From: a virus
Lineage: Duplodnaviria; Caudoviricetes
Strand: one strand, 5' to 3'
Length of the DNA: 57,561 bases
Virus record (IMG/VR): IMGVR_UViG_3300005095_000010
Span: 1-57,561 of that record
The notes below the pieces were generated by a model. The model was not told the origin of the DNA. It worked only from the letters and a program-made list of their open reading frames with translations, and did no database searches. Positions 1 through 57,561 of this stretch are shown here, in pieces. Both the position numbers and the translations under genes were made by a program. Positions within the stretch are counted from its first letter, which is position 1. Each line of letters begins with the position of its first letter.

Positions 1-74
1 TTCTCCTTAATTGTTAAAGTTACAGGCTGTAACTTTTCAGTTTTGTTACAGCACCTCATTCCAAATACAAGTGT

Positions 75-103
75 ATTATAACATCTTTACGGCAATTTGT
101 CAA
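75..103 (-). promoter_or_regulatory. sigma70-type early promoter
   Basis: Minus strand TTGACA-N17-TATAAT with TG extended -10. Confidence 0.85.
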
Positions 104-104
104 G

Positions 105-491
105 CTACCAGTCGTAGATAGCACCTATAAAATCCTGCTTAAACATCCATTCTAAATACTCCTCAAGCTCAGAATCGGTAATGGATAATTCTTCCCTCCT
201 ATCTAACATGGACTCATATAGAGATAAATATAGATACTGTTCAAATTTCTCTATATAAAATGTGTCCAACAACGTCCACCCCTTCTCATTAAAGAGATTT
301 GGGTATTCATACAAACCATAAATTCCTGTAAAAATTCCACCACGCACAGCTTTTTTATAAAGCTCAAACCTTTCTTGTAATGGGCGAGTTGTATCTCTAA
401 CATACTCTCTCAATACCTGACCTTGCTCTTTCACCTCCTCTAAAGCCCTTTCTGCGGCTGCAAAAGCTTCTTTAACCTCTTCATAATTCAT
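105..491 (-). CDS. hypothetical early protein
   Basis: 128-aa ORF with AGGAG RBS. Confidence 0.75.
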   Translation of the reverse strand: MNYEEVKEAFAAAERALEEVKEQGQVLREYVRDTTRPLQERFELYKKAVRGGIFTGIYGLYEYPNLFNEKGWTLLDTFYIEKFEQYLYLSLYESMLDRREELSITDSELEEYLEWMFKQDFIGAIYDW

Positions 492-516
492 CTCTGTCTC
501 CTTTCATTACAGCATA

Positions 517-2454
517 TCACTTACTCGACACAATCTTGTAAGGTTTACCATCAATCTTGATAGGGATATTCAACCCATCTTTACCATCTGCAATACCAAG
601 CACGATAGCACCATTTGGCTCAACATTAAAAGCGGTCTTATCACCTACAAGTTCAAGAACTTTACGATGCCCCTTCAATTCTGGCTTCATAGCATCAATA
701 AATAGCCCACGAATCTTCTCGTCAGATGTATATTTGTACCCGTCAAGCACAAAGAATGTGTGATGTAGGGTACTTTGCTCAGGGCTGCTCAAAATTGTTG
801 ATACGTCATACCACTTAGCTTCGACTTCCTTGTCAGAAACTTGGTAAGCAGATTTAAAGTTTACCATCTTACCATTAACAATCTCAAATTCCGCTACTAT
901 GACCTCTCCACTCAGCCGTCTCGGATAATGAATCACCTTAGTTACGTTAGGCGTGGCAATCTCTACATAGAAGTCCTCTTTTACAAAATTACTTCTACGA
1001 CTATACTGATGCACCTTTACAATATACTTACCATCTTCTGGTGAGGACGAGTAAATATTTTCTATTGGAGCTTTACCATCTCTACACCCACCTGCGTTCA
1101 TATCAACATCGAGTTTCCAAGCACCCACACAGCTATCACCAAAGTAAATATGACCTTTAGGAGTTATTATATGTAAATCCAAATCATCGCAGGCAAACCA
1201 AGCCAGAGAGACTCTATAAGGTGCTGTGATATTACCGCCATGTTTCTTAACAGCTTTTGCAATATTCGTAACATCACTTACACCTCCTTCATAAGTCCAA
1301 CCAAATCCACAACCCCAACGGTACATAGGTTTTGAACCTTTATGTAAAGGTACCGATGGAATTGCAATATGATTTCTGTCACTTTCCGTAACAGCTATCT
1401 GGACTGAATCAGCTTTATCAATCAGTCTCATTGCTTCACTCAATGACACCTCTTTACCAGAAGTTACACCCTGTAACTTTTTAGGTTTTGTTGGAAGTGT
1501 TCCAAGAATATCATCAACTTGGTCAGTTACTTCTGATTTTGGTGTAGACTCCCAAATAGTATGATGCTCAATATCAGCCAGTGTTGCGTGCCGTCTGAAA
1601 ATAGACTCAGAGTACCCTTCATCTTTTAGGAATTTTTGTGCAGCCTTTACTTGACGCTCACTTGCAATAGACTTTGCCCTCATGTAATTTGTTGGGTCAA
1701 CAGCCATAAGGTATTTCTTCTCTGCATCTTGAAGAGGAGTTCCTTTTACAATCTCATCAATAAGAATCCACATAGCAGAACCTTTCAGATGACTTGCTGG
1801 TTCCCCCCAGTTTCTTGCCAAGAAAAGGTTCTTATCTTTAGAAGAGTCATACTGCGGTTTCAAAGTCTTTGCACTCTCTACCATAGCTTTATAGGTATCA
1901 CCACGATAAATACCCTCATTGATATAACCAAGTACAGTATCAAGTACCTCCTCATCTACAGCCAATACATTACCAAGTGCCGTCATTCTACCTCTGATTC
2001 TTCCAAGCTCCGCCGTTGCATCCTTGTCAAACATTCTACCGTCTTGCTCAATATTGTAAAAGAAATGGTAGAATTTATCATGCCCCAGTACTGGCTCTTG
2101 GAGTACTGTCAACATCTTACCAGCCTGTGGAATATCTGTTAAGAAAGGTTCTACAATATTACAACCCTCAACATAATCTGCAACCTTACTTAGTACTACA
2201 TCTAATGGGTATGTCATAGATGCTCTTAGAATGGACTTACCATTCTCATCTACCACCTGACCCATATTTCTTAGGAAGTGAAAACAAGTATTACAGTCAT
2301 ACTCTCTACGCTCATTAAAGATTGGGTTTGTGCCTTCTGGGAAACCCTCTCTATAAATCTCTACAATTTTCTCTTTGTCTGCATCAGTTCTGTAAAATTC
2401 TTTTCTATCCCCGATGTAATCCGCCATTGTTTGTCCGATTTTTTTAAATTCCAT
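517..2454 (-). CDS. conserved phage protein with N-terminal CxxC and C-terminal YfaP/DUF2135-like domain
   Basis: YDCNTC near the N-terminus; SLAW..DDLDLH...LDVDMN...ENIY...G.Y.V.VHQY motif. Confidence 0.65.
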   Translation of the reverse strand: MEFKKIGQTMADYIGDRKEFYRTDADKEKIVEIYREGFPEGTNPIFNERREYDCNTCFHFLRNMGQVVDENGKSILRASMTYPLDVVLSKVADYVEGCNIVEPFLTDIPQAGKMLTVLQEPVLGHDKFYHFFYNIEQDGRMFDKDATAELGRIRGRMTALGNVLAVDEEVLDTVLGYINEGIYRGDTYKAMVESAKTLKPQYDSSKDKNLFLARNWGEPASHLKGSAMWILIDEIVKGTPLQDAEKKYLMAVDPTNYMRAKSIASERQVKAAQKFLKDEGYSESIFRRHATLADIEHHTIWESTPKSEVTDQVDDILGTLPTKPKKLQGVTSGKEVSLSEAMRLIDKADSVQIAVTESDRNHIAIPSVPLHKGSKPMYRWGCGFGWTYEGGVSDVTNIAKAVKKHGGNITAPYRVSLAWFACDDLDLHIITPKGHIYFGDSCVGAWKLDVDMNAGGCRDGKAPIENIYSSSPEDGKYIVKVHQYSRRSNFVKEDFYVEIATPNVTKVIHYPRRLSGEVIVAEFEIVNGKMVNFKSAYQVSDKEVEAKWYDVSTILSSPEQSTLHHTFFVLDGYKYTSDEKIRGLFIDAMKPELKGHRKVLELVGDKTAFNVEPNGAIVLGIADGKDGLNIPIKIDGKPYKIVSSK

Positions 2455-2498
2455 TTTAATTCCTTTTTAAATTTTTTGAAGTTACAGGTTGTAACTTC

Positions 2499-2912
2499 TT
2501 AATCTGTGATTACCACACACTTAAATTCGTGACCGTTATCATCAAAATAAGTCACAGTGTACTTTTCAACTCTTGCCCACGAGTCCCTATATTCATCATC
2601 TTCTAACCATATATTGTATAGATTATCAATATACTCATCTTCTAGCCCTGAACTAAATACTCCTATACTTTTAGCCAAGTCTATTAATTGTTCCGTTTCG
2701 GGATTACACCATGTATTCCAGTCAAACTTTAGCTTTTCAACATACAGTGCATATAAGTTCAGCAACTTAACAACCTCATCTTTATCCTTATTAAAGATGC
2801 GTAGAGTGCCACCATCAATTTCAGTATCAAACCTAACTTCAATACAAAAAACATTTTTTGGTGGCTCTTTTTTAACAACCTCTACAGAAGTTTTTCTAAT
2901 ATTTGTAATCAC
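2499..2912 (-). CDS. hypothetical protein
   Basis: ORF with AGGAG RBS and GTG start, in operon. Confidence 0.7.
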   Translation of the reverse strand: MITNIRKTSVEVVKKEPPKNVFCIEVRFDTEIDGGTLRIFNKDKDEVVKLLNLYALYVEKLKFDWNTWCNPETEQLIDLAKSIGVFSSGLEDEYIDNLYNIWLEDDEYRDSWARVEKYTVTYFDDNGHEFKCVVITD

Positions 2913-2923
2913 TCACTACTCCT

Positions 2924-3340
2924 TTATAACTCCATTTGAGAATCTCTCCACTCATCATAACATCTATCCTCATAACTGCCAATAGCTGAGGCATACTCGG
3001 AATTTACCCACTCATCTTGTGATGGAAATTCAAACTCTTCATTAATAGAGTTGACAACATCTACCAAAGCTTCTGCTATTACCATATCTCCACCTCTAGC
3101 ACTTGTGGCTTTTTCATACGCCCACTGTGTAAGGTCGTCTACATAGTGTTTACCTCTATACTCTGCTAACAGTTTTTTTACTGGCTCAAGAATACCATCA
3201 CCTTTCAGCTCTGCTTCGGCATAGGTATTCAGATACTCATTCCAAGCCTCCTCCTCGGCATCCCAATAATCGCCCTCATGGTCTTCATAAAACTGTTTCC
3301 AACCATCAGCACCCTCTAATTTCTTAGCTCCGTAACACAT
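2924..3340 (-). CDS. acidic hypothetical protein
   Basis: AAGGAGG RBS; very D/E-rich. Confidence 0.75.
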   Translation of the reverse strand: MCYGAKKLEGADGWKQFYEDHEGDYWDAEEEAWNEYLNTYAEAELKGDGILEPVKKLLAEYRGKHYVDDLTQWAYEKATSARGGDMVIAEALVDVVNSINEEFEFPSQDEWVNSEYASAIGSYEDRCYDEWRDSQMEL

Positions 3341-3370
3341 AAATACCTCCTTAAAAGTTACAGGCTGTAA

Positions 3371-3547
3371 CTATTTAGTATACTTGGCAACTGTGATAAT
3401 AGTTTTAGCAAGCATAAAGAATCCCATAAAGATTACAGCGGCAAGATGTCGGGAATTACCTTCCATCTTGTCAAGCTCCTCTCTTACTGATTCTGAAATT
3501 GTATCAACATCCTGCTCAAATTGCATTTGTCCTGAGATACGCATCAT
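3371..3547 (-). CDS. small putative membrane protein (58 aa, not in ORF track)
   Basis: MMRISGQ...LAAVIFMGFFMLAKTIITVAKYTK; start overlaps the upstream stop codon. Confidence 0.6.
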   Translation of the reverse strand: MMRISGQMQFEQDVDTISESVREELDKMEGNSRHLAAVIFMGFFMLAKTIITVAKYTK

Positions 3548-3960
3548 CAATCCTTCAGTGCTGCTCTAAGTTCCGCAATTTCTGCTTCAAGAGACTTGGT
3601 ATCTTTACCTTTGAGTGCTTCCAACTCCTTCTCTTCTTTAAGCTGTTCAAGCAATGCAAGTTTCTCTTTGAGCTGTGCTTTCTTAGTAGCTTCTTCACGC
3701 TCCGCTGTGCGGGTCTCATACACATCCTCCACAAGTGCAACAACCAGCTCTGCAACATTATCTTTACTGGTACGTTTAGTTAGTGACAACTTACTTGAGG
3801 ATTTTGTCTGAGCCTTGAATTTTGCATACACACTCTCAAGGGATTCCCCAACTTTACTCTCAGTAGGTAGTCCCCACAATGCCACAAATGAGAAAGTTTT
3901 ATGAACTCCCTCGATTTTCAAATTTACTTTTGCCGCCTCTTTCCAAATATTTTTTGCCAT
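3547..3960 (-). CDS. coiled-coil phage protein
   Basis: AGGAG RBS; K/E/L heptad-like C-terminus. Confidence 0.75.
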   Translation of the reverse strand: MAKNIWKEAAKVNLKIEGVHKTFSFVALWGLPTESKVGESLESVYAKFKAQTKSSSKLSLTKRTSKDNVAELVVALVEDVYETRTAEREEATKKAQLKEKLALLEQLKEEKELEALKGKDTKSLEAEIAELRAALKD

Positions 3961-3971
3961 AATTTCTCCTT

Positions 3972-4364
3972 TTATCTTTCTTCACTGTTCTTAAAGAACT
4001 CATCAATATCATACCCATAAATACCCAAGATTGTTTCAACATTTTTAGATGATTTGAGATAATCCACCACCACTTCGTGCATAATTGCTTTCCCCTCGTC
4101 AGTAAGGTTATTTACAATATCTGCAATCAGCTCTGCTGTAATTGCATCTTTTTGGTATTTCTTACACAACACACCCTCTACAACCGTAGATACTATTTTT
4201 TGAATGACCACAGAATTATCTTCTGAATTAAACATAATCCACAAATCAACCGCCAGTTGGTGGTCTGTGTCTAACACACCATTTTTATAATCTTCAAGTG
4301 TCTGTTCAGCACTGCTAAACCCTAATGACTTCGCCACGTCATCACTTCTTTTTACTACTAACAT
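3972..4364 (-). CDS. hypothetical protein, paralog of 7941-8327
   Basis: Start moved to ATG 4364 (AAGGAG RBS); shares the G[FY]...KN..LD....LAV.....F.S pattern with 7941-8327. Confidence 0.75.
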   Translation of the reverse strand: MLVVKRSDDVAKSLGFSSAEQTLEDYKNGVLDTDHQLAVDLWIMFNSEDNSVVIQKIVSTVVEGVLCKKYQKDAITAELIADIVNNLTDEGKAIMHEVVVDYLKSSKNVETILGIYGYDIDEFFKNSEER

Positions 4365-4438
4365 CTTTTTCTCCTTAATTGTTAAAGTTACAGGCTGTAA
4401 CTTTTCAGTTATCAGCACCTCATTCCAAATACTTCAGT

Positions 4439-4468
4439 ATTATACCATTTTTATATAACACCTGTCAA
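4439..4468 (-). promoter_or_regulatory. sigma70-type promoter
   Basis: TTGACA-N18-TATAAT on the minus strand. Confidence 0.75.
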
Positions 4469-4473
4469 GTTTT

Positions 4474-4550
4474 GCCCATAAGTTTTTCTTATTTCACGCT
4501 GTACAGGGGCTTTGCGGGTGGGTGGTCAAGACCATCAGTATAGTTTCCCT
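4474..4550 (-). repeat. 77-bp dispersed element, copy A
   Basis: Reverse complement is identical to 53531-53607. Confidence 0.95.
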
Positions 4551-4934
4551 CTACTTAGCTTTTTTAATCATAAGTTTTACACCCTTTCTAATATTTCTTA
4601 GTGTCCTCCTATCAGCTTCGGTCTCATAAAATTCTTTTAATAGTGGTGGGTTATATTCCTTAGCCAAACGACCTAAGTCTGCAAAATCACAATCACGTAC
4701 TTTTGTTTCATACAATTCTGCTAAATAGATATAATCTTTAGCGGTGAACCCATCTGTTTCAATGCTTGTGTAAGCTTTCCCTTTAAATTCATACCACTCA
4801 GTGTTGAGCTCCCTGTCGAAATAATGCCCATCTTTTCCAAAAATTGGTTTAACTTCTTTAAACACAGTGGTATCATCAAACCCACCATCCTTATAATAAC
4901 TTTTTGGTATAGAAAACCTCTTAAATCTACTCAT
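4551..4934 (-). CDS. hypothetical protein
   Basis: 127-aa ORF with AGGAGG upstream. Confidence 0.7.
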   Translation of the reverse strand: MSRFKRFSIPKSYYKDGGFDDTTVFKEVKPIFGKDGHYFDRELNTEWYEFKGKAYTSIETDGFTAKDYIYLAELYETKVRDCDFADLGRLAKEYNPPLLKEFYETEADRRTLRNIRKGVKLMIKKAK

Positions 4935-5064
4935 TTTCTTTGACCTCCTTGAAAATTATACCCTGTAACTTTACAGAATACCCTCACAGTTTAACAAAAC
5001 CACCCCAAAAATCCATTTTCTACCCCTCACCCATACTCAGGCATAGGTAAGGTGTAGAAGTGGT

Positions 5065-5310
5065 TTATTTTGCGTGTTTTTTGTAAGCCTCTCTAATTCT
5101 TCTTAATCTTGTCTTGCTAAGACCTTGCATTTCTGACAATTCTTTTAAGAGACTATCAAGAATTTGATAAGAATCTTGTCCAACATTATCAATATTTTTG
5201 GAGAGAGCTTTAAATTGCTCCCAAGCTTCGGCATGTTTGGCTTCATCTTGTGTGTAATAAGCCTTACCATTCACAACATATCTCACCTCTTTTTTAATCA
5301 TCACTGCCAC
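5065..5310 (-). CDS. hypothetical protein
   Basis: 81-aa ORF overlapping the upstream gene. Confidence 0.65.
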   Translation of the reverse strand: MAVMIKKEVRYVVNGKAYYTQDEAKHAEAWEQFKALSKNIDNVGQDSYQILDSLLKELSEMQGLSKTRLRRIREAYKKHAK

Positions 5311-5521
5311 CTATTTCCTCATAAATATCAAAAGCATAGCAATACTCCCATCGGTCTCTATTATTTGTATCAGTTAAAACTGTACCTGACTCGTCAAATC
5401 CTGTAACTTCTACAATAGTACCAATATCAAATGTGGCAGTACCACTCAACAATTTAAATCTTTTACCAATATCTTTTTCCGTAAGATTGTCTATATCCTC
5501 TTCATGCCAAATTTTACACAT
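5294..5521 (-). CDS. hypothetical protein
   Basis: 75-aa ORF with AAGGAG RBS. Confidence 0.7.
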   Translation of the reverse strand: MCKIWHEEDIDNLTEKDIGKRFKLLSGTATFDIGTIVEVTGFDESGTVLTDTNNRDRWEYCYAFDIYEEIGGSDD

Positions 5522-5548
5522 TTTTACTCCTTAAAATTTTACTCTCTA

Positions 5549-5624
5549 AGGGAAACTATACTGATGGTCTTGACCACCCCCTCGCAAATGCCCGCCACAG
5601 CGGCAAATAAGTTTTTCTTATAGC
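5549..5624 (+). repeat. 77-bp dispersed element, copy B (diverged 3' half)
   Basis: AGGGAAACTATACTGATGGTCTTGACCACCC core is identical to the other copies. Confidence 0.9.
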
Positions 5625-5720
5625 AATTTTTAGCTATTTTTGTATCATTTTCGGGGCTGTTTCCTCTAAGGTGTTACATTAAACCCTCGCAGGTATATTT
5701 TTGAAATATGGATAGTCAGA

Positions 5721-6038
5721 TTACTCCGACTTTACCCCATACTTCTTGTCAATTTCTGCACCGATTTCTTCGAGAGTTTTATAAACCCATTTTGGAAATG
5801 TATCTCCATCACCAGTCACTTGCTCAGAAACCCAACCCATAAATGTTTTATAGATACTTGGTAGTTCCTCTTCACTTGATTTTGTATGGAATGGTACTAA
5901 TGCAATCAGTGATGATAACATGCTCCCCTGCTCCATAGTCAATGAGCCTGTGGCTACATTTTTTGCAAGCACCTTTGATGAGATTTCCGCCACTTCTTTA
6001 ACTACCTTATCCATTTTTTCATTACTTACTTTACTCAT
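5721..6038 (-). CDS. hypothetical protein
   Basis: 105-aa ORF, translationally coupled. Confidence 0.7.
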   Translation of the reverse strand: MSKVSNEKMDKVVKEVAEISSKVLAKNVATGSLTMEQGSMLSSLIALVPFHTKSSEEELPSIYKTFMGWVSEQVTGDGDTFPKWVYKTLEEIGAEIDKKYGVKSE

Positions 6039-6217
6039 TTTCTTTCCTTATATTCTCTTTTCATATTATCCAGCATTTCTGCACTCATATACTCAATCTC
6101 CACCCCACAAACAGAGGCTACTTTATAAGCCCCTGTCCGATTAATGGTTATTACCTTTTTAGTTTGTGGGCAAGCCAGCCAATAGCGGCTAGTGTCAGCA
6201 TTTTTTATCACTCTCAT
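6035..6217 (-). CDS. hypothetical protein
   Basis: 60-aa ORF, coupled overlaps. Confidence 0.6.
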   Translation of the reverse strand: MRVIKNADTSRYWLACPQTKKVITINRTGAYKVASVCGVEIEYMSAEMLDNMKREYKERK

Positions 6218-6797
6218 TGTAATCCTCCAATGTAATTAGTTGGGGGCAGTCAAAACTGAACCGTTGTTTTTTGATACTTGCAGAACATTGCCCTGATTCT
6301 TTATCTCTGTGGAAAATAGCTACAGTATCAGCCCCCTCAAATAATGATGTAGAGCCCTCAAGGGTATTATCAGCTTTTGTATGGTGTACCAAGATGATTG
6401 TAAGTCCTGATTCACGTGCAAGTTTTGTAAGCTCTGTCATAAGCTCATAAGCGTGTTCATCATCATTGATATCAACCTTACTATTTGCACCAAAAGCTTT
6501 TAGGGTATCCACAAATACCACATCATTATGGTCAGCATACTTAGAAATACCTATAAGTCCATTCAGGCTCACACCCTCATAGCTTGGTATACCCATAACG
6601 CTTTCATCACTGTTTATGTAGACAACATTATACCCATCACGTTTGAGTTTCTTATATAACCCCTCCAAATATACCGATTTCCCAACACCACTGGCACCTG
6701 CGAAAATGTTAACACCGCCATGTGCAAAGCACTGTAATCCTTCAAGTGGTTTTAACTCCTCTGCCTTTACTACGTTAAGCTGTTTTGTATCAAGCAT
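6195..6797 (-). CDS. RecA/DnaB-like P-loop ATPase (AAA_25-like)
   Basis: Walker A GASGVGKS, Walker B VVFVD, ILVHH motif, KKQR arginine finger. Confidence 0.75.
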   Translation of the reverse strand: MLDTKQLNVVKAEELKPLEGLQCFAHGGVNIFAGASGVGKSVYLEGLYKKLKRDGYNVVYINSDESVMGIPSYEGVSLNGLIGISKYADHNDVVFVDTLKAFGANSKVDINDDEHAYELMTELTKLARESGLTIILVHHTKADNTLEGSTSLFEGADTVAIFHRDKESGQCSASIKKQRFSFDCPQLITLEDYNESDKKC

Positions 6798-7092
6798 GTG
6801 TGCCTCCTGATTCTGTTGCGTGTTCTGCTACCTCTTCTACCAACTCCTCACCCATAGCTTCCCCAGCTTCGTCCCAAGCTTCATACAACAAAGCTTTCAA
6901 AGCTTCGATATATAGTGCCATCTTTGAATTATCAACCATATAGGTCTCAAATGGGTGGGGGTGCGAGGTGTAATAGTGCCATACCCACATAACAATAGCC
7001 GTGACTCCACCAAATAGGAGTACCTTAAACCCCACCACTCTCACGGCTTTATAAGCCCTTACAACCTTCTCTTCAATTCTCATCTCTCTCAT
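6790..7092 (-). CDS. putative membrane protein
   Basis: Hydrophobic segment VLLFGGVTAIVMWVW and acidic tail. Confidence 0.65.
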   Translation of the reverse strand: MREMRIEEKVVRAYKAVRVVGFKVLLFGGVTAIVMWVWHYYTSHPHPFETYMVDNSKMALYIEALKALLYEAWDEAGEAMGEELVEEVAEHATESGGTHA

Positions 7093-7100
7093 TTTTACTC

Positions 7101-7202
7101 CTAATTATACAATGAAGCAAGATATAAAATTCCACAAAACACCACAAAATCCACCGCCCAGACAAATGCACGCTCTTTAGTGCTGATTGGATGTCTTTTC
7201 AT
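7101..7202 (-). CDS. small membrane peptide (33 aa, not in track)
   Basis: AAGGAG RBS; MKRHPISTKERAFVWAVDFVVFCGILYLASLYN. Confidence 0.55.
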   Translation of the reverse strand: MKRHPISTKERAFVWAVDFVVFCGILYLASLYN

Positions 7203-7362
7203 GTTGTACTCCTTGCTTTTGTTTACGTCTCACTACCCGAATATTTGAAAATTTAGGACGATAACCTCTAACGTACTTACGTTTGATTACAATCCCACCA
7301 CTGATTGTTACCATAACTAAAGAGTGTGCAATCAACTCTTCCAACAATGCTGATTCAATCAT
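7177..7362 (-). CDS. small protein with hydrophobic N-terminus and basic C-terminus
   Basis: 61-aa ORF with AGGAG RBS. Confidence 0.55.
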   Translation of the reverse strand: MIESALLEELIAHSLVMVTISGGIVIKRKYVRGYRPKFSNIRVVRRKQKQGVQHEKTSNQH

Positions 7363-7448
7363 TCTACTTCTCCTGCTATGATAATGTACATCATTGCAAT
7401 CATAAAGACCACAAATGCCACGTCTTCAACAATACTTGGTTCTACCAT
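7359..7448 (-). CDS. small membrane peptide (29 aa, not in track)
   Basis: AAGGAG RBS; MVEPSIVEDVAFVVFMIAMMYIIIAGEVE. Confidence 0.55.
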   Translation of the reverse strand: MVEPSIVEDVAFVVFMIAMMYIIIAGEVE

Positions 7449-7450
7449 AA

Positions 7451-7675
7451 TCACTCCTTAATGTTATCCTTTACCCAAGCTTCTACAGCTTCTCTGTGTT
7501 TATGATAATAACCATCAACACTCGTACCTGTATACAGTGCTTCCATAGCCTTGTAAGTTACAGGAATACCTTTCCATTTGTCCGGGTTAGACATATACAC
7601 CACCTCATTCGTAACCTTGTTACAGATTACAAAGTCGAACTCGAAAGGGAATATTACTAAATCTTCAATGTTCAT
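7451..7675 (-). CDS. hypothetical protein
   Basis: AAGGA RBS directly after a palindrome copy. Confidence 0.7.
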   Translation of the reverse strand: MNIEDLVIFPFEFDFVICNKVTNEVVYMSNPDKWKGIPVTYKAMEALYTGTSVDGYYHKHREAVEAWVKDNIKE

Positions 7676-7708
7676 GTTAAATCCTTAAAAGTTATAGGCT
7701 GTAACTTA

Positions 7709-7957
7709 TCAGGCTATGATAAGTACTTCCTCAATACAGTGCTTAGGCACTTCATAGAATCTACCTACACCATACTCCCAAGTATAGGTATCTTCAATCT
7801 CATCATACACTACATTAATCTCCCTACACTCACCCAAGTATTGGTCAAGGGATTTGTCTGGAAACCCAGTAGGTTTGATAATAACTGTCATGTATTCTAC
7901 AGAAAACTCTGGCGGAGTTTTAAGCTTCTCCCAGAATTTTCTAATCTTTGTCAACAT
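7709..7957 (-). CDS. hypothetical protein
   Basis: 82-aa ORF. Confidence 0.65.
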   Translation of the reverse strand: MLTKIRKFWEKLKTPPEFSVEYMTVIIKPTGFPDKSLDQYLGECREINVVYDEIEDTYTWEYGVGRFYEVPKHCIEEVLIIA

Positions 7958-8327
7958 CTCCCATACCTCCTAATGTGGACAACAGTTCCGAGATATCTGG
8001 CTGTTTTGGCAGTTCCATAGATTGTTGCAAACGCTTTTTAAAGTCTCCAACAGCTTTTTCGGGGATGGTATTTACCAAAGTTTCTGCCATACCAGATACC
8101 GTGGTACACCCATACAAAGCTTCCATAGTTGCAATGTACATTATCTGAGCATTTCTTGGAAGGCTTTGAAATACCATTACAATCTCTACTGCGAGCTCTT
8201 GATTTTTGTCCAGCTTGTTATTTTTGAAGGCTGTTAGTAATTCACCCATAGTTTCATAGCCGAAAGCCTCCGAGATTTTTTCCGTGCCTTTTTTAAGACT
8301 TAGTTTTTTCTCAGTTGTTTGTTTCAT
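7941..8327 (-). CDS. hypothetical protein, paralog of 3972-4364
   Basis: Similar N-terminal half and same upstream promoter module. Confidence 0.75.
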   Translation of the reverse strand: MKQTTEKKLSLKKGTEKISEAFGYETMGELLTAFKNNKLDKNQELAVEIVMVFQSLPRNAQIMYIATMEALYGCTTVSGMAETLVNTIPEKAVGDFKKRLQQSMELPKQPDISELLSTLGGMGDVDKD

Positions 8328-8451
8328 TGTTAATCCTTTAAAGTTAATTTAGGCTGAGACCAAATTCTCATTAAGAAGTGGTGAGCTTCGCCAAAGTTAT
8401 AGGCTGTAACTTTTCAAATTTGTTACAGCACCTCAATTAAATTGTAACCGT

Positions 8452-8480
8452 ATTATAACATCTTTACAAGTATTTGTCAA
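8452..8480 (-). promoter_or_regulatory. sigma70-type promoter
   Basis: TTGACA-N17-TATAAT, extended -10. Confidence 0.85.
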
Positions 8481-8494
8481 GCTTATAATACTAA

Positions 8495-8692
8495 TTAAGT
8501 TAACTTAAATCCACAGATTTTCTCTGCTTCTTTAGTTGCATTGTAGGATGTTGTCAAATCAACTATCCCATTTACATAATTCCAGTGTGTTTTTGTTGCT
8601 TTTTGGATAGCTTCTTCACACTGGGGTGTCAGATTTTCGGTGGACTGCACAGAAATTGTGCAGAAAACTGCAAATAATAATACCTTACTCAT
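8495..8692 (-). CDS. small putative secreted protein
   Basis: Signal-peptide-like N-terminus and two downstream Cys. Confidence 0.55.
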   Translation of the reverse strand: MSKVLLFAVFCTISVQSTENLTPQCEEAIQKATKTHWNYVNGIVDLTTSYNATKEAEKICGFKLT

Positions 8693-9284
8693 TACCGTCC
8701 TCCAAAATATTTTTTACACTTGTGTAGTGCAGTTGTTTTAGTGGTTCTGGGTAGTACCCATTAACGTCTATAACACTCCAATCAAAGAACAGGTCATTAA
8801 GTACCAACTTACCATTATAAGCCATCAGGTTTCTTGGAGAAACCTCCATACACAAATCATACGGGTTAATGTAATTGGATAGGTGCATTACAATTCCTAC
8901 TAATTCGTCACGAAGCCCTTTTAACTTGAACCCCTCACACACTTCCAAAATGTCGTGGTATCCTTTTATGGATGAATAGTACCACCCAGTACTACCAGTA
9001 GGTTTCCTAAAAGCTTTTAACAAATATTGGTAATATTTGTAGTATAATGTAGTCAACTGCCGTTTAGGGGCTGTCAATTTTTCATACTTAGGTGATAGGA
9101 GTACAGAAACTTCTGGGTGTGACTCAATACTACCTCTAAATTCATAGGTAGGTGTCATCCTACCCCCATCATATTCAGATAAAGCGTTCTTTACTGGGCA
9201 GATAGTAGCAATAACAGCATTATTACCATCAATTCCCCAAACTTTAGTGAAGGCTCCTCTTCCAATCACTTCTATTTTGCTCAT
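8685..9284 (-). CDS. protein-kinase-like fold protein
   Basis: IGRGAF glycine-rich loop, EVSPRN catalytic-loop-like segment, LVLNDLF DFG-like motif. Confidence 0.55.
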   Translation of the reverse strand: MSKIEVIGRGAFTKVWGIDGNNAVIATICPVKNALSEYDGGRMTPTYEFRGSIESHPEVSVLLSPKYEKLTAPKRQLTTLYYKYYQYLLKAFRKPTGSTGWYYSSIKGYHDILEVCEGFKLKGLRDELVGIVMHLSNYINPYDLCMEVSPRNLMAYNGKLVLNDLFFDWSVIDVNGYYPEPLKQLHYTSVKNILEDGNE

Positions 9285-9382
9285 TTTTTACCCCTTCTAT
9301 TTAACTGATGTGGTTCATACCACCATATTGCTCCAACGGTGAAGCTTATTACTATTGTCTGCTCCATTACTTCATGTGCCAT
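9281..9382 (-). CDS. small hypothetical peptide (33 aa, not in track)
   Basis: AAGGAG RBS after a palindrome copy; ATGA overlap with the next gene. Confidence 0.45.
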   Translation of the reverse strand: MAHEVMEQTIVISFTVGAIWWYEPHQLNRRGKK

Positions 9383-9411
9383 ATCAACTCCTTAAAAGTT
9401 ACAGCCTGTAA

Positions 9412-9960
9412 CTATGCAATATCTTTGAAGAACGAGTCTACACTCTTCATAGTTACTTGTTTATTCACACCATGTACCGCTTTCTCACCATAGATTCTGC
9501 TAAGTTTTGGTAGCTCCTCCTCTCTATCAAACATAGTGTTCCATGTTCGGTGGTTGATGCCGTTAAGAGCCTGCTTTACTGTTACAGTGGCATGGTTAAA
9601 AATTACTCCCATGCTTTCTTGAATTTCATCAAGGTCTTTGAATGTGTTTACAGAATCCCAGTATTTTCCATCAAATTCCAATACTGCGTGGTAGCAGTTT
9701 GCAGGCTTACCACTATTGAGTTTTTCCAGCTCGGCATCATCCATATCTTTGGCAAATAGCCAAAGCATTTTTACTTTGCCTTTAAACTCTGGATAAGTTT
9801 TTTCTACCCACCGTTTATGCGTCAGTGCAATGATGGCACACCCTCCTTGGTTAGGACAATCTACAACACTGTCCACCTCATCCAACTTCTTTCTAAACTC
9901 TCTGTGGACTTTATTAAGCATACTCATTCTTGTTACCCCCTTAATTATTTTCTTTAACAT
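9412..9960 (-). CDS. putative Cys-His-Asp (papain/transglutaminase-like) protein
   Basis: GGCAIIA ... HAVLEFDGKYWDS. Confidence 0.5.
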   Translation of the reverse strand: MLKKIIKGVTRMSMLNKVHREFRKKLDEVDSVVDCPNQGGCAIIALTHKRWVEKTYPEFKGKVKMLWLFAKDMDDAELEKLNSGKPANCYHAVLEFDGKYWDSVNTFKDLDEIQESMGVIFNHATVTVKQALNGINHRTWNTMFDREEELPKLSRIYGEKAVHGVNKQVTMKSVDSFFKDIA

Positions 9961-10044
9961 ATTTTTCTACCTTAAAAGTTATAGTCTGTAACTTTTCAGG
10001 GACTGCCCGATTTTGAACAATTCCTGAAAAGTAAGTTTCAATTT

Positions 10045-10332
10045 TTATGTACCATAGTAATAGTATGTGTGTGTATTGCAGTCATTCTCCCATACCCGAA
10101 TTTCCACAATATCATCAGCCATCCACCCAATTTCTGTATAAGTGTCGGCGTTACTGTCCCACTCATATACCATACTTTCAACTTCATCTTCCAGTAAATG
10201 CACTGGGGTATAAATGTCCTCTTCAAGTGTCATAGGGCACTCATTAGTCACTCCTGACACCATCTCAGCTACCTCTCCACATCCTGAGAGGCATATGCCA
10301 GCCATGATTGCCGCTACTATAAAATTCTTCAT
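10045..10332 (-). CDS. lipoprotein
   Basis: Signal peptide with lipobox LSGC; acidic mature part. Confidence 0.7.
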   Translation of the reverse strand: MKNFIVAAIMAGICLSGCGEVAEMVSGVTNECPMTLEEDIYTPVHLLEDEVESMVYEWDSNADTYTEIGWMADDIVEIRVWENDCNTHTYYYYGT

Positions 10333-10435
10333 GTTAAATCCTTAATCGTTAATTTAGTTTGTTAAAAGTTACAACCTGTAACTTCTCAAATTTTGTTAGG
10401 GAGTGTTAATCTCCTACCACTATTTTATCAGAATT

Positions 10436-10780
10436 TTACCAGTTTCCGTCAAGCCCTACCTCTGCTTGAGAGGCATCATTATAGACCGCATACACTTTTA
10501 ACTGAAACTCCGCACAAATGGTAAACTCTTTCCCGAACCCATCGGGCTCTTGTACGACGTACCAGTACTGTCGTACACCTGTTTGGGCACTTTTTTTACT
10601 ATCATGGATTGTGTTAACTAAATCCAATTTATTAACAGCCTCTCTGTAAGCTATTGAAAAATCCTGCCCGTGAATGAACAGATTCTGTGAAACATCTGTC
10701 TCAAACTTAGTACTCTCCAACACTCTCTTTACGGTTCCAGTCAGTTCAAATCTGAACCCTGCAAGTTTTTTGTTACTCAT
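10436..10780 (-). CDS. hypothetical protein
   Basis: 114-aa ORF with AAGGA RBS. Confidence 0.7.
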   Translation of the reverse strand: MSNKKLAGFRFELTGTVKRVLESTKFETDVSQNLFIHGQDFSIAYREAVNKLDLVNTIHDSKKSAQTGVRQYWYVVQEPDGFGKEFTICAEFQLKVYAVYNDASQAEVGLDGNW

Positions 10781-11240
10781 TTGCCAATCCTTAATCGTTA
10801 ATTTAGTCGGAAGCTAAAAAGTTACAACCTATAACTTTTTAGTTAGCTACCATGTATATACACATTTTTAAAAAGATATGTATATAAATAGTACCTATAA
10901 CTACCAATTTCCTACACCAATAGTATAACATAAATTATACTAAGTTACAAGCACCCACCAAACACCTCGCAACCCAAATTTTGTGAATTTCCAAGCAACC
11001 CCAAAATTTGGGGATTACCAGAATTTTACCAGATTGCTAAAAACAGTTTTACTGTTTATTAACAGCGTGGGCGTGGGCATTGGTAGGGTTTTGCCGTATT
11101 TTACCCAAATTTGTTAGTTTGCTAAAAAGTTACTGGCTATAACTTTTCTTTGGGTTAGTTTGTGAATATTTTTGTGAACATACGTTCACTTTTGTACAGG
11201 AACTTATCAGTTGTTGATAAGTTCCTGTCGGGTTTGTGTG

Positions 11241-11306
11241 AGATGCTTTAAAGCATCTGTAAAGCTTTTTGAAGATGCTTTAAAGCATCTGTAAAGCTTT
11301 TTGAAG
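11241..11306. repeat. 32-bp tandem duplication containing 18-bp palindrome AGATGCTTTAAAGCATCT
   Basis: Units 11241-11272 and 11273-11304 are identical. Confidence 0.9.
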
Positions 11307-11924
11307 GTAAGCGTTAACGGTTGCTAACGTGTTCTTTTTTTCTTTGCTTGCATGGTAATCTTGTGCGATATCTTCCAACTCCGCCACAAGGTCGAAAAAC
11401 TGATTCTCCAACTCTTCGACGGATTTGGTCGCTAACTCTGAAGCATGGTTAATAACTTCATCTTTAATCGCTTGCACCTCTTTTTTAGTGTCAACCTTTA
11501 CCGCTTCGGTTTTTGTCTCCGCCTTACCGCTTACCGTTTTAACCTTTGCAGAGTGGTTTTGCTTCTCTTTACCCTCTTTTCTAATCTCTTTGAGTTTTGC
11601 CATACTTGCTTTATCACCTAAAGCTATAATAGCGTCCACTACTTTAAAGTCCACTTGGTAAGCTTGTGACTTACCGTTAATGGACTTCTTATCATACATA
11701 CGCCCGACTACCATAGCAACATGCTTAAACGTCCCTATGCCAGTCTCTTTTGCTTCACTGTTGAGTTTTCCGTTAATAGTAGCTAACTCATTGTAAGATA
11801 CTTTACCACTCTTTACAAGTTTTGCCAGTGCCATAAGGTACTGTGCGTTTGATGCCTCCGCACTTTTAACTGTTTTGATGTACTCGTTTGTTAGTGCCTT
11901 ACCAGTCTTGAATGAAGTTTTCAT
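11280..11924 (-). CDS. Lys/Ala-rich early protein
   Basis: 214-aa ORF with its own consensus promoter and RBS. Confidence 0.8.
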   Translation of the reverse strand: MKTSFKTGKALTNEYIKTVKSAEASNAQYLMALAKLVKSGKVSYNELATINGKLNSEAKETGIGTFKHVAMVVGRMYDKKSINGKSQAYQVDFKVVDAIIALGDKASMAKLKEIRKEGKEKQNHSAKVKTVSGKAETKTEAVKVDTKKEVQAIKDEVINHASELATKSVEELENQFFDLVAELEDIAQDYHASKEKKNTLATVNAYLQKALQML

Positions 11925-11972
11925 TTGTTTATCCTTTAAAATGTTAATTTGCCCTTATTGGGCTGTAATCGT

Positions 11973-12002
11973 ATTATAAGACAATTTAGCTCAAATTGTC
12001 AA
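11973..12002 (-). promoter_or_regulatory. sigma70-type promoter
   Basis: TTGACA-N18-TATAAT; palindrome copy at 12010 lies just upstream of the -35. Confidence 0.75.
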
Positions 12003-12029
12003 CCTCTTAAAAGTTACAACCTATAACTT

Positions 12030-12320
12030 TTAATTTACCTTTACATCCATACCTAGTTCTAAGTTCATGGAGATTATCTTACCATCTTCAGTGGCAAAGT
12101 CTCCCTCAAAGTATATATCCCCACCGATAGTATAGAATGAATAGCTCTGGTAGCCATTTGTGTTACTAACACCACGATTAATTCTTACTTCACCAATACC
12201 GTCAATAGTAATAATTGAGTACTCATCGCCCGGCAATTTGCCACTGAAAATTTTGAGCAACTCGGCTCCTATCGTATTATGTAGTGTATTGTATTGGTTA
12301 ATCATCTGTGCCAATCTCAT
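12030..12320 (-). CDS. hypothetical protein (first gene of leftward early block)
   Basis: 96-aa ORF; promoter TTGATT-N18-TATAAT at 12370-12399. Confidence 0.7.
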   Translation of the reverse strand: MRLAQMINQYNTLHNTIGAELLKIFSGKLPGDEYSIITIDGIGEVRINRGVSNTNGYQSYSFYTIGGDIYFEGDFATEDGKIISMNLELGMDVKVN

Positions 12321-12459
12321 GTTAATCCTTTAAAAGTTATTTGCAACCGCTTAACAGTTGCTTGGCAGTATTATAACACCTTTTAACTTTTAAAATCAAT
12401 AGTTTTTAGAAAAATTTTTTAAAAAAGTTTTTCAGTAAAAAGTTACAACCTATAACTTT

Positions 12460-12880
12460 TGAAATTAGTTTTGCTTATATCTTACACGTGTATATATATA
12501 ATGTAAGTAAACAGCTCGACGGGTACGGGCAGGGTACTACACAGGTAATATAAGTTATTATTATGTGTTTATCAGTTGCTTTGCAGTTGCTTTGCAGTTG
12601 TTGTTAGGTTGGGGCAAGGGTGGGACTGGCGGGCTGGTGGGGCTTTGCTTGGGTTTGGTAAGGGGCGGTTAAGTTTCTTTTAAGGTTTTGTGGGGCGGTG
12701 GGGGCGTAAAGAGAGCCCAACAGTTACTTTAAGGTGCTACAAAGTAACTGCAAAACCACTGCAAAAACCCTCATACAAAACCTAATAAACCACTGTCAAA
12801 ATAAATGAACAAGTGTTCATATTAAGGTGCTACAAAGTAACTGCCAAAACCTAATAAACCACTGTCCAAAACCAGACACG
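12460..12880. other. repeat-rich non-coding divergence region (candidate genome terminus, packaging site or origin)
   Basis: G-rich to C-rich switch near 12716, CAGTTRCTTT repeats in both orientations, 22-bp direct repeats. Confidence 0.5.
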
Positions 12881-12885
12881 ATATA
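12879..12885 (+). promoter_or_regulatory. CGATATA putative late-promoter motif (first of 11-12 copies)
   Basis: Also at 14721, 19107, 21429, 27119, 28877, 32768, 33923, 40693, 50591 (+) and 52279-52285, 53474-53480 (-). All + copies are 33-37 nt before an ATG. Confidence 0.8.
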
Positions 12886-12911
12886 TAGGTAAATAAAACA
12901 AAAGGATACTT

Positions 12912-14129
12912 ATGACTCAAACAGTACATGACTTTTTGGAATTGCTAAAGTCTGGGCAGTACATGGTAGTTGATGCCAGCATCAAGACACGACCACAGAT
13001 AACCTCAGCAGTTTTGCCAATGTGTTTGGAAGAGATGCAAAAAGGCTTGGTACAATATACCGAGATTTTGCCAGAAAATTATAACTTAGAGAATGGAGAT
13101 ATTCTCAACAAATTCAGAAACAGTGAGATTCTGGGCAGACCTTATAATATACATGTAGATGGCACTGACATCTTTTTGGTAGATTATGATAGACATAATA
13201 TACTCACTTTTAATTTTGATTGGGAGCTGACAGCCAAGCACGAATTGTACCCACAAGACACATCACTTAGAAACCCCAACTGTGTTGTTGTCAACTCTGA
13301 TAAAATATTTGTGGGCACTAACTACTACAAAATGTGTGCCATTGATAAAGTGACTGGGGACGTGTTGTGGCAATTTGGTACATATAACAGTAGAGGTCGT
13401 CCAGAAGACGGTAAGATTGGTAGAATTTATGACATGGCTATAGCACCTAACGGTAACTTGCTAATTGCTACATACGACGGGGCAGGAGATGCCAATAAGT
13501 ATTACGGTACTGTGGATGAATTTACAGTTGATGGCACATTCGTTAAAAACCATCTTCAATATAACGTATCAGGACTTGGTGTAGACCATGAAGTTAGATA
13601 TCCAAGAGCTTTAAAAGTTTATGGGGATATGGTATATGTTGGTACAGCTAATAGAATTGATGTGTTTCAGTATGTTAATGATGAGTTAGAGTACCGTACA
13701 TATATTGCAAAACCAACTTCTGAAGCTGTGCAAGACCTGTCACTGACAGACTTTCTAATTTCTGACGACATCTTGTATGTTGTTGCAAGTTCTTTGAAGA
13801 AAGTGGTAGCATTTAACTTAGCTACAAAAGAAGTGGAGTATTCTGTTGGACACTACAGTTACGAGAATTACTCCGATGCAGTACATGAGGGGAATGGGTT
13901 CAATGACCCTAGAAGTATCTGTAAAGTAGGTGAAGATGTTGTGGTAGTTGACTCAGCTAACTATAATGTAACTAAGGTATTCCCGAAAGATTACATGGAA
14001 GTTACCTACCAGATGCCTACAAATGCAGAAGTTATTTACAGCTCTTTGGAAGTTGAAAATAACATTGCCAAGACACCGATAGGTATCGAGCCTCCAATAC
14101 TACATTTAGTTTTTAAAACTACAGTGTAG
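12912..14129 (+). CDS. beta-propeller (NHL/PQQ-like repeat) protein
   Basis: Repeated P..[IL].V....[IL][FY]V blades (LRNPNCVVV, VRYPRALKV, FNDPRSICK) and AIDKVTGDVLWQF. Confidence 0.65.
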   Translation: MTQTVHDFLELLKSGQYMVVDASIKTRPQITSAVLPMCLEEMQKGLVQYTEILPENYNLENGDILNKFRNSEILGRPYNIHVDGTDIFLVDYDRHNILTFNFDWELTAKHELYPQDTSLRNPNCVVVNSDKIFVGTNYYKMCAIDKVTGDVLWQFGTYNSRGRPEDGKIGRIYDMAIAPNGNLLIATYDGAGDANKYYGTVDEFTVDGTFVKNHLQYNVSGLGVDHEVRYPRALKVYGDMVYVGTANRIDVFQYVNDELEYRTYIAKPTSEAVQDLSLTDFLISDDILYVVASSLKKVVAFNLATKEVEYSVGHYSYENYSDAVHEGNGFNDPRSICKVGEDVVVVDSANYNVTKVFPKDYMEVTYQMPTNAEVIYSSLEVENNIAKTPIGIEPPILHLVFKTTV

Positions 14130-14358
14130 TTTCTAGCCAGTTGCCTAACAAGAATATGGCAGCTGGTATAAAACTCCCTGCTGTGTAAGCTGCTATAATG
14201 TCATCATTGAATGCTTCCCCATACTTAAACTTCCTCCATAAAGCCACTACAACCCCTAGTATAAACATAGATTGAATACCAATAAATGCTGTTTGTGTTA
14301 AGAGTGTTATAATTGAGGCTAAGCCCACTCCAAAGTAAAATCTATCTCTGATTGTCAT
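14119..14358 (-). CDS. membrane protein
   Basis: Two to three hydrophobic segments. Confidence 0.65.
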   Translation of the reverse strand: MTIRDRFYFGVGLASIITLLTQTAFIGIQSMFILGVVVALWRKFKYGEAFNDDIIAAYTAGSFIPAAIFLLGNWLETTL

Positions 14359-14638
14359 TATCTCTCCTTGTAAACAGTTGTTTTAAGTCATAACTCAATA
14401 CGCCCACTACTTTTTCTCTAATCCATTGAAGTGATTGTGGATTGTTGTCGAGATAACCAGTGATAGTTATAATATTTACAATTGGAATAGCAGCCTGTAG
14501 TATTATAAACAAAGAGAATAGTAAGTCCCCAACTGTAAACTCACAAACATCGTTATATTCCTCATAAAACACAAATACCCATAGTACAATAGGCACTACA
14601 TAAAAAATGGCAATAAAAATTGTCACAAATATTTCCAT
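14342..14638 (-). CDS. membrane protein
   Basis: Two hydrophobic helices; AAGGA RBS; TG-extended TATAAT at 14667-14672. Confidence 0.7.
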   Translation of the reverse strand: MEIFVTIFIAIFYVVPIVLWVFVFYEEYNDVCEFTVGDLLFSLFIILQAAIPIVNIITITGYLDNNPQSLQWIREKVVGVLSYDLKQLFTRRDNDNQR

Positions 14639-14757
14639 ACAAATCCTTTAAGTTAATTTAAGTTGTATTATAACAACTTAATACTTAATTATTGCTGAAG
14701 TCAGTAGTATTTTATAAGTACGATATAATAATGTAATTTAACACAAAGGATACTTAA

Positions 14758-15273
14758 ATGGGTATGTTTAAAGATATTGGGGCTTCTCCAAGAAACCTTG
14801 GATTGGCAACAATGAAAGAGACTATTAAGGATAATGTTAAAACCATTACAATAAATCTTGAGGATTTTAATGAGGATATTATCAATCCCGGCACGTTTTA
14901 CTGTAGAGTTAAACTCCCTGTAATGGAAATTGACACCCTTGAGGTAAAATTTGACAGTGAGCTTAAAGCTATACTACAAAGTTTAGATACAGAAGTTTAC
15001 GCTGTAAGTTTCGAGGGCGAGAGTACAGAGTATGAAGCTTTTGACCCACTAGAGATTAGAGTATTTGGTAGCAACATCAAAAACACTAACGGTAATATCA
15101 AACTTGTTTTTGGTAATGATGTAGCCACTATAGGGGTTTATGAATTTGTACAAATTCAAATTCCAAGATTTGGCAGTTTTGTTGGTGATGCTGTAACCAT
15201 AACCAGTTTTAATAGTGTTGGTACCCCAGAAGAAATTCTTCCATTTGTACCACAAAGTGGTGGAGGGGAATAA
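14758..15273 (+). CDS. hypothetical protein (late motif upstream)
   Basis: 171-aa ORF; CGATATA at 14721. Confidence 0.75.
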   Translation: MGMFKDIGASPRNLGLATMKETIKDNVKTITINLEDFNEDIINPGTFYCRVKLPVMEIDTLEVKFDSELKAILQSLDTEVYAVSFEGESTEYEAFDPLEIRVFGSNIKNTNGNIKLVFGNDVATIGVYEFVQIQIPRFGSFVGDAVTITSFNSVGTPEEILPFVPQSGGGE

Positions 15274-15309
15274 TCCCTCCTAATTATAAAAAATAAATAA
15301 AGGATAAAT

Positions 15310-15909
15310 ATGGCACCTACATTTGATATACCAGTAAAGGTTTTGAAATTTTCACCTAGCCCGCTAGATGTGGTTAAAGTACAAGAAGCTTTGGCAGATG
15401 CTTATAAAGTTGTTTATCTTACACCAGATATGGTGGAGGAAGCGGATGGAGAGTGGAGATTTGAAGCACACATGGATATGCTAGCTACAGATGGTTTATA
15501 TGTAAAACTGTCCAAAGACTTTGCAGATGCTGTAAATAATGAGGGTTTGGCTGGCTCGGGGATTGTTAAAGTTAAACTCTACCATACTACAGAGAATGAG
15601 AAAGCCTTTGCAGCTACCCCATTTAAAGCTACTATTGATATCTCAGAAGTAAGAGACAGATTCGTGGAGCTAGAGATAGCAAGCACTTATGAAGATTCTG
15701 GCTTTATTGGACAAATTGAAGTTGCAGGAAGTAATATTACTGCTAATATCGCTTATGCTGATGGATTCATTGGTTATGGTGAGTGCCCAAGAAATGGTAG
15801 ATACATGGACAGACCTGTAGTTACTAAGACACGATTTATGTCACCAGAAGATTACTATGATATTACCTCGTGGGGTGGCGACAGAGATGAAGAAAAAGGT
15901 GGAATATAA
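15310..15909 (+). CDS. hypothetical protein
   Basis: 199-aa ORF with AAGGA RBS; hairpin GGGGC-TAA-GCCCC after the stop. Confidence 0.75.
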   Translation: MAPTFDIPVKVLKFSPSPLDVVKVQEALADAYKVVYLTPDMVEEADGEWRFEAHMDMLATDGLYVKLSKDFADAVNNEGLAGSGIVKVKLYHTTENEKAFAATPFKATIDISEVRDRFVELEIASTYEDSGFIGQIEVAGSNITANIAYADGFIGYGECPRNGRYMDRPVVTKTRFMSPEDYYDITSWGGDRDEEKGGI

Positions 15910-15966
15910 GGGGCTAAGCCCCTTCACCGCAATAAAACATGTTAACATTTTAAAGATTCTGGTCAA

Positions 15967-16419
15967 TTACTTGACCAAAACCGCATATTTTTTGAATAAA
16001 TTGAGTTTAAACCGATACAATCTTGTGTTTGAGCCTATATCCCCACCAACAATTTGGTCAAAATATAACTCATCCTCTATCATTCTTCTCAGTTTTTCAG
16101 TATTTATCAAGTATAAGTCAAAATCATCAATAGACCTAACCACTGCGTAGGCTATAAAATGAGCCGTTGTTGTTACAATACCAGCTGGCTTACCCCAACT
16201 TTCATACTCCACTACTATATTCCCAGTAGTAGCAGCGAAAAAATCTGCTTTAATCTCCAACATGTAGGTTTTATCATCAAGTGAGAATACACAATCATGT
16301 GTTTTAGTACCAGAAAATGTGTGAAATTTAAAGTTTTTATAAGATTTTTGTAGTTTTTTTATAACAGCTAGCTCAATTTTATCAGCTGTGTCCATATCCT
16401 CTTGAAAATTGTAATGCAT
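15967..16419 (-). CDS. PD-(D/E)XK nuclease-like protein
   Basis: E...HD...LEIKAD...TGNIVVE motif. Confidence 0.55.
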   Translation of the reverse strand: MHYNFQEDMDTADKIELAVIKKLQKSYKNFKFHTFSGTKTHDCVFSLDDKTYMLEIKADFFAATTGNIVVEYESWGKPAGIVTTTAHFIAYAVVRSIDDFDLYLINTEKLRRMIEDELYFDQIVGGDIGSNTRLYRFKLNLFKKYAVLVK

Positions 16420-16667
16420 TAAGCTTCCTTTAAGATTATTTCAGAGATTTTTGCTCTTACTATATCTCGTTTATGCTTAATATGCCTGATATTACCACCC
16501 TCATCTATAAAAGCTGTAATAAGTTGCACGTTTTTAAGATTATCAGAGAAAATTGCAAACGATTTTGAAGATATTTTAAGGTGTTTTATTGCAAGAGCTC
16601 CACAGATACACTTAGGTTCTGCCAAACTCTTGCATAATTTACAATAAGGTATTGTTTTTAAAGTCAT
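16419..16667 (-). CDS. small Cys-rich (zinc-binding?) protein
   Basis: CKLC...CICG. Confidence 0.55.
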   Translation of the reverse strand: MTLKTIPYCKLCKSLAEPKCICGALAIKHLKISSKSFAIFSDNLKNVQLITAFIDEGGNIRHIKHKRDIVRAKISEIILKEA

Positions 16668-16889
16668 TTAATACTTCAAATGCCTATAACTCACCCCCAT
16701 AATTAATGAGTAGAGAGTAAAATACAGGAATGATTTTAGAGTGACCCACATAGCACCAAAAAATGATAAACACTCTTGATTAGCTAACTCTACAATACCA
16801 CCAAAAAACATCCCAAAACTAGCAAAAATGCCCAAAAAACCAACAATTACTCCAAAAATTAGTAAAGAATTAGCAAATTTTTCTAACAT
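16668..16889 (-). CDS. membrane protein
   Basis: Two transmembrane-like segments. Confidence 0.65.
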   Translation of the reverse strand: MLEKFANSLLIFGVIVGFLGIFASFGMFFGGIVELANQECLSFFGAMWVTLKSFLYFTLYSLIMGVSYRHLKY

Positions 16890-17143
16890 TACCCAACCTT
16901 TTGTCCCTGACCACGACTTTTTCTTTGATTTGCTTTCATCATAGCATCAACATTTTCAAAGAAATTATCAGGCAGCTTTACATTTTCTGTACAATCATGG
17001 TACGTCTCATTACGAAGTACTCTTGTTACAGTCAGACGTGTCACATTTAGCTTATCAGCTATTCGTTTAACTGTGTTGCCATCAATAAAGGAGGTGAAGA
17101 TGTAACTTACATCCTCACAACTAAGTTTTTTAGGTATTGGCAT
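16889..17143 (-). CDS. helix-turn-helix DNA-binding protein
   Basis: TVKRIADKLNVTRLTVTRVL. Confidence 0.7.
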   Translation of the reverse strand: MPIPKKLSCEDVSYIFTSFIDGNTVKRIADKLNVTRLTVTRVLRNETYHDCTENVKLPDNFFENVDAMMKANQRKSRGQGQKVG

Positions 17144-17144
17144 C

Positions 17145-17684
17145 TTACTTACCTCCTGCTGCTAGAGCCTCAGCCATAACCTCATCATCAGAGCCATCAG
17201 GTGCTCTATACTGGGCTACAATTTCTGCAATTCTTTCTTCTGGTGGTACAAAACCATCTGGCTTGATAATTTTACCATTCTCATCCTTTTCTGTACCCTT
17301 CTCCTCATTTGCACTGATAACAGCATCAAGGCACTCTACCAACATTGGTACTAGATTGTCAAGCATAATTCCTTCAGCCTCTACTCTACCAACAAAGTCC
17401 GTAATTACAAAGTCAATAGGTCCAAACAATCCCTTAGCTACCAGATGATATGCGTTAGCTGTTTTGGCAAGTGTGCCTACACCCACAAAAATAAGGTCAC
17501 ATACAGCATCCACCCTATCAACGAATGTTGCTGCATCAAAATATTCTTTAGCCTCCTCACGTAGCATATCAACTTCGAGGTCTGAGTTCAACGCAAGTCC
17601 GTTGCGTGCCTTATTCCAATCTACAATCCTATTTACCTGCTCTGGTTTTGTTACACCTTGGATTAGTCTAATTGCTTCTGTCAT
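17145..17684 (-). CDS. MazG-like/PRA-PH nucleoside triphosphate pyrophosphohydrolase
   Basis: EEAKE...DAVCD...SAN..K...DENGKIIKP motifs. Confidence 0.75.
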   Translation of the reverse strand: MTEAIRLIQGVTKPEQVNRIVDWNKARNGLALNSDLEVDMLREEAKEYFDAATFVDRVDAVCDLIFVGVGTLAKTANAYHLVAKGLFGPIDFVITDFVGRVEAEGIMLDNLVPMLVECLDAVISANEEKGTEKDENGKIIKPDGFVPPEERIAEIVAQYRAPDGSDDEVMAEALAAGGK

Positions 17685-17952
17685 TTTTTTCTCCTATTTT
17701 TAAGTTTTCTAAATCTATTTCTAAGTTACCAAATAAATTTCTTGGTAACCACACAATAATTGGTGTGTCGTCAAGCACATCCTTAACCTTTAAGCCTCTT
17801 CTCTTTAATCCTAAGAGTTGACGATGCTTCCTAATTGTCTGTTCTGAGCGTCCTAATAACTCACCAAGTTTTTTGTCAGAAAGAAAGAGGTAATTGTCAG
17901 TGAGGAAATTTATATCCTCATCTGTCATCTTACGCCAACCACGTTTACTCAT
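17668..17952 (-). CDS. putative HTH DNA-binding protein
   Basis: EDINFL..NY...SDKKLGELLGRSEQTIRKHRQLLGL. Confidence 0.6.
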   Translation of the reverse strand: MSKRGWRKMTDEDINFLTDNYLFLSDKKLGELLGRSEQTIRKHRQLLGLKRRGLKVKDVLDDTPIIVWLPRNLFGNLEIDLENLKIGEKNDRSN

Positions 17953-18491
17953 TTTACTGGTTTATCTTTAAAGATTTCTTTAAACTCATAACCATAGTAC
18001 AAACCATCGTACTCGGTTGTTATAAGCTTATGCACAGCTTTCTGACAAGGAAGTTTAAAATACTTCAATAACTGGTAGGTTTCCTCTTCCCATGCTGCAC
18101 CTGTAGGAACAATATGGTCAATCTTTGTAAGAATCTTATAATCATCCAAAAGCTTGTTCAAATCTCTCTCAAGATGATATTTTGGAATGATAGTTACACT
18201 ACGCTTACCACTAAGACTTACTGAGAATGAGTATCTAAAACTAAGTGGTGTCAGTAAAGAATTTGTCTTACTGTAAAATTCCAAAAATGCCCTACGTATA
18301 CCATCAATATTCGATGAACTTATTAAAATTGGTGTTAGTAAGTCTTTCTGGTTCTGTGACATACCATCAAGAAATTGCTCAGCTACTTTAGGGTGCTCAG
18401 ACCACTTATCCGATAGAATCAGTCTCTTCATCCTCGAGCTCCTCAATAACTGGTCCTTCAAATACCAGTATCTCTGTGTTTTCCCCTGCAT
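17949..18491 (-). CDS. hypothetical protein
   Basis: 180-aa ORF in coupled operon. Confidence 0.6.
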   Translation of the reverse strand: MQGKTQRYWYLKDQLLRSSRMKRLILSDKWSEHPKVAEQFLDGMSQNQKDLLTPILISSSNIDGIRRAFLEFYSKTNSLLTPLSFRYSFSVSLSGKRSVTIIPKYHLERDLNKLLDDYKILTKIDHIVPTGAAWEEETYQLLKYFKLPCQKAVHKLITTEYDGLYYGYEFKEIFKDKPVK

Positions 18492-18693
18492 ACTCTCTTG
18501 CTGCCTCTAGGCTACTGAACATTGGCATAACACCTAACATTCCTTTTGCCCAAGTCATTGATAGGGTCAATTCCAAGTCTTCAAAATCTTCTGGAATATC
18601 ATCAACAATATCCTTGTTTTTATTTACTCTAATAGCAACATCCCTTTCCCTGACCAAGTTTATTGGTAGGAAATATTCCATTTTCTCACTCAT
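18406..18693 (-). CDS. hypothetical protein
   Basis: Start moved to ATG 18693 (GGAG RBS, overlaps upstream stop). Confidence 0.6.
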   Translation of the reverse strand: MSEKMEYFLPINLVRERDVAIRVNKNKDIVDDIPEDFEDLELTLSMTWAKGMLGVMPMFSSLEAAREYAGENTEILVFEGPVIEELEDEETDSIG

Positions 18694-18970
18694 AATCTGA
18701 AACTCCATTATCCTGCTCTGAAAGTGTTGGCTCACTCTCTTCTGTGGAAGAATCAATATCTACCTCTACTGGAACAAATTCATGAATATTAAGAGTCCTA
18801 GCAGAACCACCAAAATCAATTAGATAAGTTTCTGTGGTCTGCTGCCTAATAATCTTCCCATCTCCAAATTTCTCACTGTATACTGCACCATGCGGCTCAT
18901 ATACAATAGGCTTTTTACGTGCCCTGCGTTTAGGTTTGGCAGCTTTTTGCACTGGTGTTGTTTTACCCAT
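18686..18970 (-). CDS. hypothetical protein (SH3/Tudor-like VYSEKFGDGKI motif)
   Basis: AAGGAG RBS; first gene after a consensus promoter. Confidence 0.65.
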   Translation of the reverse strand: MGKTTPVQKAAKPKRRARKKPIVYEPHGAVYSEKFGDGKIIRQQTTETYLIDFGGSARTLNIHEFVPVEVDIDSSTEESEPTLSEQDNGVSDYE

Positions 18971-18997
18971 GTAAACTCCTTTAAATTTTATGGACGT

Positions 18998-19026
18998 ATT
19001 ATAACACTCTTTTACAAGAATGTCAA
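18998..19026 (-). promoter_or_regulatory. sigma70-type promoter
   Basis: TTGACA-N17-TATAAT, extended -10. Confidence 0.85.
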
Positions 19027-19141
19027 GTGCTATATAACAAATATCGTAAATTTAATAAAGTAAAGTAACATGTTACAATAAATTTACCAGCAACTACCAA
19101 AATTGGCGATATACAGGTAAGAAAACTTTAAGGTAAAAGAA

Positions 19142-19396
19142 ATGGTAAATCATATATTTCCAAAGACAATAAATCTAGTGCATGTAAAAAATGGAGAGCT
19201 TGTTTTTGTATGCTCCTGTGGTAGAGTAGACTCAACTAGATTAAAAGAGTTCAACAAAAAAACCAGATGTCAAATTTGTACAAAAGCTAATGCTAAATTA
19301 ATAGCTGAAAATAAGGTCGTAAATAAATTCCAAATTTATGAACTTTTTGACACTATGAAGCAAAATGGGTTATATAATTTTGTTAATAAAATTTAG
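19142..19396 (+). CDS. zinc-ribbon-like protein
   Basis: CSC...CQIC; CGATATA upstream. Confidence 0.6.
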   Translation: MVNHIFPKTINLVHVKNGELVFVCSCGRVDSTRLKEFNKKTRCQICTKANAKLIAENKVVNKFQIYELFDTMKQNGLYNFVNKI

Positions 19397-19403
19397 CTCT
19401 AAA

Positions 19404-19480
19404 AGGGAAACTATACTGATGGTCTTGACCACCCCCTCTCAAACGCCCGCCACAGCGTGAAATAAGAAAAACTTATGGGC
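19404..19480 (+). repeat. 77-bp dispersed element, copy C
   Basis: Near-identical to copies A and D; also shares upstream AAATTTAGCTCTAAA with D. Confidence 0.95.
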
Positions 19481-19532
19481 TAATTTGGGTAAAAATTACC
19501 CATTTTTGTACTTTAAAAGGAGAAAAAATTTA

Positions 19533-20078
19533 ATGAAAACGGATAGTTTGGAAAAGGTGGCAAAGGCTGCTGACTTAGAGATACAAGAGATGCTTTCAAA
19601 TTTGCCTCAACAGGATGTTGAATTTGTTGATGAAGAACTTGAACATGACCCAGTGATACATAGCCCAGTAGTTAGTGTACAACCTGCAACACCTATGACA
19701 GTTATGGAAACTAATATATGTGAGTTATATTCTACTGGTATGTCAACTAAAGGTATAGCTGAGGAGCTCGGAATTGAGCCATATACCGTTAGAAATGTTT
19801 TAGCCAAGCCCCACATCAAAGATTTTGTTTCAGAGCTTATAAACGCTCAATACACAACTTCTATAGAGGGTAGACTAAGAGTAATTAATAAAATAATTGA
19901 CGCTAAGTTGGAAAAAATTGAGGAAGAGTATAACGGAGACTTCTCAAAAGCTACTAAAAAGGATGTTGTAGATTTGTTGATGATAGCTGATGGTATGCTT
20001 AAAGAACGTCAAAAGAAAGAGCTTGGCACTTCCGACAATGTGTATTTAAGTATTGTTAATCAAATAACTGGAGAGTAG
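19533..20078 (+). CDS. terminase small subunit (putative)
   Basis: HTH STKGIAEELGIEPYTVRNVL; immediately before terL; start moved to ATG with AAGGAG RBS. Confidence 0.7.
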   Translation: MKTDSLEKVAKAADLEIQEMLSNLPQQDVEFVDEELEHDPVIHSPVVSVQPATPMTVMETNICELYSTGMSTKGIAEELGIEPYTVRNVLAKPHIKDFVSELINAQYTTSIEGRLRVINKIIDAKLEKIEEEYNGDFSKATKKDVVDLLMIADGMLKERQKKELGTSDNVYLSIVNQITGE

Positions 20079-20079
20079 G

Positions 20080-21408
20080 ATGAAGTTAGCACCAGATGTA
20101 GAAGTTTATTTGAGTGTTAAAAAGAAGTTAAATAAAGAGAAAATTTACCAAGTAACTAATTTTAACCCTCACCCAAAACAAGCACTTATCTTGGATACAT
20201 TTTTTGAAGGTAAGTTTAGTATAATGACAATTACTTGTGGCAGACGTTTTGGCAAAACATACGCTATATCTGAAGCTGCATCAGCGGAATTGTTAGTGCC
20301 AAATGCATCAATACTACTTATCACTCCTACATTTTCTAACGCCAAGACGATGTTCGAGAATATTGAAAGAACCATAGTAAGTATGGGCATAAAAATAGTT
20401 TCAAGAGACTCAAAGGCTCTGACATTTACTTTAGAAAACCGTGCAACTATCTTTGTTGTTTCTCCAAAGTCCGTTGCTAACGCACTTGGTAGGAAATTTT
20501 CACTTGTAATTGTTGATGAGGGGCAAGATATTGATGACCTTGTTGACTTATTTGAGAACTACATTCAACCAGCGATGGCTGACTTTGGTACTGATGAGAA
20601 TGGGTATAATAATGCGAAGGCTATTTTTATTGGTACCGCTAGGGATGAAAGTAATGATTTGTATGAACTAATTTCAAGGGCATCATCAAAGAAATATTTC
20701 GGTTATATAAATTTTACTTTTCCAACATCGGACAATCCTTATATACCACAATCATTTATTGAGTCAAAAAGAAAAGAGCTAGACCCTGTAACTTTCGGTA
20801 GGGAGTATGAAGGTAAGTGGTCAAAATCTGATGGTGAGTTGATTTATTATGCGTTCAATGAAGATAAAAATGTGGTACCACATAATACTATAAAGTATAA
20901 TAAGGAAAGTTTATTTATTGCAGCACTTGATGTTGGGTTCACCGATAATACAGGGTATTTGGTAGGATTTGTTGAGCCATTTACAGGTAATATTTATATA
21001 ATTGGTGAGTATAAGGATAATGAGGCACCACTGTCTTACCATCAAGCTAAGATAAAAGAGCTTGATAATAGGTTTGGGAAGGTTAGAGATAGGTATATAG
21101 ACCCTGCTGCTGCTCAAATAGCGAATGATTTGTCCGTTGATTATAATATTTACACAACACCTGCTTATAACAAGATTGATGAGGGTATTAAATATGTCAA
21201 CCAAGCATTTTACCAAGGTAAATTATTTATTTCTGATAATTGCCCAGACCTAATTGCAGAAATTAAGAATCTATACTGGCAAAATGCCAAAACCAAGACT
21301 GTCAAAAAGACAAAGAAATTCAAACACTTTGACCTGTCTTTATCAACATTAAGATACTTGGTAGCTACTTGGAAAATACAGTCTGATGTGCAAATAGTAA
21401 AAATATAA
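20080..21408 (+). CDS. terL: terminase large subunit
   Basis: Walker A GRRFGKT, Walker B VIVDE, coupling motif GTA, RNase H-like LDVG...D. Confidence 0.92.
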   Translation: MKLAPDVEVYLSVKKKLNKEKIYQVTNFNPHPKQALILDTFFEGKFSIMTITCGRRFGKTYAISEAASAELLVPNASILLITPTFSNAKTMFENIERTIVSMGIKIVSRDSKALTFTLENRATIFVVSPKSVANALGRKFSLVIVDEGQDIDDLVDLFENYIQPAMADFGTDENGYNNAKAIFIGTARDESNDLYELISRASSKKYFGYINFTFPTSDNPYIPQSFIESKRKELDPVTFGREYEGKWSKSDGELIYYAFNEDKNVVPHNTIKYNKESLFIAALDVGFTDNTGYLVGFVEPFTGNIYIIGEYKDNEAPLSYHQAKIKELDNRFGKVRDRYIDPAAAQIANDLSVDYNIYTTPAYNKIDEGIKYVNQAFYQGKLFISDNCPDLIAEIKNLYWQNAKTKTVKKTKKFKHFDLSLSTLRYLVATWKIQSDVQIVKI

Positions 21409-21461
21409 GCAGAGGTAATTACCTTTGCCGATATATAAAACAAATGATATAAAGGATGTTT

Positions 21462-22838
21462 ATGGGCTGGTTCAGCAATATGTTTGGAAGTGCTGGTGAT
21501 GACAATGGTTCCGTTAATGAATTTAATGGTATACAGACATTGGTAGTCTCTGGGCATGATACAAAAGCAACAAAAGCATCTTCTAAATACTTTGAAAGTT
21601 ACTCCGATGGTAATAAACCTACTTCTAAGAAAAATGAAGAGAACTATTTACATACATCAGAGTTAATATTTTCTGCTATTGATTATGTTTCAAAAGCAGC
21701 TAGTCAAGCTATACCGAGGCTTGTCAAAGTTAATCCATCTAATGGAGATAAGGAAGAAGTAACTGATAAAAAACTAATTCAGTGGTTGGCGGCACCTAAC
21801 CAATTTCAGAGTTGGGGAGAGATAGTTGAGTTAATAGTACAGGGGTACTTCCTGAGTGGTAACAGTTTTATTTCCCATGAATTGGTAAAAGGTAGATTTG
21901 AAAGTTGGCATTTAGGACCACCTAGTGCTGTCAAAGTAGTTCCAGATAAGAAAAAGTTTATCACGGGTTATGTTTATTTGGATAAAGTTGCTTACAAGAC
22001 AGAGGAAGTTATTCATTTTAAGAATCCAACCTTGAATAATATCTATTATGGGGTACCATCTGTACGACCACTGTTGGATACTTTGCTGTTAGAGGCAAGT
22101 TCCATAGGTGAGCTCAAACAATTTTATGAGGGTAGCACAATACTATCTGGTATTTTACAATCTGAATATAACCTATCTCCCGAACAAATACGTGAAATTA
22201 GGGAGCAATTTAAAGAGCTATATGGAAAACAAGGTTCTGAAAGACGTGGTACAGTAGTACTACCTGCACACATGTCTTACAATACTGTGCAGGCTACTCC
22301 AAAAGACTCAATGCTTTTGGATTCCTTAACAGTTTCCGAGAGAAGAGTCTTTAGGGTGTTTAAAATTAACCCTATTGCACTAGGTGGAGCTGAGCAGTCT
22401 ACATCCCACCCACAAGAGCTTATGAAAGCCACATTTAATACTGCGGTAAGACCTTATTTGTATAAAATAGAGGACCAGCTGACAGTATTTTTAAGAGAAA
22501 AGTTCAATGACCCTACATTAAAATTTTATTTTGATTTAGACAGAATTACAGAGTTGGAGACCCCACTTGATACAAAAGCAAATGCTAGTAAAACAATGTA
22601 CACTACTGGTATTGCATCACTTAATGAGGCTAGGGACTTGGTAGGCTTACCAAAACTTGATGAAGAAAATGCTGACAAACATATTTTGGCGGCTTATCTA
22701 TTTGGAGAAAATGCATCTTATGTAGAGGATGGGGGCACTATAGGAGCCCCAGCAACTGCTCCAGCTGGTAGTACTGACCCACATGGTGGAAGTGCAGATA
22801 TGCCAACAACTGATACAAATACATCAAACAACAATTAG
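21462..22838 (+). CDS. portal protein (HK97/T5-like)
   Basis: PNQFQS, GNSF, EVIHFK...YYGVP and NEARDLVGLP motifs; position after terL. Confidence 0.9.
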   Translation: MGWFSNMFGSAGDDNGSVNEFNGIQTLVVSGHDTKATKASSKYFESYSDGNKPTSKKNEENYLHTSELIFSAIDYVSKAASQAIPRLVKVNPSNGDKEEVTDKKLIQWLAAPNQFQSWGEIVELIVQGYFLSGNSFISHELVKGRFESWHLGPPSAVKVVPDKKKFITGYVYLDKVAYKTEEVIHFKNPTLNNIYYGVPSVRPLLDTLLLEASSIGELKQFYEGSTILSGILQSEYNLSPEQIREIREQFKELYGKQGSERRGTVVLPAHMSYNTVQATPKDSMLLDSLTVSERRVFRVFKINPIALGGAEQSTSHPQELMKATFNTAVRPYLYKIEDQLTVFLREKFNDPTLKFYFDLDRITELETPLDTKANASKTMYTTGIASLNEARDLVGLPKLDEENADKHILAAYLFGENASYVEDGGTIGAPATAPAGSTDPHGGSADMPTTDTNTSNNN

Positions 22839-22846
22839 GAGAATAA

Positions 22847-24151
22847 ATGAAATTCAATAAAAAAGATATTATAGGTTCCAAAACGGAACTTGTAATAAAA
22901 GAGACCACTGTTTCACAACCTAATGATGGTGTGGTAGTTATTTCTGGGTATGCAAACCGTTACTTAGATGAAAATGGTAAATTAGTTGTTGACCGTTCAG
23001 AGGAGTCAGTCCTGCCACAGGGGTACGACCTTTGTGATTTTATGAAGAACCCAATACTTCTTTATAGTCATGATAAATCGCAACCAATCGGTAAGATAAT
23101 TAACATAGATGTACGTGTAGATGGTCTTTACATAGAAGCTGAGGTACATAAGTTCATGAATGAGCAGGTGTACTACGGAGTACTAAATGGTATTTTGAAG
23201 ACTTTTTCTATAGGCTTTATGATACTTGATTATGCAGAAGTTGATGGTGTATATTTGTGGACTCAAACAAAACTATTGGAAATCTCTATAGTAAGTGTTC
23301 CAGATAATCAAGACTCCCTTTTCAGTGTTCTTACAGATGCTCCCTGCCAGACAGGTGTATGCCTTTTGGGTAGTAAAGCAATATCTTCCGAAACCATTAA
23401 ACAAAAGTCACTAGAGGCAAAAACTAAAGACTGGGTTTTGGTTGATAAAGAGAAGGTAAAAATGCATCTATCCGAGATTGGTAGAGAGGAGGATATAAAA
23501 GATGCCTACTTGGTAGTAAAAGATGTGTCTAACCAAGATACATGGAAGTTCCCTCACCATGATTTTGAACATGGCAGCCTTATTTTGAATAAAGGTGGAT
23601 TAAATTCTGCATTTTCCGCACTAAAGAGTGTCAAGGATGACGATATACTTTCTGTAGAAGAAAAGTTAGCTGCTGCGGAACACTTAAAAGGGCACTTTGA
23701 AGAACTATTACAAGATGGTTTGGTAGAAGAGGCAATTTTAGAAAATCTGACAGAGTTTATAACTGGACTTAAAAATCAATCTGAGGAAAGTACAGACATG
23801 AAAACTAAAGAAGAGGGTGCTACACAAGAGCAACCAGAGGCGGAAGTTACAGAAGCTGGTCAAGAAAATGAGACTTCTGAGGAAACTACTGAACAGCCCG
23901 CAGTGGAAACTACGATAAATTCTTCAGAGGAAACTGAAGAAGAGGAAGAGACTCAAAACCCAGAGGAAAATCAAGAAAAATCTGGTGAGGGTAACACTAA
24001 CTCTGACAGTAGTACGGTAGGTATGGAAGCTGTTGAAGCTTTTATTGGTTCTGCTAAGCAAACCCCTGAGGGTGTTGAGCAGTTGTTTGTGTTGTATGCT
24101 GAACTGGCAGACACACTTAATGAAGTATTATCATCTAATGAAGAGGATTAA
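22847..24151 (+). CDS. HK97-family prohead protease with C-terminal extension
   Basis: NPILLYSH, FSIGF, LLEISIVSVPDN motifs; extra domain and acidic linker. Confidence 0.9.
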   Translation: MKFNKKDIIGSKTELVIKETTVSQPNDGVVVISGYANRYLDENGKLVVDRSEESVLPQGYDLCDFMKNPILLYSHDKSQPIGKIINIDVRVDGLYIEAEVHKFMNEQVYYGVLNGILKTFSIGFMILDYAEVDGVYLWTQTKLLEISIVSVPDNQDSLFSVLTDAPCQTGVCLLGSKAISSETIKQKSLEAKTKDWVLVDKEKVKMHLSEIGREEDIKDAYLVVKDVSNQDTWKFPHHDFEHGSLILNKGGLNSAFSALKSVKDDDILSVEEKLAAAEHLKGHFEELLQDGLVEEAILENLTEFITGLKNQSEESTDMKTKEEGATQEQPEAEVTEAGQENETSEETTEQPAVETTINSSEETEEEEETQNPEENQEKSGEGNTNSDSSTVGMEAVEAFIGSAKQTPEGVEQLFVLYAELADTLNEVLSSNEED

Positions 24152-24153
24152 AA

Positions 24154-25356
24154 ATGAAAATTAAAGCCATTGAAGATTTGGAAGCAAAAGTAAAAGAGCT
24201 TGCAGAGAAGCTGGTAGCAGAAAAAGAAGCTGCTGACCAAAAAATTAAAGATTTGGAAGCTGATTTTGCCGACAAACTCGCAGAAAGAAAAACAGAATTT
24301 GATGGAGAGGCAACTTTCTCTGCAAAAGACATTGAGAAGCTGAAGAAAAAATCGGCTGATATGTATCTTAATTCACTGCTTCTTGGTAAGCCAGTTGACC
24401 AAATGGAAGGTTACAAAGACCTATCTGCTATGGTAGAGAAAGCAATTGTACCAGCGGATGTACCAAGTTGGTTGGCGGAAGAGTTCTCTAGCCAAATTCT
24501 TGAAGACCTTGAACTTGAGCTCAAAATTGAGAGCCTATTTGCAAAAGTTAATATGCCTGAAAACAGAAATCAATTCTCGATTCCTGCTATTGTTGGTGAT
24601 GTACAGGCATACCTGATTGCACCTGGCGACGATGCTATTGAAAGTGCTATTAGCTCTGCTAAAGTAACTTTTGAAACTAAGCGTATCAAAACACTTGTTG
24701 GTGTCACCGACCAAGCTGACCATGAATCAGTTGTTATGATGACTGATATTGTTCGTGCAAGACTTGTTAAGTCACTTGCAAAAGCTTCTGAGGATGCAAT
24801 CATCAACGGAGATACTGCTATTGCAAACAACAATGATGTTCGTAAAGCATTTGACGGTCTATTGAAACTAGCTATTGCAGCTGGTAACACTGTTGATGGT
24901 GGTGGTGTTGCTCCTACAGCGGCTACTATTGCAGCTACTAGACAAGTTCTTGGTGTATATGGTGTAAACCTTGCAGACCTTGTTATCATTGTAAACTTCT
25001 CTACTGCGTTCAAACTACTTGAGCTTGCAGAAGTAATTACTGTTGATAAATATGGTCCAGCTGCTACTATTATCACTGGTGAGCTTGGTAAAATTTGGGG
25101 GATACCAATCGTTGTATCTGAGTATGTACGTACTGACCTTGATGCAAACGGTGAGAATGCAGGTTCTGGTGACAAAACAGTTCTTCTGATTGTCAACAAA
25201 GGATACTTTGCAGTTGCTGATAGAGGTAATGTCACTGTTGAAATTGAGCGTAGAGCAGTTAGTTCAACTAACCTTTATGTTGGTTTCCGTGACTTCGACT
25301 TCAAAATGCTGTCTGCTGGATTCACTCCTGTTGCAGCTCTTGTAAACGTAGCGTAA
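24154..25356 (+). CDS. major capsid protein (HK97 fold, N-terminal coiled-coil scaffold)
   Basis: EDAIINGD, FDGLLK and GKIWGIPIVVSEY motifs; position. Confidence 0.92.
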   Translation: MKIKAIEDLEAKVKELAEKLVAEKEAADQKIKDLEADFADKLAERKTEFDGEATFSAKDIEKLKKKSADMYLNSLLLGKPVDQMEGYKDLSAMVEKAIVPADVPSWLAEEFSSQILEDLELELKIESLFAKVNMPENRNQFSIPAIVGDVQAYLIAPGDDAIESAISSAKVTFETKRIKTLVGVTDQADHESVVMMTDIVRARLVKSLAKASEDAIINGDTAIANNNDVRKAFDGLLKLAIAAGNTVDGGGVAPTAATIAATRQVLGVYGVNLADLVIIVNFSTAFKLLELAEVITVDKYGPAATIITGELGKIWGIPIVVSEYVRTDLDANGENAGSGDKTVLLIVNKGYFAVADRGNVTVEIERRAVSSTNLYVGFRDFDFKMLSAGFTPVAALVNVA

Positions 25357-25361
25357 GCTAC

Positions 25362-25375
25362 TCCCCTTCGGGGGA
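25362..25375 (+). terminator. hairpin after capsid gene
   Basis: TCCCC-TTCG-GGGGA; weak U-tract. Confidence 0.55.
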
Positions 25376-25397
25376 AGATTATAAAATAGGATTACTT

Positions 25398-25670
25398 ATG
25401 TTTCAACTAAATTCAACTTTAACATTAACAATTATTATTTCCACCTTGATAGCTATCACAGGTGTTGCTATTTATGTACAAAGTGCAAGAATAGAGAATT
25501 ACAAACAACAACTACAAAACTCAGCCACTACTGCCAAGGTAGTTGAGGAGGCTCATAAAACAGCTTCTTTTGAGCAAAAACAGGCAATTACTTTTAATAA
25601 AGATAAGGATTCTATAAATGAAGTCAATATTACTAACCTTCCTGATGGTAACTACACTATTTCTTTTTAA
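25398..25670 (+). CDS. i-spanin (Rz-like)
   Basis: N-terminal TM followed by coiled coil; overlapping lipoprotein gene. Confidence 0.65.
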   Translation: MFQLNSTLTLTIIISTLIAITGVAIYVQSARIENYKQQLQNSATTAKVVEEAHKTASFEQKQAITFNKDKDSINEVNITNLPDGNYTISF

Positions 25671-25779
25671 TGGGTGTTCAGAGCGTATTATTTACGTTGA
25701 TAAACCTTGCCCACAATTACAAACATGGGAAGTAGATGGTATTGACTCTATAGATTTTGAAATAAAAACTAGGAATTGA
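25618..25779 (+). CDS. o-spanin (Rz1-like) lipoprotein, 53 aa (not in track)
   Basis: AAGGA RBS; MKSILLTFLMVTTLFLFNGC lipobox; KPCP. Confidence 0.7.
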   Translation: MKSILLTFLMVTTLFLFNGCSERIIYVDKPCPQLQTWEVDGIDSIDFEIKTRN

Positions 25780-25780
25780 C

Positions 25781-25927
25781 ATGAAAAGAGTTGTAGAAGT
25801 TTCTGCAGAGGAGTTTGAAAAGTTAGTAAATAAACTTAAAGAGTGCTTAAAAGCCAACAAAATCCTCAATGAACAAATCAGAGAATATAACAAAAATTTT
25901 GCAAATAAAGAGGGTAAAGATGGCTGA
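25781..25927 (+). CDS. 48-aa helical peptide in lysis cassette (not in track)
   Basis: AGGA RBS; MKRVVEVSAEEFEKLVNKLKECLKANKILNEQIREYNKNFANKEGKDG. Confidence 0.55.
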   Translation: MKRVVEVSAEEFEKLVNKLKECLKANKILNEQIREYNKNFANKEGKDG

Positions 25928-26348
25928 TATTGGTGAAAGAGTAGCATTAGTTGAGCAAGCACTGGCTAGATTGACAATAATTCAAGAAGAGCAGACAAAG
26001 CAAACAGAGAGAATTATACGTTCTATGGACAATTTTACAAAAATTTCTGTCACTGTTGAGCAAAATGCAAAAGATATTGATATTTTACATGAAGCTATAG
26101 CTAAAATGCATGATAACTTACAAGAAGTCAGAGAAGGTAGTACAGATGTAAAGGAATACTGTACAACACTTAGCTTTAGTAGACTTAGAATGGCAATCTC
26201 GGTATCTGTGGCTGTTGTTATGGCAGTATTTGGATACCTGTACGCAGATGTTTCAAAAGCTGTTAGTAAATGTAGTTACCTAGAGAAAGAGGTAATTAAA
26301 TTGGAAATGCAGCATAGAGAGGTATTCAATGGAAAAATTAAACGATAA
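25920..26348 (+). CDS. coiled-coil membrane protein (lysis-associated, XhlA/holin-like)
   Basis: Coiled coil plus one TM; start moved to ATG 25920. Confidence 0.55.
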   Translation: MADIGERVALVEQALARLTIIQEEQTKQTERIIRSMDNFTKISVTVEQNAKDIDILHEAIAKMHDNLQEVREGSTDVKEYCTTLSFSRLRMAISVSVAVVMAVFGYLYADVSKAVSKCSYLEKEVIKLEMQHREVFNGKIKR

Positions 26349-26553
26349 CAGAGTATCTAAAAACACTAGACCACTGCTTTTAATTTATATGGTGGTGTTT
26401 ATTACTGCGTTGGCAGTAGCTGATGCTGCTATTGAGGGGTTTGATGTACCTGAAAATTATATCACGTTATTTCAAATTCTTATAACAACCTCTGCGGCTA
26501 CTTACTATGGAGCAAGAAGTATTGAGAAACTGAATGCTATGAAGGATTATTAA
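26329..26553 (+). CDS. holin (3TM/GTA-holin-like C-terminal motif)
   Basis: SKNTRP...two TMs...YYGARSIEK; adjacent to the endolysin. Confidence 0.7.
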   Translation: MEKLNDNRVSKNTRPLLLIYMVVFITALAVADAAIEGFDVPENYITLFQILITTSAATYYGARSIEKLNAMKDY

Positions 26554-27098
26554 TGAAGATTGCTTTAATAGCTGGACATGATAGTTACTTTAAGCAAGGG
26601 GCTGTGGCTTCTGGCATTTCAGAGAATGTTTTTTGGAATGAATTATTGGAAGAAATTATTGATATTTTGCCTTCTAAGCATAAATACAAAATCTTTCATA
26701 GACCTAACCAGAGTGTTTATGGGTATAGAGGTGCTGTAAGTAGATTGCACAAAGATATAGACCATTGGGGAGCACAAGTAGATATAGAATTTCATTTTAA
26801 TGCTGCTGCATCCAAAGCCTCTGGTCATGAAGTTTTATATTATAAACACTCAAGAAGTGGCAAAGCTTTAGCAACAATTCTAAATGATAGTTTTACAAAG
26901 TTTTTAAATAACCCAAACAGGGGTATAAAACCAGTAGGACGTAACGATAGAGGTGGGTATCAATTAGCTATAGGTCGTAGTGTATCACTATTACCAGAGC
27001 CATTTTTTGGTACCACAGAAATACAAGATTTTTTAAAAGTAGGTGGCAAGCGTCACCTACTTATTGACTCTATAATTTCATTTTTAGAGGCTATATAA
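26553..27098 (+). CDS. endolysin, N-acetylmuramoyl-L-alanine amidase (Amidase_3)
   Basis: AGH...E...HFNA...E zinc-amidase residues. Confidence 0.88.
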   Translation: MKIALIAGHDSYFKQGAVASGISENVFWNELLEEIIDILPSKHKYKIFHRPNQSVYGYRGAVSRLHKDIDHWGAQVDIEFHFNAAASKASGHEVLYYKHSRSGKALATILNDSFTKFLNNPNRGIKPVGRNDRGGYQLAIGRSVSLLPEPFFGTTEIQDFLKVGGKRHLLIDSIISFLEAI

Positions 27099-27153
27099 AC
27101 TATACTTCAGTTTTAGTACGATATACTTGTAAATAAAACTACAAGGAACAACT

Positions 27154-27417
27154 ATGGTCGTACTAAAATACACAGGAAAAGGTATCATCAGTCGTGGTAT
27201 TCACTTTTCTCCTACATACAATGCTGGGTTATACGATGTGCCTAAAGAGGACGCAGACTATCTACTAGCTACTTTCCCAAAACATTTCGTACTTATTGAG
27301 AAAAAAGCTTCTACAAAAACTGAAGAAGTTGAGAAGACTACCACAAAAGAGCCAGAAGCAAAGCCTGCAAGAAAAAGACGTACTCGTAAAAAAGCGGAGA
27401 CAGAAGCAAAAGAGTAA
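27154..27417 (+). CDS. hypothetical late protein with basic C-tail
   Basis: 87-aa ORF; CGATATA upstream. Confidence 0.7.
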   Translation: MVVLKYTGKGIISRGIHFSPTYNAGLYDVPKEDADYLLATFPKHFVLIEKKASTKTEEVEKTTTKEPEAKPARKRRTRKKAETEAKE

Positions 27418-27426
27418 AGGATTACT

Positions 27427-27978
27427 ATGATTTTAGAAGAACTGCTACAAGAGTTGAAGCAGTATCTACGCATAGAGCAGGACGATACAGAGCAGGATGA
27501 TTACCTAAAATCATTCTGTGAGGCTGCTGATGGGTACATATCTGCACAATACAACTTCAATATTATAACAAAACCTGTAACTAGCAAACAAATGCTTACC
27601 GCTTCACGAAGGAATAAGTTATATTTACCTAAAGTCCCTGTAATTGCTGATAGTGTTGAAATAACAAAGCCAGACAATACATTAGAGACTACTCCGTTTA
27701 CACTAATAGGTGGTGCTATTATATTTGATGAGCCTATTGATTATATGTTTGGAGTGTATACTATAACTTACTCATCTGGTACAGTAGATTCTGTAGAAAA
27801 TAGAGGAGATATTGAGCATTGTATTCAATTAGCCGCATGGTTGTACAGAATAGCGGATAAAGGTTTGGAAGGTATAGACCAGATTTCCACTGGTGTTAAG
27901 GAAAGTGCAAAAATGTTTGCTGGTATTCCTAAGAATATTACTACCTATTTTGAATCAAGACAACCAATAAGGCTATAA
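27427..27978 (+). CDS. head-tail adaptor
   Basis: ELKQYLRIE..D..QDDYL N-terminus typical of gp6/gp15-type connectors. Confidence 0.75.
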   Translation: MILEELLQELKQYLRIEQDDTEQDDYLKSFCEAADGYISAQYNFNIITKPVTSKQMLTASRRNKLYLPKVPVIADSVEITKPDNTLETTPFTLIGGAIIFDEPIDYMFGVYTITYSSGTVDSVENRGDIEHCIQLAAWLYRIADKGLEGIDQISTGVKESAKMFAGIPKNITTYFESRQPIRL

Positions 27979-27979
27979 A

Positions 27980-28459
27980 ATGGCTACAGGTACTTGGGAG
28001 CAAGGTATTGGTAGAAAAATATGGAAGAATATACGTCTTGACATTAACAAGTACCAGCAACACCTTGCAAAAGGTTACGCTGATAGTGCAAGAAGGCAAT
28101 TATCATCTTGGGAAAGGGCAGTTGAGAGAGTATTAAGTGACCCTTTGGGGAAAGAAGATTGGCATGGTATTAGAGACCCATCAAGAAAATTCCCATACCT
28201 AAATACTGGTACACAAGTAAATAGTATTTCGTCTGGTGTTACATTCAAATCTACTGGACAAGGTAATTTTTCCATTACCTCATGGGCAGAGATAGAGGTA
28301 CCTTATGCTGCTTTCACAAGTTTGGGTTATAAGCCAAGAAAAGATGGTAAGAAACCTAACTGGATTGGGTGGATGGATGATGTATTTAAAGGCACCAGAG
28401 GATTTAACTCTGTTGAGGACATTTTTGAGCTACTAACATTAGAAAGGGCAGGATTATGA
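27980..28459 (+). CDS. tail completion/neck protein (putative)
   Basis: NTG...SI and VPYA motifs; position. Confidence 0.55.
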   Translation: MATGTWEQGIGRKIWKNIRLDINKYQQHLAKGYADSARRQLSSWERAVERVLSDPLGKEDWHGIRDPSRKFPYLNTGTQVNSISSGVTFKSTGQGNFSITSWAEIEVPYAAFTSLGYKPRKDGKKPNWIGWMDDVFKGTRGFNSVEDIFELLTLERAGL

Positions 28460-28869
28460 GTATTAGACAAGACTCAGTTGAGGAGTTAGCAGCTGATTTT
28501 GCTGCATCACCCTCATTTAAGCACGTTTATAAAAATATAGTACCAGTGTGGACAAAAGTAAATAATACTCCATCTGTTGCTATACTATATAGCGAAGAGT
28601 ACGCAGATAGAGACTCTCTGACAAGCAATAAAATTAAATATAACGGTACTATTTTAGTATACATCTATAATAAACAATCATCTGCAAAATATGAAGATAT
28701 CTTATCAGATTTGATAGAGGAAGCTCAAACTATAGTCATGGAAAATACATATCTTCAGTGTAATACAGTTGAGTGTATTGTTAGTGAGCTTAAAAAAGAT
28801 GGTGGTACCGTGCATCCGTGGGCAATAGCACAACTCAAAATACGGATAAAATATATTCATAGGATTTAG
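28456..28869 (+). CDS. tail terminator (putative)
   Basis: Size and position in the neck cluster. Confidence 0.55.
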   Translation: MSIRQDSVEELAADFAASPSFKHVYKNIVPVWTKVNNTPSVAILYSEEYADRDSLTSNKIKYNGTILVYIYNKQSSAKYEDILSDLIEEAQTIVMENTYLQCNTVECIVSELKKDGGTVHPWAIAQLKIRIKYIHRI

Positions 28870-28912
28870 CATATACCGATATACAATAAATGATTGTATA
28901 AAGGAAGCCTAA

Positions 28913-30103
28913 ATGCTATATAAACAAATAACTTTTCAAATAGAAGTGCCAGTTTCCGTTGATTGGGGAGATGGTAATGTAATTCAATACCCTGCGGGGG
29001 AAATTACTGGTACTCCTAAAGGAGAAGTTATTATAACTTCCACTGAACCAGTGGAGGAAATTAACTTCTTAACAGATACAATTTCACAAGCTGCTTTTGA
29101 CGAAGCTGCTGATTATAAGTATGCAAACGAATTATTTAAAGATAAGAGAAACATTCAAGTAGTTTACTTTGATAAAAACAGTCCAATAGTAACAACAAGG
29201 CAAGCATTTGCTAATAGTGGGATTATATACCATGCTGATATGGCTCATCACAGACCACAGCAGTTACAATACATGCATTTACATGCCCATAGATTACAGT
29301 GTGTAGAGGGATTAGACACCAGACATGCGTTTAATGCTTATGGATTATTTGAAGATACACCACTATTAAAGCACCCAAGACCTTTTGAAATTGCTGCACT
29401 AGAGGACACAAATGCTGGTGGATGTCATTATGAGAATACTTTTCAATGTGTATACCCTGTATTTCATAACAACTTCTCACTTTCTAAGGTTCAGTTCGAG
29501 GAAAGTATAAAGCTGCCCGATGGGTATGAGATGTATTACCCATTTCTGAATGGCATAGTCCAGACCCCTAAAAGATATAGTCATTATGTCAGAGGATGCC
29601 ATGTAAACCCTGATAGTCTTTATTTTGATGGTAATAGAGATTACATTATTGTACATTATTCACCACAATATGACCAAGGTACTGCAACTGTTTGGGTAAA
29701 ACGTAGAAGTGATGGTAGGAATTATGATACTATCTTTGCCGAATCTGGTTCTGCTTCTCAATTGATAGCATGGATACCTTCTGATAATAAATTATGGTTT
29801 CAACTTGATGGTAGTTACAAGGGCAGGTGTGCAAGCAGTGTGACTATACCTGAGAATGTTTGGACACATATAGCAGTTACTTATAGTACAACTGATGTTG
29901 TTTTATATATTAATGGTGAAGTTGTTGGAGGTGTTGACAATGTTGCAATGTCTGGGGGGTTCTGGCAAAGAGCACATGATAACCTATCTATTGGTGGCAG
30001 TCCTTATGCAACAAGTATGTACGGGTGGTTAAAGCATTTTAGATGGTACAATAAAGTGCTCTCACAAGATGAAATAAAAGTTATTTATAATTCGGGGGTA
30101 TAG
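28913..30103 (+). CDS. virion protein with C-terminal LamG/ConA-like domain
   Basis: VDWGDG N-terminus; WTHIAVTY....LYING and WYNKVLSQDEI motifs. Confidence 0.75.
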   Translation: MLYKQITFQIEVPVSVDWGDGNVIQYPAGEITGTPKGEVIITSTEPVEEINFLTDTISQAAFDEAADYKYANELFKDKRNIQVVYFDKNSPIVTTRQAFANSGIIYHADMAHHRPQQLQYMHLHAHRLQCVEGLDTRHAFNAYGLFEDTPLLKHPRPFEIAALEDTNAGGCHYENTFQCVYPVFHNNFSLSKVQFEESIKLPDGYEMYYPFLNGIVQTPKRYSHYVRGCHVNPDSLYFDGNRDYIIVHYSPQYDQGTATVWVKRRSDGRNYDTIFAESGSASQLIAWIPSDNKLWFQLDGSYKGRCASSVTIPENVWTHIAVTYSTTDVVLYINGEVVGGVDNVAMSGGFWQRAHDNLSIGGSPYATSMYGWLKHFRWYNKVLSQDEIKVIYNSGV

Positions 30104-30104
30104 T

Positions 30105-32747
30105 ATGGGTCATTATATTGAAAATGGTACAATAATTACTACCACAAGTGATGTTGAGTTAACCCATACTGAGCAGCAAGTAGATGGTTATGAGCAATTT
30201 GTAGCAGCTAAAAGAGTAGTGATAGAAGAAGGTATACCAGCTTTTACAGATTATGGGCAGGAGTTTATAAATGTAATCCCTCCTATGATTAATAATGGCT
30301 CTCCAAACGGTGAGGTGTATTCATCTACAGGGTTAGAGACAAAAGTAGAGGCTTATAAAGCTTTTTCAAGAGACCCCAGCACTATGTTGCGATGGAGTAG
30401 TAAAAGTGGTTGGTTAAAGTATGATGCTCAAGATACTATATTTATAGCTAGGTATGTGTTAACCACCCCATATTCAGGGGATGCCAATGCCTTACCAAAA
30501 TCATGGAAAGTACTTGGCTCAGCTGATGATAGAAACTGGGTAGTTATTGACAGTCGTTATAATAAAACACTAGATTTAGGTACTAGGTATGCTTTCGAGT
30601 GTATTGCACCACATGGGTATAGATATATTAAAATTGAATGGAGTGACACAAGAGGTAATGTAGGGTACTCTTTATTTTCTACAATAGATTTTTATGGTGT
30701 TGTAAGATTAGCATTTGATTTCGATTTCGATGCTACGGAGCCAGTTGGTATGTTACATACAGAGCACCAAGAAGAGTTAACACATTTTCCTAGTGTGTAT
30801 AAGTTTCCTAAACTTGATGATATCGACCCATTTGGAGATGCATCACAACTTTGTTATTATAAATTAGATGGTGATTTAAATGATTCAATAACTGGCGTCC
30901 CTTTAAATACATATAGCATAACTCCAAGTTATGTTGAAGCCGATGACGGCTCAAAGGCACTAAACTTAGCAGGTGTAAATTCCTATTATTCATCCTACTT
31001 ATCAACACCCGATAAACTACCTCTGAATAATTTAGAGGGTGTGACTGTATGTGCGTGGGTAAAACAAACATTTTTTGATTATGATTTCTACCAATGTATT
31101 TGGACTATTACAACAAACAGGACTTGTAGCACAAGTGATAATTGTCGTATACAAAGCTTGTGGTTTAAAGACCATGATTCTACAGTACTTCATGGGTCTG
31201 TAATGTCCAATGGTGTTGACATTTCATGTGATACCCCCAGACATAGCGGCAGTACCGAAGAATGGATGTTTTTAGTAGTACGACAAACTGTAAGTGGTTT
31301 TGAAGTGCTAATTGATGGAAAAATACAGGCTGGTAGGGAGACTTACGCAACTGCTAGTATTATAAAAGATGGTTACTTAAATATCAGTGCATACAGACAG
31401 TATGCTAATTTCTATATAAAAGATGTGAGAGTATTTAATAAATACTTGGATGATTCACAATTAGCCAGAATACAGTTTGAGGGAAGGACTGTAGCTAGGC
31501 TTAGAGGTAATAGGATGCCGAAAGCCTTCACATTATTTGATAACTCCCATAAAATAAATGGTAAGGAACTACCATTAAATATTACTTCTTTTGAGGTCTT
31601 GAAAGAGCGTAAAAAATTTAGGTTTATAGATTATAGAATGACTGATGGCAATAGTATAAATAGTAATATTGCCATAGTTGAAGTTCAAGCACTAGCAGAT
31701 GATTTTACAGACATATCTAATGGCTCTCCAGTCTTAGTAGACCGTTCTGGCAATGGACACAAAGACTATATCACAGATGGGGACATTGATGCAAATCATT
31801 ATTACTCAGCAAATGCTAGTAGTGCTTATGTGCGTATTGATTTAGGGGAGCCAAAAGATATAAGATATATTCAAAATTGGAATTATTATGGGGATGGTAG
31901 GTATTATAAAAATGTGAGGGTGGCTTTAACCAATACCCCGTCACGTAGTTACACTACTGCTGATTATTATATCACACATGCTACCGAGTATCATGGTGTA
32001 TATACCGAAACAAGTGCTGGACACATAACCTCTAATTTGGCTTACAACTATATCTTTAAAGTTACTTTTGAGGTTGAGGATGTGGTATACCCGCCAGAAT
32101 ACACCAAAACTGTTGTCTTGAGATATCCAAGGGCTGGCAGTAGACTTTACAATATATTCTTTGAAGTGCAGAGAAATTTGTGGCATATAAAGCCAAGATT
32201 ATCTAAATCTATCAAAGAATCTATGCAAGTATTTGATACAGGAAATATGGTATTTCCTAGAAGAAAGATAGTAGTTGATGCGATAGCTATCGACGATATG
32301 CCTAAAGAATATTATCCACCATTCAAAGGTACTACAGATTTCTCTGATATAGCTGATAATGTTAGTTATAAGAAGGTCATTGGTACAGCTAAGTCTACTG
32401 TGGAGCAGGACTCATTGTTTGAGTTCACTTCTCACATAATTGCGGGGTCTGGGCAATACAATACAATAGTCAAAGTAATAAATGAAAATTGTAAGCCAAC
32501 TGACCACAGTAGTAAAGATATTCGATATAATTTATGTGGTGAAGATACAGGTAGGAAATTTCCTCCTATGGAATATGTTTACACTTCAGAAGTAGTATTT
32601 ATTACTTTTGGAAGGTATCATAATGCACCTACTGATAAAGAGGAAATAGAGGAAAATATCACTAATATAGTAGTTGTTGGTACTGTAGCCCCAACTGATG
32701 TAGAAAATAGTGATGTTGAAGAAAATATCGTCCATATAATTTCATAG
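30105..32747 (+). CDS. multi-domain lectin-like virion protein (discoidin F5/8, LamG, F5/8)
   Basis: PKSWKVLGSADDRNWVVID...YRYIKI; YYKLDGDLND...IKDVRVFNKYL; YVRIDLGE. Confidence 0.7.
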   Translation: MGHYIENGTIITTTSDVELTHTEQQVDGYEQFVAAKRVVIEEGIPAFTDYGQEFINVIPPMINNGSPNGEVYSSTGLETKVEAYKAFSRDPSTMLRWSSKSGWLKYDAQDTIFIARYVLTTPYSGDANALPKSWKVLGSADDRNWVVIDSRYNKTLDLGTRYAFECIAPHGYRYIKIEWSDTRGNVGYSLFSTIDFYGVVRLAFDFDFDATEPVGMLHTEHQEELTHFPSVYKFPKLDDIDPFGDASQLCYYKLDGDLNDSITGVPLNTYSITPSYVEADDGSKALNLAGVNSYYSSYLSTPDKLPLNNLEGVTVCAWVKQTFFDYDFYQCIWTITTNRTCSTSDNCRIQSLWFKDHDSTVLHGSVMSNGVDISCDTPRHSGSTEEWMFLVVRQTVSGFEVLIDGKIQAGRETYATASIIKDGYLNISAYRQYANFYIKDVRVFNKYLDDSQLARIQFEGRTVARLRGNRMPKAFTLFDNSHKINGKELPLNITSFEVLKERKKFRFIDYRMTDGNSINSNIAIVEVQALADDFTDISNGSPVLVDRSGNGHKDYITDGDIDANHYYSANASSAYVRIDLGEPKDIRYIQNWNYYGDGRYYKNVRVALTNTPSRSYTTADYYITHATEYHGVYTETSAGHITSNLAYNYIFKVTFEVEDVVYPPEYTKTVVLRYPRAGSRLYNIFFEVQRNLWHIKPRLSKSIKESMQVFDTGNMVFPRRKIVVDAIAIDDMPKEYYPPFKGTTDFSDIADNVSYKKVIGTAKSTVEQDSLFEFTSHIIAGSGQYNTIVKVINENCKPTDHSSKDIRYNLCGEDTGRKFPPMEYVYTSEVVFITFGRYHNAPTDKEEIEENITNIVVVGTVAPTDVENSDVEENIVHIIS

Positions 32748-32800
32748 ACAGTGTATGATTTTTAGGACGATATATATGAAAAGAATATAAAAGGACATAC

Positions 32801-33841
32801 ATGAGCTATAGAAGTACGAGTGCGGTGTACGCAGTCATTAAAGAAACTACTTTTAACAGTGGTGGTACATTTACAGACAGTGATGTTGTAGAAGTAACAT
32901 CTGATACTGCTCTGAAGCCAGAGATTGATGCGATTGAGCGTAAAGCTGTTTCCAATTCATTCCTGTCTTCTCCAAAACTGCCGGGGAAAGAATCTGGTTC
33001 TGGTACATTTGCCGTTGAGCTTATCCCAGTTGGAGGCACAAATAATGATATCAATGGAGCAGTTATTCTCGAAGTTGCTCTAGGAAGTAGAGAGGATGCT
33101 GGTGCAGACTCTGGAGCACTTATCGGGGTTAGTGATGCAAGTGGCACACCAGCTAATATGATTTATGAGGTACAATCTGGGGAAACTGGTGAAGCCGTAC
33201 TTTATAAACTAAATAAACCTTGTGGTGGTCAAGATAGTCTTGCTATCAAACAATTCCTTGGGTGTGATACTTCTGATTCTCAGATTATTACATATACTGG
33301 TATTGTTCCTAACTCTGTTACATTTGACTTCCCTGTTGCTGATATTGCAACTGTGTCGTTTGACACTGGGGCTGCTGGATTTGGTACAGCGTCTGGTGAA
33401 GCAATTCTACCATCAGTTTATATTTCTGCAAACCCTTACGTTGGTAAGAATGCGAAATTTACTGTTGATAATGTGGCGTATGAGGCAAAAGACCTCCAGT
33501 TTACTATTGAGAACACCGTTTCTGACAGAGAGGCACTTACAAGTTCTGGTATTACTGATAAAGTAATTACTGCAAAAATGGTTAAAGGTTCCCTGACAGT
33601 TACCTTTGAAAACTATGATGAACTTAATAAGTTTAAAAACTCTGTAGATGCGGCTATTTATCTTGAAATGACTTCTACAGACGGTGCAGATTCTTTCAAA
33701 TTTGCAATCTACCTACCAAGAGTTAGATATACCGCAGTTGGTATTGAAGACGATGATGGGGTACTTGCAAACAAGATTGAGTTTGAGGGTTATGAAGACG
33801 CTAATGGCGAAGCCCTGTTTATTGCACATCAAAAAGTGTAA
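32801..33841 (+). CDS. major tail tube protein
   Basis: Position before chaperones and TMP; beta-rich; hairpin after the stop. Confidence 0.75.
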   Translation: MSYRSTSAVYAVIKETTFNSGGTFTDSDVVEVTSDTALKPEIDAIERKAVSNSFLSSPKLPGKESGSGTFAVELIPVGGTNNDINGAVILEVALGSREDAGADSGALIGVSDASGTPANMIYEVQSGETGEAVLYKLNKPCGGQDSLAIKQFLGCDTSDSQIITYTGIVPNSVTFDFPVADIATVSFDTGAAGFGTASGEAILPSVYISANPYVGKNAKFTVDNVAYEAKDLQFTIENTVSDREALTSSGITDKVITAKMVKGSLTVTFENYDELNKFKNSVDAAIYLEMTSTDGADSFKFAIYLPRVRYTAVGIEDDDGVLANKIEFEGYEDANGEALFIAHQKV

Positions 33842-33958
33842 TGCACTGTGAGGGCTCTGCCCTCATTATAATAACATTTAACAATTTCTCCCCAAAATAC
33901 TACAATACCCCTTCTATTTTCACGATATATAAATAAATAAAACAAAAGGATACCACTT

Positions 33959-34399
33959 ATGGCTATTACTATTAAACAAACAGCAGAAACTTATGAGTTT
34001 ATTCCACTTTCTGAAAGAATGGAGAAAGACCCATTTACAGTAACTATTAAAAGATTGCCTCCAAGACAATTTACAATTTTGGAAGATAAAATGGCTAAAA
34101 TCAACCAAGATGAGTCAATTTCATTTACAACTGGTACATTTAACTGGGCTGTTATCAAGAAGGGTCTGGTTGATTGGAAAAATATGCTTGATGAGGATGG
34201 AAAGCCAATTCTTCCTACAAAAAGTGGTAAAGGTGAGATTGTAGATGAATCACTTGACCTATTACCACTAGAATTGATTAGCGAGATTGCTAATACCATT
34301 GTCAGTATCTCTAAAGACCCTGACAATATTGATATTTACCTTGGCAACTTTAAACAAACTACAAAGGGTAAAACAGATGGAGAAAAACAGAGTAAGTAA
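33959..34399 (+). CDS. tail assembly chaperone
   Basis: LVDWKN..DEDGK motif; position. Confidence 0.7.
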   Translation: MAITIKQTAETYEFIPLSERMEKDPFTVTIKRLPPRQFTILEDKMAKINQDESISFTTGTFNWAVIKKGLVDWKNMLDEDGKPILPTKSGKGEIVDESLDLLPLELISEIANTIVSISKDPDNIDIYLGNFKQTTKGKTDGEKQSK

Positions 34400-35051
34400 A
34401 GGGATATACTATTTTATTCCAGACCGTTACGAAAACTCTGTTGACTTTCAAATAACCTTCAGGGCTCTATCTTACAAAGAGATGGATGCCCTAACTTCCT
34501 TCCTAGAAACTGGCAGACATAACTTATTTGCATACCAAGTATGTAAGACGGCTATCATAGAGATAGAAGATGAGTTAGGTGCCACACACTCCTTAACCTC
34601 CCTCTCCCCAGAGATTATAACAGAAACATCCAACAAAATATTAGAGATGTCGTCATTACCAGCAGAAGAATATGAAAAACTACAATTAACTATAACTATT
34701 GCATTTGATGATACTTTTAAAACTGACTCATGGAAATGTGAAGTTTGTAGGTATAAAAAATTAGATAGGATACGTAATTGTGGTTTTAGAGGTGAAAAGG
34801 ACGGTGGCAATGACTTTTCAGTAATGGTTGGGGGGCAGTTATATAAGCACTGTCCGATATATGAATTAGAGCCAAAGCTACTAGATGCGGCTTTGGAAAG
34901 CTACTCAATGTATGATAAAAATTTGTTGCCAGATGATGGTGGGCTTTATGACCAAACTAAATTTTTTGTTATCTCTTCAAGATTAGTCACTCAAAAATTA
35001 AAAGAGGAAGAGATGAAAGAGTTAAAGAAACAACAGAGAAAAGGAAAATAA
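34377..35051 (+). CDS. second tail assembly chaperone-like protein with Cys cluster
   Basis: Start moved to ATG 34377; CEVC..C..HC and LPDDGGLYDQ. Confidence 0.6.
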   Translation: MEKNRVSKGIYYFIPDRYENSVDFQITFRALSYKEMDALTSFLETGRHNLFAYQVCKTAIIEIEDELGATHSLTSLSPEIITETSNKILEMSSLPAEEYEKLQLTITIAFDDTFKTDSWKCEVCRYKKLDRIRNCGFRGEKDGGNDFSVMVGGQLYKHCPIYELEPKLLDAALESYSMYDKNLLPDDGGLYDQTKFFVISSRLVTQKLKEEEMKELKKQQRKGK

Positions 35052-35052
35052 T

Positions 35053-38000
35053 ATGAATGCTGAGCACGGTAAAACATATATAGTTGATGTACAGATGGCT
35101 CTATCTGGTACAAAAGCTATGAGAAATAAACTTGTAAACACAATGTCAGATATTTCAAAAGTCAAAAAGGAGATTTCTGATTTGGGAATAGGTAAGATTT
35201 TTGAAGACCAGATTTCCAACCTACAAAACCGTGTTTCATCTTCATTCACAGAACTTAACAATTACATCACAGAATACCAAAGAAAGCTTAAAGAGATTGA
35301 TAGAGCAAAATTAGGCGGGGCTGATGTCACAGAGCTAGAATTATCATTAGATGATTCAGCTGAGGAAATGATTGCTAAATACAAAGAATATCTAAGTATT
35401 GTTGCAGATACTACAATAGAAGTAGAGAGATTGAAGCAAGTTAGTAAATCATCTATAGCATCTCAAGAAGCAGAGATATTAAAGACTATAACTCTTATGG
35501 AGAAATATGGAGTCAGTATTAGGCAAGCTGATTTAGCGTACCAGCAAGCTGCTCAAAAGGCTGAAGTTGCTAATAGTGCAGCACCACTAGCCAAATATAA
35601 CCAAGAACTTACAAAGAGATATGAACAACTTTCTAAAATTAGAGAGTTGCAGAATACTATGCAGTCTCTTGGGCTTGACTCATCAAAAGCAGCAGAATAT
35701 AGAGCAGAGTTGGCACGCATTGAAGATATATATGCAGACTTCTCAAAGCCAATAAAAGAAGCCGATGTTTTATTCAAAAACTTGAAACTTTCCCCAAAGC
35801 TAATAGCAGATATGGAGGCAGCCTCTAAATATGCTAAAGATTTGGGAACTGACCTTCAAAAGGCTATTAGCAAGAGTTCAGACCCTAAGGCTATAAGGGA
35901 GTTGCTAGAACTTCAAAAGAAGCTTGAAAAGGAGCAGCAAAATCTTGTAAAAGGCGGTAAAGAAGAGTATTCTATTGCTAAGAAAAACATTTCTGTAATT
36001 GATGAGCGTTATAAGAAGTATAAACAGCTAAATGAGCATGCAGATAGGTTGTTACAACTAACCAATGATGAGAAAAACCTTCAAAATGGTGTATCTGATG
36101 CAGTTGGTAAAGTAATTGATAAACTAAGAGCCGCTGCATTAGAGCAATTCGACTTATCAAAAAGTACCAGAGAGCATAATGGTATTCTTAAAGAAGCCTT
36201 AACTTTTGAATCACAACTTAACTCCAGCTTAAAAGAAAAAAATGGGTTAGAGATTAAACTTTTGAATCTCCAAACAAAACTTAATGAAAAATTGAGTGAA
36301 ATTAATAGGGTTATGAAACAGAAAGCCCCTTATGCTACTAAAAAGTCTTTGGAAGAGGCTAAAGCTGTTGCTAAGGAGCTAGAAAAAGAGATTGATAGTG
36401 TTGGTAATAAATTACAAGAAGTAAGAGGTATTGGTGCTATAGATGGCAACATAGACTCACACGCTATTAAAGTACAAAAAGCAGAGGTAGAGAAACTAAA
36501 TAGAAAATACTCAGAGACCTCTTTAAGAATAAAAGAAGTTAAGGCTAATTTGGCAGAACTTAGTCAAATTAAGTGGGGCGGTAATATCCTAAAGAGGGCT
36601 GTAGCGTATGCTTCTATGTACGCTGGTATTTATGAAGTTATCAGTGTTATGCGTAAAGGTGTTACTGCTGTTGTTGAATATGATACTCAAATGCGTACTA
36701 TTCAAGCAGTATTTGATGTTACTGGTAACACAGCAAAAAATCTTGCAGATAATATGCTGGCTCTTGGTAGAGCTTGGGGTGGTAGTGTGCAAGATATCAA
36801 TGAAGCGGCACTTGCACTAGGACGTGCTGGTATTGCAACTGAGAAGGTAACAGAAGCCACAGAAGTGGTCATTAAAATGGCTAAACTTACTGGTGATAGT
36901 ATTGCAGTTTCTGCAAGTGCTGTTATTACATACCAACAGGTATTTGGAGATACACATCCAATCCTAAAAGAGGTAGGTGACCAGTTGGCTTATGTGGCTA
37001 ACCAATCACGTCTCAGCACACAAGATATTGGTACTTTTTCAAACTACGCACTTGCAGCTGCCAAATCAGCTGGGCTTAGTATGGAAGCAATCAACGCAAT
37101 GGCTACATCATTCTCAAATGCTGGTGTTAATGCGTCAACAATCGGTACACAGATTCGTAGATTTTCATCATTGATGCGAGATAATTCTACAGCTGCTAAA
37201 GAGTTTTTCTTAAAGATTGGCACAACTCAAGAAGCATTTGCAGCACAAATGCAAAGAGGTAAGAAAAGTGCTGATGAGGCAATGACATGGATTGCAAACA
37301 GACTTAAAAGTTTGAGTAATGAAGAGTTCCAAAAAACTATCCAAGGTATGGATATTCTTGCATCAAACTCAATTACCCTATTGAGAAACAACGCAGACGA
37401 GTTTCTTAGACACTTTCAAACACTTAATGAGGGAGTGCAGGGAGAGATTGACAAAGCTAACTTGATTTCTGATGGATATCAAGCATCTTTTGAGAAAATG
37501 AAGATTGCTGCATCAGACGCTTTTATTGCAATAAGTGAGACAGCCGCACCTGTAGTGCAGGGTATGCTAGACTCTATGGCTGAATACTTTGATTACATAA
37601 AAGCTCACAAAACAGAAGTTGTAGCTGCCATTGATAGTATTTTGAATACTGCTAAATGGGTGGCAATATCAGCAATAATTGTAAAAGTCGTTAATGCTTT
37701 AAGTCTATTTAGCTCAAATGTTGGCGGGTTACTTAGCAAAATCTTGCCAGTTACTGCTGCTGTTGAGGCTTTAAGTGCGGGATTCTTGGCAGCTGCTGGG
37801 GCTGTGAGAGCATTTTTAGCAACTAACCCTGTAGGGTGGGCGATATTAGCTACTGGAGCTATTGCTGGAGCTGCTATATCAATTTACGATTATGCAACTG
37901 CTGTTGATAAAGCGGCAGAAGCTCAAAAGAATTATAGAACTGTGCAAGATGATATAAAAGCTGCTGAAAAAACAGTTTCAGAAAACAGAAAAGAACTTGG

Positions 38001-40683
38001 GCAGTTAATGTTAAAGCTTGGTGATAACACCTATAAAGCTTCAGAAGCGGAACTTGCTAGAGCTGCACAACTTGAGTATGCCATTCAGAAGGATGAAGCA
38101 CATATAAAAGTTTTAAGAGAAAAACAGAAACTAATAGAATTACAAGGTAAGGCTACTGTTACTGAAAATAATCTTAAAATTATTGAGCAGAAAATTAAGC
38201 TTGCTGAAGATGACGGTAACATGCAACTGCTCGGCTCGTTAAAAAGACAGAAAGAGCGTTTGGAAGCAGAAAAAATAAACATAACAGTTAAGTTTGGTAT
38301 TGAAAAATCCAGAACTGACTTTAAGCAGGGTGTTACCGCAATACTTGACGAGTACAAAGCAACTGCTGGTGTGCTGCAAAAACTAAAAGATAATGGTGTT
38401 GGTGAGTTGGGATTAAAACAACGCCAAGATGAGTTAAAAGCACTTGAAAAACAATTAAAAGATGTATACAACCTTGACATTAATATGTTTAAAGGTAAAG
38501 ATGTAGAGGCAGAGCTTGAAAAATACCTTAATACACTGCAAGGTAAAATGAATGCACTTGACGCTGAATTAAAAGTTGGTGTTGGGTTGCCAGAAGATTT
38601 ACGCCAAAGACTGCAAGAGAAATTGAATGACCTTAAAAAGGTCTTGGCTGAAAGTGGACTTAAAGCAAATGATATCTTTAGAGAAGTTGACTTTAACAAA
38701 TTTAAAGAGATGGGTCAGTCTATTGTCAATCAAATAAAGGCTGGTATGGATGTAGGTCCACAGGTTGAAGCCCAATTTGCAGAATTTGAAAGACAATTCC
38801 AGCGTATTAAAGATGCTGCTGCTGTTACAGCAATAGAGGTGAGTAAACATTTTGAAAAAGCTGTAGAGGGTATAGCACCAAAAAATGTAGATACCCGTTT
38901 TTATGAGTTAGTTAACCAGATAAAAGAAGCCCAAAAAGCTTTTGCAAATGCTGGTAATGCTAAGGCTGCACAGGTAGCAGTATCACAAATGAAAAATGCA
39001 TTGGCAGAGCTTAAAGAGAAGTATGGTGAAGTTGCCCAAGAAGCAGTAAATAGAGGACAAGAAGTTGTAAATGTCTACAATAAAGAAAACTTAGCAATTC
39101 AAAAAACTACAGGAGAAATTGCAAAACTCGGTAAAGCAATGTATGGGGATAACTCAAAGACTGTAGAGAAAGCTAAAGAACTTTCACAAGAAATGCGTGC
39201 AATTCTTGAAACAAACACTGACTTGAAAATGTCATATTCAGAAATTATGGACAAAATGACTGGTGAGGTTGATTTAGCTTGGCAAATAAAAAATGCCAAC
39301 ATATCAGCACATGAGGCAGACCTTCTAAGAGTAAAAACTAAGCAAGAGTTAGCAAAACTTGAAGCACAACTGATTCAATTACTAAATGCCTATAATGCAG
39401 CTGCATCAGAGACATCAAATTTAGATGAGCAGACGAAAGCCAAGGTGCTTGAAGAGATTGCTGGTATGATGACCAATTTGATTGAAAAATCACAAAATAT
39501 GGTTAAAAACCTTAAAGCAGCTGATGGTAAATATAAGTCACTTCACAAGTCTGGTAGTAAAGCAGCCAATGCAGCCAAAAAACATGCAGAGCAGGTTGAA
39601 AGAGCTGTACGTGCCATCACAAAACTTGAGGCTGATTACAGGTCAAAGATTGGTGATTTTAGCTTATCTGCTAAGTTGGGTATTGAATCAGATATCATGA
39701 AAATAGAAGAGATGGGTAGGAAAGCAGAATACTCCAAACAAAAGATAGAGGAATTGAAAGCCTTATATCTTGAAGGTAAGGAGATGGATGTAGATAGAGG
39801 CATTGTATCTGCTTTAAGTGATGCATCAGGAATACAAGGTCCTATGATGATGCAGAAGTATGAAGATGATAAAAGACGTTTAGAAGAATATTACGAGCAG
39901 AAGAAAGCTATAATCCAGCAAAAAGAGGCTGAGATAGCTCAAATGGAAGCAGCGGGTATGGATGAGGAATCTGTAGAGGATTTAAAACGTCAATTAGATT
40001 TAGAGAAACATAAGCTTTACTTAGAGGAAAAGTGGAGGTTGGACAACCAATACTACATGGACTTAGCAGCCTCTGTAAATGCTGGTCTTACTGATGCGTT
40101 AGGAGTTATGGAGCAACTTTATAGTTCTGGTTTGGTACGCTCAAAAGGATTTTTAAGAGCTATGCAGGCTCTGAAAGTAGCTCAAGCTATTATGACTACT
40201 TATCAAGCAGCTACAAAAGCATACGAATTAGGGTTAGAAACTGGAGGTCCAGCTGGTCCAGCTGTTGGTGCTGCGTATGCCGCTATAGCTATCGCTCAAG
40301 GTATGGCAAAAGTAGCCATGATTAAATCACAGAAATTCCACACTGGTGGTTACGTTGATAAACCATTGTCATCTGGTGTAGGTGGTAAAAAAGATGATGA
40401 AATCAATGCAGTACTACAGAAAGGTGAGTATGTATTATCTAAGCAAGAAGTTGCTCAGATAAAAGCACAAAACCGAAGAAATACTGGACAGCAATTGCCT
40501 AGTGAGAAACAAGAAACAAACACTTCCGATTCAAAATCTATACAGACTAGGGAAATAGCCCTACTTGCTGAAAGTATGAAGCCAGAAGTTGTGATTGTAA
40601 ACTCACAAGACCCAGCCGTTATTGAAGACTGGGCAACTTCACGAAGAGGTCGTGAAGTAATTCAAAACATCGTCAATGGGTAG
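35053..40683 (+). CDS. tape measure protein
   Basis: 1876 aa, helical; TP901-like core (AGVNASTIGTQIR), TNPVGW, FHTGGYV...GEYVL. Confidence 0.92.
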   Translation: MNAEHGKTYIVDVQMALSGTKAMRNKLVNTMSDISKVKKEISDLGIGKIFEDQISNLQNRVSSSFTELNNYITEYQRKLKEIDRAKLGGADVTELELSLDDSAEEMIAKYKEYLSIVADTTIEVERLKQVSKSSIASQEAEILKTITLMEKYGVSIRQADLAYQQAAQKAEVANSAAPLAKYNQELTKRYEQLSKIRELQNTMQSLGLDSSKAAEYRAELARIEDIYADFSKPIKEADVLFKNLKLSPKLIADMEAASKYAKDLGTDLQKAISKSSDPKAIRELLELQKKLEKEQQNLVKGGKEEYSIAKKNISVIDERYKKYKQLNEHADRLLQLTNDEKNLQNGVSDAVGKVIDKLRAAALEQFDLSKSTREHNGILKEALTFESQLNSSLKEKNGLEIKLLNLQTKLNEKLSEINRVMKQKAPYATKKSLEEAKAVAKELEKEIDSVGNKLQEVRGIGAIDGNIDSHAIKVQKAEVEKLNRKYSETSLRIKEVKANLAELSQIKWGGNILKRAVAYASMYAGIYEVISVMRKGVTAVVEYDTQMRTIQAVFDVTGNTAKNLADNMLALGRAWGGSVQDINEAALALGRAGIATEKVTEATEVVIKMAKLTGDSIAVSASAVITYQQVFGDTHPILKEVGDQLAYVANQSRLSTQDIGTFSNYALAAAKSAGLSMEAINAMATSFSNAGVNASTIGTQIRRFSSLMRDNSTAAKEFFLKIGTTQEAFAAQMQRGKKSADEAMTWIANRLKSLSNEEFQKTIQGMDILASNSITLLRNNADEFLRHFQTLNEGVQGEIDKANLISDGYQASFEKMKIAASDAFIAISETAAPVVQGMLDSMAEYFDYIKAHKTEVVAAIDSILNTAKWVAISAIIVKVVNALSLFSSNVGGLLSKILPVTAAVEALSAGFLAAAGAVRAFLATNPVGWAILATGAIAGAAISIYDYATAVDKAAEAQKNYRTVQDDIKAAEKTVSENRKELGQLMLKLGDNTYKASEAELARAAQLEYAIQKDEAHIKVLREKQKLIELQGKATVTENNLKIIEQKIKLAEDDGNMQLLGSLKRQKERLEAEKINITVKFGIEKSRTDFKQGVTAILDEYKATAGVLQKLKDNGVGELGLKQRQDELKALEKQLKDVYNLDINMFKGKDVEAELEKYLNTLQGKMNALDAELKVGVGLPEDLRQRLQEKLNDLKKVLAESGLKANDIFREVDFNKFKEMGQSIVNQIKAGMDVGPQVEAQFAEFERQFQRIKDAAAVTAIEVSKHFEKAVEGIAPKNVDTRFYELVNQIKEAQKAFANAGNAKAAQVAVSQMKNALAELKEKYGEVAQEAVNRGQEVVNVYNKENLAIQKTTGEIAKLGKAMYGDNSKTVEKAKELSQEMRAILETNTDLKMSYSEIMDKMTGEVDLAWQIKNANISAHEADLLRVKTKQELAKLEAQLIQLLNAYNAAASETSNLDEQTKAKVLEEIAGMMTNLIEKSQNMVKNLKAADGKYKSLHKSGSKAANAAKKHAEQVERAVRAITKLEADYRSKIGDFSLSAKLGIESDIMKIEEMGRKAEYSKQKIEELKALYLEGKEMDVDRGIVSALSDASGIQGPMMMQKYEDDKRRLEEYYEQKKAIIQQKEAEIAQMEAAGMDEESVEDLKRQLDLEKHKLYLEEKWRLDNQYYMDLAASVNAGLTDALGVMEQLYSSGLVRSKGFLRAMQALKVAQAIMTTYQAATKAYELGLETGGPAGPAVGAAYAAIAIAQGMAKVAMIKSQKFHTGGYVDKPLSSGVGGKKDDEINAVLQKGEYVLSKQEVAQIKAQNRRNTGQQLPSEKQETNTSDSKSIQTREIALLAESMKPEVVIVNSQDPAVIEDWATSRRGREVIQNIVNG

Positions 40684-40727
40684 CCCCGTTGACGATATAA
40701 TAACAAGATAACAATTAGGAGCATTAT

Positions 40728-42797
40728 ATGGCTTACAGAATAGGTAAAGATGTAACTTACCGACAAATGTATATTGACATTTACAGATTTATGAGAGAGT
40801 TGACAAGTATCTCTGAAATTAATTACGAGTCCTCTAATGGTAATGGTGCGGTATTTGAGCTGTCTGCTCCAGCGGCAACATCAACAACAGAAACATGGAC
40901 TTTACAGTGTGAGGATGATACTTATCCAGCACGTTTCAGTGTTATGGGAAATCTTACAGGCTATACAGCAGATGCTTATGTTGATTCATTATATAATAAT
41001 GGGATTATATCATTTACTCTTAAAGATGGTACAGAGACATGGGTAGTTGGGGATATCATTTCATTTAGTACTAGGTCAGCAGTTTATACAGCTTGGGAGC
41101 CACGTACGATTGCTCCAGAGGGAGCTCCAGAAAAGCCACCTTTGATGGTAACAGCAATTAGACAAAAACAACCCCAATACGGCTCTGAATGGTTAGGGAG
41201 TAGGAGAGGGCTCAGTTATTTGATATCAGGTCCTAAAAATGGTTCGTGGGCAATGCGTCCATATAAAAAATCAAGAAATAGCTCATACTGGAATGATAAT
41301 TATAATACTTCAAGTTATGTTAATTATGTTGCCTACGGTGGACCTATCAATGTACAATCTCTCGGCAACACAGATGCAAATGCACCTTATAATTTTACCT
41401 TTCAAGCTTATGTGAAAAATATTTTTACTGATAGACAACATTATGGTGATGAGTCCACCGGGGAAGTATTTTATTCTGTGGTGGATAATAATGTTAGTGG
41501 CGGTACATTAACAATACAATTTAGAAACCATAGTGTGCGTGTTGGTATAAAGTATAAATATTGTTGTTTAGGGGATGATAGATACACATATTACTCTAGT
41601 TACAGGTGGTATAAGGATTTTGATATTGAGTCTTTCTTAGCATCTACTAACAAAACAGTTGATGATTGGTTTATGGTAACTGTAAAGGTTGATAGAGATA
41701 ATAACCAAATGGAGTTATTTCTTGATAAAACCTCCATAGGTGTGTACTCAAATCAATATATTAATGAGTCAAGACCAGTAATAGGTGGTATTGGGAGTAT
41801 GGGTGATGTAGCTGACCCAGTGATATGGAGGGGATTGTTATCAGAGACGCAAATTCATGATATTTATGATAGCCCTGACGCAGTCAATCCTTGGGCTCCT
41901 GAAGTGTATGATGCCTTTATGTGGGATGAAAAAACTACTTGTCCATTGATTGATATGGAGAATAAAGATAACTTGGGTAATGTGCTGACAGTACAGATGT
42001 ACCCACATGTATACCCATACTTTTCATATAGATATGATTCACTGCATCAAAGTTCCATTATCAGAAATGGGCATAATGACCCTGAGAGACAGCACATGAA
42101 TAGTATGTACTATCATAATGATACACATCAGTGGCACGATAAAGGCACACACGCAGAAGTTTATACTTTGGGTGCTCATCCTACCGATACAATAGTTGAT
42201 AAATATTGGGTTGTTGCAACAAATGAGTATATAGTCTGTGTATTTAAGATTTTTGACCAAAGTACTGTACAACAACTGCCTGTGTATCAAACATTTTATA
42301 TAGGTAGAGGGGACTCATTACAAGACAAGTTATACACCACTGTTATGGGTACTAGAAGTACTGGAAATGATTATTGGTATACAGCCAGTGATTCATTTAA
42401 ATCAGGTATGTACTACCAATGGAATTGTGTATGGTTTGGGCAATGGTTATGGCAGCTACCTACCAGAATAGGTGCCCCCTCTCACAGAGGTACTTACACA
42501 TCAGCAGGCAACTCTTTTAATGTATGGTCAGTCTTTCATGGCAGTAACTATGCAAGTGATGTCCCATCTGGTAGAAGTTCATCAGATAGAATGTATGCTT
42601 GGAATGGTTGGGGGATACATTATGGTAATGGATTATGGGCACCAGAGTTGATGGGAACTTTTTATGGATTATATGGAATACAGGCTTTGGAAACTACACC
42701 AGAGGATTTGGTAATTATTGATGGGATTGAGCACTTAGCTTATACGGATTGTACTCAATCTGGGGAAAATTCTATGATGTTACTAAGATTAGAATAA
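40728..42797 (+). CDS. virion structural protein (tail-associated, LamG-like insert)
   Basis: ETWTLQC...FSVMG...YNNGIISFTL N-terminus; position after the TMP. Confidence 0.6.
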   Translation: MAYRIGKDVTYRQMYIDIYRFMRELTSISEINYESSNGNGAVFELSAPAATSTTETWTLQCEDDTYPARFSVMGNLTGYTADAYVDSLYNNGIISFTLKDGTETWVVGDIISFSTRSAVYTAWEPRTIAPEGAPEKPPLMVTAIRQKQPQYGSEWLGSRRGLSYLISGPKNGSWAMRPYKKSRNSSYWNDNYNTSSYVNYVAYGGPINVQSLGNTDANAPYNFTFQAYVKNIFTDRQHYGDESTGEVFYSVVDNNVSGGTLTIQFRNHSVRVGIKYKYCCLGDDRYTYYSSYRWYKDFDIESFLASTNKTVDDWFMVTVKVDRDNNQMELFLDKTSIGVYSNQYINESRPVIGGIGSMGDVADPVIWRGLLSETQIHDIYDSPDAVNPWAPEVYDAFMWDEKTTCPLIDMENKDNLGNVLTVQMYPHVYPYFSYRYDSLHQSSIIRNGHNDPERQHMNSMYYHNDTHQWHDKGTHAEVYTLGAHPTDTIVDKYWVVATNEYIVCVFKIFDQSTVQQLPVYQTFYIGRGDSLQDKLYTTVMGTRSTGNDYWYTASDSFKSGMYYQWNCVWFGQWLWQLPTRIGAPSHRGTYTSAGNSFNVWSVFHGSNYASDVPSGRSSSDRMYAWNGWGIHYGNGLWAPELMGTFYGLYGIQALETTPEDLVIIDGIEHLAYTDCTQSGENSMMLLRLE

Positions 42798-42806
42798 AGG
42801 AATTTT

Positions 42807-43709
42807 ATGGCTTATACATACCATTACGACAAAACTAAGCTTGGAGATTATAGAAGTCCATTAGACTTTGTGGATACTGTTATCTCAAGCTCTGGTGATT
42901 GGGAGGTAAAGAAAAGAGTACACTCCGCTGCTCCTATCACAGGTACTGATAGATTAGAAGAGTTGTGGGTACAAAGTACTAACACAACATCTGGGCAGAT
43001 ACTTGCAATGCAATTTAAAGCACCTTATGGTGGTGGAATACAAATTGCATATAGTAGGGATACGGACTTAAACCTTCCTTGGGATGAACAACCAGAAGCT
43101 CCAAAAGACTCTGTATCAAGAGAGGGGACAGACGGCTCTTATCATTTTACACAGTTTTGGGGCAGGACTTTATCACCTACTTACACAGCAATAGTGATAA
43201 ATAGAGATTTAATTCATATTGTTTGGCAAGGTGGGCACTATGGTGGTAATGGTCCTTATAGAATTAGCACATTGTACTGTGCTTTAGACAAAACACACAA
43301 CTATTTAGATGGTGTATTATGGATTACATCACACAAAAGTGGTAAGAGTTGGTTTGGTATTCATTATAATGAGCACTGGTACCAAGAAGGTTATGGCACA
43401 ACAGATTCTATAGAAGGTCTACAGGGTAGATTAAATGACTTGGCAAACTCTCCAATGTTTGATAAAAACTATAGAGTTCACGGATTATATGTGTCACCTA
43501 TATCTGTACATTGTAACACAGGTATAGATGGGGCTGACAGTGCTTTGGAGTTAGCTGGATTCCTCCCATCAGGGGTTTATGGAACGAAGTATTATAATTT
43601 CCCAACAATGCTGGTTGAGGAAGAAATAAATAACAAGGTTTATATCTCATTACCATCACCAAATGGTAATTTGCCATATATAAACACAATTTTATATCCA
43701 CTAAGTTAA
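42807..43709 (+). CDS. virion structural protein
   Basis: Position in the tail module. Confidence 0.55.
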   Translation: MAYTYHYDKTKLGDYRSPLDFVDTVISSSGDWEVKKRVHSAAPITGTDRLEELWVQSTNTTSGQILAMQFKAPYGGGIQIAYSRDTDLNLPWDEQPEAPKDSVSREGTDGSYHFTQFWGRTLSPTYTAIVINRDLIHIVWQGGHYGGNGPYRISTLYCALDKTHNYLDGVLWITSHKSGKSWFGIHYNEHWYQEGYGTTDSIEGLQGRLNDLANSPMFDKNYRVHGLYVSPISVHCNTGIDGADSALELAGFLPSGVYGTKYYNFPTMLVEEEINNKVYISLPSPNGNLPYINTILYPLS

Positions 43710-43723
43710 AATAAGGATTATAG

Positions 43724-45178
43724 ATGGGCTTTAAATTAAGACTACGGGGGTACTTAGACGGTAACTCTATTATTGAAACTACCAATGTCACAGAATCTGC
43801 TGTAGTCTCCTTTGAGAAGCATTTATACATCCTTGAAGATTCCAAAGTTTCAGAGACTATAGATATTTGGATAACTCCAATAGAGTTGGCAACTATATTA
43901 AATATAGTTGAAACTTCTGGAATTGTTGACCAGCCTGTAATACATATTGTACACAGAAAAACTGCCGCTGTGCAAACTATTGGGTTTACATACTTCCCAA
44001 CATATCAAATAGCCGAGAATAAAGTAGACTACTCAACAATAACATTTGAAAATGAAATAGTAATGTTTGAGGATAATTTCCTAGTTGCTGAGAGGTGTGC
44101 TAGAAATCCACTTATAACTACTGATTATAAATATATAGAAGATGGGGATGTACCTGTTGAGGTAACCTATGTAGAAGCATTATTAAATCTTCCTACATAC
44201 ACTGATGATGAGACTGTTACACAAAGGTCTGTTGCTTGGTTATCGGTTAGATATAACATGCACCAGATTAACAAAAACCCCGTACCACCTCAAGGTGAAA
44301 TTGGAGCATCCCCAGCAGATAAGTGTATAAAATTTGGAGTAATTACAAGGGATAAAGAGATAGAGTTTACTATCACATCAGGGGAGCCATACGACTTAAA
44401 AGTAACTGAAATGTTAGTTCCAAGTTGGCTTGGTATTGAATTGAGGGGTATTCATATTAACTCAATTCTGCCTGCTGGGGGTACTCTGACATTTACAATC
44501 TATGCCTACTCAAATCTAGGGAGGAATGATGTTAGGGATTTTTTCACTATAAAGTTTGATGAAGTTATTCCAAGATATGAATCTTATCAAAAAGTTAGTG
44601 TTTGTGTTGATATACATAGACGGCAAGCACCAGATATTTTGATGATACCAGATAAAGGAACTTATAAAGAATCAATAGAGTACAAGACTCTGGAATTTAA
44701 AGGATTAAATAACGTCCTGAAAACTAAACCACTAATGCAAAATTGGAAATATTCTTGTAAGTATTCTGTGACTATTCATAGAACCGACTATCATAAGTCC
44801 TTCTTAAATGTTTTGAAGAGTGCTAAAGAGGTGGTATTTCAACATCCATTGTGGTCACAAGTAACATTCTTAGAGGATGATATGGAAAATTCAGTATTCT
44901 GTAAATGTGATACTTCTGGGTGTGATTTTAGAGAAACTGAATGGGCTTTCATATATGTCAGACCCGATGAGTATTATCTTAGACAAATACAGCAGATAGT
45001 TTCTGAAGGATTGATATTTACCAGAAATGTAGTTGCCGATAAAGGAGCGTTTATTATACCAGCCTTTCCAGCAATGGTAAAAGGAAATATTCAGACTTCA
45101 TACTCTGGTGAAAGATATATAAAAGGTACTATAGAAGTTATTGAATTTAGAGAAGGAGAATACTATGTCCCTTACTAA
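43724..45178 (+). CDS. tail protein with C-terminal distal-tail-like domain
   Basis: C-terminal about 170 aa is paralogous to the next gene. Confidence 0.6.
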   Translation: MGFKLRLRGYLDGNSIIETTNVTESAVVSFEKHLYILEDSKVSETIDIWITPIELATILNIVETSGIVDQPVIHIVHRKTAAVQTIGFTYFPTYQIAENKVDYSTITFENEIVMFEDNFLVAERCARNPLITTDYKYIEDGDVPVEVTYVEALLNLPTYTDDETVTQRSVAWLSVRYNMHQINKNPVPPQGEIGASPADKCIKFGVITRDKEIEFTITSGEPYDLKVTEMLVPSWLGIELRGIHINSILPAGGTLTFTIYAYSNLGRNDVRDFFTIKFDEVIPRYESYQKVSVCVDIHRRQAPDILMIPDKGTYKESIEYKTLEFKGLNNVLKTKPLMQNWKYSCKYSVTIHRTDYHKSFLNVLKSAKEVVFQHPLWSQVTFLEDDMENSVFCKCDTSGCDFRETEWAFIYVRPDEYYLRQIQQIVSEGLIFTRNVVADKGAFIIPAFPAMVKGNIQTSYSGERYIKGTIEVIEFREGEYYVPY

Positions 45179-45710
45179 TTTAGATACTTTAACGGTTGAG
45201 CCTGATAAACACACTTATTCTGAGAGTGTGTTTTATAAGACAAAACTATTTATCTCTGTAAATAATGTTACAAACTCCGAAGCTCTTAGACAAGACTACT
45301 TATATAGAGTAAAATATGGAGTAACCATACACAGTACCGACAAACATAAAGGTTATGTAAACATCTTTATGAGAGGTAAAACTAAAACAGTTCTACAACC
45401 ACTTTGGGCGCAATTTGTAAAAATCACAACCACTACTACTGATTCAGATACGATATATGTGGAAGACACAAGGTGGTCGGACTTCCGTGTGGGTAGTGAA
45501 GTATTTTTGTATCAACAATTTGATGAAGCAAATATAGCAACCATATCAGAGGTGGGGCAAAACTATATAAAACTTACAGAGTCAACCACAGTTTATGAGG
45601 GAATGTATGCTATACCATCGTTTCGTGGGTATATTAAGCAGATAGTTAACACAAAATATAGTAATGAGTTGTTTATAAAAGGCGATATACTCATAGAGGA
45701 GTTACAATGA
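45165..45710 (+). CDS. distal-tail-like protein
   Basis: Start moved to ATG 45165 (AAGGAG); paralog of the preceding domain. Confidence 0.55.
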   Translation: MSLTNLDTLTVEPDKHTYSESVFYKTKLFISVNNVTNSEALRQDYLYRVKYGVTIHSTDKHKGYVNIFMRGKTKTVLQPLWAQFVKITTTTTDSDTIYVEDTRWSDFRVGSEVFLYQQFDEANIATISEVGQNYIKLTESTTVYEGMYAIPSFRGYIKQIVNTKYSNELFIKGDILIEELQ

Positions 45711-46330
45711 CATACGAAGGATTTGAAGTATTAGATTGGGTTGAGCCAATAGATACTGTTAATTTAACAATCCAAAATAAGTACAATATTATTGGTGATA
45801 TTTATCAAAAAAGAGAAATGCATATTCAACATGGAAATTACTCTAAGTTACAGTATAAATTCTCCTTTGATAATAGACAAGAGCGTTGGGAGTTTGCCAA
45901 CTTTTTCAAATATTGCAAAGGAAAACACCAAAGATTCTTTATACCATCGTTTAAGAATGACTACAAGTTACTGTACAGGGTTCCCAAAGGGGAATTTGAA
46001 CTTGTCTGTAAGAAAAGCTACGAAGTTGTGGCATTTACAGAACACTTACAGTTTATTTATTTGGAAGGTGAGCCAAGGTTGTATAAAATCTTGGAAGTCA
46101 CAGAAGGGTTTGATGATGTACTTGGTGTACCAATCACAACAATAAGAGTTAATGCATCATTTGAAAGAGATTTAGAACCAGAGTGTACCATACTACAAAA
46201 CTGCTATTTTGGTAGATGGGACACTGATACTCTTACTTATGAGTTAGATGATATTTATAATAGCACTGCCTCTTTACCTTTTAGAGAGGCTTCTAAAGAA
46301 GAAATTGCGGAGACGTTCACATGGGAGTAA
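45707..46330 (+). CDS. distal-tail-like protein
   Basis: FF..CKGK..RFFIPS and GRWDTD motifs. Confidence 0.55.
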   Translation: MTYEGFEVLDWVEPIDTVNLTIQNKYNIIGDIYQKREMHIQHGNYSKLQYKFSFDNRQERWEFANFFKYCKGKHQRFFIPSFKNDYKLLYRVPKGEFELVCKKSYEVVAFTEHLQFIYLEGEPRLYKILEVTEGFDDVLGVPITTIRVNASFERDLEPECTILQNCYFGRWDTDTLTYELDDIYNSTASLPFREASKEEIAETFTWE

Positions 46331-47073
46331 ATTTATATCATGTTAAAGTTGGACCATTAGAGTGGAGGTACACATCAGGTGAATTTGATGTAGTAACAGC
46401 TACAGATACATGGGTTGCAATACCTATGAAAAGGTCTGATTTAACATACGATTTGAAACAAACACAACTAAGTATTACCCTTCCATCAGACACTCCACCA
46501 TTTGATACTTGGAAATACAATATACCAGCGATACCTATTGAGGTAGCTGTTTATGATTACCCCTCAATGGGTATTAAATTTATGGGTAGGGTAAGCCAAA
46601 TATCTTATGATATCCAAAAAGGAACTGCCAAGGTAGGGTTAGGTAGTTCCGATACTATAGTAAATACAACAGCACCTAATAGGACGTTTGGTACACTATG
46701 CTCATTCGAGCTATTTGATGAAGATTGTGGGCTTAATAAAGATGCTTTTAAGGTTGTTGTAGATGCTGATGATATATCAATAAGCTCACCCACAACTATC
46801 AGCCATAGTGCTTTTGCAAACTACCCAACGGGCTCATTCAGAAATGGGTTTGTGTTGCTTGACACTGGTGAGAGTCAGTTTGTTGTAAACCACAACGGTG
46901 ACACAATAAAAATACTAGGACCTTTTGGTACTATAAGTGAAGCCTCAACATTAGAGGTTTATTATGGGTGTAATAAAAGTAAAGAATCATGCGGTATGAA
47001 GTTTGGAAACCTGCCAAATTTTGGTGGCTTTCCTATGATACCTAATGCTAACCCAGTTACGGAAGGATTTTGA
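46321..47073 (+). CDS. tail hub protein, BR0599/DUF2163 family
   Basis: CSFELFDEDCG and GCNKS..SC..KFGNLPNFGGFPMIP motifs. Confidence 0.85.
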   Translation: MGVNLYHVKVGPLEWRYTSGEFDVVTATDTWVAIPMKRSDLTYDLKQTQLSITLPSDTPPFDTWKYNIPAIPIEVAVYDYPSMGIKFMGRVSQISYDIQKGTAKVGLGSSDTIVNTTAPNRTFGTLCSFELFDEDCGLNKDAFKVVVDADDISISSPTTISHSAFANYPTGSFRNGFVLLDTGESQFVVNHNGDTIKILGPFGTISEASTLEVYYGCNKSKESCGMKFGNLPNFGGFPMIPNANPVTEGF

Positions 47074-47074
47074 T

Positions 47075-47296
47075 ATGTTTTTATTTGCGTTTGTAGCAGT
47101 ATTGCTTATTGCAGTTTACTTATTGATGCCTACCCCAAACCAAGATACACCAGCAGCAGCATCAATGAAGGACTTCAACTTCCCAGACAATTCGATAGGG
47201 AAACCTGTCCCAAGATTGTATGGATTTGCTAGACTATTTGGTAACTGTATTTATGTTGGTAAACTGCGGTCTAAGAAAATTGAAAAATGTCAGTAA
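47075..47296 (+). CDS. small tail assembly protein
   Basis: Hydrophobic N-terminus and GKPVPRLYG motif. Confidence 0.7.
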   Translation: MFLFAFVAVLLIAVYLLMPTPNQDTPAAASMKDFNFPDNSIGKPVPRLYGFARLFGNCIYVGKLRSKKIEKCQ

Positions 47297-47305
47297 AGGA
47301 AAAAG

Positions 47306-49444
47306 ATGGGTACTAAAAGTAAGTGTCAAACAGTAGGTTATGCGTATTTCATGAGCTTTACCTATGTGTTTGCTGAACATACAACTTCCTTGCACGGTGT
47401 TTACTTAGATGGTAATGCAGTTTATGGTAGGAATGTAGTTGAGAAGGTATCAAGAAAGTTGTGGAATGGTAAAGAAGTTGAGCAAGAAGTTGTTACAAAC
47501 AACCCACCTGTCACAACTAATACCACTCTACATTTTAAAACAGGTAAGCAGAATGACACAGTGCCTTCTCATTCACCTGATGGTACTGTACATTATGTGC
47601 AGGGCGGTGACTACCCAATGCCAAAAATGCAGCAATGGACAGGGCAACCAATAAAGTATAAAAACCTATCTGCATTGGTATTTGATGATTGTTTTATTGG
47701 TGATGGTGTACGAAACCTGCCTCAATACTCCTGTCTATTAGCAAATGGGTACTACCACAAAGTATCTGGTAATACAGATGATACCAGAGCAAATCCAGTA
47801 GATATAATATATGATATCCTCAAAAGAGACTTAAAAATGAGTGATAATGATATAGCTATAGACACTTTTGAAAATGCCGCAGCTACCTTGGATGCAGATG
47901 GTATTTATGTAGGGTTTGCCATGACATCAGAAAAGAAAGTGTCATTTTGGTTTGATGAACTTTTAAAGATTATGGACGGGGCTTTATACTATGACCCAAT
48001 AACTAACAAGCTATCTTTAAAGTTACTTCGTATGGATTATAACCCAGATGAAATAACAGTCTTGGATGATACTATGGTATCAAAAATGACACTAGATGCA
48101 CCGTCGTGGCAGGACACATACAATAAATTTACATTTAAATTCACAGACCCTTTTAAGGACGATGTAGCCTCTGTAGAATACTCTAACACTGCATCACGAC
48201 TATCGCTTGGCTACGACAGACCAAAAACAATACAATTAACCCCAATCAATAGTATGGGTGTATTGTCTGTTGTGGCTAACCGTATGGTTGCTAAGCTTGG
48301 TATTCCAAATATGGCTGTAAAGTTACAGGTGGATTTTATAGATTTTCCAAACCTACATATTGGGGCTGTATTTAAACTAAACTCAGACAAACTTGGTGTT
48401 TATGGGAAAATCTTTAGAGTTATGAAGATAACAGGTGATGCAGAGGATAAAGCTTATGTGAATATTACAGCTGTAGAAGATTTTTACGCCAGAGGATTTA
48501 ACTTTGATATTGTAGAGGATATAGGAGACGATTATGTACCGCCAGTGTACACTATTGATACTACACCACAGTATTTTAAAGCAATAGACTCAAGTAGGGA
48601 ATTTTCTGAAGAAGATGAGATGATTTGGATGGCTGGTAAGCCAGCCGACACTGATTATATTACAGCCATCAATGTTAATTGTGTAAATGGGGGAGACTCC
48701 ACGGGACAGCCGTCATTAGTTGGTAAATTGTTAGAAGTGATACCAGAGGATATTTCAAGTACTGATGAGCCATGTCCATACTATAACCAAACATACACAT
48801 TTGTTATTGAGGACTTGATTGGTGGTATGTATGAAATTATAGGGAGTTCAATTTCCTTACAGACACTTAAACATACCTTGGTAGTTGGTAATGAAATTAT
48901 GGTGTTTAAATCACTGAACAGTATTGGTAATAACCGATACCAAGTGGAAGGTATTATGAGGGGCGTTGGTGGCACTGAAATAGTTCAACATAATGTAGAT
49001 GATATTGTATATATCAATGGTGTGCTTCATAGAAATACAGCAACGGTAAGAGTGCCAAACGGGACACCTACCTTACAAGCTTACGCATATAACCACCAAG
49101 ATGTTGGTCCGAAGGTGACAATATATCCAACGTACAACCATACAATTAAAAAACCATATAAACCTGTGCCATATATCAAAGATGGCAAGATAGTGTGGCG
49201 ACCCCGTGTAGCACGAAAAGGGGCTACTTATAAAAACGCTGACAATATGACGGCTGGGGAAGATGAAGGCATTGTTACTGGGTATTATGTAGTTCAAGAG
49301 CCTAATGGAAATGAAGTTACTATAACTCCTCAAAATGGCGATATACTTATAGAATTTGTGCCAACTCAGACAGGCACGCATAAAGTAAAGCATGTTAACT
49401 CAGAAAACCATTATACTGATGGTTGGGTTAATATCACAGTATAA
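47306..49444 (+). CDS. central tail tip protein (GTA/Phage-tail_3-like)
   Basis: TVGYAYFM, ANPVDIIYDIL, and RGVGGT...H motifs. Confidence 0.8.
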   Translation: MGTKSKCQTVGYAYFMSFTYVFAEHTTSLHGVYLDGNAVYGRNVVEKVSRKLWNGKEVEQEVVTNNPPVTTNTTLHFKTGKQNDTVPSHSPDGTVHYVQGGDYPMPKMQQWTGQPIKYKNLSALVFDDCFIGDGVRNLPQYSCLLANGYYHKVSGNTDDTRANPVDIIYDILKRDLKMSDNDIAIDTFENAAATLDADGIYVGFAMTSEKKVSFWFDELLKIMDGALYYDPITNKLSLKLLRMDYNPDEITVLDDTMVSKMTLDAPSWQDTYNKFTFKFTDPFKDDVASVEYSNTASRLSLGYDRPKTIQLTPINSMGVLSVVANRMVAKLGIPNMAVKLQVDFIDFPNLHIGAVFKLNSDKLGVYGKIFRVMKITGDAEDKAYVNITAVEDFYARGFNFDIVEDIGDDYVPPVYTIDTTPQYFKAIDSSREFSEEDEMIWMAGKPADTDYITAINVNCVNGGDSTGQPSLVGKLLEVIPEDISSTDEPCPYYNQTYTFVIEDLIGGMYEIIGSSISLQTLKHTLVVGNEIMVFKSLNSIGNNRYQVEGIMRGVGGTEIVQHNVDDIVYINGVLHRNTATVRVPNGTPTLQAYAYNHQDVGPKVTIYPTYNHTIKKPYKPVPYIKDGKIVWRPRVARKGATYKNADNMTAGEDEGIVTGYYVVQEPNGNEVTITPQNGDILIEFVPTQTGTHKVKHVNSENHYTDGWVNITV

Positions 49445-49453
49445 GGAGAAATA

Positions 49454-49684
49454 ATGGCACTATTAGGTAATGGGTTAGAGACGTTAGAGTTGGGCAGTAC
49501 AGGCTGGCGTGAGGTTATCAACGCTAACCTGTATAAACTAAAAACAGCCCAAGAGATTGAGAAACCAAATTATGATATTGAATTTGCGAGTAATGCACAA
49601 GGACCTATATTAACAGATAGAAATACTGGTGATAAGTACAGATTATATGTTGTAGACGGTGCCCTAAGTATTGAGCAAGTTTAA
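49454..49684 (+). CDS. small tail-associated protein
   Basis: LTDRNTGDKYRLYVVDGAL. Confidence 0.6.
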   Translation: MALLGNGLETLELGSTGWREVINANLYKLKTAQEIEKPNYDIEFASNAQGPILTDRNTGDKYRLYVVDGALSIEQV

Positions 49685-49698
49685 TAGGAGGTGTTTAA

Positions 49699-50577
49699 AT
49701 GACTTTACAGGATGCCCTATCATGTGGTAGGATAGTAAAAATACTCGTAAAAGAATCTTACAACACCTTTGAAGAAGCCAGCTCAGGTAATGATGTTAGG
49801 TATGGAGTTTCTCTAAGATTTAAAAACCTAAACGGAGCTGCTAAGTCTGATGTTGGTATCCTACTTGAGAATGTTAAAAGAGAGCAAAGTTGGTTTATAG
49901 AAACTGCCGAGCAAGACTCAGGAGATGTAGGGCTTACTGTAAAATGGCGGGGGTTGGTAAACTCCTCTAATACAGTAGAGGTGATAAATTCACTAGAGCT
50001 GCGTACCAAAGAGTCTTTAAAAGGGGATTTGGCGGTATTTAACACAAAGGCTAGAATTGAGCGTGGCAGGGTACTTGATTATATACACTCTCAAGATAAG
50101 ACAGATATTTCAGACCTAACTGCAGAAGAAGCGGAAAGAGTCACATTATATTTAGAGCCAAAAAAATTCAAAGATGTTAAAAATGCTGATGAAGAAATTA
50201 TAGGTATTTTTCACGACAATGTTGACCCACTTGTAAGTAACCAACAAGGTAATGGTATTAGTTCAAATGCAATTTTAGCAGCATTAGTAAAAACTGTGCA
50301 GGAGTTGAAAGTATTAGTATCACAGCTGTACGCAAAACGTGTTAATGATATGGCACTTATACAAGAATCTTGCATACCAATAGTGTTGATGATAGGATTG
50401 GGTAATGAAACATTAGAAGGCACGGAAAGTACTTCTTATGTAATTACAAGAACTAAATCGGTACTTGAGAGTACAGAAAATGAAGAGATAGTACTTGATA
50501 TAGAAACTGTAGGTACGGCAAAAGTGGTGAATGAAGATTCAGAAAATGAAGAAACAACAGACTATACGTTACAATAA
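49699..50577 (+). CDS. protein with intramolecular chaperone (Peptidase_S74-like) region
   Basis: IG...PLV...GIS...ILAALVKTVQEL coiled-coil motif. Confidence 0.45.
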   Translation: MTLQDALSCGRIVKILVKESYNTFEEASSGNDVRYGVSLRFKNLNGAAKSDVGILLENVKREQSWFIETAEQDSGDVGLTVKWRGLVNSSNTVEVINSLELRTKESLKGDLAVFNTKARIERGRVLDYIHSQDKTDISDLTAEEAERVTLYLEPKKFKDVKNADEEIIGIFHDNVDPLVSNQQGNGISSNAILAALVKTVQELKVLVSQLYAKRVNDMALIQESCIPIVLMIGLGNETLEGTESTSYVITRTKSVLESTENEEIVLDIETVGTAKVVNEDSENEETTDYTLQ

Positions 50578-50623
50578 ATTGTAGCGTAGTCGATATATTA
50601 CTAACAAATAAAGGAGAATTTAG

Positions 50624-51124
50624 ATGCAAGCTAAATCAAAACAAAGAGAAAACGTAACGGTAGTCATCAAAGATGCGGCTGGGAAAGTTAAAGGGGTTGT
50701 AAAAGGCTCTAATATTATCACAAATGACGGGGATATTTACTATGCACAAAAAATTGTCGGAGAAACTAACACTTCTTTTGAGCAGCCTTCACTGGTACTC
50801 GGTACAGGTACTTCTATTCCTTCAAAGACTGATACAGGTGTAGAAACACCTATTGCAGATTCTGATAAACTATTGGATTCTGGGTTCCCACAAAGGGATA
50901 ATCAAGACCCCGGAAATACAGACGGTGGCGTTAACACAGTAACTTGGAAGTTTTCTTACCCACTAGGTGCTGTAGTAGCTACAGGAGTATCAGAAGGTGC
51001 TATTGTAGATAATGGTGCATCACCAACAATGGCTCTGAATCACTTCCTATTCTCTAATGCATTTGATATTACTGATACTGACCAACTTACAGTATATGTA
51101 AATCATAAGTTTGTTGGGGTTTAA
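50624..51124 (+). CDS. virion structural protein
   Basis: NIITNDG...LGTGT..P..TDT motif; CGATATA upstream. Confidence 0.6.
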   Translation: MQAKSKQRENVTVVIKDAAGKVKGVVKGSNIITNDGDIYYAQKIVGETNTSFEQPSLVLGTGTSIPSKTDTGVETPIADSDKLLDSGFPQRDNQDPGNTDGGVNTVTWKFSYPLGAVVATGVSEGAIVDNGASPTMALNHFLFSNAFDITDTDQLTVYVNHKFVGV

Positions 51125-51131
51125 CCAACAG

Positions 51132-51147
51132 TGAGCCTTCGGGCTCA
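51132..51147. terminator. hairpin between convergent transcription units
   Basis: TGAGCC-TTCG-GGCTCA. Confidence 0.65.
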
Positions 51148-51178
51148 TAAATACGTTAACAGTTAACAAATACAACTG

Positions 51179-51634
51179 CTACAATATAGTAGCAATCGCA
51201 TAAGCATCAACTAAATCATCAAGCTTAGTTGCATAAATTTTAAATTGAGTTAAGATATCATCAGGGGTGGCACCAGACATCTCATCTTTTTTTGCTCTAC
51301 CATTACCAGTATACTGCTTTTTGATAGTAGGTGGTGGTAAAAGTTTTACACTATAATCAAGTCTTCGTAAACTATAATATATTGCTCCTAAAAGCATTGA
51401 TAGTTTATCCCTCATACCTTTTGATTGAAAAGAAGCCGCCTCTATACCTACTGTGCAATTCGATGGACTGTATTTTACAACAAAATCCATAAGTTTATTT
51501 ACTATCTCTACAGACCTATCATGTATATCTTTATGCTTTGGAGATAACAGAACAAAATCAACAAGGGTTTTATCCTCATCCAATACAACTATAGCAGTAT
51601 TTGTTGTACTACTATCAATACCTATAAAAAACAT
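51179..51634 (-). CDS. RuvC-like Holliday junction resolvase
   Basis: IGIDSS, IE, PPTIKKQYTGNGRAKK, DDLVDAYAI. Confidence 0.85.
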   Translation of the reverse strand: MFFIGIDSSTTNTAIVVLDEDKTLVDFVLLSPKHKDIHDRSVEIVNKLMDFVVKYSPSNCTVGIEAASFQSKGMRDKLSMLLGAIYYSLRRLDYSVKLLPPPTIKKQYTGNGRAKKDEMSGATPDDILTQFKIYATKLDDLVDAYAIATIL

Positions 51635-52257
51635 TATAGGTACCTTCTAAGTTTCTGCATTAACTCATCTATAACTGGTACGAGCTCTTGTGGCTGCTCA
51701 TTCATCCATACAGTTTTAAATGTATCAATTTCTTTAGCCAGCTCATACATTTCAGAAAACTTATTATATATATTTTGTATATTTTCTTTGCCCTCAACTA
51801 GCACAGGTGCTCCATTAAAAGCTGGCACAATATGTAGTATACCGCCCAAAACTACAGTGTCAAGTACTTTTGATAATTCATCTACCACATCTACATAATA
51901 CAAAGTAGGGTTGCTCCATAACTTATAAGTTGTACCATCAAAAACTTGTTGTGATTCTTTCAATAACCACTCAAATTTTGTAAAGTCACTTTTGTCTTTT
52001 ACCATTCTGTATGTTGGAAAACCACCCAAAATTTTATTAGTTATGACTTCTTCACCGTTTTCATCATAAACTACACCGTCCTTATAAGTAGCATTATCTA
52101 AATCTATAAGCTCTGGGAACTCAACAGGCAGTATTACTTCTCTATCACTTAAAACTACCGAGTCAATTATTACCGAGCCATACTCATCTCTTTTATAATA
52201 CTCCGCACGATAATTTAAAATATCCCCCTGAGTGTTTATAGTTGCTATGTATACCAT
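51634..52257 (-). CDS. hypothetical protein
   Basis: AAGGA RBS; CGATATA upstream on the minus strand. Confidence 0.7.
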   Translation of the reverse strand: MVYIATINTQGDILNYRAEYYKRDEYGSVIIDSVVLSDREVILPVEFPELIDLDNATYKDGVVYDENGEEVITNKILGGFPTYRMVKDKSDFTKFEWLLKESQQVFDGTTYKLWSNPTLYYVDVVDELSKVLDTVVLGGILHIVPAFNGAPVLVEGKENIQNIYNKFSEMYELAKEIDTFKTVWMNEQPQELVPVIDELMQKLRRYL

Positions 52258-52289
52258 CAATCAATCCTTTTTATTTTATATATCGTACT

Positions 52290-53414
52290 CTAAGCGGCAA
52301 CAGGAGGTGAGTTACATTTTGCAACACCAAGCCCAATTTTGGATACAACAACATCTTTCAAGACCTTTAAAGGCTTTGTATCCAATTCCACAGTTGTTAT
52401 AGGTTTTTGTGTAACAATATACAAAGCCTTAACAAGCTCTATAATTTTGTAACGATGTTTTTGAAAAGTATTTTTAGAGATTCCGAATACTCTTCCACCT
52501 TCTCTAGCACTCATTGAACGGAGTTTTTTGATACTAATTAGCCCCACAGATACAACCTTGCGGAGTAATTCATTCTTTTTAAGTTCCGCCTGTCTCTTTG
52601 CCAATTTTTGGTTAAACTCTACAGTTTTATAGTTTGCAGTTTTGTTTACCCACCTAGTTCGCATAAAATGTGTTATAGAGTTACAAATTGTTGATAATTC
52701 CTGCTTACTTACAGGAGAACTCATCTGTCCATTAGCCATAGTAAGTGCCGACAATACTAGCCCACGTAGGTTTTTAACATTACCGTACTTGTATGCTACA
52801 TGCCTACCATAATCGAATAAAGCTTTATTACGATTCCCCTCTGAAATCTTTGTAAAATCTGGAGCTTTATAACGAATTGTTTTCTTTTTCATAACATACT
52901 TATCACTCATACTATCAAGTTCTGGTAAAATTACAAAAAATTGTTGTAGTGTTGCTAAATCACTATGATAGTACTCTGTGTCATGTTTTAGTGGGTTACG
53001 GAACATTCTACCAGAGTATTTTGGCATGGCATGTTTATCACTTCCAAGTAATTCAATCAAAACTGAAGCTATTTTTTGATAGAGTGCTGTTTGTCTCATG
53101 TTACTTGTGACAATAGCTGCCTGTAATACCCAATGTATATGGAGACCTTTGGTGGTCTTTACAATAAAATTTGGTTTTGGAAGACCAGCGTTTTTTATAA
53201 TATCAAGCACTTTTGGGATGTCTTGGTGGGAATCTATATCAACTGATATAGCAGGTATATGAAATTTGTTACCAAAACGTACAAATTTATATTTTATAGC
53301 TTCTTTGAAGGGTTTGAAATGAGACTTTGCAGTCTTTTTGTTAGAGCATTGGATAGAAATATCAGCTGTTCTTGTATCAAGTAGATGTGGCATCAATGCT
53401 CTTAACTCTTTCAT
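52290..53414 (-). CDS. ColE2-type replication initiator (AEP Replicase + PriCT-1 + HTH)
   Basis: VDID, PNFIV.TTKGLHIHW, RNP, GNRNKALFDYGR (PriCT), C-terminal HTH SAREGGRVFGISKNT. Confidence 0.75.
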   Translation of the reverse strand: MKELRALMPHLLDTRTADISIQCSNKKTAKSHFKPFKEAIKYKFVRFGNKFHIPAISVDIDSHQDIPKVLDIIKNAGLPKPNFIVKTTKGLHIHWVLQAAIVTSNMRQTALYQKIASVLIELLGSDKHAMPKYSGRMFRNPLKHDTEYYHSDLATLQQFFVILPELDSMSDKYVMKKKTIRYKAPDFTKISEGNRNKALFDYGRHVAYKYGNVKNLRGLVLSALTMANGQMSSPVSKQELSTICNSITHFMRTRWVNKTANYKTVEFNQKLAKRQAELKKNELLRKVVSVGLISIKKLRSMSAREGGRVFGISKNTFQKHRYKIIELVKALYIVTQKPITTVELDTKPLKVLKDVVVSKIGLGVAKCNSPPVAA

Positions 53415-53530
53415 GCAAGTCTCCTTTTAAATTTTGTGTATTATATAACAATAACCCTTAATAATCTCTTAAATATATCGCAATTTGCCTAAGTTAAAGT
53501 CTTAAATTTTGCTTTAAATTTAGCTCTAAA

Positions 53531-53607
53531 AGGGAAACTATACTGATGGTCTTGACCACCCACCCGCAAAGCCCCTGTACAGCGTGAAATAAGAAAAACT
53601 TATGGGC
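53531..53607 (+). repeat. 77-bp dispersed element, copy D
   Basis: Identical to copy A; lies between the divergent rep and exonuclease genes. Confidence 0.95.
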
Positions 53608-53632
53608 AATTTTACCAAAAATTTGCCTAAAT

Positions 53633-53661
53633 TTGACATTTTTAATCAAACTTGTTATAAT
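53633..53661 (+). promoter_or_regulatory. sigma70-type promoter
   Basis: TTGACA-N17-TATAAT, extended -10. Confidence 0.85.
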
Positions 53662-53685
53662 GCACAAAATTAAATAGGAGTTAAG

Positions 53686-54600
53686 ATGAAAACCATTTTA
53701 GTTATTGATACAAAACTTGTGTATTATTTTCAATTTCACAGGCACAAACACCCATTCAACTGCTTCCAAGATATTGCGAATAAAGTTTCAAAGCATATAT
53801 ACGGAGATATTACCAAAGTAGTATGGGTTAGGGATGAGGGTAAGAGTAAGCGTACAGAGTTTTACCCAGAGTATAAAGCACATAGAGAAAGAGATAAAAA
53901 GAAACAATCGAAAGCTGAACAAAAACGAAGAGCAGATTTTGAGAAACTTTACAATAATAGCAAAGATTTTTTAAAATACTTTGGTAGTGTTATATCACTG
54001 CAAGGGTATGAGGCAGATGATTTGGCTTCTATTATTGCAGAGGCTCAAAAAGACAAATCTGACATAGAGGTAATTTTAATATCTTCTGATGAGGATTGGG
54101 CAAGATTTTTATATGCAGATAATATTAAACTTCTACATTATGGTAGAGGTGAATTATATACCAGAAATGATATTGAAAGGGTTTTTGAATTTACATCTGA
54201 CATAAAACTCTTTGTTGATTCAATAACAGGTGTTAAAAAAGAGAATGTCGATGGTATTAAAAATGCTGGTAAAGGTCGGGTAAAATTGGCATTGGAAAAA
54301 TGTAAATATAATTTGCAAGAAACTATGACATTACTTGATGAATGGTGCGATATACATAAGTATGGAATGACATTACCAGATTGGGCTGATTCTGTTAGAG
54401 ATGTGTATGAAAGGAATCGCTCTATACTGACTCCTTACTCATTAGATAGTTTTTCTAGTGATGAGCACAGACAGTTTTTAAGCCAGTGGAACTCTAAAGT
54501 CAAAGCACCATCTCAAGAGATTGTGCTAAACTCCATCGAAAACTTTAACTATGCTGTGCAAGTAAGCCCAGAAATGTCAAGAATTTTTAAAATATTTTAA
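53686..54600 (+). CDS. 5'-3' exonuclease / flap endonuclease (T5 D15-like)
   Basis: R...YPEYKAHR, GYEADD, SSDED, G..ENVDGI..AGK. Confidence 0.9.
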   Translation: MKTILVIDTKLVYYFQFHRHKHPFNCFQDIANKVSKHIYGDITKVVWVRDEGKSKRTEFYPEYKAHRERDKKKQSKAEQKRRADFEKLYNNSKDFLKYFGSVISLQGYEADDLASIIAEAQKDKSDIEVILISSDEDWARFLYADNIKLLHYGRGELYTRNDIERVFEFTSDIKLFVDSITGVKKENVDGIKNAGKGRVKLALEKCKYNLQETMTLLDEWCDIHKYGMTLPDWADSVRDVYERNRSILTPYSLDSFSSDEHRQFLSQWNSKVKAPSQEIVLNSIENFNYAVQVSPEMSRIFKIF

Positions 54601-54606
54601 AAACAC

Positions 54607-54635
54607 TTGACAAACTCTGTTAAACTTGTTATAAT
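54607..54635 (+). promoter_or_regulatory. sigma70-type promoter
   Basis: TTGACA-N17-TATAAT, extended -10. Confidence 0.85.
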
Positions 54636-54708
54636 GCGACAAGTTTTAGAAAATAAACCCTAAAACCAAACCATAAACAAACCAAAACTAAACCAAAGGA
54701 GAATTATT

Positions 54709-55530
54709 ATGGCAACAAAAGAAGAATTGATGGCTCAAGGCTTTGACGAGGCAACTGCGGAGCTCTTGGCAAAAACATCAGGAACACAATCAGGTGGAGG
54801 TATGCCTTTCCCAGTACTTAAATTTAACTATGACCAAAAAGAGGTGCTAGTTGATAAAGGTATTAAAAAAGGTGAGTTCATCGCAGGCTGGAAAATTGAT
54901 AATAAAAAACTAGAAGTTGTTGAAGAGGGAGAGGTACTTCCAAATCCAATGGACTTTTATGTAGTAGCTTCAGTTTACCAGTGTAATCATTATGATACTC
55001 AAACACGTTCAACTGATATTCAGACAGATATCTTCTACTCACCTTACGACACACCTAAGATGGTAGATAAAAAATCTGGGCTTACTATCAAGGCTCTTAA
55101 AGAAGCTGGTAAGAAAGTAGTGTTTAACAACATTCTACTTCTTATGGTAAAAACTGAAGATGGTTATAAACCATATCTACATTACATGCATGGTACTAAT
55201 TACCATAAATGGAGTGAGCAGATTGGTGAGGCTGGTGTAGACCCAGATGCAATTACTCTTAGAACAAACTTTACAGTTAAGCCTAAGAAAGTACCTACAG
55301 ATTTCCAACCAGCTTGGGTAATGGAGCTTGTAAGTTTCTCTGAGAGAACTCCAAAAGAGATTTCTGACTCTGTGAAAGAAGTTGCAGAAGTTATCAAAAA
55401 ATTCAATAAGTGGGTAGAGAGCACCAATGCTGGTGAGTCTATTGCTGAGAAGAATAAAATGGTAGCTGGAAGCACAGCAGCACAAGGTGTCCCAGAAGTG
55501 GATATTGATGAGGATGAAATGCCATTCTAA
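54709..55530 (+). CDS. single-stranded DNA-binding protein (putative)
   Basis: Acidic SSB-type tail DIDEDEMPF; strong promoter; replication context. Confidence 0.65.
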   Translation: MATKEELMAQGFDEATAELLAKTSGTQSGGGMPFPVLKFNYDQKEVLVDKGIKKGEFIAGWKIDNKKLEVVEEGEVLPNPMDFYVVASVYQCNHYDTQTRSTDIQTDIFYSPYDTPKMVDKKSGLTIKALKEAGKKVVFNNILLLMVKTEDGYKPYLHYMHGTNYHKWSEQIGEAGVDPDAITLRTNFTVKPKKVPTDFQPAWVMELVSFSERTPKEISDSVKEVAEVIKKFNKWVESTNAGESIAEKNKMVAGSTAAQGVPEVDIDEDEMPF

Positions 55531-55556
55531 TAAGTTAGTAGGCACCTGAATAGGGT

Positions 55557-55807
55557 GTCTGCGGCTATATGTCATATACGTATGGTATATAGCCGCAGAC
55601 CATTAAAGCTTGGGCACGTAAGATTGGATAAGGAGCTAGGAAAGCCTAGATAGCTCCCCAACTGCGGCATTCTCAATTCCTTCTATTAAAATTTTGTTCG
55701 ATGCCTCCCACTGACGGGTGGGACTTTATAGGGCTATAGTCGAATAGGCTTACCTATAATTAAACGGTTGCCCTCTGGTAATGTGCGGTAACATTACTAT
55801 GGTAACT
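55557..55807 (+). ncRNA. putative structured RNA (four consecutive hairpins) upstream of tRNAs
   Basis: Stems at 55557-55600, 55624-55661, 55697-55744 and 55766-55807. Confidence 0.4.
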
Positions 55808-55809
55808 TT

Positions 55810-55901
55810 GGAGAGATGGTCGAGTGGTTTAAGACACTACCCTGCTAAGGTAGAGGTGCTATAATAGTTGCCCGTAGGTTCGAATCCTACTCTCTCCGCC
55901 A
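55810..55901 (+). tRNA. tRNA-Ser(GCT)
   Basis: GGAGAGA/TCTCTCC acceptor, CTACC-CTGCTAA-GGTAG anticodon arm, long variable arm, CCA. Confidence 0.92.
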
Positions 55902-55906
55902 TTTAT

Positions 55907-55982
55907 TACGGTATAGTTCAGTTGGTAGAACGAGGCACTGTTAATGCCTATGTCGTAGGTTCGAGCCCTACTACCGTAGCCA
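55907..55982 (+). tRNA. tRNA-Asn(GTT)
   Basis: TACGGTA/TACCGTA acceptor, AGGCA-CTGTTAA-TGCCT, GTTCGA, CCA. Confidence 0.92.
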
Positions 55983-55989
55983 CTAAGAT

Positions 55990-56069
55990 GGGCAAATAAC
56001 TCAGTTAGGTTAGAGTGCTCGGCTCATAACCGAGTGGTCGGTTGGGTTCGAATCCCCCTTTGCCCACCA
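55990..56069 (+). tRNA. tRNA with CAT anticodon (Met or Ile2), irregular T-stem
   Basis: GGGCAAA/TTTGCCC acceptor, CTCGG-CTCATAA-CCGAG, CCA. Confidence 0.8.
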
Positions 56070-56098
56070 CCATATATATATATATTACATTAACTCTT

Positions 56099-56186
56099 GG
56101 AGAGTTGGCAGAGTTTGGTTTAATGCACTGGTCTTGAAAACCAGCGTGCGGAAGCACCGTGGGTTCGAATCCCACACTCTCCTCCA
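56099..56186 (+). tRNA. tRNA-Ser(TGA)
   Basis: GGAGAGT/ACTCTCC acceptor, CTGGT-CTTGAAA-ACCAG, variable arm, CCA. Confidence 0.92.
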
Positions 56187-56283
56187 TTTATGCAATTACA
56201 TACTTCCATTCTATTATTAAGGTTCGTTTAAGTTTTCCTAAGTATAATTATAAAAATTAAATATACTTATACAAGGAAAGTTT

Positions 56284-56523
56284 ATGCGAAAATTAACACA
56301 CGATGATATTTACAGGGTCTTAGCAGGCTCTTTGATGGTACCTCTCACAGATTTTAATCCAAATGATGATTTAATTGTTCAGTACAATTTTGACTCCTTA
56401 GCAGTTTATGAGTTAGGCTTTCTTATAGAGGAGGAGTACGGTGTTTATATTGATATCCCAAGAACCTTAATGTCAAAAATCACTACCGCTAAAGATTTAG
56501 CAGATTTTATAGTTGAGGGGTAG
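56284..56523 (+). CDS. acyl carrier protein-like
   Basis: 79 aa, acidic; DSL at Ser38, then E...IEEEYGVYI and ITTAKDLADFI. Confidence 0.8.
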   Translation: MRKLTHDDIYRVLAGSLMVPLTDFNPNDDLIVQYNFDSLAVYELGFLIEEEYGVYIDIPRTLMSKITTAKDLADFIVEG

Positions 56524-56527
56524 GGCA

Positions 56528-57520
56528 ATGAAAAGTAAAATTATTAGTGTTTGTGGAGATATACATCTAAATTTGAGAACTGCTTCCGATTATGATTGGG
56601 AAGTAGCTAGATATCTTAGTTTGATGGAAGTTTTGGCTAATGATGATTCCGGTGTGGTAGTTCTTAGTGGGGATATTTTTGATAAAGCTCATGCCACTTT
56701 GCAAGAGATTGCAGTATTTTACGAGGGTTTATCATTACTTGTGGATGCCAATAAGGAAGTTATTATTATTGATGGTAATCACGAGGAGTTGGACTCTGAA
56801 ACAACTACATTTGATTTATTGCCTAGAAAGGGCTTCACAAGGATTAAGGTGTCATATCTGACATTCGCAGGTGTGGAGGTGTGGTTTGTTGGGCACCCAC
56901 ATATTTCTAGCATAACATCTGATGTTATTATGCCATCTACTGATAAGAAGTCAATTTTGATAAGTCACTATAGGAGTGATATAGGTGTTGCAGCCGAGGA
57001 GGTTGATAATTATTTAGTATCATTGAAGTTTGATGATACAATCTTGTCGGATATTCATTACAGGCTAACCCCTGCTGATAATATCAGATATACATCATCT
57101 CCTTACGGGATACACTACACTCCTGAAAAGGATTATGGTTATTGCCAAATCATAATCAATGATGGTGATTATGAGATTGTTGACGTAAATTTGAAATTAC
57201 CTTCAAAGGTGAAGATTCAATGTACAGAGCAAGAGCTACCGACTGTGTTAGACTCTTTGGATGCCCAGAATAAGTATAAATTAGCCATTACTGGGGAGAA
57301 TACCACAGAGTCTTTGCAGTTACTTAAAGAGCATGGAGAAGTTACTAAATTCTCTTTTGAGGGAGGTGTAGATTCCTCACAAGTAGATGATATTGCCGAT
57401 GAGTTACTTATTACTATGCAAAATTCAGTAAGTGATGTAATTGTAGTGGCTTTAGCAGATTTAGAGTTAACTGAAGAGGAATTGGATAGGGCTAAAAAAA
57501 TTCTGCAAGAGGAGTTGTAA
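56528..57520 (+). CDS. SbcD/Mre11-like metallophosphoesterase nuclease (T5 D12-like)
   Basis: GDIH, SGDIFD, GNHE, SH and DIH motifs. Confidence 0.88.
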   Translation: MKSKIISVCGDIHLNLRTASDYDWEVARYLSLMEVLANDDSGVVVLSGDIFDKAHATLQEIAVFYEGLSLLVDANKEVIIIDGNHEELDSETTTFDLLPRKGFTRIKVSYLTFAGVEVWFVGHPHISSITSDVIMPSTDKKSILISHYRSDIGVAAEEVDNYLVSLKFDDTILSDIHYRLTPADNIRYTSSPYGIHYTPEKDYGYCQIIINDGDYEIVDVNLKLPSKVKIQCTEQELPTVLDSLDAQNKYKLAITGENTTESLQLLKEHGEVTKFSFEGGVDSSQVDDIADELLITMQNSVSDVIVVALADLELTEEELDRAKKILQEEL

Positions 57521-57561
57521 TGAGTGTTAAATTTAAAAAGGTATCGGTAGATAACTTTATA
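57520..57561 (+). CDS. probable SbcC/Rad50-like ATPase, 5' fragment only
   Basis: TAATG overlap; MSVKFKKVSVDNFI resembles an SMC-family N-terminus. Confidence 0.5.
   Translation, partial: MSVKFKKVSVDNFI

Follow-up and report, generated by a model that had tools for sequence, protein, structure and literature searches.

The window, by which we mean the whole stretch of phage DNA that was analysed (57,561 nucleotides), contains four copies of a non-coding element of about 80 bases, A (4472..4550, minus strand), B (5549..5624, plus strand), C (19404..19483, plus strand) and D (53531..53609, plus strand), all located between genes. Copy A starts 1 base past the stop codon (4551-4553) of the minus-strand ORF 4551-4934 and lies between that stop and the promoter preceding 3972-4418 (minus strand), and copy B lies between 5721-6038 and 5294-5521, antisense to both of these minus-strand genes. 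A and B form an inverted pair around a 998-bp cassette (4551..5548, minus strand) of three small ORFs (127, 81 and 75 aa) with no assigned family. Copy C is inside a late transcription unit, between an 84-aa CxxC ORF (19142..19396, plus strand), which has a late-type CGATATA motif ahead of it at 19107-19113 and ends 7 nt before C, and terS (19533..20078, plus strand), for which the listed start is TTG 19485 and the likely start is ATG 19533, after AAAGGAG; a terminator-like hairpin (19486-19502) is located between C and this likely start. Copy D occupies the divergent region between rep (52290..53414, minus strand; 374 aa) and a 5'-3' exonuclease gene (53686..54600, plus strand; PF02739), and a RuvC-like Holliday junction resolvase gene (51179..51634, minus strand) is part of the rep operon. 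The preliminary description placed D about 115 bp upstream of rep, in agreement with the 117 bp separating D from the rep start codon; to this we add that D is on the other strand and points away from rep, toward 53686-54600.

The four copies share a 31-mer, AGGGAAACTATACTGATGGTCTTGACCACCC, with 0 mismatches in each (4520-4550, minus strand; 5549-5579, 19404-19434 and 53531-53561, plus strand), and none of 100 dinucleotide shuffles contained any 31-mer match. Copy A matches D at every position of a 79-nt stretch (4472-4550 and 53531-53609, 100% identity); its identity to C is 89% over 80 nt, and to B 86% over 63 nt. A profile search of the window found no fifth, degenerate copy (next best match, E 0.22). 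The existence of four intergenic copies, the invariance of their first 31 bp and the identity of A and D, all of which had been proposed in the preliminary description, were thus confirmed.

Two related uncultured phages have copies at the A, C and D positions; orthologues of C were found in G001 and G002, and an orthologue of D in L028, likewise between rep and the exonuclease gene. Copy B has no orthologue in G001, where largely unrelated ORFs occupy the place of the 4551-5548 cassette, and in L032 the element and a promoter join genes that are 5 kb apart in the window. A distant phage, G007, whose Rep is 37% identical and whose gene neighborhood is rearranged, carries the same core in a 26-nt inverted pair, located beside rep only. 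These were the only 2 profile matches in its 69 kb, at distances of ∼200 bp and ∼1.1 kb from where rep starts; the closer of them also points away from rep, and the same search found no copy near the terminase genes. Looking for further copies in related phages therefore bore out the suggested co-occurrence with rep, the element being present upstream of this gene in three lineages, one of them G007, among only 3-4 independent lineages represented by genome fragments with completeness of 11-56%. Of the four phages that have this Rep family and lack the core, three (L039, L041, and L042) carry large, lineage-specific dyad repeats of their own 50-110 bp upstream of rep, that is, at the same place, an observation that favors sites read by Rep.

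Comparison of the copies revealed that only an asymmetric 20-nt core, ACTGATGGTCTTGA(C/G)CNCCC, and upstream GNAAAC repeats are conserved across relatives. The core, which is the sole part kept in every lineage, is found at 53542..53561 in copy D (plus strand; ACTGATGGTCTTGACCACCC), and at 5560-5579 (plus strand), 19415-19434 (plus strand) and 4520-4539 (minus strand) in the remaining copies. It is identical in all seven window and G001-type copies, although the window and G001 have ∼70% identity at the nucleotide level, and in G002-type copies it has 2-3 changed positions; the flanks differ, suggesting that selection may act on the core only. An 18-nt sub-module, Y (GCTGTACAGGGGCTTTGC; 53566..53583 in D, minus strand; elsewhere 4498-4515, plus strand, and 5585-5601 and 19440-19456, minus strand), is inverted with respect to the core in each of the 4 window copies, whereas each of the 7 copies from relatives has it in direct orientation, and this inversion between lineages argues for a double-stranded DNA site. 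The ATAAG-N5-CTTAT hairpin (53589..53603 in D, plus strand; 4478-4492, 5607-5621 and 19462-19476 in the other copies) had been described as keeping its arms through a change of spacer, which is correct within the window, where all four copies retain the arms with a spacer of AAAAA in A, C, and D and of TTTTT in B, whose loop is flipped; the claim does not extend further, since the hairpin is present in 0 of 7 relatives' copies. The palindrome TGGTC-TT-GACCA, also noted earlier, is lost in G002-type copies and in G007, so that dyad symmetry is not the conserved feature, and the asymmetry of the part that is conserved is more easily reconciled with an initiator acting as a monomer than with a dimeric repressor.

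Perfect sigma-70 promoters follow copy A (TTGACA-18-TATAAT, with TG before; 4439..4468, minus strand), where the -35 box is 3 bp downstream of the element, and copy D (TTGACA-17-TATAAT, with TG before; 53633..53661, plus strand), where the promoter is located 23 bp past the end of the element and reads into the exonuclease gene. A middle/late-type promoter motif, CGATATA (53474..53480, minus strand), is found upstream of rep and is conserved in L028; it also precedes structural genes of the window phage, and the 29-bp gap after rep contains only a late-type promoter. In total, the window has 7 perfect sigma-70 promoters, along with CGATATA motifs of the late type at 13 intergenic places and ∼17 palindromes located in early 5' UTRs; the element is missing from 5 of these 7 perfect early promoters. 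Among 11 copies, 6 have a perfect early promoter 71-91 bp downstream (core to -35 box distances of 71, 74, 75, 75, 81, and 91 bp), there is no promoter after B, C, L033 and G007-2, three copies precede terS, and 10 of 13 run in the same direction as local transcription. The promoter spacing fits a transcription-linked role equally well, and the copies before terS and the shared orientation would also follow from such a role; these observations count against reading the element as a site for Rep.

The rep product is a primase of the AEP type that carries PriCT-1 and, at its C terminus, an HTH. The protein matched the Pfam families Replicase and PriCT_1, both above cut-offs, and its AEP motifs DxD, sxH and hD show no variation among 14 homologues. 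It also matched replication initiation proteins on 316 plasmids, with 21-26% identity among the matches listed, and in 150 of the 316 the match extends over at least 80% of its length. The fold has an AEP N-domain, and a fold search returned 6zp9_A (E 7e-7), RepB' (3h20, E 6e-3, with 3h25 also among the structural matches) and, weakly, the DNA-binding domain of ColE2-P9 Rep bound to its origin (3vw4_A; probability 0.95, E 0.16, TM 0.46). Judged by sequence and predicted fold, Rep is a distant relative of ColE2-family plasmid initiators, and the earlier recognition of a ColE2-type primase-Rep beside the element is upheld in the sense that the protein is ColE2-family-like. In two plasmids (L048 and L049) whose Reps are among the listed matches, the ColE2-type origin just past the rep stop had no significant similarity to the element (12 alignments, shuffle p 0.11-0.70). 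Origins of the ColE2 family are described as coinciding with the 3' end of rep or following it (PMC5304414), and the element is 5' of rep rather than 3'; for lack of similarity and by its position, it was rejected as a ColE2-type origin. The HTH helix of L039-L042, which are without the core (ISKNTF.K-like), is closer to that of the window than is the helix of G007, which has the core (ISKSSAAKY), and thus there is no covariation between the Rep recognition helix and core presence. This, the dissimilarity to the ColE2-type origin, the 5' position and the few, fragmentary lineages all speak against Rep as the reader of the element.

The retention of the core in related phages, always with a copy next to a plasmid-type primase-initiator gene, makes a protein docking site on DNA the most likely function, and on balance we favor the general view that the element is a putative cis-acting protein-binding site on double-stranded DNA. 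More narrowly, and only tentatively, we propose that the copies are candidate recognition sites for the Rep initiator, D being an origin or operator and the others secondary. A sequence-specific phage protein would read the asymmetric core, (GNAAAC)1-3 ... ACTGATGGT(C/T)TTG(A/G), and its most likely identity would be the product of the neighboring rep, a ColE2/RepB'-like AEP primase with PriCT-1 and HTH. The rep-proximal copy D would then be the primary origin or a Rep operator, and A, B, and C would be secondary Rep sites, serving either as extra start sites co-oriented with transcription or as fork barriers or enhancers like SPP1 oriR. Binding might start or stall replication, and the element is possibly a set of replication start sites.

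The element might act instead as RNA, in the form of a 3'-UTR or processing site, a protein-binding leader or a sense small RNA, consistent with the co-orientation of 10 of 13 copies with local genes, with the hairpin's A5 loop being in the sense direction of local genes in every one of the four window copies, even B, and with the location of A and C directly after a stop codon. We regard this as improbable, however, as no Rfam family was matched at gathering thresholds or even at E<=5, no stable fold was detected (z-scores of -1.25 to +1.18 over six folds), the copies have no conserved or covarying consensus structure, and the inversion of Y between lineages turns its RNA into the complement; the flipped hairpin loop of B likewise points to the DNA level. 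Moreover, D has no upstream gene or promoter for sense transcription and, like L028 and G007-1, lies in a divergent promoter region where a sense transcript is not expected. At the DNA level, a possible but doubtful explanation is a boundary cassette similar to the PeSLs, in which the element would be the upstream half of a unit comprising stop codon, GC-rich stem-loop or attenuator, AT-rich tract and strong sigma-70 promoter, insulating early transcription units and providing a conserved linker for homologous recombination that shuffles small ORF cassettes. Such features, which in one subclass include a stem-loop placed ahead of the -35 box, define PeSLs as outlined in two reports (PMC2839356; PMC4122927), and they recall the TTGACA after 6 of 11 copies, the start of A, C, and G001_A 0-8 nt from an upstream stop codon, the replacement of the three ORFs bracketed by A and B in G001, and the joined genes of L032. 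Each lineage would also allow C-runs to pair with G-runs (GCCC...GGGC in the window, CCCCA...TGGGG in G001), with two compensatory changes in B for GCCC...GGGC. Nevertheless, the stem-loops are weak (z-scores ∼0) and without a sense-direction U-tract, most perfect early promoters (5/7) lack the element, four copies lack the promoter, and D has no upstream transcription to terminate. Such a cassette would also leave unexplained both the linkage to rep and a 20-26-nt asymmetric core that reaches a phage with a 37% identical Rep.

We consider it unlikely that the element is an operator for a phage regulator other than Rep, either a small early-region HTH protein or terS, that switches early promoters off or the late unit on. 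The three clear classes of regulatory signal already in the phage make extra regulator sites plausible, the element is upstream of early promoters and terS, and candidate regulators exist in the small HTH proteins encoded at 16889-17143 and 17668-17952 and in terS, which also has an HTH. For a repressor, however, the core is far upstream of the -35 box and at varying distances (71-91 bp), most early promoters lack the element, its conserved part is not a dyad, and both G007 copies lie close to rep rather than to terL. Very unlikely, in our estimation, is a packaging or recombination site, meaning a pac-like sequence recognized by terS or a site-specific recombinase target that makes 4551-5548 invertible through A and B. 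The position of C ahead of terS in three lineages and the A/B inverted pair, 998 bp apart and with a counterpart in G007, suit such a site, but no recombinase gene was seen in the window, G007 has no copy near its terminase genes, and one would not expect several pac sites next to early promoters. No inversion joint was found at A or B in the contigs compared with the window, contigs showing presence rather than absence.

Our preferred reading of the copies as candidate Rep sites can be set beside several known systems. With the class C theta plasmids ColE2 and ColE3, the phage has in common the initiator domain set of AEP, PriCT-1, and HTH (PMC5862659), and its element is short, non-iteron and asymmetric, of a kind readable by a monomeric Rep. 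In contrast, the ColE2-type origin is portrayed as a single site at or just after the rep 3' end, with primer AGA (PMC5304414), a position seen in L048 and L049, whereas the phage element is 5' of rep and has 4 copies; only the words ATAAG, CTTAT, and ACAGCG recur between the two, in different order and strand. Resemblance to the PeSLs of T4-like phages, characterized as ∼100-bp repeats running from an upstream stop codon through G/C-run stem-loops to a strong sigma-70 promoter and delimiting ORFan cassettes that vary among closely related phages (PMC2839356), is limited by the conserved unit of the window being upstream of the promoter, and occurring also without one (B, C, L033, and G007-2), by the lack of the element at most early promoters, and by the long invariant core linked to rep. 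The ssiA and ssiB sites of RSF1010 are reported as an oppositely oriented pair of specific sites for RepB', an AEP and PriCT-1 primase (PMC4538821), and RepB' (3h20, 3h25) was one of the structures matched by the phage Rep, with A/B and G007-1/G007-2 as inverted pairs. However, the ssi sites are adjacent single-stranded DNA hairpins inside one oriV, and the phage hairpin is not conserved across lineages and the phage pairs are ∼0.9-1 kb apart.

A precedent is offered by phage SPP1, with the initiator gp38, which is described as having two dispersed initiator-bound sites, oriL and oriR (PMC6316719). They differ from the phage element in being direct repeats with an AT-rich unwinding element, bound by a non-primase organizer that loads a DnaB-type helicase, whereas the window has an AEP primase as initiator and four putative sites, each with a single asymmetric core and 1-3 short GNAAAC repeats. 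In both cases, one site is next to or inside the initiator gene and another is far off in the late region, the distal copy being bracketed by transcription signals and moron genes; in SPP1 this copy is proposed to arrest forks and set off the change to concatemer synthesis (PMC6316719; PMC3485210). Two enzymes, a Holliday junction resolvase and a 5'-3' exonuclease, have a part in the switch model presented for SPP1 (PMC6316719), and rep in the window is flanked by genes of the same kinds, RuvC-like and 5'-3' exonuclease.

The repeated element flagged in the preliminary description proved to be real: its 31-nt 5' part had four perfectly matching occurrences (minus strand, 4520-4550; plus strand, starting at 5549, 19404 and 53531) and was absent from 100 of 100 shuffled versions of the window. 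The copies, A (4472-4550, minus strand), B (5549-5624), C (19404-19483) and D (53531-53609, these three on the plus strand), were all intergenic, as had been noted. A and D were identical over 79 nt, while A shared 89% identity with C over 80 nt and 86% with B over 63 nt, and ∼17 extra upstream nucleotides were common to C and D. Copy B was antisense to its neighbouring genes, and copy C was located inside a late unit, in which an 84-aa CxxC open reading frame with its own CGATATA motif at 19107 is followed by C, and then by a terminator-like hairpin and terS (probably from 19533, plus strand). A profile built from all known copies found no fifth copy in the window (next match, E 0.22), which comprises an entire IMG/VR record with an estimated completeness of ∼50%. 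Comparison of window positions 1-20000 with contigs of DNA run X1 yielded fragmentary contigs of relatives only and revealed no joint at A or B that would mark an inversion. One such contig joins 5492 to 5627 and skips 5493-5626, as if B had been lost; this joint was not counted, because its shorter side comprises only 24 letters.

Using terL, we found two related IMG/VR records. One of them, G001, is collinear with window positions 539-46305 at ∼70% identity and has the element at positions A and C but lacks it at B, while the other, G002, spans window positions 17237-29467 and carries the C copy. Also kept in G001 is the 645-aa protein encoded at 517-2454 (minus strand), which matches PHROG 1735 (unknown function) with E 2e-114 and has no Pfam or NCBIfam family. 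A single metagenome scan returned 16 stretches, half of which were chance matches in GC-rich coding DNA; the other 8 contained true copies, although 3 of these were the G001 and G002 records again. In L028, an orthologue of window positions 51.6-55.5 kb, the copy is flanked by rep and the exonuclease gene, and is therefore the orthologue of D. The stretches L032 and L038 have one copy each, located 5' of a consensus promoter, and in L033, which is the same as L025 over the part shown, the copy adjoins a Peptidase_M78 gene and is antisense to its neighbours. Record-name prefixes make it probable that L028 groups with G001, and that L032 and L033 group with G002. Seven distinct copies were thus available from relatives, making 11 with those of the window. 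An exact 26-mer gave 0 matches in IMG/VR, a degenerate element pattern matched 9 stretches, of which the 3 true ones belonged to G001 and G002, and among cultured phages there was neither a DNA match nor a Rep match.

When these 11 copies were compared, the only features common to all were a 20-nt asymmetric core, ACTGATGGTCTTGA(C/G)C(A/G)CCC, and one to three GNAAAC(A) heptamers upstream of it. The TGGTC/GACCA dyad and the ATAAG/CTTAT hairpin, which had been stressed earlier, are not conserved features of the element, and G002-type copies have a disrupted dyad. The downstream halves of the element are similar within a genome and unlike between genomes, which indicates concerted evolution. Inside the element, an 18-nt sub-module, Y, with the sequence GCTGT[AC/GG]NGGG(G)C[A/T]TTTG, exists in two types, alpha (window copies A and D, and all G001-type copies) and beta (window copies B and C, and all G002-type copies). 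Relative to the core, Y is inverted in every window copy (4 of 4) and direct in every copy from relatives (7 of 7), and in both arrangements the palindromic CTGTAC is placed exactly 17 bp 3' of TTGACC.

The rep gene (52290-53414, minus strand) encodes a 374-aa primase-initiator, and its designation as a ColE2-type primase-Rep is fair for a distant relative, given its Pfam matches, invariant motifs, plasmid matches and fold. Rep matched the Pfam families Replicase (29.4 bits, cut-off 26) and PriCT_1 (21.3, cut-off 21.1), and the motifs DxD (D59, D61), sxH (H92, H94) and D126 were invariant in 14 sequences. With tblastn, replication initiation proteins on 316 plasmids were detected, with 150 matches covering at least 80% of the query and with 21-26% identity among the 15 matches listed. 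The plasmids among the matches listed included small Aeromonas and Citrobacter plasmids and Pseudomonas plasmids of the pPT23A family, groups which are ColE2-related according to PMC4655240 and PMC5304414. An AlphaFold model of Rep (mean pLDDT 75.9) matched AEP primase-polymerases (6zp9_A, E 7e-7; RepB' 3h20, E 6e-3), and its match to 3vw4_A, the origin-bound DNA-binding domain of ColE2-P9 Rep, was weak (rank 31, E 0.16, probability 0.95). The product of the gene neighbouring the element has the AEP primase, PriCT-1 and HTH by which a ColE2-family Rep is recognized. The 208-aa gene after rep has no family and no likeness to the neighbour in G007, a distant relative, and the Atlas gave sub-threshold leads only.

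For comparison with ColE2-type origins, their anatomy was taken from PMC5304414 and from two plasmid records. According to PMC5304414, class C theta (ColE2-type) origins are located at the 3' end of rep or directly after it. In agreement with this location, two plasmids among the Rep matches listed have a conserved block directly after the stop codon of rep. In contrast, phage copy D is found 117 bp 5' of the rep start. As a correction to the earlier description, rep is on the minus strand, and D faces away from it, toward the 5'-3' exonuclease gene (53686-54600, plus strand). The 29 bp after the stop codon of the phage rep contain a CGATATA late-type promoter and no conserved origin-like block. 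When the two plasmid origins (∼32 bp conserved) were aligned locally with A/D, B and C on both strands, shuffle p values ranged from 0.11 to 0.70 in 12 of 12 alignments, and the words common to element and plasmid origin (ATAAG, CTTAT, and ACAGCG) differ in order and strand. By position, sequence, and copy number, the element does not belong to the ColE2-type origin family. Iteron-type phage origins such as SPP1 oriL/oriR have an array of direct repeats beside an AT-rich unwinding element; here, iteron-type features amounted to the one to three heptamers before the core only, and the flanks of the element are AT-rich, as are all intergenic regions of the phage (36-38% GC). GC skew was discarded as a sign of an origin, since it tracks the coding strand and is uninformative on origins. 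The largest non-coding stretch of the window, 590 bp at 12321-12911, contains a promoter-like TATAAT, two occurrences of GTTGCTTTGCA, two direct repeats of ∼45 nt, and a 120-nt G-rich run with a G-quadruplex-type pattern that includes GGGGCTTTGC, a word also found in sub-module Y. This stretch, which is partly kept in G001 (66% over 322 nt), may alternatively house an origin or a non-coding RNA locus.

Rep homologues in the protein collection (n=14) were 36-53% identical to Rep, the window's own entry aside, and their alignment led to five further viral records with Reps 34-38% identical. The core was found again in one of these records, G007, as a 26-nt inverted pair, TTAAACAAACTGATGGTTTTGGACAC, flanking a 168-aa gene directly 5' of rep, with the nearer copy facing away from rep, like D. 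No third copy was present in the 69 kb of G007, terL and head genes included, and a search with the G007-type pattern matched only G007 itself. The core is absent from the other four records. Three records of this Rep family that are without the core (L039, L041, and L042; Rep 34-38% identical) each carry a different large inverted repeat with 25-33-nt arms, placed 50-110 bp 5' of rep (at 2353-2420, 2301-2383 and 2370-2434, respectively). Covariation between the Rep HTH helix and the core was not seen.

Three distinct sets of signals were identified in the phage (sigma-70 promoters, a CGATATA motif, and palindromes), and the 77-80-nt element falls outside all three. Perfect sigma-70 promoters, TTGACA-17/18-TATAAT, number seven, at 19026, 12002, 8480, 4468 and 103 on the minus strand and at 53633 and 54607 on the plus strand, with an upstream TG in all but one. 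The promoter at 4468 begins 3 bp past the end of A, and that at 53633 begins 23 bp past the end of D; no perfect promoter follows B or C, and one follows 4 of the 7 copies in relatives. In these 6 of 11 copies, the distance from core to TTGACA is 71, 74, 75, 75, 81 or 91 bp, and the promoter sits outside the conserved unit of the element. The orientation of the element is that of local transcription in 10 of 13 copies. The CGATATA(T/C) motif, probably the middle/late promoter class of the phage, is located ∼25-35 nt 5' of the start codons of plus-strand structural genes. It has 20 matches, 13 of them intergenic, and lies on the plus strand at 12879, 14721, 19107, 21429, 27119, 28877, 32768, 33923, 40693, 45683 and 50591, and on the minus strand at 53480 (before rep) and 52285 (before the gene after rep).

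The third set consists of ∼17 copies of a 23-bp palindrome, AAAAGTTACAGSCTGTAACTTTT, within window positions 1-12460 (for example at 19-33, 3357-3371, 4387-4401, 9398-9412 and 12442-12456). Nearly all are immediately 5' of the RBS, within 5' UTRs of early genes on the minus strand, and the late region has none except for one degenerate match at 20778; possible roles for the palindrome are those of an operator, an RNase III site or an attenuator hairpin. A transcribed leader of ∼90 nt is also shared by three of the perfect early promoters (16-106, 4380-4453 and 8393-8483, the first and last being 84% identical). It has a GCTGTAAC...GTTACAGC hairpin 5' of the RBS, and the resulting arrangement of a promoter followed by a stem-loop resembles a promoter-early stem-loop cassette (PeSL). 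Separately, 11241-11304 is an exact tandem duplication of a 32-nt unit, AGATGCTTTAAAGCATCTGTAAAGCTTTTTGA, lying 5' of, and overlapping, the first codons of the minus-strand ORF 11280-11924.

The element was also compared with known RNA and DNA signals. At gathering thresholds, the only Rfam matches in the window were its four tRNA genes (Ser-GCT, Asn-GTT, Met-CAT and Ser-TGA, 55810-56186), the element giving none, and at E<=5 there were 0 matches in 8 loci with element copies. Six single-sequence folds, covering both strands, had z scores of -1.25 to +1.18 with weak pairings, and RNAalifold gave no stable or covarying consensus structure for relatives or for window copies. With no Rfam match, no stable fold and no conserved consensus structure, a known RNA family was rejected. 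An RNA-level function of Y and the loop is also unlikely, because Y is inverted and the loop in B is flipped, which would turn any RNA into its complement, and a sense transcript is not expected from D, the L028 copy or the first G007 copy, which lie in divergent promoter regions. A sense-direction intrinsic terminator was rejected, since the scan flagged only the antisense strand of the core (GGTGGTCAAGACCATC and a weak T-rich tail), where the hairpin is broken in G002-type copies and in G007. Inspection by eye eliminated a hammerhead (GAAAC ... CUGAUG occurs, but stems I and III would not fit), a T-box (GGGUGGU-like, but without Rfam support), a sigma-54 promoter (spacing wrong, and unequal between the alpha and beta Y types), a LexA-like AGTAC-N3-GTACT (in two G001-type copies only), an integron attC (core sites not conserved), a DnaA box (match at 6 of 9 positions) and a leader peptide MVLTT (nucleotides conserved, not codons). 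A host-derived sequence was likewise dismissed, as the only match from one scan across genomes of bacterial and archaeal species, in a Shewanella contig, was due to chance.

The element is thus real and conserved, and no catalogued family accounts for it. Judged from sequence, we lean toward the prediction that it is a protein-binding DNA site, and, more tentatively, Rep is the best candidate for the protein that reads it. A DNA site for Rep is favored by the long asymmetric core, which is under selection, by the linkage 5' of rep, which survives 63% protein divergence and a rearranged neighbourhood, by the lineage-specific dyad repeats that sister lineages bear at the same place, and by the precedent of phage SPP1. 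According to PMC6316719, the SPP1 initiator has two dispersed sites, and the model of fork stalling involves a resolvase and a 5'-3' exonuclease; genes for both of these functions flank the phage rep. The same reading is weakened by the lack of covariation between the HTH helix and the core, by the strong tie of the element to consensus early promoters (6 of 11 copies), and by its co-orientation with transcription. Promoter association and co-orientation would both be expected if the element were instead a PeSL-like boundary cassette (for PeSLs, PMC2839356) or the site of a regulator, for which TerS and small HTH proteins encoded at 16889-17143 and 17668-17952 are candidates. As with PeSLs, the flanking ORFan cassettes vary between close relatives: the three ORFs bracketed by A and B are largely swapped for unrelated ones in G001, and the L032 junction is an exchange point too. 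This marking of exchange points may be a consequence of conservation, and not the function of the element.

If Rep does read the element, the dispersed copies might act as multiple origins, a reading that we regard, from the sequence alone, as doubtful. Equally improbable in our estimation is the fuller scheme of a self-priming, plasmid-style class C theta initiator serving a ∼115-kb phage through several dispersed, directional recognition sites. Under this scheme, the rep-adjacent site would be the master origin and the other sites would mark where early transcription units and the packaging/late unit begin, so that the positions of replication starts or of programmed fork arrests would follow from the transcription map. 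Within each genome, gene conversion would make the sites co-evolve, with their internal modules free to flip.

A ColE2/RepB'-type primase-initiator is normally tied to one tiny plasmid origin. Should the sites be targets of Rep, this would be, to our knowledge, the first initiator of that type to serve a large phage via several dispersed sites, as we found none in the literature searched, and one protein and a 20-26-nt site would provide an in vitro handle on replication in an uncultured phage lineage. Should the role instead be regulatory, two findings still hold: copies within a genome evolve in concert, and the 18-nt module inside the element has flipped between lineages. The element also marks points of gene-cassette exchange, which helps in annotating a lineage in which most ORFs are without a family. 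Dispersed initiator sites are already known in phages, and the element would be a variant of these, rather than a new category.
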